Assembly: GCF_000981445.1 (NCBI RefSeq)
Contig: NC_027216.1
Coordinates: forward strand, 372,001-436,000
From: Babesia bigemina
Taxonomy: Eukaryota
Direction of reading: 5' to 3'
DNA length: 64,000 nucleotides
Made by a program: the position numbers and the translations under genes. How positions within the stretch are numbered: position 1 is the stretch's first letter; every line of letters begins with the position of its first letter. Shown one piece after another: positions 1 through 64,000 of this stretch. Below the pieces are notes generated by a model that had not been told where the DNA came from, did no database searches, and saw only the letters and a program-made list of their open reading frames with translations.

Positions 1-620
1 CTTATCAAACTGTGCTCCTGAATAGAAGCCGGTCCTTCCATAAATGCATCTGCAGCCGCATCAATCAAACAACGCAGGCCTGCATACAACATAGGTGCAA
101 TGCCTACGAGAACCACTGCGCAAACTTCTGGGTCATGCGTGCACGAGGAAGCCCACGTCGCCTGTAAGCTGTAGGTACGATTATAGCGGCGTGTCCTTTT
201 AATGTAGTCCAAGAACTTCTCGGTACTATGAACAACTTTACCAAGGTTCTTTGCGATGGTTTCAGGTTCAATACTCTGAGTCTGTAAGACATTCTCGTAA
301 TCACTTATGGCAATATCCTTAAATGCCCTGTCGAAAAAACCGAGGTTGCTATCCATAGCCACATTGTATCGTGTCAACAGCTCCTTTACATATGGATGGT
401 GGTGAACCTCCAGTTGCATCAGGAACTCCTTTGAAACGCTTTTTACATCCTAAAGATCTCGCATCTCCATCTTGTCAACAGTTTTGTCTGCCAGGGAACT
501 GATGAGTGCGGCACCCAATGCTGCTACGTTTCTTTTAGCACCATCTCCCCTCACGGCCACCAACCAGTCAATGGCTTCCTTCACGTTGCGAGGGACATTG
601 GTCAACGAATTGTATACCAT
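1..620 (-). pseudogene. Short ves1-like (variant erythrocyte surface antigen family) gene with an in-frame premature stop; 3' end runs off the window
   Basis: Hand translation from ATG at 620: MVYNSLTNVPRNVKEAIDWLVAVRG...MEMRDL* (TAG at 450-452, codon 57), then open again in the same frame (...YSLQATWASSCTHDPEVCAVVLVGIAPMLY...). Paralogous to intact 61908-62666. Confidence 0.8.
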
Positions 621-2189
621 TTTGAAGGGTTAGTTAAATTACGCAATTATTGTAATGAAATCGTGTGAATATCGTGCCTATCTACTAATTGCGTCGCGAA
701 GATCCCGCGTATGTAATAGGAACACTGAATGGAGGTAATGTCGTAATAGCGGGGAAGGACAAGACAAGTGTTGTTGCCTTCTAATACATATGCGCTTTAG
801 CACGGTATGCGAATTCTTCTTAATGCGAACGAGGCAGACCTAGGCAAAGCAACGGCGACCCAAGTGCCGTATCGCAGCCAGTTCTAGACAATAAGCGTGG
901 CATGTACTATGTAAAGCGCGAGTGATAGACGTGCATAAGTTTTAGCCAAAAAGGGCGTATACAGTAGCTCTGCATGTTGAATCAATGTGTCACAATGTGT
1001 AGATATTTCAACAATGTTGCAAGTGGTGTGTTGCTGCGCTTATGGAGTCGCGCGTTACACGCTGTTGATCGACCTCGCAATCATTCGGTGACGGAGTCAG
1101 ACGATTCTTCTACTGTCTAACGTGCGTATCGTAATTGTTTTGTGCTTTAGGTGATTGCGGCAACTGCGATTCCTAAGGTTTCTTGGCATGTAACAACTTC
1201 AGACGATGGCACCGTTGGTCGCCTTCCCTATAAATCAGGCATCATATCAGCGGTGATCGGCGGTTGCTGCAGAGTCTAGTGCACAATTAGTTTAGGTACT
1301 GCTGTGTGTATGCGTACGATCTTGTGTGTATGTGCGTCCTTCACATGTGTATTCTTGGGGGAATAGTTTGTTGGTTTGTAACCTAATCGTACGGCTCTAC
1401 TAGTAGGTGTTAATTGCGGAACATTGCAGCTCCTATGCGACGTTCTATAAAGCCTGAGGGAATCTCGAAATTTGACGCAATCTTCCACGGCGGGATTCCT
1501 GAACCGCAGTTGTACACATTGACATATATCGTTTGCCCATACCAATGTGAGCTCATTTGGATTTCAATTGAAGGTCATGCTTCCAGTTCAGGCTGCCACG
1601 TTTCCGCCGCACCCATATACCACGCTAATGGTCTAACAACGGTCTGTGTGAACCACGGTGTAGGATTAAGATGCAGTAGATTCATACCGATTCCTCAAGA
1701 GACACGACATATCACATCACGTGGGTACTCAAACAATCATTCGCATTCCGTACATTCATCTGGCGGACGCGTCACCGAATCTTACAAGGCGTTGTCGTGC
1801 TGCCGACTTTAGCGATCGCCAGACCAGAGCATAAACAAATAAACCGACGCATTCATGTATTACATTACTTTCTAGTTGCTGCTTAGGTGATATGCGCTTG
1901 TTATTACTGGATGTAAGCGTGTACAGCAAGGGTGAAGTGCACAAGGAGGGTAGGAAGCACTGCGTGAACGTAGTCCCCGTCTTTTCTTCAGCCAGGCTGT
2001 CGCATAGTTCGTGCCCACGCTGCCACCTTCACGTGGCGATTCCCGCGGGTACAAAGAGCTATTTACAAGCCTCCTTCACTCTCAGAATTATGGTCTTCAG
2101 GCGGAAGATCCTCTGTACCATCCTCACTGCCTGCACTGAACGTGTCGTTTGAACTCTGTTCCACGTCTTCACGCGCATTGTCGTTTTTG

Positions 2190-4589
2190 TCACGTTCTGA
2201 ATGGTGCTTTTGGGGGGGGAGGTCCAAAATGAATCATCCGGTCTAGATTCTCCGCAATATGCTTGACAAAAGTGCTTATGTCTTCGGCATATTTGGCAGT
2301 GTCAATGATAACCTGTTCCATATTTCTACTACCGCAACTCTCAGAAGTGCTGCTAGAGTTGCGGTCATACTCACTACGAAAACGGAAACGTTTCTTTATA
2401 GGCTTCCGGAATTTACGCAAAGTTTTACGACATTTATCCTTATATCCTGCTTCTGAATCATCTTTGCCGGCGCCGCTACCCGCTGCTTCTGGCGAGATTG
2501 TGTCGCCTCTAACCGCTTCGTTTGACGCGAGTATGTCGCCTGTAGCAGCTTCTTGTGACGAGAATGGGCTGACTTCATACGCTGCTTGTGACGGGAATGC
2601 GCGGCCTGCAACAGCTTCTTGTGACGGAAATGCGCGGCCAGAAACAGGATTTTGTGACGGAAATGCGCGGCCTGCAACCGACTCTTGTGGAAAGAATGGG
2701 AAGGGTGCAACAGCCTCTTGTGACGGGAATGCGCGGCCTTGATACGCTGCTTGTGACGGGAATGCGCTGCCTTGATACGCTGCTTGTGGAATGAATTGGG
2801 GGGGTGCAACAGCCTCTTGTGACGGGAATGCGCGGCTTGCAACAGCTGCTTGTGACGGGAATGCGCTGCCTTGATACGCTGCTTGTGACGGGAATGCGCT
2901 GCCTTGATACGCTGCTTGTGGAATGAATTGGGGGGGTGCAACAGCCTCTTGTGACGGGAATGCGCTGCCTTGATACGCTGCTTGTGACGGGAATGCGCGG
3001 CTTGCAACAGCTGCTTGTGACGGGAATGCGCTGCCTTGATACGCTGCTTGTGACGGGAATGCGCGGCCTGCAACAGCTTCTTGGGATGGGAATGCGCGGC
3101 CTGCAACAGCTTCTTGGGACGGGAATGCTCGGCCTTGATACGCTGCTTGTGACGCGAGTATGTCTCTTCTAACCGCTTCTTGTGACGCGAGTATGTCTCT
3201 TATACCCGCTGCTTGTGGCGCGGGTATGCAGCTTGTTGCCGCTTCTTGTGACGCGAGTATCTCGCATGCACCAGCTGCTTGTGACGCGAGTATGTCTCTT
3301 CTAACCGCTTCTTGTGACGCGAGTATGTCTCTTATACCCGCTGCTAGTGACGCGAGTATGTCTCTTATAACCGCTTCTTGTGACGCGAGTATGCAGCTTC
3401 TACACGCTGCTTGTGGCGCGAGTGTGCCGCTTGTTGCCGCTGCTTGTGACGCGAGTATGCAGCTTCTACACGCTGCTTGTGGCGCGAGTGTGCCGCTTGT
3501 TGCCGCTGCTTGTGACGCGAGTATGTCTCTTCTAACCGCTGCTTGTGACGCGAGTATGTCTCTTCTAACCGCTGCTAGTGACGCGAGTATGTCTCTTATA
3601 CCCGCTGCTAGTGACGCGAGTATGTCTCTTATACCCGCTTCTTGTGACGAGAGTGTGCCGCTTGCACCCGCTGCTTGTGGCGCGAGTGTGCCGCTTGTTG
3701 CCGCTGCTTGTGACGCGAGTATGTCTCTTCTAACCGCTTCTTGTGACGCGAGTATGTCTCTTATACCCGCTGCTAGTGACGCGAGTATGTCTCTTATACC
3801 CGCTTCTTGTGACGCGAGTATGCAGCTTCTACACGCTGCTTGTGGCGCGGGTATGCAGCTTGTTGCCGCTGCTTGTGACGCGAGTATGCAGCTTCTACAC
3901 GCTGCTTGTGGCGCGAGTGTGCCGCTTGTTACCGCTGCTTGTGACGCGAGTATGCAGCTTCTACACGCTGCTTGTGGCGCGAGTGTGCCGCTTGTTGCCG
4001 CTGCTTGTGACGCGAGTATGTCTCTTCTAACCGCTGCTTGTGACGCGAGTATGTCTCTTATACCCGCTGCTAGTGACGCGAGTATGTCTCTTATACCCGC
4101 TTCTTGTGACGAGAGTGTGCCGCTTGCACCCGCTGCTTGTGGCGAGAGTGTGCCGCTTGCACCCGCTGCTTGTGGCGCGAGTGTGCCGCTTGTTGCCGCT
4201 GCTTGTGACGCGAGTATGTCTCTTCTAACCGCTTCTTGTGACGCGAGTATGTCTCTTATACCCGCTGCTAGTGACGCGAGTATGTCTCTTATACCCGCTT
4301 CTTGTGACGAGAGTGTGCCGCTTGCACCCGCTGCTAGTGACGCGAGTATGTCTCTTATACCCGCTGCTTGTGGCGCGAGTATGCCGCTTGCACCCGCTTC
4401 TTGTGACGCGAGTATGTCGCTTGTAACGGCTGCTTGTGAACCCATTTTGCCAACATTAGCGCCCTTATGTTCCATTTTTGTGCTATCCTTGTATGTCCCA
4501 TAGATACCTTCATTTCCTTCCTCACCCTTACCGACAGAAACTGTCGTTGCCAGGTGGGTTGGCTTGTCTTCTCCAGTTGAATCCGCCAT
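2190..4589 (-). CDS. 799-aa protein with 11-aa tandem repeats (SQAAYQGSAFP / SQEAVRRDILA types); C-terminus frameshifted relative to its paralog
   Basis: Long ORF with unique N- and C-termini shared with the 34552-36264 copy. The G8 run at 2212-2219 (C7 in the paralog) shifts the frame and ends the protein at 2190 instead of ~2063. Confidence 0.75.
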   Translation of the reverse strand: MADSTGEDKPTHLATTVSVGKGEEGNEGIYGTYKDSTKMEHKGANVGKMGSQAAVTSDILASQEAGASGILAPQAAGIRDILASLAAGASGTLSSQEAGIRDILASLAAGIRDILASQEAVRRDILASQAAATSGTLAPQAAGASGTLSPQAAGASGTLSSQEAGIRDILASLAAGIRDILASQAAVRRDILASQAAATSGTLAPQAACRSCILASQAAVTSGTLAPQAACRSCILASQAAATSCIPAPQAACRSCILASQEAGIRDILASLAAGIRDILASQEAVRRDILASQAAATSGTLAPQAAGASGTLSSQEAGIRDILASLAAGIRDILASLAAVRRDILASQAAVRRDILASQAAATSGTLAPQAACRSCILASQAAATSGTLAPQAACRSCILASQEAVIRDILASLAAGIRDILASQEAVRRDILASQAAGACEILASQEAATSCIPAPQAAGIRDILASQEAVRRDILASQAAYQGRAFPSQEAVAGRAFPSQEAVAGRAFPSQAAYQGSAFPSQAAVASRAFPSQAAYQGSAFPSQEAVAPPQFIPQAAYQGSAFPSQAAYQGSAFPSQAAVASRAFPSQEAVAPPQFIPQAAYQGSAFPSQAAYQGRAFPSQEAVAPFPFFPQESVAGRAFPSQNPVSGRAFPSQEAVAGRAFPSQAAYEVSPFSSQEAATGDILASNEAVRGDTISPEAAGSGAGKDDSEAGYKDKCRKTLRKFRKPIKKRFRFRSEYDRNSSSTSESCGSRNMEQVIIDTAKYAEDISTFVKHIAENLDRMIHFGPPPPKAPFRT
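2490..4440. repeat. 33-bp minisatellite array (about 55-60 degenerate units in several subtypes)
   Basis: Core GCT(G/T)CTTGTGACG(C/G)GA recurs every 33 nt, with higher-order blocks of unit subtypes. Confidence 0.95.
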
Positions 4590-5513
4590 CTCGCACGCAA
4601 TCGATTCAAACGTAGTGATGCGAAATAATTGGCCACGGATGTATAGCTAAATGGTTTTGTTCAAACGAAAGACAGACTGTCGTCGACGTGTGCTCTCGAA
4701 ACGTGTTCCTGAAGCTCGCCGCCCTCAAAACACGTCGTATTCACCGCTGACAGATGTATCGTCTAGTTACTGCGCCAGCATGATAAGTATTAAAATAGAC
4801 TCACCTGATTTTAAGCGAGAGGAACGCCAATGCTTCACGTAAGATTGTATTGTGTGCACGCTCGTTGCAACCTTCTAGGGGTTACGAATGAGTGGGTAGC
4901 TATGTTTGCGGGGCGCCCCTCAAGGGCTCTGCTGGGGTGCAGTCTGGGGTTACGACTTCGAGGCTTATCACGATGCTGACAATAAATGCCACCACCCTGA
5001 AGATTAACTCATACATAGGCAAATATTCACCGAGATTCGCCTATATAGGGTGAAAGCCACACGGTCTAGCCGCCACTCCCAGAGGTCGACCAACGTGCTC
5101 AGGCACCGCCGCAGCAGTTGCTCACCCAAATTGGGGGCGTCAGTGAAGTCCCATTCTAGGTACCACGTATTGCTCTTTGTCGTGTGTTAAGGGCATTGTA
5201 GAGGTTTCAAAATGCGAGCAGCGATGCAAACCTCTAAGTTGCATCTTCCTGATGCCTGCGGTAAACAATGCACAACTAAGGTGTGGTGACATGTAATTCC
5301 ACAGCACAATCTTCACCGGGTCCACGGCCGTTCACACTAGTTACAAAAATCCACGACAACACAAGAATATGTCGTTAGACTGGCAATTACAATTACCACA
5401 CTCTTCACAAAGCAATGCTCTCACTGAAGACACAACCCAGCAGATCGACCAACGTGACGTATGACGATTACAGTGGCTAATTGCCAAACAAGTTATCACA
5501 CCATAGTCACCAA

Positions 5514-8372
5514 TTACTTGGCGTAGTAATTCTCGATTTGGATGGTGGATAAGACGATGCCCTTGGTAGTGACGCACCGGCATTCAAGTGGCGGCGACTG
5601 GCGCAGGGTCTCCCCGGGTCCTATACGAGCACTGTCGAACTTCAGTGTGACAAAGTGATTAGTTCGAGATGGTACCAACGACTTGCTGATGTTGCTGAGG
5701 TTCTTCACTTCACCGTTCACCGAGACTTGGTAGAAGCAGTTGGGTGGGTCCAGGACGTACGGTGCTGGGCAGTAGAATGCTGCCTCGCCCGCAGCCTGAA
5801 TGTCTATTTTGCAACCAGATTTACGTTGTCTATAAGAGTCGTAGAGTTTGGGTGTCTCGGGCTTGAACAGCTCATCCAATTCGTAGGTAACTCCGCAGCC
5901 TTGAATGTACGGGTCAGTGGTCTCGACGTTGACTTTAACAATATTCCAGGTGTATTTTCCTGCCACATCTGTGATATTAGAAGTAGACTGCACAGATGCG
6001 TCTGAATGTAACGCATAATCGGAGACGGCCGATGAATCCGATAGTTGGGGCGCCTTGCCGCAGACAAATCTCATCGGCACGTTTTTTTTGTGAACTGGGT
6101 CCTTGGAAATCAAGATGGCGTTTCTACGTAATTCTAATATCAAAGCTTGATGGGCTGATGAGTGGTCATCGTTGAACAAAACAGAAAACCCGCCATGTGA
6201 ACCAGCTATGACATCATTGTGCGATCTCGTAATAAGCTCAAGCCCGCGGAATGTCACGATGGCATTATAATGGTATTTTCCATGCAATTTAGGAAGCCAC
6301 GCAGTTGGACTTATTGTATCATTTGAAACGTTTTGCAGCGCGGTATCAAGAGCACAACGCAATAACAATTTTGTGCCCACATGTAGTTTAATGGTCTTTT
6401 TCGATACGTGCTGCAACGTGATAAACATTCCTGATCTGTGCCCTTCAAGTATTAATCCGATATTCAATCGCAGAGATACATAGGGGAGGATCTTTTGCAA
6501 CCCATTTATACGGCGAACTGTAAACGTACGACTTTCCTCGCAGCTCGACTCCACAGTAAGTCTGGAGGTCTCGTATCCATGTTCATTGACACATACACAA
6601 GCATAACTGACAGGAATATTCTGTATATCCATGTTTAGCACTTGGAATCCTGTAATGGGTTGGGGAGTAATACTTCGCACAGTTTCAGGAAATGACATGA
6701 TCCGATTGGAGTGGAGGTCGTATCCTGTATATTGACAGTTGCCCGGTAACAACCTCTCTTCCGGCCTGCAGTAAATTCCAGCCTGATGTATATGTGCTTT
6801 GTTATGGAGGAGGCATTCGTAAGTGTCACCTATGCCATTCCCCATCCTTTTCGTTGAACAATGCTGGCGACTGATATCTTCGTTGAATAGCTTCGTTTGT
6901 CGAGAGTCGCAACCAAAGATTTCGTGTTCATGAGTCAACGCGAATGACACATTTACGGTGGCCTGTATCTTCTTTGCAAGATTCTCGTTTTTAGATTTCA
7001 ACGTCCAGTGGTATAAGAATGAGTTGAATCCGCTTCGTAATGTGAGAGGTTTGTCAACGTGGTACTTTAGCGTCACTTCTCCCCGGTGCATCTGGGACAC
7101 ATCCAACTCGATGGCATCGCCAACAAGGACCTCTTGATATGATACTTCGTCATAAACATTAACCCCTCTATACGTGTTTATTTGCCTCACCGTTTTCAAG
7201 TCCTTCGGCAAGAATTCAGTTTCATATTCATTGATAGACGTCTGTCGCGAAGATGTACGAAGCATGGAATTATCGTAATCCGCGGCGCCATCCACTGTTG
7301 GAAATCTTATGGTCAAGGTGCTCCCCGGATGAAGTACCACCGAGCACCACGGACCTCTGATAGGCTGCGAACGGTTTCGAACGATCATTCTGGAAATGTC
7401 ACAGACATGTTCGCTATTCTGGCGGATCTGTATCTTGGCCTTTATGTCACCTGTTTCGGGATCGACACACCTGCATTCTCCCCTGAATGGCGTTAGTGCC
7501 ACGTCAGAGAAGTATTTCGCTACCACCCAAGGTCTATAATATCCAAAATCCCAATAAGGACGTGGCCGAGGAGCAGTTACAACTTTGCCTTTGTCGTCAA
7601 TCAGGGACTTCATGCAATCCTCGGGTTCAATTCTGCCTTCGCAAACAAAACCAATGGGTGATTTCGACATAGCTTCGGCAACGCATGAACGCATTCCAGT
7701 TTCGGAATCCACAGTAACTTCATTATCCGGAGCGAATAGTCTCGAGGGGCGGCTACCGCAGCCCTGAAGTGGTAGATGCCCGCGACCTCTGTAGAGAACG
7801 AATATACCCAAACCCTTCCCAATCTTGGCTATTTCTTGCGTCAAAGGAGTGGATGATGCCCAAGGAAGCTTTAGAGAACGGGCGCCATTGAGGCTTTCAA
7901 GGTGGCGCTGCAATTCATCGCTCAGCACCAAATCTCGCGGTCCACAAATGAAGGTAGAGCTGTGCTCGGTGATGGCAACCAGTTCATCATTTGGTTTGTT
8001 GAAACGCATAATCGTGAGTGATCGTGTGGATTCCAACCATACGAAATTATGCCCTGATTCAGATCGCACCACATCCGAAAAAGGCATGGAAGTGAACGTG
8101 CCTTCCCCACCCACGTACGTGTTGACATGTGCGTTATCTTCAGAAGTTGGCTGGGGATGCACCACATATTCGACGCCGTTGACCAGGCGTGGGCATACCA
8201 CAGTTGCGGTCTTGTGCTTGTCAAGGTCCATATGGCACATAACTAGAGCATTGTTGCTAACGTTTCCATATGCGCTTCCAAAGTCACAAATAAGGGCGTT
8301 GGTACTTGTAACATAATGGAGTAATATTGCGCAAAATGTCAATATGTATTGCCTGGTGTTGAATACCTCCAT
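5514..8372 (-). CDS. 952-aa secreted 6-Cys (s48/45-domain) family protein
   Basis: N-terminal signal-like segment (YILTFCAILLHYVTSTNA). Three modules with GC...C...F/I-x-C...P-x-x-C...CxC spacing (QGCG..GFVC..PEDC..ECRC; FGCD..GIYC..PGNC..ACVC; QGCG..AFYC..PPNCF..ECRC). No hydrophobic C-terminal GPI signal. Confidence 0.8.
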   Translation of the reverse strand: MEVFNTRQYILTFCAILLHYVTSTNALICDFGSAYGNVSNNALVMCHMDLDKHKTATVVCPRLVNGVEYVVHPQPTSEDNAHVNTYVGGEGTFTSMPFSDVVRSESGHNFVWLESTRSLTIMRFNKPNDELVAITEHSSTFICGPRDLVLSDELQRHLESLNGARSLKLPWASSTPLTQEIAKIGKGLGIFVLYRGRGHLPLQGCGSRPSRLFAPDNEVTVDSETGMRSCVAEAMSKSPIGFVCEGRIEPEDCMKSLIDDKGKVVTAPRPRPYWDFGYYRPWVVAKYFSDVALTPFRGECRCVDPETGDIKAKIQIRQNSEHVCDISRMIVRNRSQPIRGPWCSVVLHPGSTLTIRFPTVDGAADYDNSMLRTSSRQTSINEYETEFLPKDLKTVRQINTYRGVNVYDEVSYQEVLVGDAIELDVSQMHRGEVTLKYHVDKPLTLRSGFNSFLYHWTLKSKNENLAKKIQATVNVSFALTHEHEIFGCDSRQTKLFNEDISRQHCSTKRMGNGIGDTYECLLHNKAHIHQAGIYCRPEERLLPGNCQYTGYDLHSNRIMSFPETVRSITPQPITGFQVLNMDIQNIPVSYACVCVNEHGYETSRLTVESSCEESRTFTVRRINGLQKILPYVSLRLNIGLILEGHRSGMFITLQHVSKKTIKLHVGTKLLLRCALDTALQNVSNDTISPTAWLPKLHGKYHYNAIVTFRGLELITRSHNDVIAGSHGGFSVLFNDDHSSAHQALILELRRNAILISKDPVHKKNVPMRFVCGKAPQLSDSSAVSDYALHSDASVQSTSNITDVAGKYTWNIVKVNVETTDPYIQGCGVTYELDELFKPETPKLYDSYRQRKSGCKIDIQAAGEAAFYCPAPYVLDPPNCFYQVSVNGEVKNLSNISKSLVPSRTNHFVTLKFDSARIGPGETLRQSPPLECRCVTTKGIVLSTIQIENYYAK

Positions 8373-8579
8373 GTTTTTCGATTCCTCATAACATGGATTT
8401 CAACTGCGCCAACTGCAAAATGCTTCGGAAGAACGAACCTCACGTATATAGAAAGTAAAATGAACACAATTATGAATACTTTTCTTTGCAACGAAGGAAA
8501 TATGACACCCCATAGCCGTCAACACAAAGATATATAGGAATTTTCACCGAAAATTTCGAAGAGAAAAACAAAAATTGAA

Positions 8580-8580
<1 letters not shown>

Positions 8581-8611
<31 letters not shown>
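8581..8611. repeat. (TA)15 microsatellite about 210 nt upstream of the 6-Cys gene
   Basis: Perfect TA run seen directly. Confidence 0.95.
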
Positions 8612-8614
<3 letters not shown>

Positions 8615-9129
8615 AGCACCGCTTACACTTTAATCTTTGTAAAATTATTCATGTATGCCATAACAAAATGTATCGACATTGAGGCGCAGGCAGCATGTGT
8701 CTAGGCGCTTCATCGTACCATACCACTGAACACGAGGGCCACAGATCATAGATACCAACCTGCGAAAATATTATAATAATTGTGAGATACGAATCATCGA
8801 CCAACAGATAGTGATGGGAAACTGTCCAAAGATGGGATATCACGGCGTCACCTCATTTTGTGAGGGGCATGAGTTCAACAAACGATCAGGTCACTTTACA
8901 GCACCCTTCCAACCAAGCTGGATGGACGCAGCCACGTATGAAACCAGCGTAGCACGGTAGCACCACGAGGTGGAACAGGCACCGTGCAGGTATTGAGCCG
9001 AGTTAGCGGCCGCGGCTGACAGGGGCAAACGCTTCCAGATGCGTTGCCATACAACTTGAAACAAAGACCATCATAGCATCATTACAACATATTATAATAA
9101 AGTCAAGCATCGCTGTCTGTTTAAAGTTT

Positions 9130-9225
9130 GGGCACGCCGTACTGAACACTGGTCAGCACAAAACTGGCTAACACGTCCGCAGCCGCTAAGCGGGACCCTA
9201 TGGCGGTGAACAACAGAAAATAACT
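9130..9225 (-). repeat. Degenerate copy of the ~110-bp island-boundary element
   Basis: Reverse strand CTGTTGTTCACCGCCATAGGGTCCCGCTTAGCGGCTGCGGACG...GCTGACCAGTGTTCAGTACGGCGTGCC keeps the ordered blocks TAGGG-CC-GCTT, TGCGGA, GCTGA, TTCAG, ACG.CGT of the other copies. Alignment by eye only. Confidence 0.4.
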
Positions 9226-9451
9226 ATTGTAAACTGTGGCGTCAACCGAATCAGTGTGGTTTAACGTTGTGTATTCAGCGTGCCTATACAACAATTGTAC
9301 ATAGGGGGTAGGGTTCAGCCGTTATATAATGTTTCGTCACTGCTCAGTTGAAACACGGACAAATATCATCACATACCCTCCCAGCAGTTATTTAACGCTT
9401 GTATACATATGCATAATTGCCTTATAATTAAGGTCGGTTGTGTTAGTACGC

Positions 9452-10716
9452 TTATTCCTGACCTTGGACGCACATGAGCATCTGTTATAGCATGATGGAA
9501 CAACTGGTGATTTCCTACCTTCTGCCTGACCCTCTCTCTGCGCTGTTCCTTGGTGATCTTCTTGTTGCGAACGTATGTCTTTCCTTCGGCGGTGATGACA
9601 GTGTGTCCCTTGATCGTCCTGGACGGCGCCGGCTTCTTCTCCTTCTGGATGATTGGGTTTTGGCGAATTGCGGCGTGTGCGCGGACATACATGTCCTCGA
9701 GGTTGTCCTCGTTGATTCCCTCTCTGAGGAAAGCGGCGAAGTGCTTCTGGTACTTCTCAGGGTCCTCCTCCTTCATTTCGCGCATGTAGTTCGCCACATG
9801 TACACCCATAATGCGGTCGCGGTGCGCCTCTGCATCGTAGTTCGACTGCTTGTCGTCTCCTACAGTGTAACCCGGGAACCTCTTTTCGCTGTGGGGGATG
9901 TGGAGTCCACCGTCGCACGCTCCCTTAAGGGCGCCGAAAGCCTTGTTTCCGGTGGTGACAATCTTGATGCCGACATCGAGCAAGGCCTTGAACGGCCTCG
10001 TTTCGTGGTCTTCCTCCTCGATGTGGAAGGATTCACCATCAGCCTCCTCCTTTCCGATGAATTGGGTGTCAAGTTTGAGCTGCGCGAGGAGCCTGCGAGC
10101 CAGCAGGAGCCCGGTGCAGTATGCGGCCGCGTAGTTAGTCAACCCGACTTTGACACCGTAGTGCTTGAGCTCGGACGAGTCAGCCGAGGCGTGCACCTTG
10201 TCACCGACGATGGTCGCGGAGATGATTTGGCATATGATGCGCTTGTTGGTGAAACGCACAACAAAACGGTACTTGGGCGATGCGTACTTGTTCTTGTCCT
10301 GCAGGACCATACGCCTGCGGCAGTAGTAGTCCGTCTTCCCCTCTGCGTGGCATGAGTGGTGTTACGAAATAATTTCACAGAGCGCTGACGTCTGGCAACA
10401 CGGTTGCTCGCTCCGAGCAAATATGCTTCCCTACGGCACTGAGCGGGCACACCCCCTTGGTTAAACGTAAGTTGGATGTCATATGCGGAGGCCACGCCAG
10501 GCACGGAAGCGATTGTCACGGACGACAGGTCGAGTTACGTCTAGGCGCACCTCGGTTATAGTACGTCTGTCATTGTACGCCCGTCGCAATAACCCCGTGC
10601 CATTCCGGGGCATCTGCGTGGGCAGTATTAGGTGTCAACTCACCTCTTCGCCTGCGGTACTTGACCTGGTACCTCTTGAAGTAGGCCTTGCTCTTGAGCA
10701 CGCGGATGAACGCCAT
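9452..10716 (-). CDS. RPL5: 60S ribosomal protein L5 (uL18), 3 exons: 10716-10644, 10342-9519, 9481-9452
   Basis: [30 protein letters not shown]...[19 protein letters not shown]...[18 protein letters not shown]...[19 protein letters not shown] introns of 301 and 37 nt keep the frame. Confidence 0.97.
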
Positions 10717-11704
10717 GATTGCTGCGGAAGGATTAGATATACGACTTTAAGTGTATATTGGGTGGGGTTTGTACTAATATACGGTGGCTTTGTACGGCCG
10801 GTTTCCGGCGTGGGCGATGCCGCCTGTGGGTTTCCCGCCGCGGTGGGCTGCGGACGTACCTTGGTAGCAGATATGTTCCCCGATTACAGTTCCTTTGCGT
10901 TCGTCAATTCGGTGCGCTAGGAATTGGGTGTGAATTCGCTTAGTAGCCCGTCCGCGGATGCTTTGACAGATGATTGTTAAAATGGGGGGCGGGTCCAAGC
11001 CTCCGAACCCCGACGGCGTAGACCAGGATTAATGCGGGCTAGAGGCAGAGACATTTTGCTGATGTATTATTCTACGGCGTCACGTGTGTATAGAAGTTTG
11101 AGTACACCGATGTCGAATAGACTTGCCTTCGGCGCTGATTCTTGGCCACAAGAATACCGCCAGCAGCAAGACCGCCATGCCACTAATACGCGGCGGAGGA
11201 GCTCTTTTTGATCCTGAGATGCAGGTTCATCTGTATGTGTGCTATTTAGCTTCAGTTTAAAGCAGCTGTGATTAAGACGTGGCTCCTCGGTTCTAAAGCA
11301 CGTGTTACTGGTGGGTTCACCGGAATAGTCATCGGCGCCCGTAACACACAATATCTAGTTACAGCTGTGAAAAGCACGGAATAACAATACGATACCATTT
11401 GCGCGCTTTGGGCTCTGGCCGCCCATGGGTGCGGAATCCAGCAGACACCCCGCACGCTTTTACCGGAAGGCTGCCCGTTAATCCCGCACTTCCTTAGAGG
11501 CACACTGGGTGCCTAGTTCAAATGTGTCGGTTTCCGACCGTCCTATTTAGCTGGCCTTCCACCGGACTCCGCCGGCTGATCCCCATAACTGGGGCCACGG
11601 CGACTCGCGTTTGTGCGATCTCGACGTGCTCTCGATTCATAGAATAAAAGGAACCACAACATCTTTTTTCTGAGTGACCGTGTAGGTCCGGTGAAACCTT
11701 CAGG

Positions 11705-12804
11705 ATGGTGAGTTGCCTTTACGGCCGTTTGTTGCGGGCTCGTCGCCGTCTGTGTTAGGGGGTGTATCGGAATATATTGCCACGCCTTTTAGCGCGGGCG
11801 CCGTGTTGGCTTCGTGCCAGTAAACCCATGTATTTTACCCTGTTTAATGGGCTTTGATAATTGTTGGTGTTCATTTTCGTGGTTGTCTGTTTTCCTTTGC
11901 GCTGTTGTGGGTGTGACTCATGGTTTTGCAGTTTAAGGCTTCTAACTCCAAAAAGGGCAGCGAGGAAGGTGCGGCTTCCGCCATGAACTCGTCTGCTGGC
12001 AAACGCACATCGGCCACGAAGGATTCGAAGGTTGCGCCTCTGCCCAAGGTGTTGAAGCAGGTCAAGCCCACGAAGCCTCGCGACCACCTGTTTTCCCCTG
12101 CCCCCAAGAGCTTCCACATTGGCGGTGCCATTCGCCCCCGTGTGAATCTTTCACGTTACGTGAAATGGCCGAAGTACGTGCGCATCCAGCGTCAGCGCCG
12201 CGTGCTTCTGCAGCGCCTTAAGATACCTCCGGCCATTAATCAGTTCAGCTACACGATTGACAAGAGCCAGGCTCACCAATTACTGAAGCTGCTGAACAAG
12301 TACAAGCCCGAGACCCGCAAGGAGAAGGCCGCCCGTCTGTTGGCCGACGCCAACGCCATTGCTCAGGGCCAGGAGGCCGTCTCTAAGAAGCCGTACATGT
12401 TGAAGAGCGGTTTGAGCCATGTGACAAACTTGGTCGAATACAAGAAGGCCAAGTTGGTGGTTATCGCGCACGACGTTGACCCCCTTGAGTTGGTGCTGTG
12501 GCTGCCGACTCTTTGCCGCAAGAAGGAGGTTCCTTACTGCATCATCAAGGGCAAGAGTAGGCTCGGAAAGCTTGTACACAAGAGGACTGCCGCTGTGGTT
12601 GCGATTGACAACATTCGCAAGGAGGACCAGGCGGAGTTTGAGGCCATGGTGAAGACGTTCACGGCGATGTTCAATGACAACGTTGAGTTGCGTCGCCGTT
12701 GGGGTGGCCACGTAATGGGTGTCAAATCGCAGCACAGGCAGGTGAAGAAGGAGGCGCTGCTTGCGATGGAGAACGCGAAGAAGTTGGGCCTCGCCTTCGG
12801 ATAA
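11705..12804 (+). CDS. RPL7A: 60S ribosomal protein L7a (eL8); probable ATG-only first exon followed by intron 11708-11931
   Basis: VKWPKYVRIQRQRRVL...KKAKLVVIAHDVDPLELVLWLPTLCRKKEVPYCIIKGKSRLG. ATG|GTGAGT at 11705 and TTGCAG acceptor at 11931 join in frame. Confidence 0.95.
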
Positions 12805-12896
12805 ACGCCTTCTGGTGCGTCCTGTCCCGTGGTGCGCGTGACATTATAACTCATTGACCAACGGTAATTTTGCGAGGGTTATTCGTGCCGATTTGT

Positions 12897-12966
12897 GGAA
12901 TAATGATGATAAACCACAGACCTGTGCCGATGCAGCGCACGTGCGGACTGTTATGATCTGATACTT
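12897..12966 (+). ncRNA. Box C/D snoRNA, SNORD25/snR56-like (SSU rRNA Gm1428 in yeast numbering)
   Basis: C box ATGATGA 12903-09, guide CACAGACCTGT before D' CCGA 12927-30, D box CTGA 12958-61. The guide is complementary to the conserved 18S ACAGGUCUGUG and the D+5 rule lands on the known methylated G. Confidence 0.85.
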
Positions 12967-12971
12967 GTTTC

Positions 12972-13095
12972 AGCTGTTATCTGCCATGGAGGAGGCGCCG
13001 AAACCGCTGGCCCTTCCTCCGCCAAGTGCAGCTAATAATGACGTCACATAGGAACCGCGCCGCCAGTGCGTCGTTGGGCCGACAAGATGACAACA
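12972..13095 (+). ncRNA. Box H/ACA snoRNA, snR34/SNORA65-like (LSU Psi2826 and Psi2880 in yeast numbering)
   Basis: Hairpin 1: AGCTG/CAGCT base, GGAGGA/TCCTCC upper stem, pocket CTGCCAT + GCCA pairing UGGC-U-U-GUGGCAG. Degenerate H box ATAATG at 13035. Hairpin 2 pocket ATAGGAA + GCCGACA pairs UGUCGGC-U-C-UUCCUAU. ACA at 13090-92. Confidence 0.8.
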
Positions 13096-13111
13096 GTTTT
13101 CATCATTCGTT

Positions 13112-13195
13112 ACACTATGATTACACCTGCCTAGGAAGTGCCGTCAGAATGTGCCTGATCCGCACTGTTCATGTTGTGAAGTGGGCATATGAGTA
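13112..13195 (+). ncRNA. Box C/D snoRNA, SNORD49-like (LSU C equivalent to yeast 2879)
   Basis: C-like box ATGATTA 13117-23. Guide plus D' is TAGGAAGTGCCGT-CAGA (13132-48), complementary to CGGCUCUUCCUA with one mismatch. D box is CTGA 13155 or ATGA 13189, so the 3' end is uncertain. Confidence 0.7.
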
Positions 13196-13202
13196 CCAAA
13201 AC

Positions 13203-13279
13203 GCAAATGATGAAAACCAGTATCACAATCCATCTTTCGGGTCTGAATGGTGATGATACTTCTACTCTGACGACTTTGC
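13203..13279 (+). ncRNA. Box C/D snoRNA, snR39B-like (LSU Gm805 in yeast numbering)
   Basis: C ATGATGA 13207-13, guide CCATCTTTCGGGT before D' CTGA 13243-46 (complement of ACCCGAAAGAUGG), C' GTGATGA 13250-56, D CTGA 13267-70, terminal stem GCAAA/TTTGC. Confidence 0.88.
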
Positions 13280-13402
13280 ATGAAAAAGCAGGTGCCTCGT
13301 TCCAATAATGAGTGCGCCCCGTTGTACATGCGCATACGAACTGAGGGTCAAGTTAGGTTCTTTCTTTCCGTGGAAGTTACCTCGTTCCCCCCTCGCACAT
13401 GC
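13278..13402 (+). ncRNA. Box H/ACA snoRNA, snR37-like (LSU Psi2944 in yeast numbering)
   Basis: Hairpin 1 GCATG/CATGC with upper stem GGTGC-CTCGTT/AATGAG-TGCGCC, H box ATACGA 13334-39. Hairpin 2 GAGGG/CCCTC with pocket CGTTCCC + AGTT pairing GGGAACG-U-G-AGCU. ACA at 13397-99, 14 nt from the top of the pocket. Confidence 0.8.
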
Positions 13403-13486
13403 TACTTCAAACGCAAAATTTCCAGCGTTGCTTCGCCGACTATTTTTGTTCCACGACTCGTGGCCCGCGTATGCGGCCGCGAGGCC

Positions 13487-13553
13487 TATCATGATGATTT
13501 ACTACCTGGTCCGTGTTTCTGATTTTGATGAAACCCCTCAGGCAATCTGATAC
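13487..13553 (+). ncRNA. Box C/D snoRNA, U18/SNORD18-like (LSU Am649 in yeast numbering)
   Basis: C ATGATGA 13491-97, guide TGGTCCGTGTTT before D' CTGA 13519-22 (complement of AAACACGGACCA), C' TTGATGA, D CTGA 13547-50. Confidence 0.88.
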
Positions 13554-13586
13554 TATTGGTAAGTAAGACGCGATGTAACGGTGATT

Positions 13587-13658
13587 GACTAATGATGATT
13601 AAAAAACTTTCGTTCTTCCGAGTTATTATGCGGAATGAAAAGAGACCTGAACTGATGC
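13587..13658 (+). ncRNA. Box C/D snoRNA, SNORD59/snR54-like (SSU Am974 in yeast numbering)
   Basis: C ATGATGA 13592-98, guide AACTTTCGTTCTT before D' CCGA 13618-21 (complement of AAGAACGAAAGUU), D CTGA at 13647-50 or 13652-55. Confidence 0.85.
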
Positions 13659-13661
13659 GCA

Positions 13662-14520
13662 TCACCGTTCACATCTCATAACGAACAGCAGGGTGTCAAC
13701 CAGCAGAGCCGCTGACGCCATGAATGCTGCAATAACAGCTCTCTGAAGGCACATCAAGGCGTATCTAAGCAAGAATTTACCTTCACGACGTCCTTGACGC
13801 CGATAACGCCCGCTACGGAGTAGGCGCCGACGAAAACGAGGAAAACGCCCACAATCGCATTTATTCCCCCGCTGCGCCGATGTTACTGCGATTTCGAAGC
13901 ACACTCACATGATTGGTGGCCTGTACGGCCTTGAAGTCTTGTCGTCTCTTTTTAGCTTCTTGCTGACGTCTGCAACCAAGCGCTGGTAGCGTCTCTCCTC
14001 GGCCTCTCGGAGTGCCGATTTCAAATCCGTGGCATCAACGAGCTTCAGGGCCTTGCGATCTGCATCGATTATTTAGACATCTGGCTGAATTTCGTACTCT
14101 TTATAGTCGTGTTCATCATTATTTGATAGAGCTCGAAGCGCCTGGGTTGTATGGCGGCATTCGTGTTGTCGTCGAACGAATCGCACAGCTCGTGATGGGA
14201 GACTACCTGCGGGTTTGTGTTTATCCCGGCAGCTAACCAACCAGGCGGATGAACGCGTCCAGATTTATCGACTTGCCCTTCTCCATTTCTCGTGCGGCGT
14301 CGATCATCTCGTCGTTTGGGACATCATCCTCGTGACTGGCTACTGGATTAAGCTCCGACAGTCTGCGGTACGGAGCTTCGGCGGCCCTGCTGCGCAGTAT
14401 CTTCGCCGCCCGCGCCGTTTCCAGCAGGTAGCGGGTGCGCACTCGGACGAATTCGCCGAGGAATTCGTCCACCTCCGGCGTGCGCTCGAAGTAGGCAGCC
14501 GAATTCCCCGAACGACCCAT
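13662..14520 (-). CDS. Multi-exon membrane protein, probable Vma12/TMEM199 V-ATPase assembly factor
   Basis: Spliced by eye over 4 short GT-AG introns: ...LKSALREAEERRYQRLVADV... followed by two TM helices (GINAIVGVFLVFVGAYSVAGVI; AVIAAFMASAALLVDTLLFVM). Confidence 0.55.
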
Positions 14521-14889
14521 AGGGCGTGCTGGCGTTTTTCAGTAGTCTAGTGCTTCGAATTGACGTTGTGGGCAGAAGTTTAGCCCCTTTGGCAGCGATT
14601 CCGCGGCTCAACGGTTCATATTTATCTGCTACGGCGTATTACGTGTTCATCCTTCCGCGCGGATTCCAACTGTAAATTGGAGCGGTGTTGACATCCACGT
14701 ACTAAATTGGCAACGCTCAGTGCAATATTTTCTGGCGCGCGGATGTACTTGCATGGATTATTGTGAATTACGGCTGGGTGTGTACCCTCCGCTAAAGCGC
14801 CACGCTATCGCCAGCAGGGCTCCGCAGCTGGCGGCAGTCCGATTGATTCGGATGCGTACAGATGTGTGTGTCGTGACTGGTCGTTGTAG

Positions 14890-16950
14890 ATGGTGCTCGA
14901 GCCCACGGGGTGGTACTCGTACGACGAGTTCGCCTATGTGTTCTCCCGGCTACGCCACCCGGAGGAATACGCCTCTATCGCAACGAAGATCGCAGTGTGG
15001 AAGTCTCGCGCAAAGGTGCCTGCAGCGGTGACGGCGACGGAGTCGCTAATCAGCGCCGTGGTCGCGGATCACCAGTGTTCATTGTCGGAGTCCGGCCTGC
15101 GCAGCCTGTATGCGATGGCCGTCATACGGTACGTATGCACGCAGAAGTGATTTTATGCACATGTAGCGCTGTGAACCTGTTGCTAGACCACGAGCAGGAT
15201 CGCGAGTACGCCCGCAGCTTGCGAGTACTCGCAAAGGAATGCGAACTGCCCGAGTACATCATCACGGTGCGCAACGAATGCTCGCATCGGGAGATCCCCG
15301 ACCTGAACACGCTGCGGCTCGCGGCATTCGATGCCATAAACTACGTGTACAATAAGTACTGGTAGGTGTCACTTTGGCGCATGCGGAATCGCGTCGGTAT
15401 AACTGTCTCCCAGGTCGGCGCAGCACAAGAGCATCGTGTTCAAGCTGAGCAACCCGGAATACGACGCGCTGTGCATGTCGTCACTGCTAATTGGCTGCTA
15501 CAGCTCGGCGCTAACCAAGCTACCTTTGGACGCCGCCGATCCTTGCGTATTGTGGGCAGGTTATCGTGGCGGTGGATCTGAGGCTCGTCTGGCGTTGTGC
15601 AGGCGGGACCATGTGTTCGATTCGGCCGTCATCACAGCACGACGCCTGGTCACAATAGCTACCAGGCGGTCATATCTGTCCATGTGGCGCCGCATCCACT
15701 GGAAATACAAAGTACGTGCAGGTCTTTTTTACTTGTAGCTGTGTACAGGCTGTAGACCACGCGCATTCCTGGGAAGCCAGATCGCTGTATCAGAGCGTCA
15801 TTGTAAAAACCGCTGGTACAGCTCGGCGTCTGGCTGACGGTTGCGCCCACCAGACTTTCTTTGTCTCAGCGTTTGTGGAGTTTGTGTTCGCCCACTTCGA
15901 GCCGGACGCAAACAGCGTCTTTATAGTGTTCATGCTGGAATTCCTGGACCATCTGCCTTTCAACTTCGCTATAGAGTGAGTCAGGGAGTTTGCGTGCTTT
16001 AACGGCTGTCCAGGCTAGCGGCAGCAGCTCTGTGCATAGTGTTCGACCTCCCCGACGGCCTGACTGACGAGCAAAACCGTAAGCAACGGCCAATGTATTT
16101 CGATCGCATCGCTCAATACTCGAAGTTTTTATCCTCAACCGCTGCCACAAGCGTTCGGAGCGTGCAGTCTGGAGCGAGCCGAGCCCTAGAGCAGGAAAGC
16201 GCAGAGCCTGGCTCAGCTCGCCGCCGAGTTAACGCGTGGCTGATTTCGATGCTCTCGTGGGCCAATATGTTTGAGCACAAGCGCTACTGCCACCGGCTGC
16301 CGATGTGCATTCGCACCCTCGCCTGCGGCGTGACTGCCGACGCGCAGCGACTTTGGGTGGCCTGTGGTAACGGACTTGCCCGGTTTGCAGCAGCTACACA
16401 CGCACTGTTGCCAAACGTCGCAGTGCAGCTGTCGTATCGCGGGACGTTGCTTCCAGCTGGGCTGCGGTGGAACCCGCAACCCTGGGAGTCTGACCGCCTA
16501 TCCCACGCTCTGGGTATGCTCGCCTGGATATCCGGATTCCTCGAAAACGGTCTGATTAAAAAATACGTGTTCTCCAGCCTGAGCACGTCGGAAGTCCAGA
16601 AAAGGCTAAAATCGCTAAAGGGGGAAAGGAAAGTGCACGTGACAACTGTGGACAGAATGTTGCTACCTGGCACTCTCTGGGACCCCGTTCGTTGGCGCAT
16701 CCAACACACCGTGAGACGTTTGGGGGAGTCCCATGCATGCCACTCGCGCGTACTCTCCGCCCTGGATGAGGCGTCCGAGCGCTGCCCCGTCCTCCTGCCT
16801 AGCAAAATCAGCCGCCGGTTCCAGCGGTCCGCGCGGCGCTCCACCAAACCGTCGGCGGGAAACCACCACGGCATACGCGCCCTGATGCAAATATACGGGC
16901 AGTTGGCGGCACCCATCAAGTCACTTGCCCATAGAGAACGCTACTCTTAG
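14890..16950 (+). CDS. LAS1: Las1-like HEPN pre-rRNA (ITS2) endonuclease, multi-exon
   Basis: W..W..F..V, VWKSRAKVPAAVTAT, LRSLYAMAVIR.VN, LAKECELPEYIITVRNECSHREIPDL..LR.AA..A..Y....YW follow the Las1 domain pattern. Confidence 0.75.
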
Positions 16951-17760
16951 CTAAAGTACGTCCATACGCGGGCCTGTAACATGCATAAGAATGTGCCCGG
17001 CGATCACTACCACCACTGTCCCACCGTATATAGTGATGCCAATGACCATACAGCCTGACTTGTGCCTTTCGTGAATGCTGTGTAAGGGACCCCCGACCTC
17101 AGCGCCGCGTCAACTCCTCCAGTGTGCTGACCGTTGTCCCCAATATGATGCATCTGTATAACAATGTATGCGGACGGCTGTTAAGCCATGTAAGAGATCT
17201 ATGACACGTCCGCCAGAAGTGATCAGGCTACTGGATGGAATCTTGCGACGCCGCGCTAACCGCGGCGTGGATTCCACGGTGATTTATGCTCATTCGTAGT
17301 GTTTAGATGTGATAAATGCCAATTTTCAGCGAAATATGCGACCTGGCTGCGTCAACTGCTCTGTGTGGCCCGTGACGCGTTTATGTCCGGCCACGACGTC
17401 GATGACTGGTTGGCGTGCATGTCTGGGCTGATAGATCTGTTGTCTGTCTTGCGGCCGCAGTGACTTGCATATATGTCTGACGGATTAATAAAACGGGGGA
17501 TCGCACTTGGTGACAAATCTAACACATTTGCGAAGGCCTGGCGGACTTGGAGTCTGCCGCCCACACTAGGGTGAAGTCTGGCGCGAAAGATGGAATCTTG
17601 GTCATCCTTCTCCGACTATTGTGCGTGTAGACCAACGATTCAGAGGTTTTTAATCACAGTGTTACCCCTGGCGGCAAGCAAACTGCAAGGCGCTGCCATC
17701 GAATAGATTGCGTTTTAGTGGCACATCCGCGAGTCTTCGACCATCACTGCAAGTCACAAG

Positions 17761-18906
17761 ATGGACGGCGGCGTTCCTACGGACCCGACCCCTTACAACG
17801 ACTACTACGATGACGACCTGACTCCGCTCGGGCTTCCCGTTACACTGAACGATTTGCTGGATGAGCTGTCGCCCCCGCCCTCTGCACATTCGAAGCCGCC
17901 CTCTAGCAAGAATGACGAACACTACTCATCGCTGCGTCATTACGTCGAGGGCCTGAGCTCGGAGGAGGTGGATGAAACTATAAATGATGTCCTGAAAAAC
18001 TTAAGTTTGCGCGCGGGCACCTCGCCGTTGCCTCCACCGGGGAACCTAGTTGGCCCTTTGCAGGATGACGCCACCCCTACGTTAGATTTCAGCAATTCCG
18101 ACTGGACATCTCAGACCGGCCGTTTCAGTTTCGGCGAGAACCATACCGCCCTTCGCCATCCCACGTTCAATCCGCTGGAGCAGGCGTATGACAGCCGCGA
18201 TACTTTCGAGTCGCTGTCGACTCACTGGACGTCGTACTACGATGATGCGAACCGTTCAGAGTGCGACTTTTCGTCGGGGAACGCTGCATATGCGGCTACT
18301 GAAGTGGGAATCAGTGATATGGCGCCCCCTGGCCTATCTGCCAGCAGCTCGACGCTGTACTCCTGGCCGGACGCGCGCAGCAACAGCTGCAAGGCACTTA
18401 CCGAGTCCCTCCGTAATATACAGTTCCAGGTAGCGAAGGTGGAGCAGGCTCTCACGTGTGCGATGAACGAGACATCCCCTGCGGCATCGAGACAACCCCC
18501 TCCACCCGCCAAGCCACCCATGTTTTATAAGCGAGCGAACGATGAAAACTCAATGATTTCAACTCAAAATGCGGCCCTGATGATGGGAGTGAAGCTGAAC
18601 GCTCCCAACGAGTTCTGGAGGACGTCGATTTGTAAATACTGGCAACGTGGGGTTTGCGAGAACACGAACTGCAACTTTGCGCACGGCAAGAAGGAACTGA
18701 AGGCAACTATTGGCGTCTGGAAGACGACTCCCTGCCATCACTGGAAGAATGGGACTTGCCGCGTAGGCAGGTTCTGTCGGCACGCGCACGGTGAGGCAGA
18801 GCTCCAGCCGATGAACATGCCGGTACACCTGTTGAGGAACAGGGTTATGAACGCGCTGAGGGCAAGTGACCGCTTCCAGCGGAAAAGGAACCCCACCACA
18901 AACTAG
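17761..18906 (+). CDS. Tandem CCCH zinc-finger RNA-binding protein (TTP/ZFP36-type fingers)
   Basis: WRTSICKYWQRGVCENTNCNFAHG..EL and WKTTPCHHWKNGTCRVGRFCRHAHG..EL. Confidence 0.9.
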   Translation: MDGGVPTDPTPYNDYYDDDLTPLGLPVTLNDLLDELSPPPSAHSKPPSSKNDEHYSSLRHYVEGLSSEEVDETINDVLKNLSLRAGTSPLPPPGNLVGPLQDDATPTLDFSNSDWTSQTGRFSFGENHTALRHPTFNPLEQAYDSRDTFESLSTHWTSYYDDANRSECDFSSGNAAYAATEVGISDMAPPGLSASSSTLYSWPDARSNSCKALTESLRNIQFQVAKVEQALTCAMNETSPAASRQPPPPAKPPMFYKRANDENSMISTQNAALMMGVKLNAPNEFWRTSICKYWQRGVCENTNCNFAHGKKELKATIGVWKTTPCHHWKNGTCRVGRFCRHAHGEAELQPMNMPVHLLRNRVMNALRASDRFQRKRNPTTN

Positions 18907-20146
18907 TGTACAGGTGGATCAGTTGGTTCTATTCGTAGCGCGGCTCCTCGAGGTTCGCGATCTGGTCGGCGTCCTGCTGATGGCGAGGTATCAGGACCTA
19001 TCGCCCATCACACGCTATTGGGCATGAGTTTCGCTGCCATTTTCGTTGTATATGTTATTTGAGGTTTGATTTATGGGTTTATGGCTCAATATTTCAGAGC
19101 TGAGTGCAATATTGGATTTGAAAGGTTTTGCCGCTGTTAGTCTTCAAACTTGGAACAGCAGGCGTTTTGATTGTGCATTTTTATCAGTTGGTTGTACCAC
19201 CTGTGTTCACATGTGGGTGGATGAAGTTTTGGGTCCACTGCTGTTTTGAGACTTATGGATTTTCATTTTGGGTAATCTTGAGGCAGCATCATGGTTTACA
19301 CTCGTATCTTTCTCTGTGCGTCTCGTTGATGCGGATTTGTTGAGCCGCCTGTTGAGCTTGTCCCAAGGAGGGGAGTTGCAACGGGCGCTGTGTTTCGGAA
19401 TTGGAAATCAAGCGGCCGGTTCAAATTCAGGACCGGCGGCCCTCACTGTCATCCGTGGATGGTTTTATCTGAAAATCAGAATGGTTGGACGAGCTCGTGT
19501 CTTGCTCACTTCTCTTGCTCTGCGCATTATTTCAGGTGTCACGATGCTATTTTGCGCGTTGGCCTGTGCACACTGTGTGGAGTCTCGAAAATTACGAGTT
19601 CTATGGTCGTCATTGTAAAGAATTGGATTTCATTGTCTGCGCCGTGCTGTTGGGCGATGATGACCGTCGCACCCACAACGGGTTACGTTTTTGTGGTAAT
19701 GTTCTATAAACGTATTAGGAAGTCAGTTTAACGCAGGTTTCTGTGTTGGCTGCCAAAGTGCGGTTTCTTGGCTTCGTCGGCGCTTTGCGCAAGCCGCCGA
19801 AGGTAATCAGTTTGGGCAGTGCCCATTTGGTGTGCATTATTAAATACAAATAGCAGTCTTTGTGAGTAAGCCCAGCTTTGCAGGGAGTACCACGATGTCA
19901 TATACTGTCGAGACAAATTTTCCGAGTCCACATCAATGCGAGCTTCGTGTTCTCTAGAACGCACTGACTAGGCTTTCCGATTTCTAGCTAGTCGTTTGCC
20001 ACCGTTGCGGTGGTTACTTTAGTCCGTATTGCTATCTTCCAGTTATCCAACAATATTAATATATGTGTAAAACGTTTCATCCACCGATGTGCGGCGGTAT
20101 GGGCCGGCTCCGGCCGCGAGTCGCCGGGCAACTTTAAATAGTTGCC

Positions 20147-21406
<1,260 letters not shown>

Positions 21407-21569
21407 AGATGCGGCGTGAGACAGCGCGAGACGACGACGGCATGTGTCGTTGCTACCCGCCCTGCCGCATTGCCGGCAGCGCCTGCGCTCTGTTGCTATA
21501 CAACGCGCAAAGGACACAGCGTAACACGTAACTTAGATCCAGGATTAAACCATGTCGTTAGTTCAGAGC

Positions 21570-22052
21570 TCAGTACTTTTCGACGAAAGGTACCGGGTCC
21601 ATGGCGATGATGGAGTCGGGCGTAGCCTCGACGATGTATCCCGGGGCCACCGGCGCGGGCTGCCTCTTGGTCGTAATCTTCTTGCCCTCAGCCTTTGCCT
21701 TGCGTTTCAGCTCATCGTTCACGGCGACGCGCTTGAGGAAGTCCTCGCGGCAGCGGCTCTTGCGAATGTGCGCGATGTTGACGTGGATGCGCTTGAGCAG
21801 CTGCTTGCCGCGGACGACCTTCTTGATTATGACACCCAGGGCCCTGGGGGTGACGTTGTAGACCATTCCAGTCTTGCCGTGGTAGTAGGAGTAGGGCATA
21901 CCCTTGTGGACCGAGGGGTCGCAGAGGACGTCGACGTAGTCACCAACGCGGAACTGCTGGATGTAGCGTGACACGGAGGGCATTCCGCTGCGGCGGAAAG
22001 CCTTGGAGAACTTGTCGCGTGTGCGAGCGCGTTTACCGTACGAGTGCGGCAT
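21570..22052 (-). CDS. RPL21: 60S ribosomal protein L21 (eL21); 5' UTR intron 22079-22250
   Basis: [17 protein letters not shown]...[14 protein letters not shown]...[23 protein letters not shown]. Confidence 0.97.
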
Positions 22053-22794
22053 TTTGAAATCCGATTGTTAGTTGGGGTCTGCACAGAGTGATGTGATTCC
22101 ACAAAGAGGTGATACAGCGACGACTAAATACAACAACAAAGCGCCTACAATAAAGCTTTAAATGCCGTCAACCGCCGGTTTCGCGGCAGAGGAAAGAGAA
22201 AGCGGCGACCACAACGTGGCCCTCGAGCCTCACAGGAGTGTAACTCTTACCTGAACTGCCACTAGTACGACGAAATAGCGCCCGATGTCGTCTTACGCGG
22301 CGCTGTGGATAAAAGTTTCCTGTAATCTACTGCGGTGGTGCTGAGCCTCGCGCGGGATAGGAGCGGAAAACCTCATGGGGAGGAGTCCGTCGCTCCCCAT
22401 GACGGCCGAGATGTGGGCTCGGGGTCCAGTCGCCGTGCCATATTCCCAGTTTTCGCCGAGCAATATGCGTTTCTACATTTATATACGCGGAGTGTGTAGG
22501 CGTCCGCTGTAACAGATTCGGTCTAACGGTCGTTACGGGCCGGAGCCGCGCCACAGCTACGAACTCTGTACGGAACACTTAAGTGTAGTGAGCTCATAAG
22601 GCTGGTGTGACAAGCTAAAGCTACGGTTTCGGTGAATAAATTTAGTGAGTCACGTCTCACAAAGCAGTTTACCGTCCATTATTCTCCTTCGAGCACTAGC
22701 AGCCTCGGGCGACCTCTTTACCTTGCAATGTCTCCGACGTTTGTACAAGCGCGTAATGCCGCTGACCAGGGGCAACCTATTCGGACACCTTGGC

Positions 22795-23400
22795 CTATTG
22801 TTCCTCGATTATCTCCTCGATCTTCGGGGGAGCCTCGGTAGCTGGCTCGTCTCCCTGAACATCCTGGTCCGCCGGCTCCTCTGCCGTCTGGTCGTCACCC
22901 TCCTCAACATCATCTTCCACCTCTTCAATCTTGTTCTCACGCTCCTCGTCTTTCTCCGCAACGCTGTCAAATACCTCTACGAGTTGGGGGATGTCGCTGT
23001 CCTCATCCTTCCTTGAGGTGGAGGGCAAGCCAAATCCAGCCGCCGAAAGCTGCTGAATTATGTCCGGCAGCGAAAGCTCACGCTCCTCCGCCAAACCAGA
23101 AATGACATAGGTGTTCGCGTTGGGCGCAGCTTGCACCTTGGGGTTGCTGAAGACCAAAATGTGGCCATCGTCCTTGACGAGCTGCACCTCCTCGATGCCG
23201 GGGATGTTGGCGGCGCCGATGGAACGTAGCCCGAATTGGAGGCGCTTGTCGTCGCCTACAACCTTGCTGGTTTTCTTGACCTTCCTCCTGGCGGTACCCT
23301 TGCCTCCCGTCTGCGTGCCGGAGACGCCCATCCTTGCGCGCAGGCGCTCGCGCGCCGCCAGCATATCTGGCGTCACGTGTTCGACAACTTCAGTACTCAT
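22795..23400 (-). CDS. BTF3: Nascent polypeptide-associated complex beta / BTF3
   Basis: GGKGTARRKVKK...DDKRLQ...IPGIEEV...FSNPKVQAAPNANTYVISG. Confidence 0.92.
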   Translation of the reverse strand: MSTEVVEHVTPDMLAARERLRARMGVSGTQTGGKGTARRKVKKTSKVVGDDKRLQFGLRSIGAANIPGIEEVQLVKDDGHILVFSNPKVQAAPNANTYVISGLAEERELSLPDIIQQLSAAGFGLPSTSRKDEDSDIPQLVEVFDSVAEKDEERENKIEEVEDDVEEGDDQTAEEPADQDVQGDEPATEAPPKIEEIIEEQ

Positions 23401-24071
23401 CGTGGTTGGAAAAGCCTCGGTTCACGGCGTGTAGACGTGCTGAGGCGTAATTCAGCTGAAGATACCGGTTCGCCTGCGTGGAGGTCCGCGTCCTCGGATT
23501 CCGCAGTGCCTGGCCAGCGCTGTTGCAAGTCGAAATTCGACCACCCTCGTGTTTGGTCTTTTATGCCACGCGAAAACCTCGTGGCAAGACGGAACTCCAC
23601 GTCTACGAACAAAGGTGCGGCGCTGCTCCTGATAAATGGCACCACACGCTTGCCCGTCTGGCTTCTGCAAGGAGCCCACCCCCGCGTACGTGCTGGATGA
23701 TCTGTTGTTACCCGTAATACGCGGGAATTTTGTGAGCGCCGTTTCCGTCCTTCGCCAACCGTTGGTCACGGCGCGTGATGGGGCGATGTCGGCCTAAAGG
23801 CCCATCGGTTTTAGGGGCACCTAAAGGGAGGCCGGTTTACACATTTTATCTGTCATGGGCGAACTGCCCATCACATTATTGTACCCTCCGTTTTGGCGGT
23901 GTGGGAATCTATCCGTAACACGGCTTTGACCACGAGGATTCCTTATAAGTTTTCTTGGTGGTCACGAAGTTAGTCTTCCACCGTTTCTCAGGCCCGTTGC
24001 ATATGAGCTGGTTAGATACATGTGAAACATGTAGTGGTGTTTGGGTGGTAAGGCAGTAGGCTTTTTAAAAC

Positions 24072-24901
24072 ATGGCGCCCGTCTCCGGCGGTGATGTTGC
24101 TCTGCCTTCCTCTATAAAGCGGGCCAGTTCCATCAACGAAGCGGGACTCAGGGGCGACAGCCACACATACCGAACCAATTGGGATGAGCGTCCTTCGCAG
24201 GCGAGCTCAGTGGTCGATCCCCCGGCCTTAACAGGAGCCACTAGCGCGGTGTCCCTGGAATTCGCCAAAATCGCTGCTCGTGCCGATGCGTGGTTGACGG
24301 CATACACGACAGCCTGTAGCGTGTCTGAGCGTGTAAACGTATTCTTTACCGGTCTGGAGGTGCTTCGTTCCGCTGCAGATGCGCGCAACGCAGCACAGCG
24401 TAACGCACAGCAGGAGAGCGCTGCGCTGGTTCGTTAGCCTCAGTTTGTAGCACACCTCTGTTGCAGCTTCTGGAATCCATCGACTCTGCGCTTGCATCGT
24501 TGTCGGGAATCCTTGAGGTGGCTTCCTCGACGACACGCAGCTACTCGAGGCTTTCCGGGTACAAAGAGCAGCTGGAGCGTTACCGCAGATTTATTTGCGG
24601 TGCTGGGGAACGAGTTCGCGTTCGATCTCATAGTTCCGCAACAACGGATCAGATACGTGATATTTGCGAGGAGGTGGCGACCATATCAAAAAACCTCCAA
24701 CCTCTTTCTCACCCCGGCGACGCTGACGCTTCCGCCAACGTGTCGTCGCTGTGCGACGCGTACGGGGTTTACATGAAGCGCAAGAAACAACGTGCAACTC
24801 GCGAACGGTGGGCATTGTTTGTGGGATCCCGGGACAAGCATACTTCTCAACAACCAGGTTCCTCGTCGGGCGGTAGCAGCCCGCAGGGAGAAACCGCATA
24901 A
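24072..24901 (+). CDS. Hypothetical protein, 2 exons (intron 24429-24466)
   Basis: Two ORFs joined in frame by a 38-nt GT-AG intron. Helical composition, no recognised motif. Confidence 0.55.
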
Positions 24902-25204
24902 CGTGACTGTAATTTGTCTTAAGTAGCCACACGGACAACCCGTGGCGAGTTGGAAAGCGGCCGCCTTACCAATCCCCGCAAGACCGCAACCTTACAAAAT
25001 CGCACCCTCGTAAACCAGCGACATAATAGGCACAACGATACTGCCCTCCAGGCGGATGGTACCGCGACGGCACAACGGTACCCAATAATAAGGCAACGCA
25101 GCACGTCTGCAATTTGCGCAGACGCCCACGGCGCCAGGGGAACTGCGTCGCCTTCAGGGGCTGGCGTAACGAATACGTAGTAGCCATAGGTATTAGCAAG
25201 GTTC

Positions 25205-25924
25205 TCATGGCGCGACGATCGCCGGGTCAAGTGGCACGTTCACGTCAGCCAACTGTGGGAATATCTTGCTGAGAGGGCCGTGGGAAGAGATCCACTTGAC
25301 GTGGACACCCTTGTTCTCCAGCCTGCCCTCAGCCTGGTACTTCAGGTAGTCCTCCCTTGAGAACCTGGTGAAGCCCCAGTTGTGCGAGACGAAGATTTTC
25401 TGCCTGCCAGGGAACTTGTACTTGGCCCTGCGGAGCGCCTCAATGGCTTTGGGCACGAGCGCTTCCCTAGTCCTGACGGACATCAGAATCTGTCCGATAT
25501 TCACCCTGGCGACGACGCCATTGGGCTTGCCGAAAGCGCGCCTCATTCCGGTCTGCAGCCTATCAGCACCAGCGCACGAAAGCATTTTGTTGATACGAAG
25601 CACGTGGAACGGGTGAACGCGAACGCGGATGTGGAACGATTCTTTACCACCAGACTTGACCATGAACTGCGCAATGTTGTCAAACTCATAATGCCAATTT
25701 ACCTTGTTCGCGCAGATACGCGCGGCCTCAAGAGCCTCCGAAGAGATCTGCTCGTACTCGCCGGAGATGATGTGCACGGCGTACGGGAAGTCGTCGACGT
25801 CGGCGCCCTTCAGACCCATATCGTAGATCCTGATCTTAGCGTCGGGTACACCCCTGCAGAACCTCGATTTGGGGTAGGGCTTGTTTTTGCAGTAGCGGTA
25901 ACACCTGGCAGGTCTCCTTCCCAT
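25205..25924 (-). CDS. RPL10: 60S ribosomal protein L10 (uL16); 36-nt in-frame intron 25667-25702 and 5' UTR intron ~25957-26160
   Basis: [28 protein letters not shown]...[18 protein letters not shown]. The extra [12 protein letters not shown] in the ORF track is a GT..AG intron. Confidence 0.97.
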
Positions 25925-26959
25925 CTTGTCCGATTGCTGGTGTTACAAATCCAAGTCTGCGCGCGAATAAGTTGGGGAATCCGAATCCACTAATTAGACA
26001 CAAAACGTATCCGACACAACCCGACACGGAACTGGTTTAGCCGGCTCGTCCCTATGAACGAGGCTCCAGCCCTAGGGACAGCTGAGAAGCCCGGTGGGGA
26101 GCGTGGTCCACCGCGCCACCAGCAGCCGATCACGAATTAAATTCAAGCAGAACGCATACCTACCTATAGCCTTTCTATTCGCAAATTGTCGAAAAGCAGT
26201 GACGCAGTCTCCGTTCGGGTCGCTTTGAGAGCACGATCCTCAGAATGGGGTAGAGGGTCCCGGCAACCGTGGTAACACCTCGAGGCGACCACCAGTTTCT
26301 GCGGCGCCGATTTTTAAGCCTCAGTTATCTGTTACTTCCGGAACGCCTCTTGTGTGTCGTGGAAGGTGGTCACGTGAGCGACGGAGGTGCGTGCTGCTGC
26401 CATGTAGCGGCGCCTGCCCTGTGCGATTAATTTATGCCATAAAGCCCACAAGCTGCGTACAGTGGTCGATAATATACTTCTCTATTTGCGTTTGTAATTG
26501 TGTGGTGTATGTGTCCGGTGAATGTGGCTGCTGTCTCCGGGTACCGGCGTCGCTAGGCGCACACCTTGATATTATGTATTCGTGGCTACTATCACGCGGG
26601 GCATAATAATATGGTTGCAAATTGCAGTTGTTGTTGTGTTTTTGACGGTCTCAAATCGTTTTTGGTTCGGGTATTTAAGAAGAGTGTAGCGTTGCGGCTT
26701 GGTTCCTTTCGCGTAGCTCGCTATGCTTGATACTGGTACCCTACAACGATGTCGCACTTCTGCCCGTGTCAGTGGAGCTGGGCTGGCTCGGTCAGGCTTG
26801 CGGTACACTGTGCCTGCCTAGTCGCGTGCATCCTGCAATGCGCTCACCGCTCTAGCTGCATTTAATTTGACCACTATTGGCTGTTCTCAGCACGAAAACG
26901 AATTGGTTACGACTTGGAATTGCTATCAGAGGCAGAAGCCGTATGTTATGCGATGTGGG

Positions 26960-27806
26960 CTACGACGCCGCTGCTGCCGTGTCATCTTGTTCGGGTGCCT
27001 CCGCACCGTCCATGCGACATTTGGTAAGCGGGGCGCGATCTGAAAGTAATGTTGCGATCTTCCTGTTCTTTATCTCGCGAGCCAAGCCCACGAGAATGTT
27101 GAAATTTTCGTAGTCCCGGTGGGAGTAGTCATCCTGCATGCCGTAAATTGGCGTTGTCCTGTGGGTACCTTAACGGGCGTCGCCTTCTTAGGAGGGGGCT
27201 TGTACAGCGACCTGGCGACTTCAACTGGCTTAGGAAGTGCGCAACCTGAAATATATGTCTGCATTGTGCTCCGCTCCCACCGGAAAGCTTGCAGATGCGC
27301 ACGCATTCGCCGTTCATCATATACCTCCGCTTGACGATGGTCGGCTTTCTGCACATATTAGCGCACGTATGAGTCATCCTCACTTCACAACTGGGTCAAC
27401 AAGTGCTACGTTGGTCACGTGTATCGGCATCTCCTGGGTCAGCAGACTGGGCTGTCCTTTTCTGAAATCCGGGTTCCAGAACGTCTGGCGCTGTCACACA
27501 TCAGTCATATCCACATTGTACGCCTACCATATTGCAGTTCTCGACAATTAGCTGGTTTTTGCGATGGAAGATTTTGAGGATCACTCCCTGCCTGTTTTGG
27601 TCCTGTCCGTGGAGCACCTGTACGAGGTCGCCGACCTGCATATTCAGGCAAGCAGCGATGTCGACGCGCCTCGGCTGCCTCCGCTCGCTGAGCGGCTTCG
27701 GTATGGAGTTATACTTGGAGAAGTGCAAGAAGTACGAGCGCTCTGGTACGCGCCTGTTCCGGGTCATTTGCAGCGCCTGGAACTGCGCCTTCACGTATTT
27801 AGCCAT
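26960..27806 (-). CDS. Organellar (mitochondrial) ribosomal protein L24 (KOW), multi-exon
   Basis: GDLVQVLHGQDQNRQGVILKI..KNQLIVENCN, EMPIHVTNVALVDP, KRRYMMNGECVRICKLSG. Confidence 0.8.
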
Positions 27807-27871
27807 TTTATTTATGTGATAGTGCCGTAGACGGCCCGTGTTACGGTTTGTGCGCCCATTTTGTGTGCGGC

Positions 27872-30149
27872 TCATTCTAGCAGCTCGTTGATGTCCTTCA
27901 TGCGGCAGGTGATGGCAGCATCCATGTGCTTACCCACCCTGAACGCCTTTGCGATGCGATACTTGATCCGCAGCTCGTCCATGTACTTCTCGCTGGTTAC
28001 CCTGACCTTAAAGATAAACTCAGACAGCCTTGCCTCCTCGAAGACGTTCATGAAGTTCTTCCCGTCGGCGTTGACCTCGCCACCCTCGAACAGCGCCAGC
28101 AACTCCTCCGCCGGCACCCAGTTCATGATTTCGGCGCCGACGGTGTTGGCAGCTGACGCCCACAGGTGGCCGGTGTCATCTGCGATCTTCAGTGAGAGGA
28201 TGTACGTGTGCTTCGGCTTAGACCTCGCGCTGCACCGGGTACACATCCACTGGCCCTGGTCGTTGACCATTTTCCGGTGGCACTCCAAGCAGGCGGGCCA
28301 GGAGAAAGTGGACTCCTTGATGACCTCTACGATACCGCGGGTGGTGAACGTGATTCCGTTGTCGCCCAGCGACTTGAACTGCAGTGCCTGATTCGCCGCC
28401 TTGGTGATTTGACGAATGGAAACTATATCCTCTATGTGAACCTCTTGGCCCTGTCGGCCGGCATCGAAGCGCAGCTGGCAGCCGGTCTGCGTGCTTATTG
28501 TGCTTCCTGCTGGGCGCCACCTACCGTGGTCCACCACTGCCTGATTTCAGCGGCTTCTGCGATAACTGGGTCTACAGTGATCTTGGTTGAGGCCTGGGTG
28601 TCCAGCCTCCTGCCTTGCCACTCACCAACCTTGACACCTGCGCGCCAGTTTGCGACGCTTGCACGGACGTCGTACCTTTGAACGCTACCAGTGGATGGCC
28701 GTCCAACTCATTGTTTTGGAAGTGCTGCACCTTCTTCGACCATAACGTGAGCCATATACTCGCCCCGCTGTTGTCGCAGAGCATCACGTCGCGCTTCTCT
28801 ATGTTTGAGCCGGAGCCCTGAGACACCGTGCATCCCTCGTGTTGGCAAACAAATGGCTTACCTTGTGCTGAACTAGTTTGATCTCCCTTGCTCGTACAAT
28901 TATCCCGATGACGTCAATGATGGCTCCAATCTCAACGCTGTCGATTTGGTTGATCGGCGTGAAGGTGCAGCGCAGGACCGGAATCGAGATGTCGTTTTGG
29001 TCGAGCTGAATCTGTGCGTTCTCGTCCATAGAAATTTCGCAGGAATGAGACAAGTTATTGAACTTCTTGTTCGCAGGTTTAAGCTGGCCACCGCTAAAGG
29101 AGTAGACCTGAGAATGCTGCACATTTTGCAAGGGAACCCACTTGCCCCTCCTCCAGGAAGTAGTACCATTTGGTCACAGCCTCCCCAAAAAACGTTGCAC
29201 GAATCTCGCCCTAGAACATTGTCGTTACATGACTTTCGCGGTCTTACATCAGCGTCACAGAGGTCGACGGAAAAAAGCTGTCCTTCTCCCCACTGGTTGT
29301 TGAACTTCCTGATTTGGGACTTGTGCGAGACCCTAGCTCGTATAATCCATTTGGGTGTGTATATAGTGAGATCGGATATGCTGATTTGCGCGGAAGATCC
29401 CGCATCGGCTGTCTTCACTACCGGCTTGGAGCTGGTGATTGGGTACGGAGAGCCTTGGGCCTTCCGCTGCGCCAAAGATTCATCGTGTTTCCTGATGGGC
29501 CCAGAAGCTGTTCCTACTCCTCCTTGAGGTTGCCTGCAATCACTATAGCCGCAATAATTTGCCACCTACATTGCCGATGTAGGAGTTTGTCCTGCCTGCT
29601 GTATGGAGAGCCCCTGAATCGCGAATTAGAGCAACTTTACCCCCAACCTACCGGATGGTACACCAATGCTGGTCCTAGCTGACATGTTAGGTGCCTGTAA
29701 TCGCCCGGAACGATTGTTATCTTGGTGAGGATGATGAGGTAGCGCGATCTGCATCTAGTGACGGTCATTCTAAACACCACCCTTACTTCGTGGGCGTTAT
29801 CTTGTACTGGTTGAAGCTGATGACCTTGCCTACCAGCTGCTTATCGCCGTCGGCGGTCGGAGGAACCAGCGCGAGGCAGGTGTGTTTGTATTTCACCGGT
29901 ACGGATCCATCCAGCACTTCCACCCTGGCAGGTAATTAGTGGCAGGTCATTCGCGCGTAAATAAGAAGCTGATGCGTGCTACGCAACTCACAGGTACTTA
30001 TTCTCGGCGACGCAGGACTGCTGCAGACACAGTATCTTGACGGCCGAGCAGCAGTCGTGGACTTCCTGGAAGAAGCCGTCCCCGGCTTTGGCAACGGAGT
30101 CGGCCAGGGATGAAAAAAAGTCCGCAGTCAAACACCGCGGAAGCGACAT
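27872..30149 (-). CDS. RPA1: Replication protein A 70-kDa subunit, multi-exon
   Basis: KWIIRARVSHKSQIRKFNNQWGEGQLFSVDLCD, LKPANKKFN, IDVIGI, and C4 zinc ribbon WPACLECHRKM...WMCTRC, YILSLKIADDTG. Confidence 0.9.
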
Positions 30150-30219
30150 TGTATGTACTGCCGGCACTACCCGGGCCCGGGGGTCCCTATGTGTAAGTCA
30201 TTCAGTCGAAATAACGTCG

Positions 30220-31799
30220 TTAGTGGGTTTTTGCGCCGACAACGCGCTTCCACCAGCGGGTTTTGTCTTCTTCGTGTGCGTTTTCGTTGGTGTTGCGGGA
30301 CGAGCGCGGGTCACTGGAAGTTTCCTTCTCGAACTCCTCGACCAGCTCCTTCTGCCGAGCGGTGAGTGTGTCCGGGAGCCTGAGCTCGAGGTGCACGACC
30401 AAGTTACCGTTGTTACGGCTATCTACCTTGGGCGGGCCCTTGTTCTTGAGCGTCTTGATGAAGAAGGGCTGGCAGTTGGGGGCGATGGTGAGGTCGGTGT
30501 ATCCGTCGAGCGTGGGCACCACCACGTTCCCCCCGAGCAGGCACTGCTTGAGCGATATGGGCAAGTGGACGTGAATGTCGTCATCGATCCACTTGAAAAT
30601 ATGGTGCGGTTGGATGTTGATGTTCACGAACAGGTGACCGCTCTTCCCGCCGCGCATCCCAACGTGCCCTTGGTTGGGTATACGCATTTGCATTCCCTGC
30701 CTGACTCCAGCGGGTATGGTGACGTTCACGGACTTCGTCTGCGCCCTGTCGCCCGTTCCCCCGCAGGCGCGGCAAGGATGTGCGATGACCTGGCCCGTGC
30801 CGCTACACGTCCTGCACGGAACACCGATGATGATGGGGCCGCGTTCCATGCGTTGTACTCCTGTTACAAATAAGTCAAATCCGTGACGACGGCGCTTACC
30901 CGTCCCGTTGCATATTTTGCACACCTCTATGCTTGTTCCCGGTTGCCGACCTAGCCCCTTGCAATCGCCACAAGCCACCCTGGCAGGGATGTTGATGTTC
31001 TGCGGCGTTTACAGGTGTGCGCGCGTAGGGACCCGCTTACCTTAGAACACCCCTTGACTGCTTCCATGAACGTAATGCTTATCTCGGTCTGCAACACATG
31101 CGGCCGCACCACGACCATCCTACCTGGATGTCGTCGCCACGGGTGCTCCCCGTGAATGCGTTACCGGCGCCATGAGCTCCTGCCATGCGCGAGAACATCT
31201 CCGCGAAGTCAGTGAACATGAAAGATGAGTCGCCGAAGCCGCTGAATCCCGCTGCGTCGCATATAACTGAGTGTCTATTTCAGCTACCAGATGGGTCGTA
31301 TCCACCGTCGCTCGAGTTCATGCCAGTCTGGTCGTAAATCTTGCGTTTCTGGGGATCAGAGAGTAGTTCGTATGCGCTGAGGTGGATCATGAGGACTGTG
31401 CTTTGCGACCAACCTCGATATCTCCGCCATCTTCTGCTTCGCATCCGGCGAAGGGTTGAGGTCCGGGTGGTATTTCTTCGCCAGCTCCCGAAACTTCCGT
31501 TTGATCTCGTCTGTGGAAGCGTTTCGGCTTACTCCGAGCACGGAGTAGGGGTCCTTGTTACGCCTAAATGCAGAAGTATGTAGGCCTCTGGTGTGGCGGC
31601 TTGACGGCGCCGAGGCCCGCGCTGCGCAACTTGTTCTGTGCTCGCCGAAACTGCCGCCCGTTACAAGCGCATCTCTGACGTATGCCGCCGATCGTGTCGC
31701 TATATGAGCCAAGCAGGTGTAGAATCCACGGGCGCTACCACGCTTCTGCGGCGTTAGCACACGAAAGATTGCCATTCGAGCTGGAAGGTAGACTGCCAT
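30220..31799 (-). CDS. Type I DnaJ/Hsp40 chaperone, probably mitochondrial, multi-exon
   Basis: Basic presequence, J domain DPYSVLGV...AKKYHPDLN, four CxxCxGxG repeats, C-terminal substrate-binding domain. Confidence 0.9.
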
Positions 31800-32129
31800 A
31801 TTGTCGTTGGCAATTTTCTACATTGTTAGGTAAGACTCCAGCTAAAATGCTGTGCGACCTGGATGATTCCGATGCGCCGCGCTAGGGGCACTATAGCATG
31901 AACTACACACATCACATCTCCACGTGAAAGCCGCTGCCATTTGAAATGAGTAGGCAGTTTATTTTGTTGTGTTTTGTGTGTGCTTTCTTAGGGCGGTGAA
32001 TGTACTGGAGAGACTGTTTGTGCCTGTCTTGGTGCGTCTTCCGGTCAACGAATTGAATAAACGACGAACTGAATAAAAAGTTACTTTTGCAAAATCATCT
32101 CTGCGGCGGCGTGTGCATCGTTACCTATG

Positions 32130-32438
32130 CTACGCATCTCTTTTGGGGTATCTCATGTTTACCGGGTACGGTTCGAAGGTAATGGTGACTTCTTCCATTT
32201 GACGATACGTTAAGTAAAACAATGCTCCTATCACCACAGCCAGCAGAATCAATAGAACCGCCGCGATTCCTATCGCCCATTTTACAGTCTTCGACCCACG
32301 GGGTAATCCGGCTTTCTTCGCAACAACTGATGAAGCTGCCGATTTCGGCGTACGCTTACGCTTTGGCGCAACTTTTGGTCTGGGCCTCCTATTGCGTGTA
32401 TTTCTATAAGGGTTGGATTTTGTTTTTCGTGGCTTCAT
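32130..32438 (-). CDS. Small basic single-pass membrane protein (~102 aa)
   Basis: From ATG 32438: K/R-rich N-terminus, then TM helix WAIGIAAVLLILLAVVIGALFYLTY. Confidence 0.5.
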   Translation of the reverse strand: MKPRKTKSNPYRNTRNRRPRPKVAPKRKRTPKSAASSVVAKKAGLPRGSKTVKWAIGIAAVLLILLAVVIGALFYLTYRQMEEVTITFEPYPVNMRYPKRDA

Positions 32439-33001
32439 TCTACAGGGCTCTCTATTTCCTGGGTGCGCCAACGCTATACTGATGAATGCTCGGCAACATA
32501 ATATTCGAGTGTATAATACATGAAGCCTATAAAGCAGGTGCTCACCTAGTCCATGGTTGTTATTGCAGTCCTTGTTGCCTTTTGCTGCCAATATAGATTT
32601 TATGGCCGGTGATGAGGGCGGATGAGGCGCATTGGCACTCGTTGCTTTCACACCAGCCTATATTGATCTCAGTCACGTTACAAATTGTTGAACCCAAACT
32701 TCAAATGGCATTGACGTAAGTGCAGATTTCACGGCCGATGAGAAGGCGTTCAGTGTATTGTCTTATTTATGCATATCGGAGACGCCAAGGTGGTCTGTCT
32801 TGTCTCCAGGCTCACGCCTCGTAATTTGACGCGTTTATACATTCGTACGTCGATATGAAACGTGGATAGTCGAATTTTTAACGCCTCATGCGGCAGCGGC
32901 CATTAATTTTTTTCAAAACTTGATAACCATGGCAAACCGTCGCATCATGGCCGAACCCACCATAACATGATGCTGATACATCATTAAATTAAGTTATCTC
33001 A

Positions 33002-33130
33002 TCTTATAGTGTGCTATGTGGCTACGTGCCTTGGGCCGGTTTTCGTGTTTGCGGGGCTAACGCCTCACGCTGAAACCGGTTGCGGGATCCATGTCCTTCC
33101 GATGACGAAGATCAGTTGTCCCATCCGTGA
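33002..33130 (+). repeat. Island-boundary element, copy A
   Basis: GCTATGTGGCTACGTGCCTTGGGCCGGTTTTCGTGTTTGCGGGGCTAACGCCTCACGCTGAAACCGGTTGCGGGATCC aligns with 39135-39295(-) and 61169-61300(+). Confidence 0.85.
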
Positions 33131-33321
33131 TGCCATCCACCCTGTGGGCGCGAAGGCCGTTGATGATCTTGCAATGGTTCCTGCAAACTATTTCGCACAT
33201 CAGATAGGATAAATATTTGCACCATGCCGAATAGTCGATCTCTCTTAACTTAAATCACATCACCTAATCTTCATACCGCACCAACTCCTACGCAATACAC
33301 TTGGCATGTCGTTCAGTCGCG

Positions 33322-33627
33322 GTTAAGACCACTGACCCGTACATGCAAGGCTGCGGAGTTACCTACGAGTTGGATGAGTTGTTCAAGCCTGAGACACCCA
33401 ACTGCTTCTACCAAGTCTCGGTGAACGGTGAAGTGAAGGACCTAGGCGAATTGAGCGAATCGATGTTTACGACGCGTTCCAACCACTTCATCATTCTAAA
33501 GTTCGACAGTGATAATATAGGACCTGGGGAGGAGCTGCGCCAGACGCCGCCATTGGAGTGCCGCTGCACCACCGTTAAGCGCATAGTCCTATCAACCATC
33601 CAGATCGAGAACTACTACTCCAAGTAA
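33322..33627 (+). pseudogene. 3' fragment of a 6-Cys gene with a 108-nt internal deletion
   Basis: TTDPYMQGCGVTYELDELFKPETP|NCFYQVSVNGEVK...LECRC...STIQIENYYSK* matches the C-terminus of 5514-8372 minus 36 aa. No ATG or signal peptide. Confidence 0.85.
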
Positions 33628-34551
33628 TGAGTAGATGAAACTCGGTAACCCATTTGGCAATCACAGACTTTAATTGTCATACGTCACGTTGGTCGATCTG
33701 CTGGGTTGTGCCTTCAGTGAGAGCATTGCTTTGTGAAGAGTGTGGTAATTGTAATTACCAGTCTAACGACATATTCTTGTGTTGTCGTGGATTTTTGTAA
33801 CTAGTGTGAACGGCCGTGGACCCGGTGAAGATTGTGCTGTGGAATTACATGTCACCACACCTTAGTTGTGCATTGTTTACCGCAGGCATCAGGAAGATGC
33901 AACTTAGAGGTTTGCATATCAGTTCGCATTTTGAAACCTCTACAATGCCCTTAACACACGACAAAGAGCAATACGTGGTACCTGGAATGGGACTTCACTG
34001 AGCCCCCAATTTGGGTGAGCAACTGCTGCGGCGGTGCCTGAGCACGTTGGGCAACCGGTGGGAGTGGGTGGCTATACCGTGTGGATTTCACTCTATATGG
34101 GCGAATCTCGGTGAACTGTTGCCTATGTATGAGTTATTTTCAGTGTGGTGACATTTATCGTCAGCATCGTTATAAGCCTCGAAGTCGTAACCCCAGACTG
34201 CACCCTAGCAGACGCTTTGAGGGGCGCCCCGCAAACATGGCTACCCACTTATTAGTTACCCCGAGAAGGTTGCAACGAGCGTGCACACAATACAATCTTA
34301 CGTGAAGCATTGGCATTTTTCTCGCTTCAAATACAGGTGAGTCTATTTTAATACTTATCATGCTGGCGCAGTAACTAGACGATACATCTGTCAGCGGTGA
34401 ATACGACGTGTTTTGAGGGCGGCGAGCTTCAGGAACACGTTTCGAGAGCACACGTCGACGACAGTCTGTCTTTCGTTTGAACAAAACCATTTAGCTATAC
34501 ATCCGTGGCCAATTATTTCGCATTACTACGTTTGAATCTACTGCGTGCGAG

Positions 34552-36264
34552 ATGGCGGATTCTTCAGGAGGGGACCAGCCAACCCACCGGGCAACGACTA
34601 TTTCTATCAGTGAGGGTGAGGAAGGAAATGAAGGTATCTATGGGACATCCGAGAGTAGCACACGAGGAAGTGATACAATAGAACATAAGGGCACTAACGA
34701 GAACGAAATGAGCTCACAATCAGCGGCTACAAGAGACTTACTCGCGTCACAAGCAGCGTATGAAGTCCGCCAATTCCCGTTACAAGCAGCGCATGAAGTC
34801 CGCCAATTACCGTTAGAAGCAGCGCATGAAGTCCGCCAATTACCGTTAGAAGCAGCGCATGAAGTCCGCCAATTACCGTTAGAAGCAGCGCATGAAGTCC
34901 GCCAATTCTGGCCACAAGGAGCGTATGAAGTCCGCCAATTCTGGCCACAAGGAGCGTATGAAGTCCGCCAATTCTGGCCACAAGGAGCGTATGAAGTCCG
35001 CCAATTCTGGCCACAAGGAGCGTATGAAGTCCGCCAATTCTGGCCACAAGGAGCGTATGAAGTCCGCCAATTCCCGTCACAAGCAGCTGTTGCAGGCCGC
35101 GCATTCCCGTCACAAGAAGCTGTTGCAGGCCGCGCATTCCCGTCACAAGAAGCTGTTGCAGGCCGCGCATTCCCGTCACAAGAGGCTGTTGCACCCTTCC
35201 CATTCTTTCCACAAGAGTCGGTTGCAGGCCGCGCATTTCCGTCACAAGAAGCTGTTGCAGGCCGCGCATTCCCGTCACAAGAAGCTGTTGCAGGCCGCGC
35301 ATTCCCGTCACAAGAAGCTGTTTCTGGCCGCGCATTCCCGTCACAAAATCCTGTTTCTGGCCGCCGATACTCGTCACAAGCAGCTGTTACAGGCCGCCGA
35401 TACTCGTCACAAAATCCTGTTTCTGGCCGCCGTTTATCGTCACAAGCAGCGTATCAAGGCCGCGCATTCCCGTCACAAGCAGTGTGTAGAAACTGCATAC
35501 TCGCGTCAGAAGCAGCGTGTAGTAACTGCATATTCGCGTCAGAAGCAGCGTGTAGAAGGTGCAGACTCGCGTCACAAAATCCTGTTTCCGGCCGCCGATA
35601 CTCGTCATAAGCAGCGTATCAAGGCAGCGCATTATGGTCACAAGAAGCTGTTGCAGGCCGCCGATACTCGTCACAAAATCCTGTTTCTGGCCGCGCATTA
35701 TGGTCACAAGAAGCTGTTGCAGGCCGCGCATTCCCGTCACAAGCAGCGTATGAAGTCAGCCCATTCTCGTCACAAGAAGCTGCTACAGGCGACATACTCG
35801 CGTCAAACGAAGCGGTTAGAGGCGACACAATCTCGCCAGAAGCAGCGGGTAGCGGCGCCGGCAAAGATGATTCAGAAGCAGGATATAAGGATAAATGTCG
35901 TAAAACTTTGCGTAAATTCCGGAAGTCTATAAAGAAACGTTTCCGTTTTCGTAGTGAGTATGACCGCAACTCTAGCAGCACTTCTGAGAGTTGCGGTAGT
36001 AGAAATATGGAACAGGTTATCATTGACACTGCCAACTATGCCGAAGACATAAGCACTTTTGTCAAGCATATTGCGGAGAATCTAGACCGGCTGATTCATT
36101 TTGGACCTCCCCCCCAAAAGCACCATTCAGAACGTGACAAAAACGACAATGCGCGTGAAGACGTGGAACAGAGTTCAAACGACACGTTCAGTGCAGGCAG
36201 TGAGGATGGTACAGAGGATCTTCCGCCTGAAGACCATAATTCTGAGAGTGAAGGAGGCTTGTAA
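34552..36264 (+). pseudogene. Paralog of the 33-bp-repeat protein, interrupted by one in-frame TAA at 35608-35610
   Basis: ORFs 34552..35610 and 35908..36264 are in the same frame. The stop is a CAA>TAA change in a repeat unit (TCGTCATAAGCAGCG vs the usual TCGTCACAAGCAGCG). Confidence 0.8.
34715..35850. repeat. 33-bp minisatellite array (about 33 units: EAAHEVRQLPL, PQGAYEVRQFW, SQEAVAGRAFP types)
   Basis: 33-nt periodicity seen directly. Confidence 0.95.
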
Positions 36265-37694
36265 ATAGCTCTTTGCACCCGCGGGAATCGCCACGTGAAG
36301 GTGGCAGCGTGGGCACGAACTATTCGACAGCCTGGATGAAGAAAAGACGGGGACGACGTTCACGCAGTGCTTCCTACCCTCCTTGTGCACTTCACCCTTG
36401 CTGTACACGCTTACATCCAGTAATAACAAGCGCATATCACCTAAGCAGCAACTAGAAAGTAATGTAATACATGAATGCGTCGGTTTATTTGTTTATGCTC
36501 TGGTCTGGCGATCGCTAAAGTCGGCAGCACGACAACGCCTTGTAAGATTCGGTGACGCGTCCGCCAGATGAATGTACGGAATGCGAATGATTGTTTGAGT
36601 ACCCACGTGATGTGATATGTCGTGTCTCTTGAGGAATCGGTATGAATCTACTGCATCTTAATCCTACACCGTGGTTCACACAGACCGTTGTTAGACCATT
36701 AGCGTGGTATATGGGTGCGGCGGAAACGTGGCAGCCTGAACTGGAAGCATGACCTTCAATTGAAATCCAAATGAGCTCACATTGGTATGGGCAAACGATA
36801 TATGGGAATGTGTACAACTGCGGTTCAGGAATCCCGCCGTGGAAGATTGCGTCAAATTTCGAGATTCCCTCAGGCTTTATAGAATGTCGCATTGGAGCTG
36901 CAATGTTCCGCAATTAACACCTACTAGTAGAGCCGTACGATTAGTTTACAAACCAACAAACTATTCCCCCAAGAATACACATGAAGGACGCACACACACA
37001 CGAGATCGTACGCATACACACAGCAGTACCAAACATAATTGTGCACTAGATTCTGCAGCAACAGCCGATCACCGCTGATATGATGCCTGATTTAAAGGGA
37101 AGGCGACCAACGGTGCCATCGTCTGAAGTTGTTACATGCCAAGACACCTTAGGAATCGCAGTTGCCGCAATCACCTAAAGCAGAAAACAATTACGATGCG
37201 CACGTTAGACAGTAGAAGAATCGTCTGACTCCGTCACCGAATGATTGCGAGGTCGATCAACAGCGAGTAACGCGCGACTCCATAAGCGCAGCAACACACC
37301 ACTCGCAACCAATTGCAACATTGTTGAAATATCTACACATTGTCACACATTGATTCAACATGCAGAGCTACTGTATACGCCCCTTTTGGCCAAAACTTAT
37401 GCACGTCTATCACTCGCGCTTTACATAGTACATGCCACGCTTATTGTCTAGAACTGGCTGCGATGCAGCACTTTTGGCATGAGTGCAGTGCCCGAAATTG
37501 ACTATTTTGTGCGTTGACGGATTTGCAGATTGTGATAAATTACTGGTGTATTGGAAGGCAAAGGCATTTGGGTTGTCCGTCTCCTCGATTAGGACACAGG
37601 TGCTTCAATACGCTTTCTGTCTTATATACTGTTCTGCAGACAGCGTAACAACACACGTTTATAGAGGTCACCTTATCAGAAGAATCTTTGCAAA

Positions 37695-38565
37695 ATGGTA
37701 TACAATTCGTTGACCAATGTCCCTCGCAACGTGAAGGAAGCCATTGACTGGTTGATGGCCGTGAGGGGAGATGGTGCTAAAAGAAACGTAGCAGCATTGT
37801 GTGCCGCACTCTTCAGTTCCCTGGCAGACAAAACTGTTGACAAGATGGAGATGCCAGCCCTCGAAGAAGTTAAACATGTTACTAAAGTTCCTGGATCAAC
37901 CGGAGCTTGGGAACCAGTGGTTCGTAGGAGGGCTGGTTAAGCGGTACAACGACCTTATTAATAAATCACCTGGAGGGTTAGCTAAGTACTTTCGGGTTGT
38001 TGACGAATCCGATGAGAACGTCGTAAAGGGCAAGGGTATCACTGCTGGAGCCATTGTGGAGAACCTTGGCAAAGTTGTTCATGGTACCGAGATATTCTTG
38101 GATGATATTAAAAGCCCAGGCGAATACGAGTCTGCTTACAGTCCAGAGGCTGCGTGGAGTAAATCATGTACCCAAAAGCCGGAAGATTGCGCAGCTGTCT
38201 TCGTGGGTATTGCGCCCATGTTACGGGCAAGCATATCATCTTTGAATGCTGCTGTGTTTGCTGCGAAATTGAGATTGCCGCCGTTTATTGCTTGTAAGCG
38301 TATGCAGCAGTTGATACAAGCATTGGGTTACGTAGAGCCACAACGCCGCGCTGGCATGAGTGGGTTTGATGTCCCCAAAGCGTTGAGAGGTCTATATTTA
38401 CGAACACTGATAACGCTATGCGACTTCACAGGATTCTGGGCTTTCTGTGGATCGAATAATCCTGATTTGGGAGCTGGTAAACATGGAAACTATCCGGTAT
38501 CGGAAGTTGATTTTGACGTTAACATGAAGCCCATAGACGCTTCCATGAAGATAGGATTCCGCTGA
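37695..38565 (+). pseudogene. Short ves1-like gene with a frameshift near 37885
   Basis: MVYNSLTNVPRNVKEAIDWL...EEVKHVTK continues as FLDQPEL...YSPEAAWSKSCTQKPEDCAAVFVGIAPML...DFTGFWAF in another frame (ACTAAAGTTCCTG vs TCAAAGGAGTTCCTG, 2 nt missing). Confidence 0.8.
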
Positions 38566-39134
38566 CCGTCTAGCACATACACTGCGCTCGGGTCGGGTAA
38601 CATGTATTATCCCGGTACGCCCACAGTATCTGATTTAGGAGCGGCTATTCCACTTTGATGGGCTACATGTCATGTTTATTCGGCTTGTCGTAGGGCCTAT
38701 TCTCACACCGCTTATTAAGTATGTGTTGATATAAGTGTAAATCCCCTACGCCTATTGTTGTAAACTGCTAATCGGTTAAACTAATAAGTACAGCAGTAAG
38801 CAATGCCGTGGACGTATTTATAAGCTTATTCGTGGCCGTAGTGCAGGATTCCGCCCGGCAATCCGCCCATATCGGTAAATAGTGGGAATGTTTGACAAGC
38901 CATCCGTATGTCTGAGGAAGACCATCGTCATCGTGCATATCGGAATGACTAATCAAAACCATCTTGCGTGAGAGACATTAGGCATCTGAACCACGTAGAC
39001 GGCGGAGTATCTCAAATGGGCAGTTCGAACCAAGTGCCGAGTTTCAATACGCCAATCCATCCGACGTGGAACACGAAACCCAGGCTACTATGACTGTGAA
39101 TAGTCACATTGCCCAAACTAGATAAATTCCGTTT

Positions 39135-39295
39135 TGGATGGCACCTGTTATGGTTGGCAACGGAACGGCGTGGAACCTGAAACCAGTATCGGCGTGAGGC
39201 GGTAGCCCCGCAAAATCCAAAACCGGCCCTAGGCACGTAGACACACAGCAAGCAATAATATGAGAACGCAAATTAAAAACACTTAGATAAGACAA
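39135..39295 (-). repeat. Island-boundary element, copy B
   Basis: Reverse strand TGCTGTGTGTCTACGTGCCTAGGGCCGGTTTTGGATTTTGCGGGGCTACCGCCTCACGCCGATACTGGTTTCAGGTTCCACGCCGTTCCGTTGCC, near-identical to copy C. Confidence 0.92.
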
Positions 39296-39494
39296 CATAA
39301 TAATAGTAATAATAATGTTAGCTATGTTTTTACATATACGATTTTGAGTACATTATGCAGGGTGATATTTCTGCTATTGTTAACTCATGCTTCATATGCC
39401 GAGTGTGCCATAAAATGGCTGTTGCTGGTCATAACAAATGTCAGGTTCACTCGCGTGAGCAAGCACTGACATTGCTTCTTTTTCAACAGAGCTA

Positions 39495-41087
39495 CTAATG
39501 GGTAGTAAGACCAAACGCATATGTGTCGACACCACAAAACAATGGGGTTCCGGCCGGTGAAAGGGGCAAGTTGTGCAGCTTGAAATATCCGCCGTCTCCC
39601 CAACGATCACCCCACGAGTTTTTTACGATCCAATACTTCGTTTTGCGTTTAGTGTTCTCTCCGTATCCGACTATAAGCACGGAGTGCATGAGTGTGGAAT
39701 CGCAGCTGCCGTCGAAGATTCCTGAGCTGTAGTGCATGAATGCTCTGCTGAGCCTAATGATAATCATTACGGGTCCGTGGCTTCTAAGGTGCTCTTGTAT
39801 CATGCGGGCGTTAAGCCGTTTAATGTTATCGACCTTGAACTTTTCCCCACAAGTTTTCTCCCTGCACGCAGTCTTTCTGCCTAGGTAAGGATAGGCGGGT
39901 TCAATGCAAAGACCAGTAGTGGAGGCATATACAAGCGCCTTTTCCTGATTACCCCCTCTAACACAGTTGTACCTCTGCGATGTACAGTCTAGAATCTGTT
40001 GTACACTATGTTGTAGACGCTGTCCAGTGGTAATGGCGCGGTAGGCGTCAACAAGACCTGCCACCGCCACCGCCCAACACGACCCACACGAGCCTTGGTC
40101 CACAACTGGTCCTATGGCATTTGTGTTTCTCCAATCCTTGTGGACTATGTCACCGTCATCGACATTTTTGGATCCTGAATACATACTGGTATCGATGAAC
40201 CTTCCATTTTCGTACATATACATCGGTCGAGACCAGCCATTTGTGCTTAGGGCAATGCCAAGCTCCGAATCAGAAAACTCGGATGCCCAAGAGTACGCCA
40301 TGGTATAGAGCTTGTCAGGGTTAGAGTTATGCTCGTCAATAAGCTTCTTTGTAGTTTTGAAGTTAAAATACTTCTTGACGAATTCTTTCTCGTTTCCGTA
40401 ATGTGAGCCGTTAACGGTTATGAACTTTTTGTAGGCTATAATAGTCTCAACTTCGTTTTGTTCGTCGAATTCTTCTCGCCTCTCTGACAGTTCATGGACT
40501 ATGGCTCGTATTTCCCAGTCCAGCACACCCTTAATGTCATTCTGCTTATCGGCACAGTTGATAAACCACCCCTTCTGCACACAGGCCAGGAAAGGCCCAG
40601 GGATAACTTCTAGCTTATATTCTCTGATTTTATCAACCAGTAAGCTGTAGTGTGGATTACTATGCGCTGATTCGAGCGACTTGCCATAGTCGACCTCAAC
40701 TGTCTCATCAACGTGTTCGGTTAGCTCAGACACCACCTCCCTTCGTTCGGGCAATAGCCAGTTTTTTTCGAGGATTACGTTCTCCTGTTCATGCACTATA
40801 TGCTGCTGTTCATGTACTACCTCGTTCATGCCAAGCCTGATATTACGCATAAACGGCAGAGATATATCTTCCATGCCGATTATACTTTTGTATTTGCAGA
40901 CTAAAAGTACAATGAGGGAACCTACCAGTGTTAGGGCGATGATAATTAAACCAACATTAATAGCCCTTCTATTACCCCCATTGTAGCGTCGTTCCCGGGG
41001 TTCTCCCCGGACGCCGTTGCTTCTTATCTGGACGGCATTTGGTGGTGCAGTATCCATTGATACATCCACTTCGTAACTTGTTGACAT
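39495..41087 (-). CDS. Papain-family (C1A) cysteine protease with N-terminal type II membrane anchor (babesipain/falcipain-like)
   Basis: DQGSCGSCWA, HSVLIVGYG, YWIVKNSWG catalytic motifs. TM helix at about aa 45-63 and a prodomain. Confidence 0.93.
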   Translation of the reverse strand: MSTSYEVDVSMDTAPPNAVQIRSNGVRGEPRERRYNGGNRRAINVGLIIIALTLVGSLIVLLVCKYKSIIGMEDISLPFMRNIRLGMNEVVHEQQHIVHEQENVILEKNWLLPERREVVSELTEHVDETVEVDYGKSLESAHSNPHYSLLVDKIREYKLEVIPGPFLACVQKGWFINCADKQNDIKGVLDWEIRAIVHELSERREEFDEQNEVETIIAYKKFITVNGSHYGNEKEFVKKYFNFKTTKKLIDEHNSNPDKLYTMAYSWASEFSDSELGIALSTNGWSRPMYMYENGRFIDTSMYSGSKNVDDGDIVHKDWRNTNAIGPVVDQGSCGSCWAVAVAGLVDAYRAITTGQRLQHSVQQILDCTSQRYNCVRGGNQEKALVYASTTGLCIEPAYPYLGRKTACREKTCGEKFKVDNIKRLNARMIQEHLRSHGPVMIIIRLSRAFMHYSSGIFDGSCDSTLMHSVLIVGYGENTKRKTKYWIVKNSWGDRWGDGGYFKLHNLPLSPAGTPLFCGVDTYAFGLTTH

Positions 41088-41977
41088 CTGGTAGCAACGC
41101 GTGGCTTGAGGTTTATTTAAGGTAATGGGATAGAACCTATAAACGCCACCAATGCGTCCGTTATACGATGACTTATTTTCTGTATATTGATTTTCGTGTT
41201 CACCTAATCAACAAAAGCGATCTCAAATATGACAGACGCTCATTGTCACAGGATGCCCATTCGCGTATGTAGACAGGATTAAATGTTAAATGCCACGTCT
41301 TTCTGATGTATTGGTGTTAGCTTGGTACGGGATCACAAGTGTATGGAAGTACGGCAAGTCAGAAATTCTACACCCGCTTATAGCACTGGTTTCACTACAA
41401 TATAGTGCAACGGCGCCATGTGGAGCTATTGTGCGTGCAATAGACTGGGCCGCCGGCGTACAGATCTGTACTCCTACGACCGGAATGCGATTAACACGGT
41501 TGCCATTGTATTGGAGCCGAAGTAATCTACCAGTTAACCTGGTAGTACTCGGTAGATTGTGCGAGATGTAAACTGTGCGAACGTGCTCAACGACGGTCAA
41601 CCTGCGTAGCCTTCTTGCGCCGTGACTGTCGTTTCACACACCTGTGCCTAAAGTGACATAGACACGTTTATGCAATGTAGCAGTAGCTTCCAGGCAGGAT
41701 TTCAGCTATTAATCGTTGATTTTATCCTGTGACATTGCCATTGCCTTGTGTGGGTGCAACGTTGCTGCGCCAGCGCCGGTCTGTCGTCTTGCGGCCGGAG
41801 TCGGGCCAAGCGTCTCAGGACGGGCCGAATGCATCATAGAGAGAATATACTCACCAATACTTGCGCTGTCCGAGCTGCATCCAGCTACGGCCGCCTCGAC
41901 GTGACACAAGGTGGTGGTCTGGCGCGGCTGCATTCTTAGCCACCCATACAGCCCTTCACAGTATCCAATTTGCAACC

Positions 41978-42336
41978 ATGGTTACGTTAACGTGGCGTTC
42001 GAAGAGTGAGTTTTAGCTTTATCATTGCGTAACGTTCTTTCCCCGCTGTCCCTCATCAGTGTGTAGCGCTGCTGTCGCTCATTGCGTTCGTCTCGATCTT
42101 CGTCTTCGCTGCAAGCCCTCCGTGGGACAAGTTTTGGTACGCCCACGCATACGATTTCACATCGCACGCAGGCTCGTGTTGCTGTTCATATTCAGCCTTT
42201 TCCTGATGTTCGACGTATTGTTCGTGACGCCCAGGCACTTCGACTTCGACCCTTTTTACAGGTTTGTTTGCCCTGCTGTGGCGTCTTAGCGGTGCGCAGC
42301 AATTGGGAAGCTCGTCAAAACGACAAAAGGGATTAG
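41978..42336 (+). CDS. Predicted 74-aa two-TM microprotein, 4 exons (41978-42005, 42067-42136, 42172-42261, 42300-42336)
   Basis: Three GT-AG introns give MVTLTWRSKTLLSLIAFVSIFVFAASPPWDKFWLVLLFIFSLFLMFDVLFVTPRHFDFDPFYSNWEARQNDKRD* with consistent phases. Confidence 0.6.
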
Positions 42337-42542
42337 CATCGGCCGCCCGTGGTGGTCAAGCACTGGGACGTCCAGCGCCGTTTGATTTGTGTCTTGCGGC
42401 ACATTCCGTATTCCCCGGATCACAATACCGCTCCCCCGCATTTCTACTGACAAACATTTACCCGATGTAATCATAAAGTCATCACCAGATTACTCTGTAT
42501 TTGTGTTGAGTGTTCGCAGCGGTGGCAATGTCTATGGCCTCC

Positions 42543-43673
42543 CTAAGTGGCATAAGCAATTTGGTTGCACGGCACGAACAGCTTGTACGACTTGTACTGC
42601 ATTTTGAGCCGGACGTGGTCGAGGCGGGTGCGCTTTTGCTTCTCGGCGCGTGTGATCTGCCTCTTTTCGCTGACGCGGAGAAATTGGAACCCTGCCGGCG
42701 ACTTGCTAATGCCGTACGAGCTGCGCACCACCAAATTCTGCTTGTAGACATACGACACATCTCTGTGGACAGCCTCCCTGCCATTGGGTAGAGCTAGGTT
42801 GCCGCAGTCGGTGATCTTCGCTCTGACGACCCCAAAGTAGGCCAGACGTTGGATGGCCTCATTGCTGTCGGTGGTGCCGGTGATAACGTCCTCCCAGTCG
42901 TCGTCATCGTCGTCCGCAGTGCTGCCGCAGCTGCTTTCATCGGCTGCCTTGGATGGGATAAGATCGGCGTAGGTATTGGTGAAGTCGTAGAACTGAGCGA
43001 GCTCCAAGAAGTCATCGTCATTGACCTTTCGGTGTTGCTTTTGATCCATGTGGTGCATAACTGCGTATATGCTCTTGAAAATACGGTGGCAGCATAAGCA
43101 CGTGTACTTGTTGTAGATCTTGTCATGGAGGTAGGTGAGCAGCGAGTTAACGTCCACCAGGTGCTCCTGTTCCGGCAAGAAGAAAGAGTACGTTTTCGCC
43201 ATCCACTGGAGGTTCTCCTCAACGGTTGCCGACTTTTTACCACTGAATAAGCACGTAGTTGGGCAATAGGGCACGCTGGTGACGCCGCTTTTCACCGTGC
43301 TGGCGTCGCACGTTTCCTCGCATCCCTCGGACGACTCTTGATTGCGATATTTGGCTACAGGGCTGGCGTCCTTCAATCTCCTCAGCATCTTTGCCTTGCT
43401 CTTATTCTCTAACTCGTTGTTTTTTAGCTCCATCATCTGCACCAGGCGCTCCTTCAGCTGGAGGAACTCGGCGTGGCCCATGGCGTCAATTCCGCTGTCC
43501 TTGCGCTTGACGTTGTACAGGTGCCACTCTGACTTAAAATGCGATTTTTGATCGGCGACATCCGGGAAAAAGGCGGCACATGTAACGCACTTTATTGACC
43601 GCTCTTTGGGCGCCGCTTCCGCCTTGGCGCTGCTCTTCAGGAAACACAGCCCGCCGCCTGACTTCGCTGCCAT
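42543..43673 (-). CDS. ZNF622/Rei1/Reh1-like C2H2 zinc-finger pre-60S maturation factor
   Basis: CVTCAAFF..QKSHFKSEWHLYNVKRK, CLFSG...NLQWMAKTYSFFLPEQEHLVD, CLCC..F.S..AV.HHM..K.H, FYDF, LPNG..A.HR. Confidence 0.88.
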   Translation of the reverse strand: MAAKSGGGLCFLKSSAKAEAAPKERSIKCVTCAAFFPDVADQKSHFKSEWHLYNVKRKDSGIDAMGHAEFLQLKERLVQMMELKNNELENKSKAKMLRRLKDASPVAKYRNQESSEGCEETCDASTVKSGVTSVPYCPTTCLFSGKKSATVEENLQWMAKTYSFFLPEQEHLVDVNSLLTYLHDKIYNKYTCLCCHRIFKSIYAVMHHMDQKQHRKVNDDDFLELAQFYDFTNTYADLIPSKAADESSCGSTADDDDDDWEDVITGTTDSNEAIQRLAYFGVVRAKITDCGNLALPNGREAVHRDVSYVYKQNLVVRSSYGISKSPAGFQFLRVSEKRQITRAEKQKRTRLDHVRLKMQYKSYKLFVPCNQIAYAT

Positions 43674-43801
43674 TTTGACGTGTATTTACGATGCTCAGCA
43701 ATTCGTAACTTGTTTGCTGTAATGATTCTCAGCCTTCCACGTGCGACTCATCGCGATGTGCCGCTGTGGTGCGGGGGAAAGTAAAGCGGCGGCGACGCTC
43801 T

Positions 43802-44708
43802 ATGTTACGGTGGCTGCTCACGCTGGCGCTCGGTGTGTTGCGCATCCATAGCTATCGTGTAGCTGTTGGCGTCTGCGGTCTCGTGCCTGGCGCGCTGCGC
43901 CGCAGCCTAGCGGCGTCGTGCCCAGTGGTAGACCGCGACGGTGCGCTTCACCAACCCCAGCCTTCTGAGCTCAAGCAGGCCGCGTTCAATGGCAGGATAG
44001 TTGTAGTGGACGACCGCAATGTCAGCCGATACGTGGAGCCCGCGTCGGACCTTCTGAGCTCCCGTAGGTGCCATTTACCGACGATCATCTCTTGGATACA
44101 GGCTGCGTGGGATTCGACCTGGAATACGTGCCGGACTATTACGCCTCTGCGCTGCGGGATAGGAGCGCCAGAACGCGTCCTGCGGTGATCCAGATCGCCA
44201 GCAATGACATTTGCCTGGTGTACCTTGTCTACAAGATCGGCCACTTGCCGGAGTCCATTTCGTCTGTTTTGCGGGATCCGGCGGTTCTAAAGGTGAGTAA
44301 CGGGACGTCATTAATGTGCGTAGTTCGAACTTCAACCGTTCGCAGGTTTCGCACGGCGCGCCGTCTGACATGCGCCTGCTGTACCGTCATTTCGGGGTGC
44401 AAAGCCAGAACTTCGTCGACCTGCAGCAGGTGTGCCAAGAGATGAGGCTGCGCCCCTGCAGCCTCAAAAACGTAGTCGAACACGTGCTGGGTTTGCGGCT
44501 GACCAAAAAACATCAGTGCTCGAACTGGGAGGCAGCGTCTCTTTCCCAGGAGCAGATCCAGTACGCCGCAACAGATGCGTGGGTGACGCTCGAGGCGTTC
44601 TTGCGCATAAAACCGCGGTCGGTGCAGAAGCTGCTAGTGAACGACCACGGAGACGTGGAATTCGTCGATTCCAAGGCTTCTGATGGCAAAACTAGCCGGA
44701 CCGCTTGA
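43802..44708 (+). CDS. DEDDy 3'-5' exonuclease (WRN/EXD2-like domain) with N-terminal hydrophobic leader, multi-exon
   Basis: VGFDLEY, PAVIQIAS, FVDLQ, SLKNVVEHVLG..L.K...CSNWEA..LSQEQIQYAATDAW. Confidence 0.88.
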
Positions 44709-44790
44709 ATTTGAACATTCGAATCATTTTTCGTTCATGTGCCCGGGCAAGTATGTTAAACGCCTTCCTGCGGCGAATTGTGCATGTGAG

Positions 44791-45822
44791 TTACAAAACT
44801 AACGTCCTTCCTTTGTGCGATGAGATATACCCCGACTTGACACGCTCCCGGATCCGCCTTATACCCGACAGTTGCGGTGTGGACCCGTGCACCATGGGTT
44901 GCCGCAGCATGTCGTAGCTCTCGACTACAAACCCCCTTCGCGTGAGCGTTATACCCATGTAATTCGATATTCCGTTTTCGCTGAGATACGCCTCCACATC
45001 TCTGCGTGTCTTGAACCTCTCGAACCCGGGGTCGTGCAGCAGGTACTGCTTCTTGCTGTGTGCGTGTTTGCGATATGCGAAGTACAGCAGTGCCGACAGA
45101 GCCCTGCACGTGCTGTCATTATCAGATATGTGCACAACTAACTGGCTATCCCGTTTGTCGGTGCTATCGTACTCAACGCTGACAGGCAATGGGTGCATGC
45201 TGTCGACCACAGTGGCCAGGTGCTCCAGGAACGCCTCTGCCTGTTCGGCTTTCGAAGGCAACTGCCACTTGGTCATGATGCAGTTGAGCGAGTTTTGCAG
45301 ATGGGCCACTAGGACCTTTTCGTGGCTGAGGTGGAAAAAGATGTTGGCGTGCTGTGGGTGACAGCGTCCGCGAAGCGCTTTCGGCGATTTCGGGAGGTCG
45401 AAGTGAACGACGGTGTCCGGCGATGGAAGAGCACCCGAATCATCGTCTGAAAGCATGATCACGAAGTTGCCCTTCCTGTTGAATTATTGTGCGACAGAAA
45501 GTGCACCTCACCTGAACCGCCGCAGCATGAGTGCCTGCTCCGGCCGTTTATCCGGGAATCTCTGGATTCTGCGCATAAGTGGCAGAAAGTGCAGTGTATT
45601 CTTACGTGCTTGATGCCTGAAGCACTATCCGCGCATTCCTGTTGGAGGCGTACACGCAAACCTTTTGGCCCGCACGTTCTGCGAGTAGTTTCGCAATCGT
45701 TTGCGCCAAATCTTCCGGCTTTTCGCGGGCTGTAGCTACATGATGTGCGTAGTTGGTGCATGCTGAGGCGAAGATGTACGTCGGCAAGTACTCGTCAAGC
45801 TACCTGGATATGGCCGCTGCCA
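44791..45822 (-). CDS. Hypothetical protein, multi-exon; 5' boundary uncertain
   Basis: 223-aa terminal ORF plus upstream exons. VVHFDLPKSP..L..R weakly recalls a degenerate helicase C-terminal motif. Confidence 0.45.
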
Positions 45823-46051
45823 TTTGGTCGCCGGTTCAACTGGGAGCCTCGATAGTGTGGTCGGCATGTGCTCGGAGTTAAAAAACCCATCCTTCGCGCG
45901 GAATCTCGGGTTGTATCGCTTCGCCAATCTAGTTGCAGACGCCACTAGGCCACACATTACGCTTCGAAGGCGGTCGCGGCGGCGGCCACGACGCTGCAGG
46001 GTCGTGCTGTGTCTACTGTGTGTGGGTGTGCGATTGCAGAGACAATGCACG

Positions 46052-47143
46052 ATGAACGCGCAATTTCTACACACGGGCCTCGGCCTGGCTAACTATCTAC
46101 AGTCCACGTTTGCTCCAAGGCTTGCAGAGAACGGCGATGTGCCCAGCGAGTTCGAGCAACCGTCGGGCCGTCCGAGTCGGCCGCCTGCGATGATACGTTC
46201 GCTCATCGACTCTGGGCGTGCGTATTTTCGCCTATCTCATCAGAATGTGCTGAACAACCTATTATGTGTGTTCGTGCCCGTCGGCAAGGTCCGCAACCTT
46301 GTGCCTGACCTTTACATCCCCGCCGTTTCGATTTCGACATTTCTGCTGCTTCGTTCGGTTTACATCTGTTCGTCCGATCCTGTGCGGTATCGTCTAAACG
46401 ACGTGCTGGCTCGGTCGCTGACGAGGATCAGCTTGGTGTCGGTGCTGGAGCTTCTCGTGTTGACGGCGGTGCTTTATGCGACGAGTTCTACCCAATCACC
46501 CATGGATGCCATATACCAGATGCCAGCTTCAAATGCGAAGGTTACCGGCAGCATGTACGGTGCCGCGAAGGGAGACATCGGGAATTTCGGTTACGGAGCT
46601 TCGGAGCAGCAAGGAGCCGGCGGACGTTTCTTTGGCCAGGATGCAGGCGCCGGATTGAACACGCGGGGCCATCAAAACAACCACGGGGCGATATCGAGCC
46701 CTTTTGAAAGCAGAAATGCGCACCAATCGCAAACAATGGGTGACGGCGCGATGACTGGTCCCATGGATTCGGGACATCGTGATTCCACCGGCGGAAACGC
46801 CGCACCGGGAAGGAGCCAAGACGCCAACGGCGCCACGAAGTATTTCGGCGACCACATGAACATGCCGCTCACAGGCCGCCACACGCTCTACCTGGGCCAG
46901 AAGCTGCTCCTCATCGGCTACAAGTACGTGCTGCTGAACTGCTACATTCTCTCATTGTTGTTGGCACCGTTCCGCGGAGTGACGATAACTGTGGCACTTT
47001 ACGTGAGTTTGTGCTCGCTACTGTTTGCGTTAAGGACGATGCTGTCACTGAGGGTTGTGGAAAACCGCAGGGCTTATCCGCTGCTGATCATCTTCCCGGT
47101 GCTACAGCCGCTGTTCTGCTACGTGCTGCTTCCACGCGTCTGA
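46052..47143 (+). CDS. Yif1-family ER-Golgi membrane protein
   Basis: YFRLSHQNVLNNLLCVFVP, PDLYIPAVSISTFLLL and LIGYKYV motifs, about 5 TM helices. Confidence 0.78.
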   Translation: MNAQFLHTGLGLANYLQSTFAPRLAENGDVPSEFEQPSGRPSRPPAMIRSLIDSGRAYFRLSHQNVLNNLLCVFVPVGKVRNLVPDLYIPAVSISTFLLLRSVYICSSDPVRYRLNDVLARSLTRISLVSVLELLVLTAVLYATSSTQSPMDAIYQMPASNAKVTGSMYGAAKGDIGNFGYGASEQQGAGGRFFGQDAGAGLNTRGHQNNHGAISSPFESRNAHQSQTMGDGAMTGPMDSGHRDSTGGNAAPGRSQDANGATKYFGDHMNMPLTGRHTLYLGQKLLLIGYKYVLLNCYILSLLLAPFRGVTITVALYVSLCSLLFALRTMLSLRVVENRRAYPLLIIFPVLQPLFCYVLLPRV

Positions 47144-47268
47144 GCAGCACCTGGAGGCTGCAGTGGCTCCCGTCGCGGCGTACAAACAGGTCCGCGCAGG
47201 TTCTGTGGACTCCAGTCGCGCTCTGCGATATGCTTCAACGGGATACCGTACGCCGACGGGCGTGATCT

Positions 47269-47750
47269 TCACGCGTCACGCGCATGCGACAGCAGAATGA
47301 GCGAGTCGCCTCTGACGAACACGGTTTCGCTCTCGCGTGTGGTCACCTGCGCGCCATATGCGACAATCCGCATGATGTCGTACCTTAGTAACGCCCTTCT
47401 TGGTGGCTGCATCGACATCAACTGTGGTTATAGTCTCCTTCGCGTCAGAAAGAAGCACGTTACAGTGTTCGTCGTATGCCTGCATGGTGCGTGTGGGTGG
47501 TGATTGGGATGCCTTACGTTGAGCTTTCCGACGATCTCGCGGCCGCCCTTGCACTTGAGGTACACGTGTTCGTCCAGATTTACGCGGATGACGTCCATGG
47601 GTTCTGCATCTCCATGAATGTGTATTTCGTGCCGCGATGCGGCGGCGGGATACATAAGAGGAAACGTGATCGCCGCGCAGTGTGTCGCGGAACCTCGACA
47701 GCGTACATTCAAACGAACACCCCTTATTGAAGTGTAAACTTACGTTTCAT
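47269..47750 (-). CDS. LSM3: U6 snRNA-associated Sm-like protein LSm3, multi-exon; first exon uncertain
   Basis: PMDVIRVNLDEHVYLKCKGGREIVGKLN|AYDEHCNVLLSDAKETIT...|VFVRGDSLILLS. Confidence 0.85.
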
Positions 47751-47943
47751 CCCCTGTTGAACGGCCATTTTGACGGTTCGTTGATGTTGACGCGTGTTTC
47801 TGTTGCACGCGCGGAAGCGATCGCCACATGTGATAAAGTGGAGGTGGCGGGTTGTACGCACCCATGGGTGATCTTTCAGTCACACAGAATTCGCGGTCCA
47901 TTTCTAATAAATGTAGTGGTCTGCATAATCTACATTCTTGAAA

Positions 47944-50128
47944 ATGACGTCGGATCGCTACCTCGGTATGGTGGACTTCGTGTCCTTCGAGGCCGGACTT
48001 ACGAAGCCGTTGCAGAATCTGCAGTATGCTCGCGTGTTGGAACAAAGTTCACAGCCAGGTATTTATGCAGTTAAAAGTGCACAGTATTCGCTCAGACGAA
48101 AGCGACGTTTACTGCGGTATTCCGAGGGGTGGTCTCAGCAGCACTGGCGCTCCCTTCCCTGAGCGTTTTCAGACCAGGTGCGTGCATGGAGCGCGATTGT
48201 AAACACTCGTCTCAGCTTCGATGTGCTTCGCGAGGCTGCCGAAGAGCATCCCGATTACGACCACCTCGGTGCCCGTGAGAAGATTGTCAATGAGAAAGGC
48301 GAGGTCACCTTCGGTGAGTACAAGTGGACGTCCCTGAGCTACGTAAGTCGCACTTCGTTTGGGTTTTAAACTCGTTTAGAGCGTTACGACGGCGATGGTC
48401 ATCGGTACCGCTCTGCTGAATGAGACGGGGCTCATTGTCGACACTACGGTGAACGACAAGTTTTTGAAGAGGGCCAAGTTCCTCGGCATTTGGGCCACCA
48501 ACTGCCCCTACTGGCTGTTGACTGACTACGCGTGCATTGCATATGGTTTGGTTAGTGTTCCCCTGTACGAGACGTTGGGTGACGAAGCGCTTCTGAAAAT
48601 TTTTGAGGAGACGGCCTTGGAAACAATTTGCATAGACCCGCCCAAATTGGTGACTATACAGCGGCTCAGAGACAAGTTGCCGAGTTTGAAGAAGGTTATT
48701 CTCTTCGAAAAATTGAGTCCCGAGGAGGAGCGCCTCGTGAAATCCCTCCGCCTTAAAGCGTACCTGATGGACGATCTCATCGAGAAATACCGGGAAGTCC
48801 CAATGGCCCCGCCGAAGCGCAAGAGCACCCATGTGGCTACCATCATTTACACATCCGGGACTAGTGGCATTCCCAAAGGAGCGATTCACACAAACCGTTC
48901 ACTCACCGCTCTGCCGCACCGCATCTTCACCAGCTGCAACCGCCTGCGCATCCTCCACGGATATACCACGATCAGCTACCTGCCCCTGTCACACGTTTAC
49001 GAACGCTTCGTTGAGCACTACACACCGACCAACAGGGGCCGTATTGGTTACTTCTCGGGCAATATCCGCAACGTGCAGGACGACATGAAGGCGCTGAAGC
49101 CCGATGTGTTTGTGGGCGTGCCGCGTGTGTTCAACAAGATGCTTGACCGTATCAAGAGCACCATCGATGCTAAGCCGTCGTGGCAGAAGAGGTTGATAAA
49201 CTGGGTGGTGGGCAAGAAGAAGGAAAAGATGGTCAAGCAGCCTGAGAAGCCAGGTCAATTCATTTACGACATAGTGATCAACAAGATCAGGGAGGAGTTC
49301 GGAGGCAAACTACACATCATGGTACTCGGTTCGGCTGCCATGTGCGAGGAGGACATCAAGGAGCTGCAGGGCTACCTGGCCTGCCCCATCTCCGAGGGCT
49401 GGGGCACTACTGAGGTGGGCGTTTGTTTCGTCCAGGACTTCCGCGACCCAACCAAGGGGACCATCGGAGGGCCAATTGGTGACGTGATGTTTAAGCTAAA
49501 GTCCATCCCGAGCATGGAATACAATGCTCGCGCCGACCCGCCTCGTGGCGAGCTGTTGGTAAAGGGCAGCGGTTTTATGTTGGGCTACCTGAAGAGACCC
49601 GAGGAAACTGCCGAGGCGTTGGATGAAGACGGCTGGTACCACACCGGTGACGTGGTGGAGTTGCTGCCCACCAAGGGTCTTAAGATCCTGGACCGTGCAC
49701 GCAACTTCTTCAAGCTTAGCCAAGGTGAATACATCACGCCCGAGAGACTGGAGGGCCTGTACTCTACTGCCCCGTTGGTGGAGCAGGTCTTCATCTATGG
49801 TGAGTCCATTCGTGACCACATCGTGGGTATAGTTGTGGTCAATGTTGACGCCGTGAGGACGTGGGCTAAAAACAACGGCAAGCCCGAAGAAGTCATGACG
49901 TCGCTCCTCAAAGACAAAGCTCTCATTGAGGACATTCGCCAGTCTTTCGCTAAAATTGCAGAAAACCAAAAGCTTAACGGCCTCGAGAAATTAACCAAGT
50001 TCATGCTTACCGACCAGCCCTTCACCGTAGAGAACGAGATGTTGACCCCTACATTCAAGACTGTCCGCAAGAAGGTACGAAGCGCATATGAAAAGGAAAT
50101 TAACGCTCTGTACGGCGATAACGCGTAA
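47944..50128 (+). CDS. Long-chain fatty acyl-CoA synthetase, multi-exon 5' part
   Basis: YTSGTSGIPKGA AMP-binding motif, SYLPLSHVYER, EGWGTTE, GWYHTGD, DRARNFFKLSQGEYI, LTPTFK. Confidence 0.93.
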
Positions 50129-50160
50129 CGCGCACTGATAACTCGTACGGTGCTGTAAAC

Positions 50161-52265
50161 CTAATTAGTGTTTATTAGTTTCTGTAGTTGTTTTCTGGTG
50201 TAGAGGCACTCTGCGAGCCCTTGGAGGCCGGCCACGCCCTCGTTCGTGAGGGTGAGGCCGCGCGTGAGCCGGCGCACCAGCGGCCGGCACCGCTCGCGGA
50301 GCGATACCTCCGCGGTGCGGTGGGAGGCATCGCCGCCCGCTTCGGCGTAGGCGATGAGGTAGAGCAGGGTCGCGACGCGCTGTTTTTGCGGGTGCTGCAG
50401 CAGGTCGTGGAACTCCCGCCAGAGCTGCAGCACCGGGGACGTGGACGCCACCTGGAGAAACTGCTGCATGGTTACCGAATCCAAGGTAAAGTCGCCCTTT
50501 CTGTTTTTGAGGGTGAACATTGAGTCCGTCGTTGGCATCTCCCTCCTGTGTACGTGGTGCTGCACGAGCGCCGCCATGTGTAGGAGGTTGCCCCCGCTCA
50601 TCAGAATGTCGAGTGCGGTGGCTACCAGGTTGGGTGACCTTAGGGATCGCCGTATTTGCAACGCCGGCCGATCTATGGCCACCTGAAGGTGCGCAACATC
50701 AGTTTCGTCGAGGAACACGGTGACTGGGTCATTCCTGGAAGCGGGAGTGATACCGGTTGCACGCATCCGCATATCGGCGCTTAGGGCGAAGAAGTATCGC
50801 GTTCCCATTGCGTCCAGGAAAACCATACTCGCGAGATCGCCGCCTCGCATGAAAAGTGGCTCCGTGTGGTAGCTCACTAGAGGGTGGCCGCCGCAGCGGT
50901 GCCTTTGGTGAGTGCCGTCCTCCAGATTGTAGACAACGGCCATGTTGTGCACCAGGGCTATGAGCAGCCGCGCGTCTGCGTCATTCCCGTGGAAAACGCG
51001 CACCCGCAACATTTCCGGGGGGTGTGGAAATGCTACCAAATTTCGCCACGGTCCAGCTGAGGCTTGCGGTATCCGGTCCCCGTCCAGGGGTATGCGCAGC
51101 TCGATGGTCCTGATGTGCCCATCGCCTGTACCCACGAACACGTCATACACCAGTCTGTGACGTTCAACAGCATTCACCGCGATCGCCATCGAGCACACAT
51201 GCCCCGATTCCATTGTTGCGATAGCGTGGCAGCCCACTCTGCGTTTGGTCGTTTTGGAGATTGGCGTCGGAAACAGGCATTTAATATTGACCATGTCGAA
51301 CCTTTTTAAATCATCGGGCTGCTGGTTGAATACGTGGGAGTCTGCGATAATGCGGACAATTTTGCTCTCAGCGGCCTCCTCCGCGTTTTCGTCCGCCGCC
51401 TCATACTGGGGGCCGCCGTCGCTGTAAACAGATCCGTTTGAACCATCATCACTGCAATCGTCAGTTTGCTCCACGGGTAGGGTAGAAATCCACAAAGCAA
51501 CGAGGTGGCGTCCGATTCCCACTAATCCGGCGAACCCGTGGACTGTGTGTTGAGGTGCGAAGTGACACATGCTCACCCCGGCGTGCAACAGGGCTGAAGA
51601 GTGATGATCGTTCGCTGGCGCCTTTTTATTGTGCAACCGCGGTGCGATATTTGTCAGGTGCGATGCTACCGCTTCCGAGAGGTCGCAGATTTTCTGCGCG
51701 TGTTGGCTTCCTCCGACGGTTATGCAGAACCCACCTCGACTTCGTACATTTCCTCCGAATGAGTGCTTTTTGGTAGCCACATTTCGAAGCGTTCGTTTAT
51801 GGTAACGGTGCATAGCGCCGACGTGAGCCGTCCATCCACGGGTATGGCGGCCGGGGTCCAAGCAAAGGCGACGAACCTGGTGGAGGGGTGAGATGCCTTA
51901 TTCGGGTAAAATCACCTCGGAGATGGATTTAGAAGGGACATCTTAATTAATAGGGCCTGAAAACAATGTCCTGGAGTGGCAGGGTGACCAACCTGCTCCT
52001 TGCGCAGTTCTTCGGGGGTGGAGTCCATGGGTTTCAGGGCGCCCTTGGAGGCATTGCGAGTGGCCAATTTAACGTCCAATCTAGCGTCACTCGGAATCTT
52101 AGATACCACTTCCGCGTATTGCCGCCTTGTCTGTACGACATAGGCATGGTTGAAGTGCATAATGACGACCTGGTTGTCCTCGGATGCCGCTGCAATTGAA
52201 CGCCTTGATATGGCATGGCACCCGGAAAGGGGGCGACCGTCGTCGATGCGGCACAGCAGCGACAT
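50161..52265 (-). CDS. Hypothetical protein, probable beta-propeller-like N-terminal half, multi-exon
   Basis: 566-aa ORF plus upstream exons with GT-AG boundaries. Beta-strand-rich segments (VFVGTGDGHIRTI). Confidence 0.6.
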
Positions 52266-53788
52266 CCTGGTCACTGTAGGTGACCTTTGCTCGCCTATGC
52301 GAGCGATTTGAACGCGTTTTACGGTTCTGACATGCTCAGGAAGGCCGCCCTATTGCCCGCCTTTCGCCTACCCTGTGGCACCCGAGGCTTCCACACGTGA
52401 TCATGCCGGCACGGCAGCTTCAAATATCAGCACGGTCACTCGCGATTATTGCCATATTAGCCGCAAAGGCGGTGGTGAGCAGCTGAGTTTCTTACTACAC
52501 ATCTCCGCGACACTTTGGGTGTATGTCTGCACGGTCCCATGCTGTAGCTATACACATGCGTAAACCGCCCATCTCCGTATTATAGTTACATTTTTCACGA
52601 CACTTACGGCGTACTATTGCTTGCTATAGCAACTTTGCGGCTACTTTTCCGAGAGTGGCGCATTCCTTGGATTCTGCTCGATAGGTTACAATGCAGCTCT
52701 ATACATGTTCTTTTTGTGTCTTAACCGCGTCGTATTGCATGTCTCCTATGCTTATTCTCGACTCACGAGGCCTTGCGAGCTGTGGCGAACGCAATTAGGC
52801 GCGCCTCGCAGCCGCACGGTGTATCCATGCTTGGACGCCGTTTTCACCAGTATGCTACGCGACACTGCGCACCATTTACGTAGCTGCCCGCATAAGCAGC
52901 TCCGGTTGGGCGAATCCAGCACCATGTTGTAAACGCTTACTAGGCTAACTCGGCACGCTTTCCAGCACATGCACGTCAACGTCCCCGCAACGTACAATGC
53001 TAATCGCTGTTCACGGACATTGTGCAGTGATACGCCATAGTAAGACCGGAAAACTAACACTTTACGCTTGCTAAGTCACTCGTAGCTAACTCCAACATGC
53101 TGTTACGAAGCGTTTCTAGCGCCGCCGAAATGTACTATACGCATCCATTCACGCAACACGACATAGTTTTAAATAGCACTTTAGGACCACAACCTTATGT
53201 TTGTTTAGTAAGTGAAGATGACAGCCTGCACAAAAGACGCGTACGATTTTGATTCAGGACGCCGCGCAACGCATTCCTGCATCAAATTGTCGTGTTGAGG
53301 TTTGGCGCTCCTAAAGTTCCTTTAGCACATTCTGGACAATGGTACCCACCTAAATGGCAGATTCAGCGGGTTATATGTAAACATATTGCCGCAGTTCCGA
53401 TAATGTAAAATCATGCTGCCACATCATATTCCGCATCCGCATTTTATCCTAGTGTAGAGCATTTGTTGGCAATTCTGCTTCATATAGGCCGTCAGTTGCA
53501 GATAGCAGCGTAGATTACTGCGGTTTCCTGCATGGATTAATTTAGGGTAGCAGAGCTCTGGTTGGCGGAAACAGCAGCTGGTTATTTGGAGTTACACCGG
53601 GGTTTTACCCACTTAACACGCCATTTAAGCACGTATAGACATTATATTTGAACTGCATTGTCGGTTTCAAAGGTGTAGTAAAGTTTCCACATTGGTTATA
53701 CTGAATGAATGGGCCACTACGGGCGCATTGCTCGAATCAAAAGATTGGCACGCTCGACGAATGTAACCTCCCGTGATGTCTACTAAAT

Positions 53789-56627
53789 TCATGGTCTTAT
53801 TTCTGTCTTAACAGCCACGCCAGCGTCGCCTGCTTTGGAGGGTGTATGAGCCATAGGCGTATTTTCCGAGCTCTGACATTTAGCTTTTTTGATCGATTTG
53901 ACGTTCTTCGGAGTCTGAGGTGCATCTGATTCCACAGTGTTGGCAAACTCGATAACTGTTTTACGAGGTTTGGCGAGTTTCGCAGCGTTTTGTGGGTTTG
54001 AATCCTTTGCAGTCTCGCGCGGAGTGCTATCAGGCGGTCCTTCATCGGCACGTATCCTCTTAACGTTTTTATCGCTAGCTTTGGCGCTATTCCCCTTCTT
54101 CCCTGCAGGCGCCTTCCCACTTTTACTGCCTTTCTTGGCCTCCACGAGTTGGACCTTGCCCGGAGCGGCGGCAATATCGGAGTTGTCATAGAACACAATC
54201 GGGTCCTTGTTCTCCTGTTCAAAAAGGTCGTCAAAAGTGGACGACTCGTGAATGTACATAACAACCACGCGTGAAACGTCGGCAGTGATGATCAACTTTG
54301 TACCACTCACCTCTTCCACGACTTGCGTCAACAGGTCAGCAATGCAACCATACGCCTTGTCAAAAACGTACTCCCCATGAACCTCCTCTTGAACCAGCGA
54401 ACTGAAATCAGTAGCTGCAATTGAGATTGACGTGGCCAATGCGAGGTTGATCATCTGCACCCAGGTGAGGATGTCCGCAGCGATGTACTTATACAGGGTT
54501 ATTAAGCTGCTCACACGCTTCCACAGTGAGCAGCGCCGCAGAATGTTCGCGAACGAGCAACAATCGACATCTACACCATCGTTAAGTTCGCCTCCTTTGC
54601 CGTTCTGCGCTATCTCAAAGCTGAGGCCTTTTGGCGGGGTAGAAGCCTGCGAGGTGTTAACGACTAGATCCGCCGACATCAATGCACCATCAACTGGGCT
54701 ATGTCCACCATCGATAGCGCGTGACGGCGTCCTGGTGACGCTCACACTTTTCCCAGTGGCGTCAGATAATGTAGACCGTGGAGACACATCCGTCATACCA
54801 TGATCGGCATTGACTGATTCGTTCGATTGCCGGGGCGTGGGCGTTTCATCCTTTGGTTCTACCGTATCCGTCTCTTGTGTAAGTAAATTTGTGGGACTCA
54901 ACGAATTGAGATTTGCAATATCGTCAGGGCGTGAAGTGGCGTTTTTAGGGGTGCCTACCGCTTCAGTTGCAGGCGGTTGGTCTGACCTGCTGTTCACCTT
55001 CTTCGTGGAAGTGCCGTTCTTCACGGATTTCCGCTCCACCGCTTTGAAGTTATCAGACGCAGCTGTAAATGCCGCCTCGTAATCGCGCATAACTCTGCGC
55101 ACGGTGTGGACGCTCTTTGAGACGTGTTTCATATTATCGGCCAGCCTCGTGAAGAACTTCACGTCCTTTCGTGCCTTCAGTGGCTCCACTTTGGAAAGCC
55201 ACTTGGAATGCATGCGGTCCCGCATCTCGCTTATCATCCGCTCGTTGTGATCCAGCACCAGCTTCAACCAGGTCTCATGCATGTCGCGTCGCGACACGGC
55301 GTTGGTGACCTCCCATATGGCCGCCGCAATCCACCTCAGAATGCGGCCGTTAACACCAATGATTTTTCCAACACCTACACATTTGAGTCCCCGCCTTTCA
55401 AACTCCATCCGCTGCTCCTCTATTGGGTTTTTGTTGCTGGCATTCGTGGCATCCCCCTCTGGCTGGGCCTTCCTCTGCCGTGGCTCTTGGATTTTCGTTA
55501 AACGAGTAAAGATTGCGTTCAATAGCTCCGTTACAGCACAGCGCAGCGTTTGCGTTGTAAACTGGCCTGAGTAACCTTTGTACTTCACTTCGAATTCGTG
55601 AAATATGTGATGGAACTGCTTAGGTATGCGACCCAGGTACCTGCGCCATCCAGGTGGGTCAAAGAACAGCACCTGCTGCTTAGGTATGTCTGAGTCCACA
55701 TCGTCTTCTATCTTCAGTTCAGAAGAGTATTGTGCCACAAAGTCTTCGGCAACCAGTTCGGACCCGAACGCCTCCTCTTCGTCCTCGCTCCAGACTGAAA
55801 AATCTCGCTCTTTCTGCTTCTTACGCAATATGTCGTTCTTAGACAGGCGGAGTTCGCTGAACATTGCATCGTCATCGATGAACGGGTCGTCGATGTCGTA
55901 GTGCATGTCGTCGCCGCCAACCTTGAGGTAGGAGGTGGGGTCGCCGACGATGCCCTGGATGTTCAGACGGTCGGTAATGGACTGGATGCACCTAAGGAGA
56001 GGGTCGTTCGGCCTAGTCTTCATCCACATCACGTCATCCAGTGATACCTCCGTCGTCACTTCTGCACCACTGTGGGTGTCATCTTGAGATCCCGCTTTAT
56101 CAGGTTTGCTGTCGGCGTTTGCCTGAGCCGCGTTCGCAGTTGGCGCCTTTTTACGATCTCGCCCAGTTACGTCCGTCACCTGGCTGCTCTTCGCCCCGAG
56201 ATAGTGCTCCTCAAGACTGAATAGCTTCTCATCACGATACGTTTTCATGCACTCCGCATAAAAGTCCAGCATCATCGGCACCTGCTGCTTGGCGCCATGG
56301 TTTTCCGCGTATACAGCCTTCAGCTTCAAATCAACAGACACGCCTATTGGGAACATAAGGAGCGCAATAGCGAGACTAACCTGGCAGGTAGCGTTTGACA
56401 GAGGGCTCTCTCAAGCTATCCTCATCCTCTTCAGACAAATCCTGCTCAGTGAGCTCCTCGTCTTCCACGGTCATGCCTAATCCGTTGCCAGCATCCTCGC
56501 TTGAATCCTGTGTGACCTTCTCTGATTGAGTAGTAGGTGTGTAATCCATAACCGAAGCGGCAAGCGCTGTAACAGCCTCCACAGGCGTCTCCGTGGGAGG
56601 CTCCACAGCGGCGGAATCGTTCACCAT
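53789..56627 (-). CDS. HPC2/ubinuclein-like (HUN/HRD motif) histone chaperone subunit, at least 2 exons
   Basis: HYDIDDPFIDDD motif in an acidic region, large low-complexity protein with basic tail. Exon 1 starts MVNDSAAV at 56627. Confidence 0.7.
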
Positions 56628-56778
56628 ATGCAACACATGGGCAGTATGTAACACTGCGACGAGTTTGCGAGACTGTCTTGCTTAATCATCCGGCGGATAT
56701 CGGAGCCGCTATCGCCATAATCTTGGGCATGTGTATGAAACTACGAGGGTCGATATGCAATTTACGCCGTATATTGAC

Positions 56779-56851
56779 TCCCATGTAGTCTAGGTGGTTA
56801 GGATATTCGGCTTTCACCCGAACGACCGGGGTTCGAGTCCCCGCGTGGGAA
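56779..56851 (+). tRNA. tRNA-Glu (anticodon TTC)
   Basis: Acceptor TCCCATG/CGTGGGA, anticodon arm TTCGG-CTTTCAC-CCGAA, T-loop GGTTCGAGTCC, T5 Pol III terminator at 56855. Confidence 0.97.
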
Positions 56852-57088
56852 GACTTTTTCCACATCGTGGTTACGCTTTGCTTAACTTTGATTATTCATC
56901 GGAGGTCTACAATGCCAGCAGCGACAATCATTAATAATTGCTTTAAGGTTTCTGTCGGTACGTCAGTCGCTTTGGTGTTGCTCCCCGTTGGTTACATGAT
57001 GCTCCCAGCGTTTGGCGTCCCATCGCAGCTCGAGTTGCGCCTTTTTTACAGGCGATCCTGTCGTTAGGTTTATATATGTATTGCCAAT

Positions 57089-58303
57089 TTATAATTGACG
57101 ATCAGCAAGCGCTGTCATGCGATAGAATAGGATGTAGCTGTTCGAGTTGCCGCCACTCTGCTCGTCACCCAGCTCATAGCTGACGTCGGACACGCGGACG
57201 GTCGATGAGTCGTCGCAACAGTACCAGCGTCCGTCGACCTCCGTAATTGCGTTGTAATGTCCGTAGCTGGGCGAGGTGCCCACGTGGTTCACCACTGCAA
57301 ACAACTCATACACAACGGTGGAGCGCTGCTTCCTGCTTTGCAACGTAACTCTGCGGTTGGAGATGACGGGGTACGGTAGCCGCTCGAACGAGTCGTACAT
57401 TGCGCTGTACGACTCGTTCGGAGAGACAGCTGTGTACCTGAAGCGCTTGAGGTGGACAATGAATATCGGCGGCAGCTTCTCGAAGACCACACGCTTTGAA
57501 GCGTCCGTGTACTCCCGGCATCTGTCGCAGTAGAACTGGTTCTTCCCTGTCAGTCGTTCTGGCGCGCAATACTGCTGTATGCAGGAGGCGATGTCGCAGT
57601 TCTCGAAGATGTCCACTGATAGCGTGATAAACGGCTCCAACGTCCCGGTCACCGTCAAACAACCGTCACACGTTGTTTCCGACTTCAGTGAACCCTCCAC
57701 TAGGCGGCTTAGCCAGGTGCGTTCGCTTTTTTGTTCCTTCTGGGATGTTATCTCCGGAGCACGACATTTTCCAGCGAGGTCCCTACCACTCCCCCCGTCA
57801 CCGCCCCTATGACGGGAATAATCGTTACCAGCGCCGCCACTCGGTTGGTCGCCATTGTTCAGCGCCTTTATTTCGTCCATCATCGTGTTGATGAGGTACG
57901 TAAGGAACTCGTGCGCATCCTGCTGGTCTCCCAAAACGAAGTATTCTACGACAAATGAGCAAGTAAGCATGCGCCATACGCACCATTCTTCTTGCATATC
58001 TTCTGCAGAAGCTTCTTCGGCGATTGCACGCCTGAAAGTGTCTGTCACACAGCTATCGTACTTACCGTTCAATCCAGTGCAGCGCTCGTAGAGCTGCCCC
58101 AAGGCGCTGGAAATCTCCGCCTTCAAGCGTTTGGCGTATGATCACATAACACATACCTCCGATTGCGATAGCCTGACCGCCCTGTCCCGAAAGGCGTGAA
58201 TCGGGTAAAGCGCCTGTAGGACGGCATTGCAGTAGCAGTTGTTGTAGGTGTTTTCAAGGCCGCTAGGGCCGATCCCTCCGGCAGTGCTATCGCGCCCGGG
58301 CAT
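57089..58303 (-). CDS. Ubiquitin-specific protease (C19, USP12/46-like), multi-exon
   Basis: Cys box GLENTYNNCYCNAVLQAL, QQDAHEFL, FYCDRC, HLKRF, His box HVGTSPSYGHY, YILFY. Confidence 0.92.
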
Positions 58304-58583
58304 AGCCTCACCAAATCCCAAATACTGTTTGATAACGTGCATCCCGAAGTCAAATCAAAGTGCCGTTGCAATTTGTTGCGCCTTGCAGCTCCACATGAGA
58401 GCGTTGGGGCACACGCAGCTTGCATACATTATAATCTAGCTTGCATCGCGCAAGAGCATTTTTTGACACGTGTGCTGTTCCGATTATTTGACGATCGCGC
58501 CGCATTTTCCCACAGCGGTTGATCAGCGCGCGGACAACGGCCACCGATGCTCTCAACTAACTACTGACGACGCTACACGGTTA

Positions 58584-61010
58584 ATGCGTCTGTCGCGTGT
58601 TTTTCGTCATCTGTGTGTACCAGAGGTTGCGAGGCTTCGCGCCCTGGTACGTGATGGCGGTGGCGACGCGCAGACCTTGTATGCGTTGTTCCAGAAGCAC
58701 AATGAGCAACTGTCGCCGACCGAAAACCTGCTAGCCGCAGTACACATTGAGAAGCTATCTGCTGGGCAAGACGGCAGCGAGGAAGTAGCTTCCCGGATGG
58801 CCAATGTGCGGGCAACGGCTTTGGCCAACATACGTGGAAAGTTGTATGCTTTCACCGACCCCGGAGACCTGTGCAACCTGATTCGAGCGGCTTTGGCGCA
58901 TGGTGTGGCCTCCAGGGGGCTTATATATGATTTTTACGGGCGGCTTGAGAGGCTGCTACCGCATGTACGCGGGGAGGCACTCACCCAGGCCTGCCATACG
59001 CTAGTGGAACTGCACAAGGCCGGTACGTGTAGCGCATGTCACGGCATCACCGACAGCAGGACACCGAGTAGTGCCTATTTGCTCCAAAATATTCGCGTAT
59101 ATTGCAGCCCGCGGCTCCGAGAGCGAATTGACCCTCCCCAACAGTGTAGCGCTTGTGCACTGCATGGCAGAGACCGACATGCGTCACGAGGCGCTCGGTT
59201 CCCGTGTTGGTAGGTAGAGATTCGGCGTGTTGCACGACTTCTGTCCATTTGGATTATTGCCGCTTGCATGGTGCTACGTAGTGACTGGGTGTCCAAATGC
59301 GAGGCTGCCTGCCCACTAATACGCAAATACCGACTGTTTTGGCGCTTGTTCACGTCCTTACAGTAACGTGGGCCTGTGGATGTGTTCCTTATATTTCGAA
59401 CGCTTCACCTCGAGCGTCTTGATGTTGGCAATGATGCGTTCCAGGCGTTTGTGGGAACGCTGGCTTACACGTGGTGGTTGTGACTTATGCTAAACTCAAA
59501 TAGAGAATTGCAACTCTATGCGATGCACGCGCTGCTTTGCTTTTTTTAATCGTATGAGAAGACGTATATCACCGCTGTATAGGCAGAAGTCTTCGGCTAT
59601 TGCTGACCCGGGGTGGGAAAATCACTACGGAAGAGGCGTCCGCTCTCCTTCAAGCCTATAAGGAAGATATGTTCGACAGTGTGTTCATACGCCGTAGGTT
59701 GATGGAGGCCGCACTCACGGTGCGTGTAACACTTGCATATTTCATACCTTATGCAGGGAGATGCTATACCTATGCAAGTGCTCGTCAACTGCTTGTCCAC
59801 GGGCGTGTTTTCTTCCAGCAATGCCAACCGGATAGATGACCTTGTACTAACTGGTTTGTCTACCTGCGATGTGAAGACAATAATACGACTACTGCTTGGA
59901 TATGGGAACCTCAGGTACAGGCCGGCAAAGGTTATATCCGAGCTCACACGCACACTGGAATCGGTAATGTTTAACTTGGACTCTTTCGATGACGTGGCGC
60001 GTTGCATTCACAGCCTATTCTTACTGGACGAACATAATCCGGTCGTCATGGAGTTTGCGACCAACTTCATCAAGGGATTAGATGGTGGGTACGCTTTACC
60101 GTCACAATAAACTCCGATGCAGTTCCGTTGGGAGTGGAAAATATAGAATGCATATGTGATGCTCTTTTGGCATTCTGTCACTTTAATATGAATGATCCGG
60201 AAGTGTATCAGAGGCTTTTAAGAGAGGTAATGCGATTAGATTGCTCCATACCCTCAGCTTGTCTTGTTCGGCTGCAGTTGGTCGCCCTGTACATATGGTA
60301 CGTCTACATGCGATGATGGCCGTCGAACTAATGACTCTTTTGATGTTGATTTGAAACAATTGCTCCAATAATTGGTGCGAACTTTCGCGACGGCATTACT
60401 TTTAAGTGACACTGCAATAGGAAACTGACGCCCCAGATTTTTGACTCATTGGGCGAGACGTCCCAGCAATATCTGCTGGAGGTTGCCCACAGAGTAACTA
60501 TGGAACCAGAAACAGTGCGGAAGTGTGACCTACAGGAATCCGTGGGGAAGACGGCAACTTTCGTATCGCATGTTCTGTACAAGCAGGTAGAGTTTGATTA
60601 CATACAGCCATCAAAAAGACGCAGGTTCAGGTTGGTCCGTATCTCGTCGATTTCGTGCGCGCGATCGGTCAAGAGGAACTGGCGGAGGCCAGGCAACGGG
60701 ATCCCCGAAGACTGCGCACACGTGGACCAGGGGAAGAACGCTTGCTTGGTAGGCTGTTGAGCAACCTACTGACCACCGCGCAGGCAACTACTTGAGACCA
60801 TTAGCGAGCATTATACTTGCCGACGATATCGTACAATTTTACAGACACAGTCGCGAACGCACTGCAAAGTCTCAGATACAGCTGGGTCTGCTGCAGCGGC
60901 TCGGGTTCAGGTGCATTTGCGTACCTTACTGGAAATGGGAAGAACTTGGCGGTTGGCATCAAAAGCGGGAATATTTATCAGAGCTGTTTGTTGAGCATAA
61001 GTCAACATAA
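58584..61010 (+). CDS. RAP-domain RNA-binding protein, many exons
   Basis: Helical-repeat body. C-terminal QVGPYLVDF...RTAKSQIQLGLLQRLGFRCICVPYWKWEEL...YL matches the RAP domain pattern. Confidence 0.78.
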
Positions 61011-61168
61011 TTCCTCTGTAATTACCTTTGCCTGACTTTGATATGCGGCGTTCCTTAAAATGACATCGGGCCAATTTTTGCTTTTTTCTCATGTGTATTA
61101 TGTCCAAAAGAAGTTATCGTATTAATTGGCGTGAATAGCAATAGCGCAGAAGTATTATGTTACTTTCT

Positions 61169-61300
61169 TGTCTTATCCTATATTGTGCTGTGTGTCTACG
61201 TGCCTAGGGCCGCTTTTCGGTTTTGCGGAGTTACCGCCTCACGCTGATATTGGTTTCAGGTTCCACGCCGTTCCGTTGCCGAACTCATTCGCCATCACTG
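61169..61300 (+). repeat. Island-boundary element, copy C
   Basis: TGCTGTGTGTCTACGTGCCTAGGGCCGCTTTTCGGTTTTGCGGAGTTACCGCCTCACGCTGATATTGGTTTCAGGTTCCACGCCGTTCCGTTGCC. Confidence 0.92.
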
Positions 61301-61907
61301 CTATTGCCCACTCGACCTGCCGTTTAGCACCATACCACATGTGATGGCAAGCGGGCGATACAGAGCTCAAAAACGCAAACTTCACATCGATACGCGGTAA
61401 CACCATCACTGCATGTTCTGCACCAAATGTCAGGATGTTGATTCATGAAAGTTACTAAGACCAAATATTAAGCTGTCAAGTGATGATACAACTATTTGTT
61501 AATGCGCCTTGAAGTGAAAAGGCGTTTCGCATTCACGTGACGTGTATCACGGCACAATTTGCAAAGCGTTATGGATACATCGTTCGCCCAAGGTGATGTG
61601 GAGGAGTGCTCAGCTTTGTTGTTGAACTGTCGGTTGCCACATGGAGTCGGGTGCACGAAGACGAACGCTTGTAACCTTGCCACAGCATACAAACGAACTG
61701 CGCCGTGGAAGATAATGTTGAAGCATGAAACAGTTTTTCCCCACCCCATGGCAGCAGTATTGCGGATGCAGAGTCTATAGATCATAACGGCTATTACTAT
61801 ATACCAACATTAAAACTGTTTCGTGAGGATTCATATAATGACTACCCACTTCGGAGCCAGACTCGGTCTGTGCTTAGCTCTTATGACGGCTCATATGCGA
61901 TCCCTAG

Positions 61908-62666
61908 TCAATAGAATGCCCAGAAGCCAGCGAAGTCGTAAAGGATGTCCAATACATCTTTGTCCACATCGCTCAACGCCTTAGACATAAATGAAACGCT
62001 AATATTAGCGCGCCGTTTTGATCTCCTGTAACCGACGGCTCTCAACACCTTTCTCAAACGCGTTCTCGTCTCACCATTCGACGGGTCCTTATTTGCCTCA
62101 TCGCTTGCATCTTTCAAAGAACGTAGACCTGTGTATAGCATTGGTGCAATACCCACCAGGACCACTGCACAAGCCTCTGGGTCTTCAGCGCATGATGCCT
62201 CCCACGTAGCTTCAGAACTGTAAGCCGACTTATATTCGTCAGGGATTTTCATATGCTTCAAAAACTTGTCGCAGCCATACACAACGAGGCCTAAGAATCT
62301 CGCCATGGATTCAGGACTTAAACGCTTCAGCTTTATGATGTTATCATAATCGCCGTCGTTTTTGTGCATGAAACGTTTAAAGTGAATGTTAGTTTTATCC
62401 ATAGGCCCATTGAACCTCCTGAGTAAGGTCTGCACAAATTCCTGGTTGTTAATATGTTTACGCTCCATAAACTCTTTAGTAATGACTTTTACCTCTTCCA
62501 GAGCTGGTACCTTTGTCAAGCCAATAGGTTTGTCTGCGAGTAAATCGTAAAGTGCGGCAGCGATCGACTCCATGTGAGATCTGCAATCGTCTCCCCTCAG
62601 AGCTACCAACCAGTCAATGCCCTCCTTGAGGTTGTGAGGAACCTCAGTCAACGACTTGTACACCAT
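61908..62666 (-). CDS. Intact short ves1-like (variant erythrocyte surface antigen family) protein, 252 aa
   Basis: MVYKSLTEVPHNLKEGIDWLVAL (VESA1-like N-terminus), YKSAYSSEATWEASCAEDPEACAVVLVGIAPMLY, ends LYDFAGFWAFY. Confidence 0.85.
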   Translation of the reverse strand: MVYKSLTEVPHNLKEGIDWLVALRGDDCRSHMESIAAALYDLLADKPIGLTKVPALEEVKVITKEFMERKHINNQEFVQTLLRRFNGPMDKTNIHFKRFMHKNDGDYDNIIKLKRLSPESMARFLGLVVYGCDKFLKHMKIPDEYKSAYSSEATWEASCAEDPEACAVVLVGIAPMLYTGLRSLKDASDEANKDPSNGETRTRLRKVLRAVGYRRSKRRANISVSFMSKALSDVDKDVLDILYDFAGFWAFY

Positions 62667-64000
62667 TTTGATAATGATATGCTAAAATATGCGGTCGATA
62701 TGCCTGTATGATTTGTGTCTAATAGCTAATAACCCGCTTCTATAATCAGCAGCGTACAACGCCGGATATGTATTGACCGCCGATGCGCACAACAGTAGTA
62801 TTGACACCTATGCCTTCGCGTATTAATTACTGCTACGAAGGGGTCGGTACGGCGTGTAGGAGGAATACGGAGACGCAATTACAATCACGATACCCCATCT
62901 CAGCCCCTCCATAGCACGAATCTGGAATGCGGTATCCACAACGCATGTCTTTGTCGTATGCAACTTTACGAAAGTTGTCACACATGCGGAACATGAAAAC
63001 GTCAACGGTGTTTACAACGATGCGTAGACGTTGGTAATGTCAAGATGGGTTACGTGTAGTAAGTTATAGTGCGATGACCTTTCGCCGGACCTGCTTAACA
63101 ACACACCAAAACGATGAAAAGGAATGAAAACACTCTGTACATCTTCTACCGTGATAATCACTGTCTTGTGCTGTATGTGGTTGCGTCACTTTTTGTTTCG
63201 AGCGTTCCTCGGCTAATAACAGCTACACGTTGAGTCACCTTACCCATAAATGAGGTCTTGTATCAGCGGGTTTTACGACACTTTGCGCATAACATCCGAC
63301 GAATATTTCCAGCACCACGGCTTCCTATAAGGATAATCAAGATTTATTTATCTGGTTATTATGCGTGGTGTTTTAACCGGTGCGCCGATTTGAGCCCTAA
63401 TGGTCCAGCTTTTATCCCCATGACATCCCAATGAACGTGACTGCTCAACCACGCGTCAGACGGTCTGGCAGGGCCCCGCATTCCATAAAGTGCAGCGACA
63501 CAAGCGATTTCGAACTGCGATTGTCTCCGTTCAATTAGCGATACCTTTCGGAAGTCCAGATTAGCTGGCATTTCAATTGAAGGTAACTATATAGCCTCAT
63601 TTCATTTCTCATGTGCCATATATCCAACTGAATAAGATCGTAATTCATGTTCAGAAGGTAACCGTATATCGAAATATTTACCACAAAAATGCTGGCCTCT
63701 GGCTGGCAACCCCGCCCTCATTCGGGTTCTTACTGGGCATACAGGTGGGATGTTATATACCCACATAATGACTTCTGACCAACATAGCTGATGTTCAATG
63801 ACGCTGCTGTGATAAAATGTGAATCCAACATATGTGCCTGCAACATCCCTCATACCCACGTATTGGTATGTTAGCCCTCCCATCCTATCCGGCCTTGAGC
63901 TGTCACTATGTTCAATGGGAGATAAAAACCGGCAGTTCGCAATTACAAATGTGATTCATTCTAGTATTATAGAGAATATTGTGTGGCTCTCTGTTAAGGT

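What the first reader, a model, noticed from the sequence alone, without database searches (positions are those of the whole stretch)
33002..61300. A ~110-bp non-coding element marks the junctions between housekeeping blocks and variant-antigen islands, always pointing into the island
Seen: homologous copies at 33002-33130(+), 39135-39295(-) and 61169-61300(+), plus a degenerate candidate at 9130-9225(-). Each lies within about 150-600 nt of the last block gene and is oriented from the block into the ves-like/6-Cys island. Copies A and B bracket the 33-39.3 kb island as inverted termini. I saw no copy inside a housekeeping block. Copies B and C keep a GCGG-(5 nt)-CCGC hairpin despite loop changes (GGCTA/AGTTA), and all three have a second imperfect stem around C(T/C)GA..GGTT..(T/G)C(A/G)G. 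Established: P. falciparum internal var clusters are flanked by GC-rich RUF6 ncRNA elements linked to var regulation. Inference: this may be an undescribed Babesia chromatin boundary, ncRNA family, or recombination/insertion terminus that organises antigen islands. There is no canonical Pol III B-box; GGTTTCAGGTTCC is only loosely similar.
Basis: partly seen in the sequence, partly recalled or inferred. Interest (0 to 1): 0.88.

Follow-up and report, generated by a model that had tools for sequence, protein, structure and literature searches.

The report
Conserved end-piece of Babesia antigen islands
A cattle-parasite (Babesia) chromosome carries a repeated, non-coding stretch of about 130 bases at three of the four antigen-island edges in this window; one copy starts where two other isolates switch to different DNA, so it likely forms the outer end of antigen-gene cassettes that are swapped between sites.

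Summary
Three copies are real: A 33002-33110(+), B 39153-39260(-), C 61176-61284(+), 79-92% identical over an ungapped 96-nt core, with unrelated flanks. The 9.2-kb candidate is chance, so 3 of 4 island edges carry it.

It is non-coding and not RUF6-like: no canonical A/B box, T4 runs inside, fold z about 0, no covariation, no Rfam hit.

B and C lie 495 and 624 nt beyond a ves2-like stop and face it. The two ves2-like genes are 59% identical (48% at four-fold sites) while B and C are 92%, so the element is selected or converted on its own. A precedes a truncated 6-Cys tail, as at another B. bigemina locus. Public contigs show many further copies, some inside long abundant RNA-like contigs. In two other isolates the unique flank matches up to 32983 and then diverges, about 5 nt outside A's family-like end.

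Best reading (0.45): a DNA end-module of exchangeable ves2/6-Cys cassettes. Rivals: ves2 3'-end element (0.22), retroposon relic (0.13). Boundary function is untested and no whole genome was available. I found it undescribed in the library searched. Interest 0.55.

The parts
32984..33127 (+). Copy A (core 33002-33110; family-like outer extension from about 32988; inner extension to about 33127)
   Evidence: contigs of other copies lay from 32988/32993 (table 8)
39135..39295 (-). Copy B (core 39153-39260); faces the 3' end of a broken ves2-like gene, 495 nt from its family-length stop
   Evidence: the outer extension resembles loose ends of other copies (judged by eye)
61169..61285 (+). Copy C (core 61176-61284); faces an intact ves2-like gene 624 nt away; lacks the inner 25-nt extension of A and B
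32983..32984 (.). Isolate-variable junction between the unique flank and the A-ended island
   Evidence: table 8: X2 record 1 lays 32700-32983 (2 differences), then 122 nt do not lay; X3 record 10 lays 32861-32983 (0 differences), and 114 nt on the island side do not lay; no joint listed
33294..33627 (+). Truncated, frameshifted C-terminal remnant of a 6-Cys (s48/45) gene directly behind copy A
   Evidence: homologous to the C-terminus of 5517-8399(-), which hits PF07422; table 4
33294..38222 (+). Island 2 interior: inverted duplicate of 88-5956 (6-Cys tail, 33-bp-repeat gene, 5' part of ves2-like gene), with tracts up to 99% identical
37695..38658 (+). Broken ves2-like gene (frameshift near 37880, premature stop at 38563)
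61908..62666 (-). Intact ves2-like gene, 252 aa, of a large B. bigemina/B. ovata family
   Evidence: 145 relatives at E <= 0.001; the name ves2 is inferred from size and N-terminus against PMC4066756
61296..61652 (.). Further multi-copy non-coding blocks (about 61296-61480 and 61560-61652) between C and the ves2-like stop; a paralogous RNA-like contig skips 61396-61432 at GT..AG on the + strand
   Evidence: tables 2, 5, 7, 8
9130..9225 (-).

Best explanation
The element is a non-coding repeat of about 130 bp that sits outermost at three island edges here and likely acts as DNA, as the conserved end-module of ves2/6-Cys cassettes that are probably copied and exchanged between sites by ectopic recombination. 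Shown: it is non-coding, its flanks are unrelated, it is far more conserved than the genes it flanks, it is multi-copy, the unit element-spacer-6-Cys tail recurs, and an isolate-variable junction lies about 5 nt outside A's family-like end. Inferred: its usual place is 0.5-0.6 kb beyond a ves2 stop, facing the gene; A-type copies arose when that end was joined to a truncated 6-Cys tail and were then duplicated as a unit; the nearly indel-free core without covariation is kept as a fixed-spacing protein-binding site (or is homogenised by gene conversion) that would limit the cassette against its housekeeping neighbour and mark where exchange tracts end.
For: (1) B and C are 88/96 identical, while the ves2-like genes beside them share 102/247 aa, 435/741 nt and 22/46 four-fold sites. 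Spacers and outer flanks score no better than shuffles (74 to 199 of 200 shuffles reach the observed score). Passive co-duplication is therefore excluded. (2) Contigs of two studies leave the window sequence at the same base, 32983, and contigs of other copies begin to lay at 32988-32993. (3) Multi-copy: summed contig depth is 49-79 on the core against 3.65 on the unique flank in X2, and 36-73 against 3.9 in X1; up to 10 and 12 contigs share a variant letter. This shows many copies but is not a copy number. (4) The same unit exists elsewhere: BBBOND_0308800 matches the element (residues 3-45, E 1.5e-7) and the 6-Cys tail (residues 120-145, E 3e-7) in the same order, and an X6 contig bridges element end, spacer and remnant with 23 differences over 279 nt. 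(5) The island interior is a recent inverted duplicate of another island. (6) No RNA-gene or coding signal. (7) PMC4066756 (sections read) reports ves loci at breakpoints, 17-22% of ves2 loci absent between strains, and that recombination-promoting flank motifs 'may exist in Babesia'.
Against: (1) The island edge at 9.2 kb has no copy. (2) The junction rests on one contig per run, at depth 3.65 and 4.5. The letters beyond it were not displayed, so the other allele may be an empty site, another island, or a copy under 80% alike. (3) RNA-like contigs carry the element with 476, 1207 and about 1450 nt on its outer side, at depth 10-145; at some loci it is therefore inside transcribed sequence, which favours a UTR role. 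(4) Other multi-copy non-coding blocks of similar depth lie next to C, so the element is one module among several. (5) The signal at 80% identity looks like tens of copies at most, against 116 ves2 genes (PMC4066756). (6) No target-site duplication. (7) No binding, chromatin or boundary datum at all.
Confidence: 0.45

Rival explanations
1. It is a 3'-end or 3'-UTR element of ves2-family transcripts, read on the strand opposite to the first reader's (termination, polyadenylation or mRNA control). It looks like an island edge only because ves2 is the last gene of the cassette; A-type copies are rearranged relics.
For: B and C face ves2-like stops at 495 and 624 nt. A paralogous ves2 RNA-like contig extends 421 nt past the stop in X4 and X5. 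Element-bearing contigs reach depth 71-145, like the ves2-end contigs (40-135), against 5-12 for the neighbouring block gene. The long element-bearing contig ends 1248 nt on the island side in all three RNA-like runs, about the length of spacer plus ves2 coding sequence (this reading is inference).
Against: No contig joins the element to a ves2 stop (no such joint). A and BBBOND_0308800 precede a 6-Cys tail, not a ves2 end. No near-identical RNA-like contig is listed over A or C themselves. No conserved fold on that strand. Contigs give neither strand nor ends.
Confidence: 0.22
2. It is the conserved end of a short degenerate retroposon (SINE- or SIDER-like), mobilised by the LINE-like elements reported in B. 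bigemina and B. ovata. It gathers at islands and may carry downstream sequence with it.
For: Sharp ends with unrelated flanks; an isolate-variable junction at its outer end; presence in long RNA-like contigs; LINE-like elements cover 0.97% of the B. bigemina genome (PMC9141347, passages). A G.U-led 7-bp stem and a loop-like heptamer recall HDV-type ribozymes at LINE 5' ends (recalled).
Against: No target-site duplication beyond a 7-nt AT-rich match, and no canonical A/B box; no poly(A) tail in the sequence. The HDV-like descriptor fails in all three copies under strict settings, and the P3 stem cannot form. No reverse-transcriptase domain in 68 of 129 island reading frames scanned. Inward orientation in 3 of 3 is not predicted.
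Confidence: 0.13
3. It is the promoter or 5' module of transcripts that run into the island: antisense RNA against ves2, or 6-Cys-family transcripts.
For: It is co-oriented upstream of a 6-Cys tail at A and at BBBOND_0308800. A spliced + strand RNA-like contig lies in the block behind C.
Against: That spliced contig has 28 unrelated letters where C's end would be (table 7). Abundant 6-Cys RNA-like contigs with up to 652 nt upstream do not lay on the element (no joint). The full-length 6-Cys gene at 8399 has no copy upstream.
Confidence: 0.08
4. It is a RUF6-like small RNA made by RNA polymerase III that regulates ves genes in trans or insulates them.
For: GC-rich (54-56%) in flanks of 34-43%; about 130 nt; tail-to-tail with antigen genes like RUF6 (PMC5175341, passages); a one-mismatch B-box in B and C.
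Against: 34 of 426 window tiles hold such a one-mismatch box, and A has two mismatches. There is no perfect A-box. T4 runs lie inside every copy and none follows the core, whereas the window's tRNA-Glu has perfect boxes and a T5 behind it. z about 0; consensus covariation term +0.35; no Rfam match of note.
Confidence: 0.07
5. It is a short coding exon of an unrecognised gene family.
For: One frame is open in all three copies, and one annotated hypothetical protein begins in that frame. One long RNA-like contig lacks the stops seen in another frame.
Against: 9 synonymous against 31 non-synonymous pairwise codon differences; variable sites fall 8/9/6 over the codon positions. No shared start codon. 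Only one credible hit among 1.84 billion representatives and none for the other frame. One X2 contig has frame-breaking indels.
Confidence: 0.03

Closest known systems
Plasmodium falciparum GC-rich elements / RUF6 ncRNA (PMC5175341, passages read)
   Same: Short, relatively GC-rich multi-copy element beside variant-antigen genes, mostly tail-to-tail; an insulator role has been speculated for it.
   Different: RUF6 has A and B boxes, a preserved stem and a Pol III transcript acting in trans. This element has no canonical boxes, has internal T4 runs, no significant fold and no Rfam match.
Recombination-promoting flanks of variant-antigen genes (T. brucei 70-bp repeats and VSG 3' conserved box; recalled. 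General statement in PMC4066756, Discussion read)
   Same: [quoted passage not shown]
   Different: Here it is a single non-tandem module about 0.5-0.6 kb outside the gene. At A the isolate-variable junction lies just outside it, not inside it as a simple crossover anchor would predict.
Leishmania SIDER and trypanosome RIME/NARTc short retroposons with a shared 5' signature (recalled, not read here)
   Same: Dispersed short non-coding repeat, partly inside long transcripts; LINE-like partners are reported in this species group (PMC9141347).
   Different: No target-site duplication, no tail, and the ribozyme descriptor fails; no shared end with a LINE could be tested.
B. bovis ves1 bidirectional promoter of the locus of active transcription (cited in PMC4066756; primary paper not read)
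   Same: A conserved non-coding region tied to ves genes.
   Different: That region lies between the 5' ends of divergent ves1 genes; this element lies beyond ves2 3' ends or before 6-Cys remnants.

Membership tests
RUF6 / Pol III type-2 ncRNA | Canonical internal A and B boxes | tested here: not met
   best A-box 2 mismatches; B-box 1 mismatch in B and C, 2 in A; 34 of 426 tiles reach 1 mismatch; tRNA-Glu control 0 (consensus motifs recalled)
RUF6 / Pol III type-2 ncRNA | T-run terminator behind the unit, none inside | tested here: not met
   T4 inside all three copies, none after the core in the spans scanned
RUF6 / Pol III type-2 ncRNA | Conserved stable secondary structure | tested here: not met
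   only 3 sequences, so the power to see covariation is low
RUF6 / Pol III type-2 ncRNA | Sequence homology to the Rfam family | tested here: not met
   window, E <= 1; A and B, E <= 10; only two hits far below gathering
RUF6 / Pol III type-2 ncRNA | Strict association with antigen clusters genome-wide | tested here: inconclusive
   3 of 3 copies in the window, and one more locus next to a 6-Cys tail; no genome held
RUF6 / Pol III type-2 ncRNA | Discrete small transcript acting in trans | not testable with these tools
   only contigs were laid; they show no ends or strand
Chromatin boundary / insulator | Sits at a heterochromatin edge and blocks spreading or enhancers | not testable with these tools
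   no chromatin data available
TIR transposon / MITE | Near-identical terminal inverted repeats | tested here: not met
   A and B are inverted but only 77/96 identical
TIR transposon / MITE | Target-site duplication and a partner transposase | tested here: not met
   longest direct repeat 7 nt, AT-rich; PMC9141347 (passages) found no class II elements in Apicomplexa
SINE / SIDER-like retroposon | Target-site duplication and 3' tail | tested here: not met
   searches show no tail; one search tested a duplication around the whole A-B island only, not around single copies
SINE / SIDER-like retroposon | End shared with an autonomous LINE of the same genome | not testable with these tools
   no genome; four 10-mers of the core absent from the 45,078 characters of supplement text held for PMC9141347, which may not include the element models
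HDV-like ribozyme | Nested double pseudoknot with P1, P2, P3, L3 and catalytic J4/2 | tested here: not met
   no strict match on either strand; relaxed matches in B and C have 2 of 3 P3 pairs broken (descriptor written from recall, no positive control run)
Protein-coding exon | Excess of synonymous change in one frame | tested here: not met

The most novel reading that the evidence does not exclude
The element is a dedicated recognition end at which whole variant-antigen cassettes are inserted or exchanged in B. bigemina, possibly derived from a retroposon end. It would be the first cis-acting determinant of where ves2/6-Cys islands begin and how they move between chromosomal sites.
Probability: 0.2. 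Interest if true: 0.85.

Novelty: new variant of a known kind. Interest (0 to 1): 0.55.

Why it matters
Babesia ves genes sit at chromosome breakpoints and appear and disappear between strains, but no flanking sequence that delimits or moves these islands was described in the papers I could search; PMC4066756 names such motifs only as a possibility. A 130-bp marker that is more conserved than the antigen genes themselves gives a direct handle. One profile scan and a comparison of isolates would show whether island ends are defined by sequence, and the marker offers a probe for chromatin-edge and 3'-end mapping. If it proves to be a ves2 3'-end element, it is still the first candidate regulatory element for that abundant secreted family.

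Tried and rejected
GENOME. A genome-wide scan was impossible: no genome is held.

REGISTER SLIP. One search placed copy B two bases out of register; its identities and profile were discarded and redone. One search read one ves2 segment in the wrong frame; its ves2 numbers were replaced.

FOURTH COPY at 9.2 kb: rejected.

RNA STRUCTURE on either strand: no support. Rfam: nothing. HDV-like ribozyme: rejected.

CODING. The frame open in all copies gave 3 hits; two are tandem-repeat proteins from metagenomes (P0123, P0125) and were dropped as chance. The other frame gave 0 of 3 candidates. ESM Atlas gave no usable hit.

COLLECTIONS. Exact-pattern scans of metagenome contigs and viral contigs gave 0 matches, as expected for a eukaryotic parasite.

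RUNS. No RNA holder listed on record: X3-X5 are RNA only by the tool's guess, which is supported by one GT..AG skip and very uneven depth. Uncovered stretches (including copies A and C themselves in X3-X5) prove nothing.

RETROELEMENT. No reverse-transcriptase or transposase domain in 68 of 129 island reading frames of 55 aa or more. The 61 left out mostly overlap genes already identified.

EARLIER FINDINGS. Searches returned nothing that bears on this element.

LITERATURE. Ten searches found no description of the element. Known Babesia promoter words (TGTGT/ACACA, PMC4148916; ACACAC, PMC13720069) occur in B and C but not in A, and most other copies differ there, so I give them no weight.
Full report
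ORGANISM AND LAYOUT. The intact short gene at 61908-62666(-) has 145 relatives, and all 119 named ones among the 120 listed are Babesia bigemina or B. ovata hypothetical proteins, mostly about 250 aa. By size and N-terminus it fits the ves2 family of Jackson et al. (PMC4066756; I read the outline, Results parts 1-2, section 24, the Discussion and the supplement legends). The name ves2 is my inference. The window holds three islands. Island 1 (1-9.2 kb) has a 961-aa 6-Cys gene (PF07422), a 33-bp-repeat gene and a ves2-like gene, all on the - strand. Island 2 (33-39.3 kb) is an inverted duplicate of positions 88-5956 of island 1, with tracts up to 99% identical; it starts with a truncated 6-Cys tail and ends with a broken ves2-like gene. 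Island 3 starts at 61.2 kb. No whole genome is held.

OBSERVATION. Copies A, B and C are real. Over an ungapped 96-nt core they are 77/96, 76/96 and 88/96 identical. A and B share about 25 nt more on the inner side. Loose ends of other copies suggest 20-35 nt more on the outer side (by eye), so the unit is about 130-160 nt. All three point into an island. No other copy exists in the window: the next hits are E 0.41 (nhmmer) and E 3.8 (covariance model, filters off). The 9.2-kb candidate is matched or beaten by 103 of 1796 background tiles. So 3 of 4 island edges carry the element.

NOT CODING. In the one frame open in all copies, pairwise codon differences are 9 synonymous and 31 non-synonymous, and the 23 variable sites fall 8/9/6 over the codon positions. 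A profile of that frame found 3 of 1.84 billion representatives. Two are tandem-repeat proteins, which I dropped as chance. The third, BBBOND_0308800, looks like a gene model laid over another copy. The other frame, read with X at stops, found nothing.

NOT A SUPPORTED RNA GENE. Folding z-scores lie between -0.55 and +1.19 on both strands. The consensus hairpin has 2 of 32 pairs changed on both sides and an unfavourable covariation term; the other strand has 3 of 26. In other copies the listed variation there falls in the loop, which fits an inverted DNA site as well as a hairpin. Three sequences give little power. Rfam has nothing. A one-mismatch B-box occurs in B and C, but 34 of 426 tiles have one, A has two mismatches, and T4 runs lie inside every copy; the window's tRNA-Glu passes the same test perfectly (consensus motifs recalled). 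An HDV-like descriptor written from recall fails because P3 cannot pair.

CONSERVED ON ITS OWN. B and C face ves2-like stops at 495 and 624 nt. Those two genes share 41% of residues, 59% of bases and 22 of 46 four-fold sites. Their spacers and the outer flanks do not align better than shuffles. A 92% identical element beside 59% identical genes means selection, recent conversion, or independent movement.

MULTI-COPY. At 80% likeness, DNA-like run X1 gives summed depth 36-73 on C against 3.9 on the unique flank, and X2 gives 49-79 on A's core against 3.65. Up to 12 and 10 contigs share a variant letter. The tool warns that this is no copy number; I take it as many copies, probably more than ten. 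Indels are nearly absent: none, one X2 contig. BBBOND_0308800, on another contig, has the element followed by a 6-Cys tail, like A. BBBOND_0309160 shares the 67-residue middle part (59/67) and by eye ends in another frame of the same tail; its element is only inferred. An X6 contig bridges element end, spacer and remnant with 23 differences over 279 nt.

ISOLATE-VARIABLE JUNCTION. X2 record 1 matches 32700-32983 with 2 differences, then 122 letters do not lay. X3 record 10, from another study, matches 32861-32983 with none, and its 114 letters on the island side do not lay. No joint is listed, and the sequence has no splice acceptor there. Contigs of other copies start to lay at 32988-32993. 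The conserved core genome therefore ends within about 5 nt of the element's outer end, in an interval of about 570 nt. Limits: one low-depth contig per run, and the loose letters were not displayed, so an empty site, another island or a copy under 80% alike all remain possible. No target-site duplication flanks the A-B island. PMC4066756 reports 17-22% of ves2 loci absent between strains.

TRANSCRIPTION. X3-X5 are RNA by guess only; one GT..AG skip and depths from 5 to above 10,000 fit RNA. Three to five distinct contigs carry the element in X4 and X3. The main ones are 562-2809 nt long at depth 103-145, against 5-12 for the block gene beside C, and extend 476 to about 1450 nt on the outer side; one more (1324 nt, depth 10) extends 1207 nt. 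So some copies lie inside long transcribed regions, not in silent gaps. A paralogous ves2 contig runs 421 nt past its stop. No contig joins a ves2 stop or a 6-Cys motif to the element. Contigs give no strand or ends. This is the main evidence against a pure boundary and for the ves2 3'-end rival. Other multi-copy blocks lie between C and its ves2-like gene, so the element is one module of a mosaic flank.

MECHANISM. I commit to a DNA end-module of exchangeable cassettes (0.45). Shown: position, independent conservation, multi-copy state, the recurring element-spacer-6-Cys unit, and the junction at A. Inferred: spread by ectopic recombination; origin of A-type copies by joining to a 6-Cys tail; maintenance as a fixed-spacing binding site or by conversion; any barrier function. 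Rivals: ves2 3'-end element 0.22; retroposon relic 0.13 (LINE-like elements are reported in this species group, PMC9141347, passages); inward promoter 0.08; RUF6-like RNA 0.07; exon 0.03.

COMPARISON AND NOVELTY. It resembles RUF6 in placement only (PMC5175341, passages) and fails its defining tests. It works most like the conserved flanks of antigen cassettes in other parasites (recalled), which PMC4066756 says may exist in Babesia. Ten searches found no description. Term look-ups in PMC6630957 (0 hits), PMC9806345, PMC10463595, PMC4148916 and PMC13720069 (passages only) and supplement searches found none either. The library lacks most subscription papers; I did not read the primary ves-promoter paper or the B. 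ovata genome paper; and figures and repeat-model files that I could not see may hold it. Verdict: a real, apparently undescribed element, a new variant of a known kind.

Noticed in passing
window 13200-13661 (+): Cluster of three C/D-box snoRNA-like genes (SNORD96, SNORD18, snoZ159 matches, E 0.001-0.04, just under Rfam gathering scores).
   Followed up: no
window 33321-33455: Paralogues of the 6-Cys tail are extremely abundant in the RNA-like runs (summed depth up to 6,000-12,600 against 5-12 for block genes) and multi-copy in DNA: a large, highly expressed family with this C-terminal domain.
   Followed up: partly
window 2193-4646(-) and 34495-36261(+): Two copies of a gene with long 33-bp (11-residue) tandem arrays between the 6-Cys and ves2-like genes; neighbouring tracts are 93-99% identical, which suggests recent conversion.
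   Followed up: no
window 61296-61652: Two further multi-copy non-coding blocks in the ves2 3' flank, one with a 37-nt GT..AG intron on the strand antisense to ves2 in a paralogous contig: a possible spliced antisense RNA family.
   Followed up: partly
window 32133-32440 (-): Small basic reading frame with one predicted membrane helix upstream of the DnaJ gene; no significant Pfam match.
   Followed up: no
window 39062-39081 (-): A weak 19-nt echo of the element's inner part 70 nt behind copy B (nhmmer E 5.2); not significant.
   Followed up: partly
window 8581-8611 and 56779-56851: A (TA)15 microsatellite upstream of the 6-Cys gene and a tRNA-Glu gene.
   Followed up: no
P0124 and P0128 (BBBOND_0308800, BBBOND_0309160): These annotated hypothetical proteins look like spurious models read through non-coding element and spacer sequence in different frames.
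   Followed up: partly
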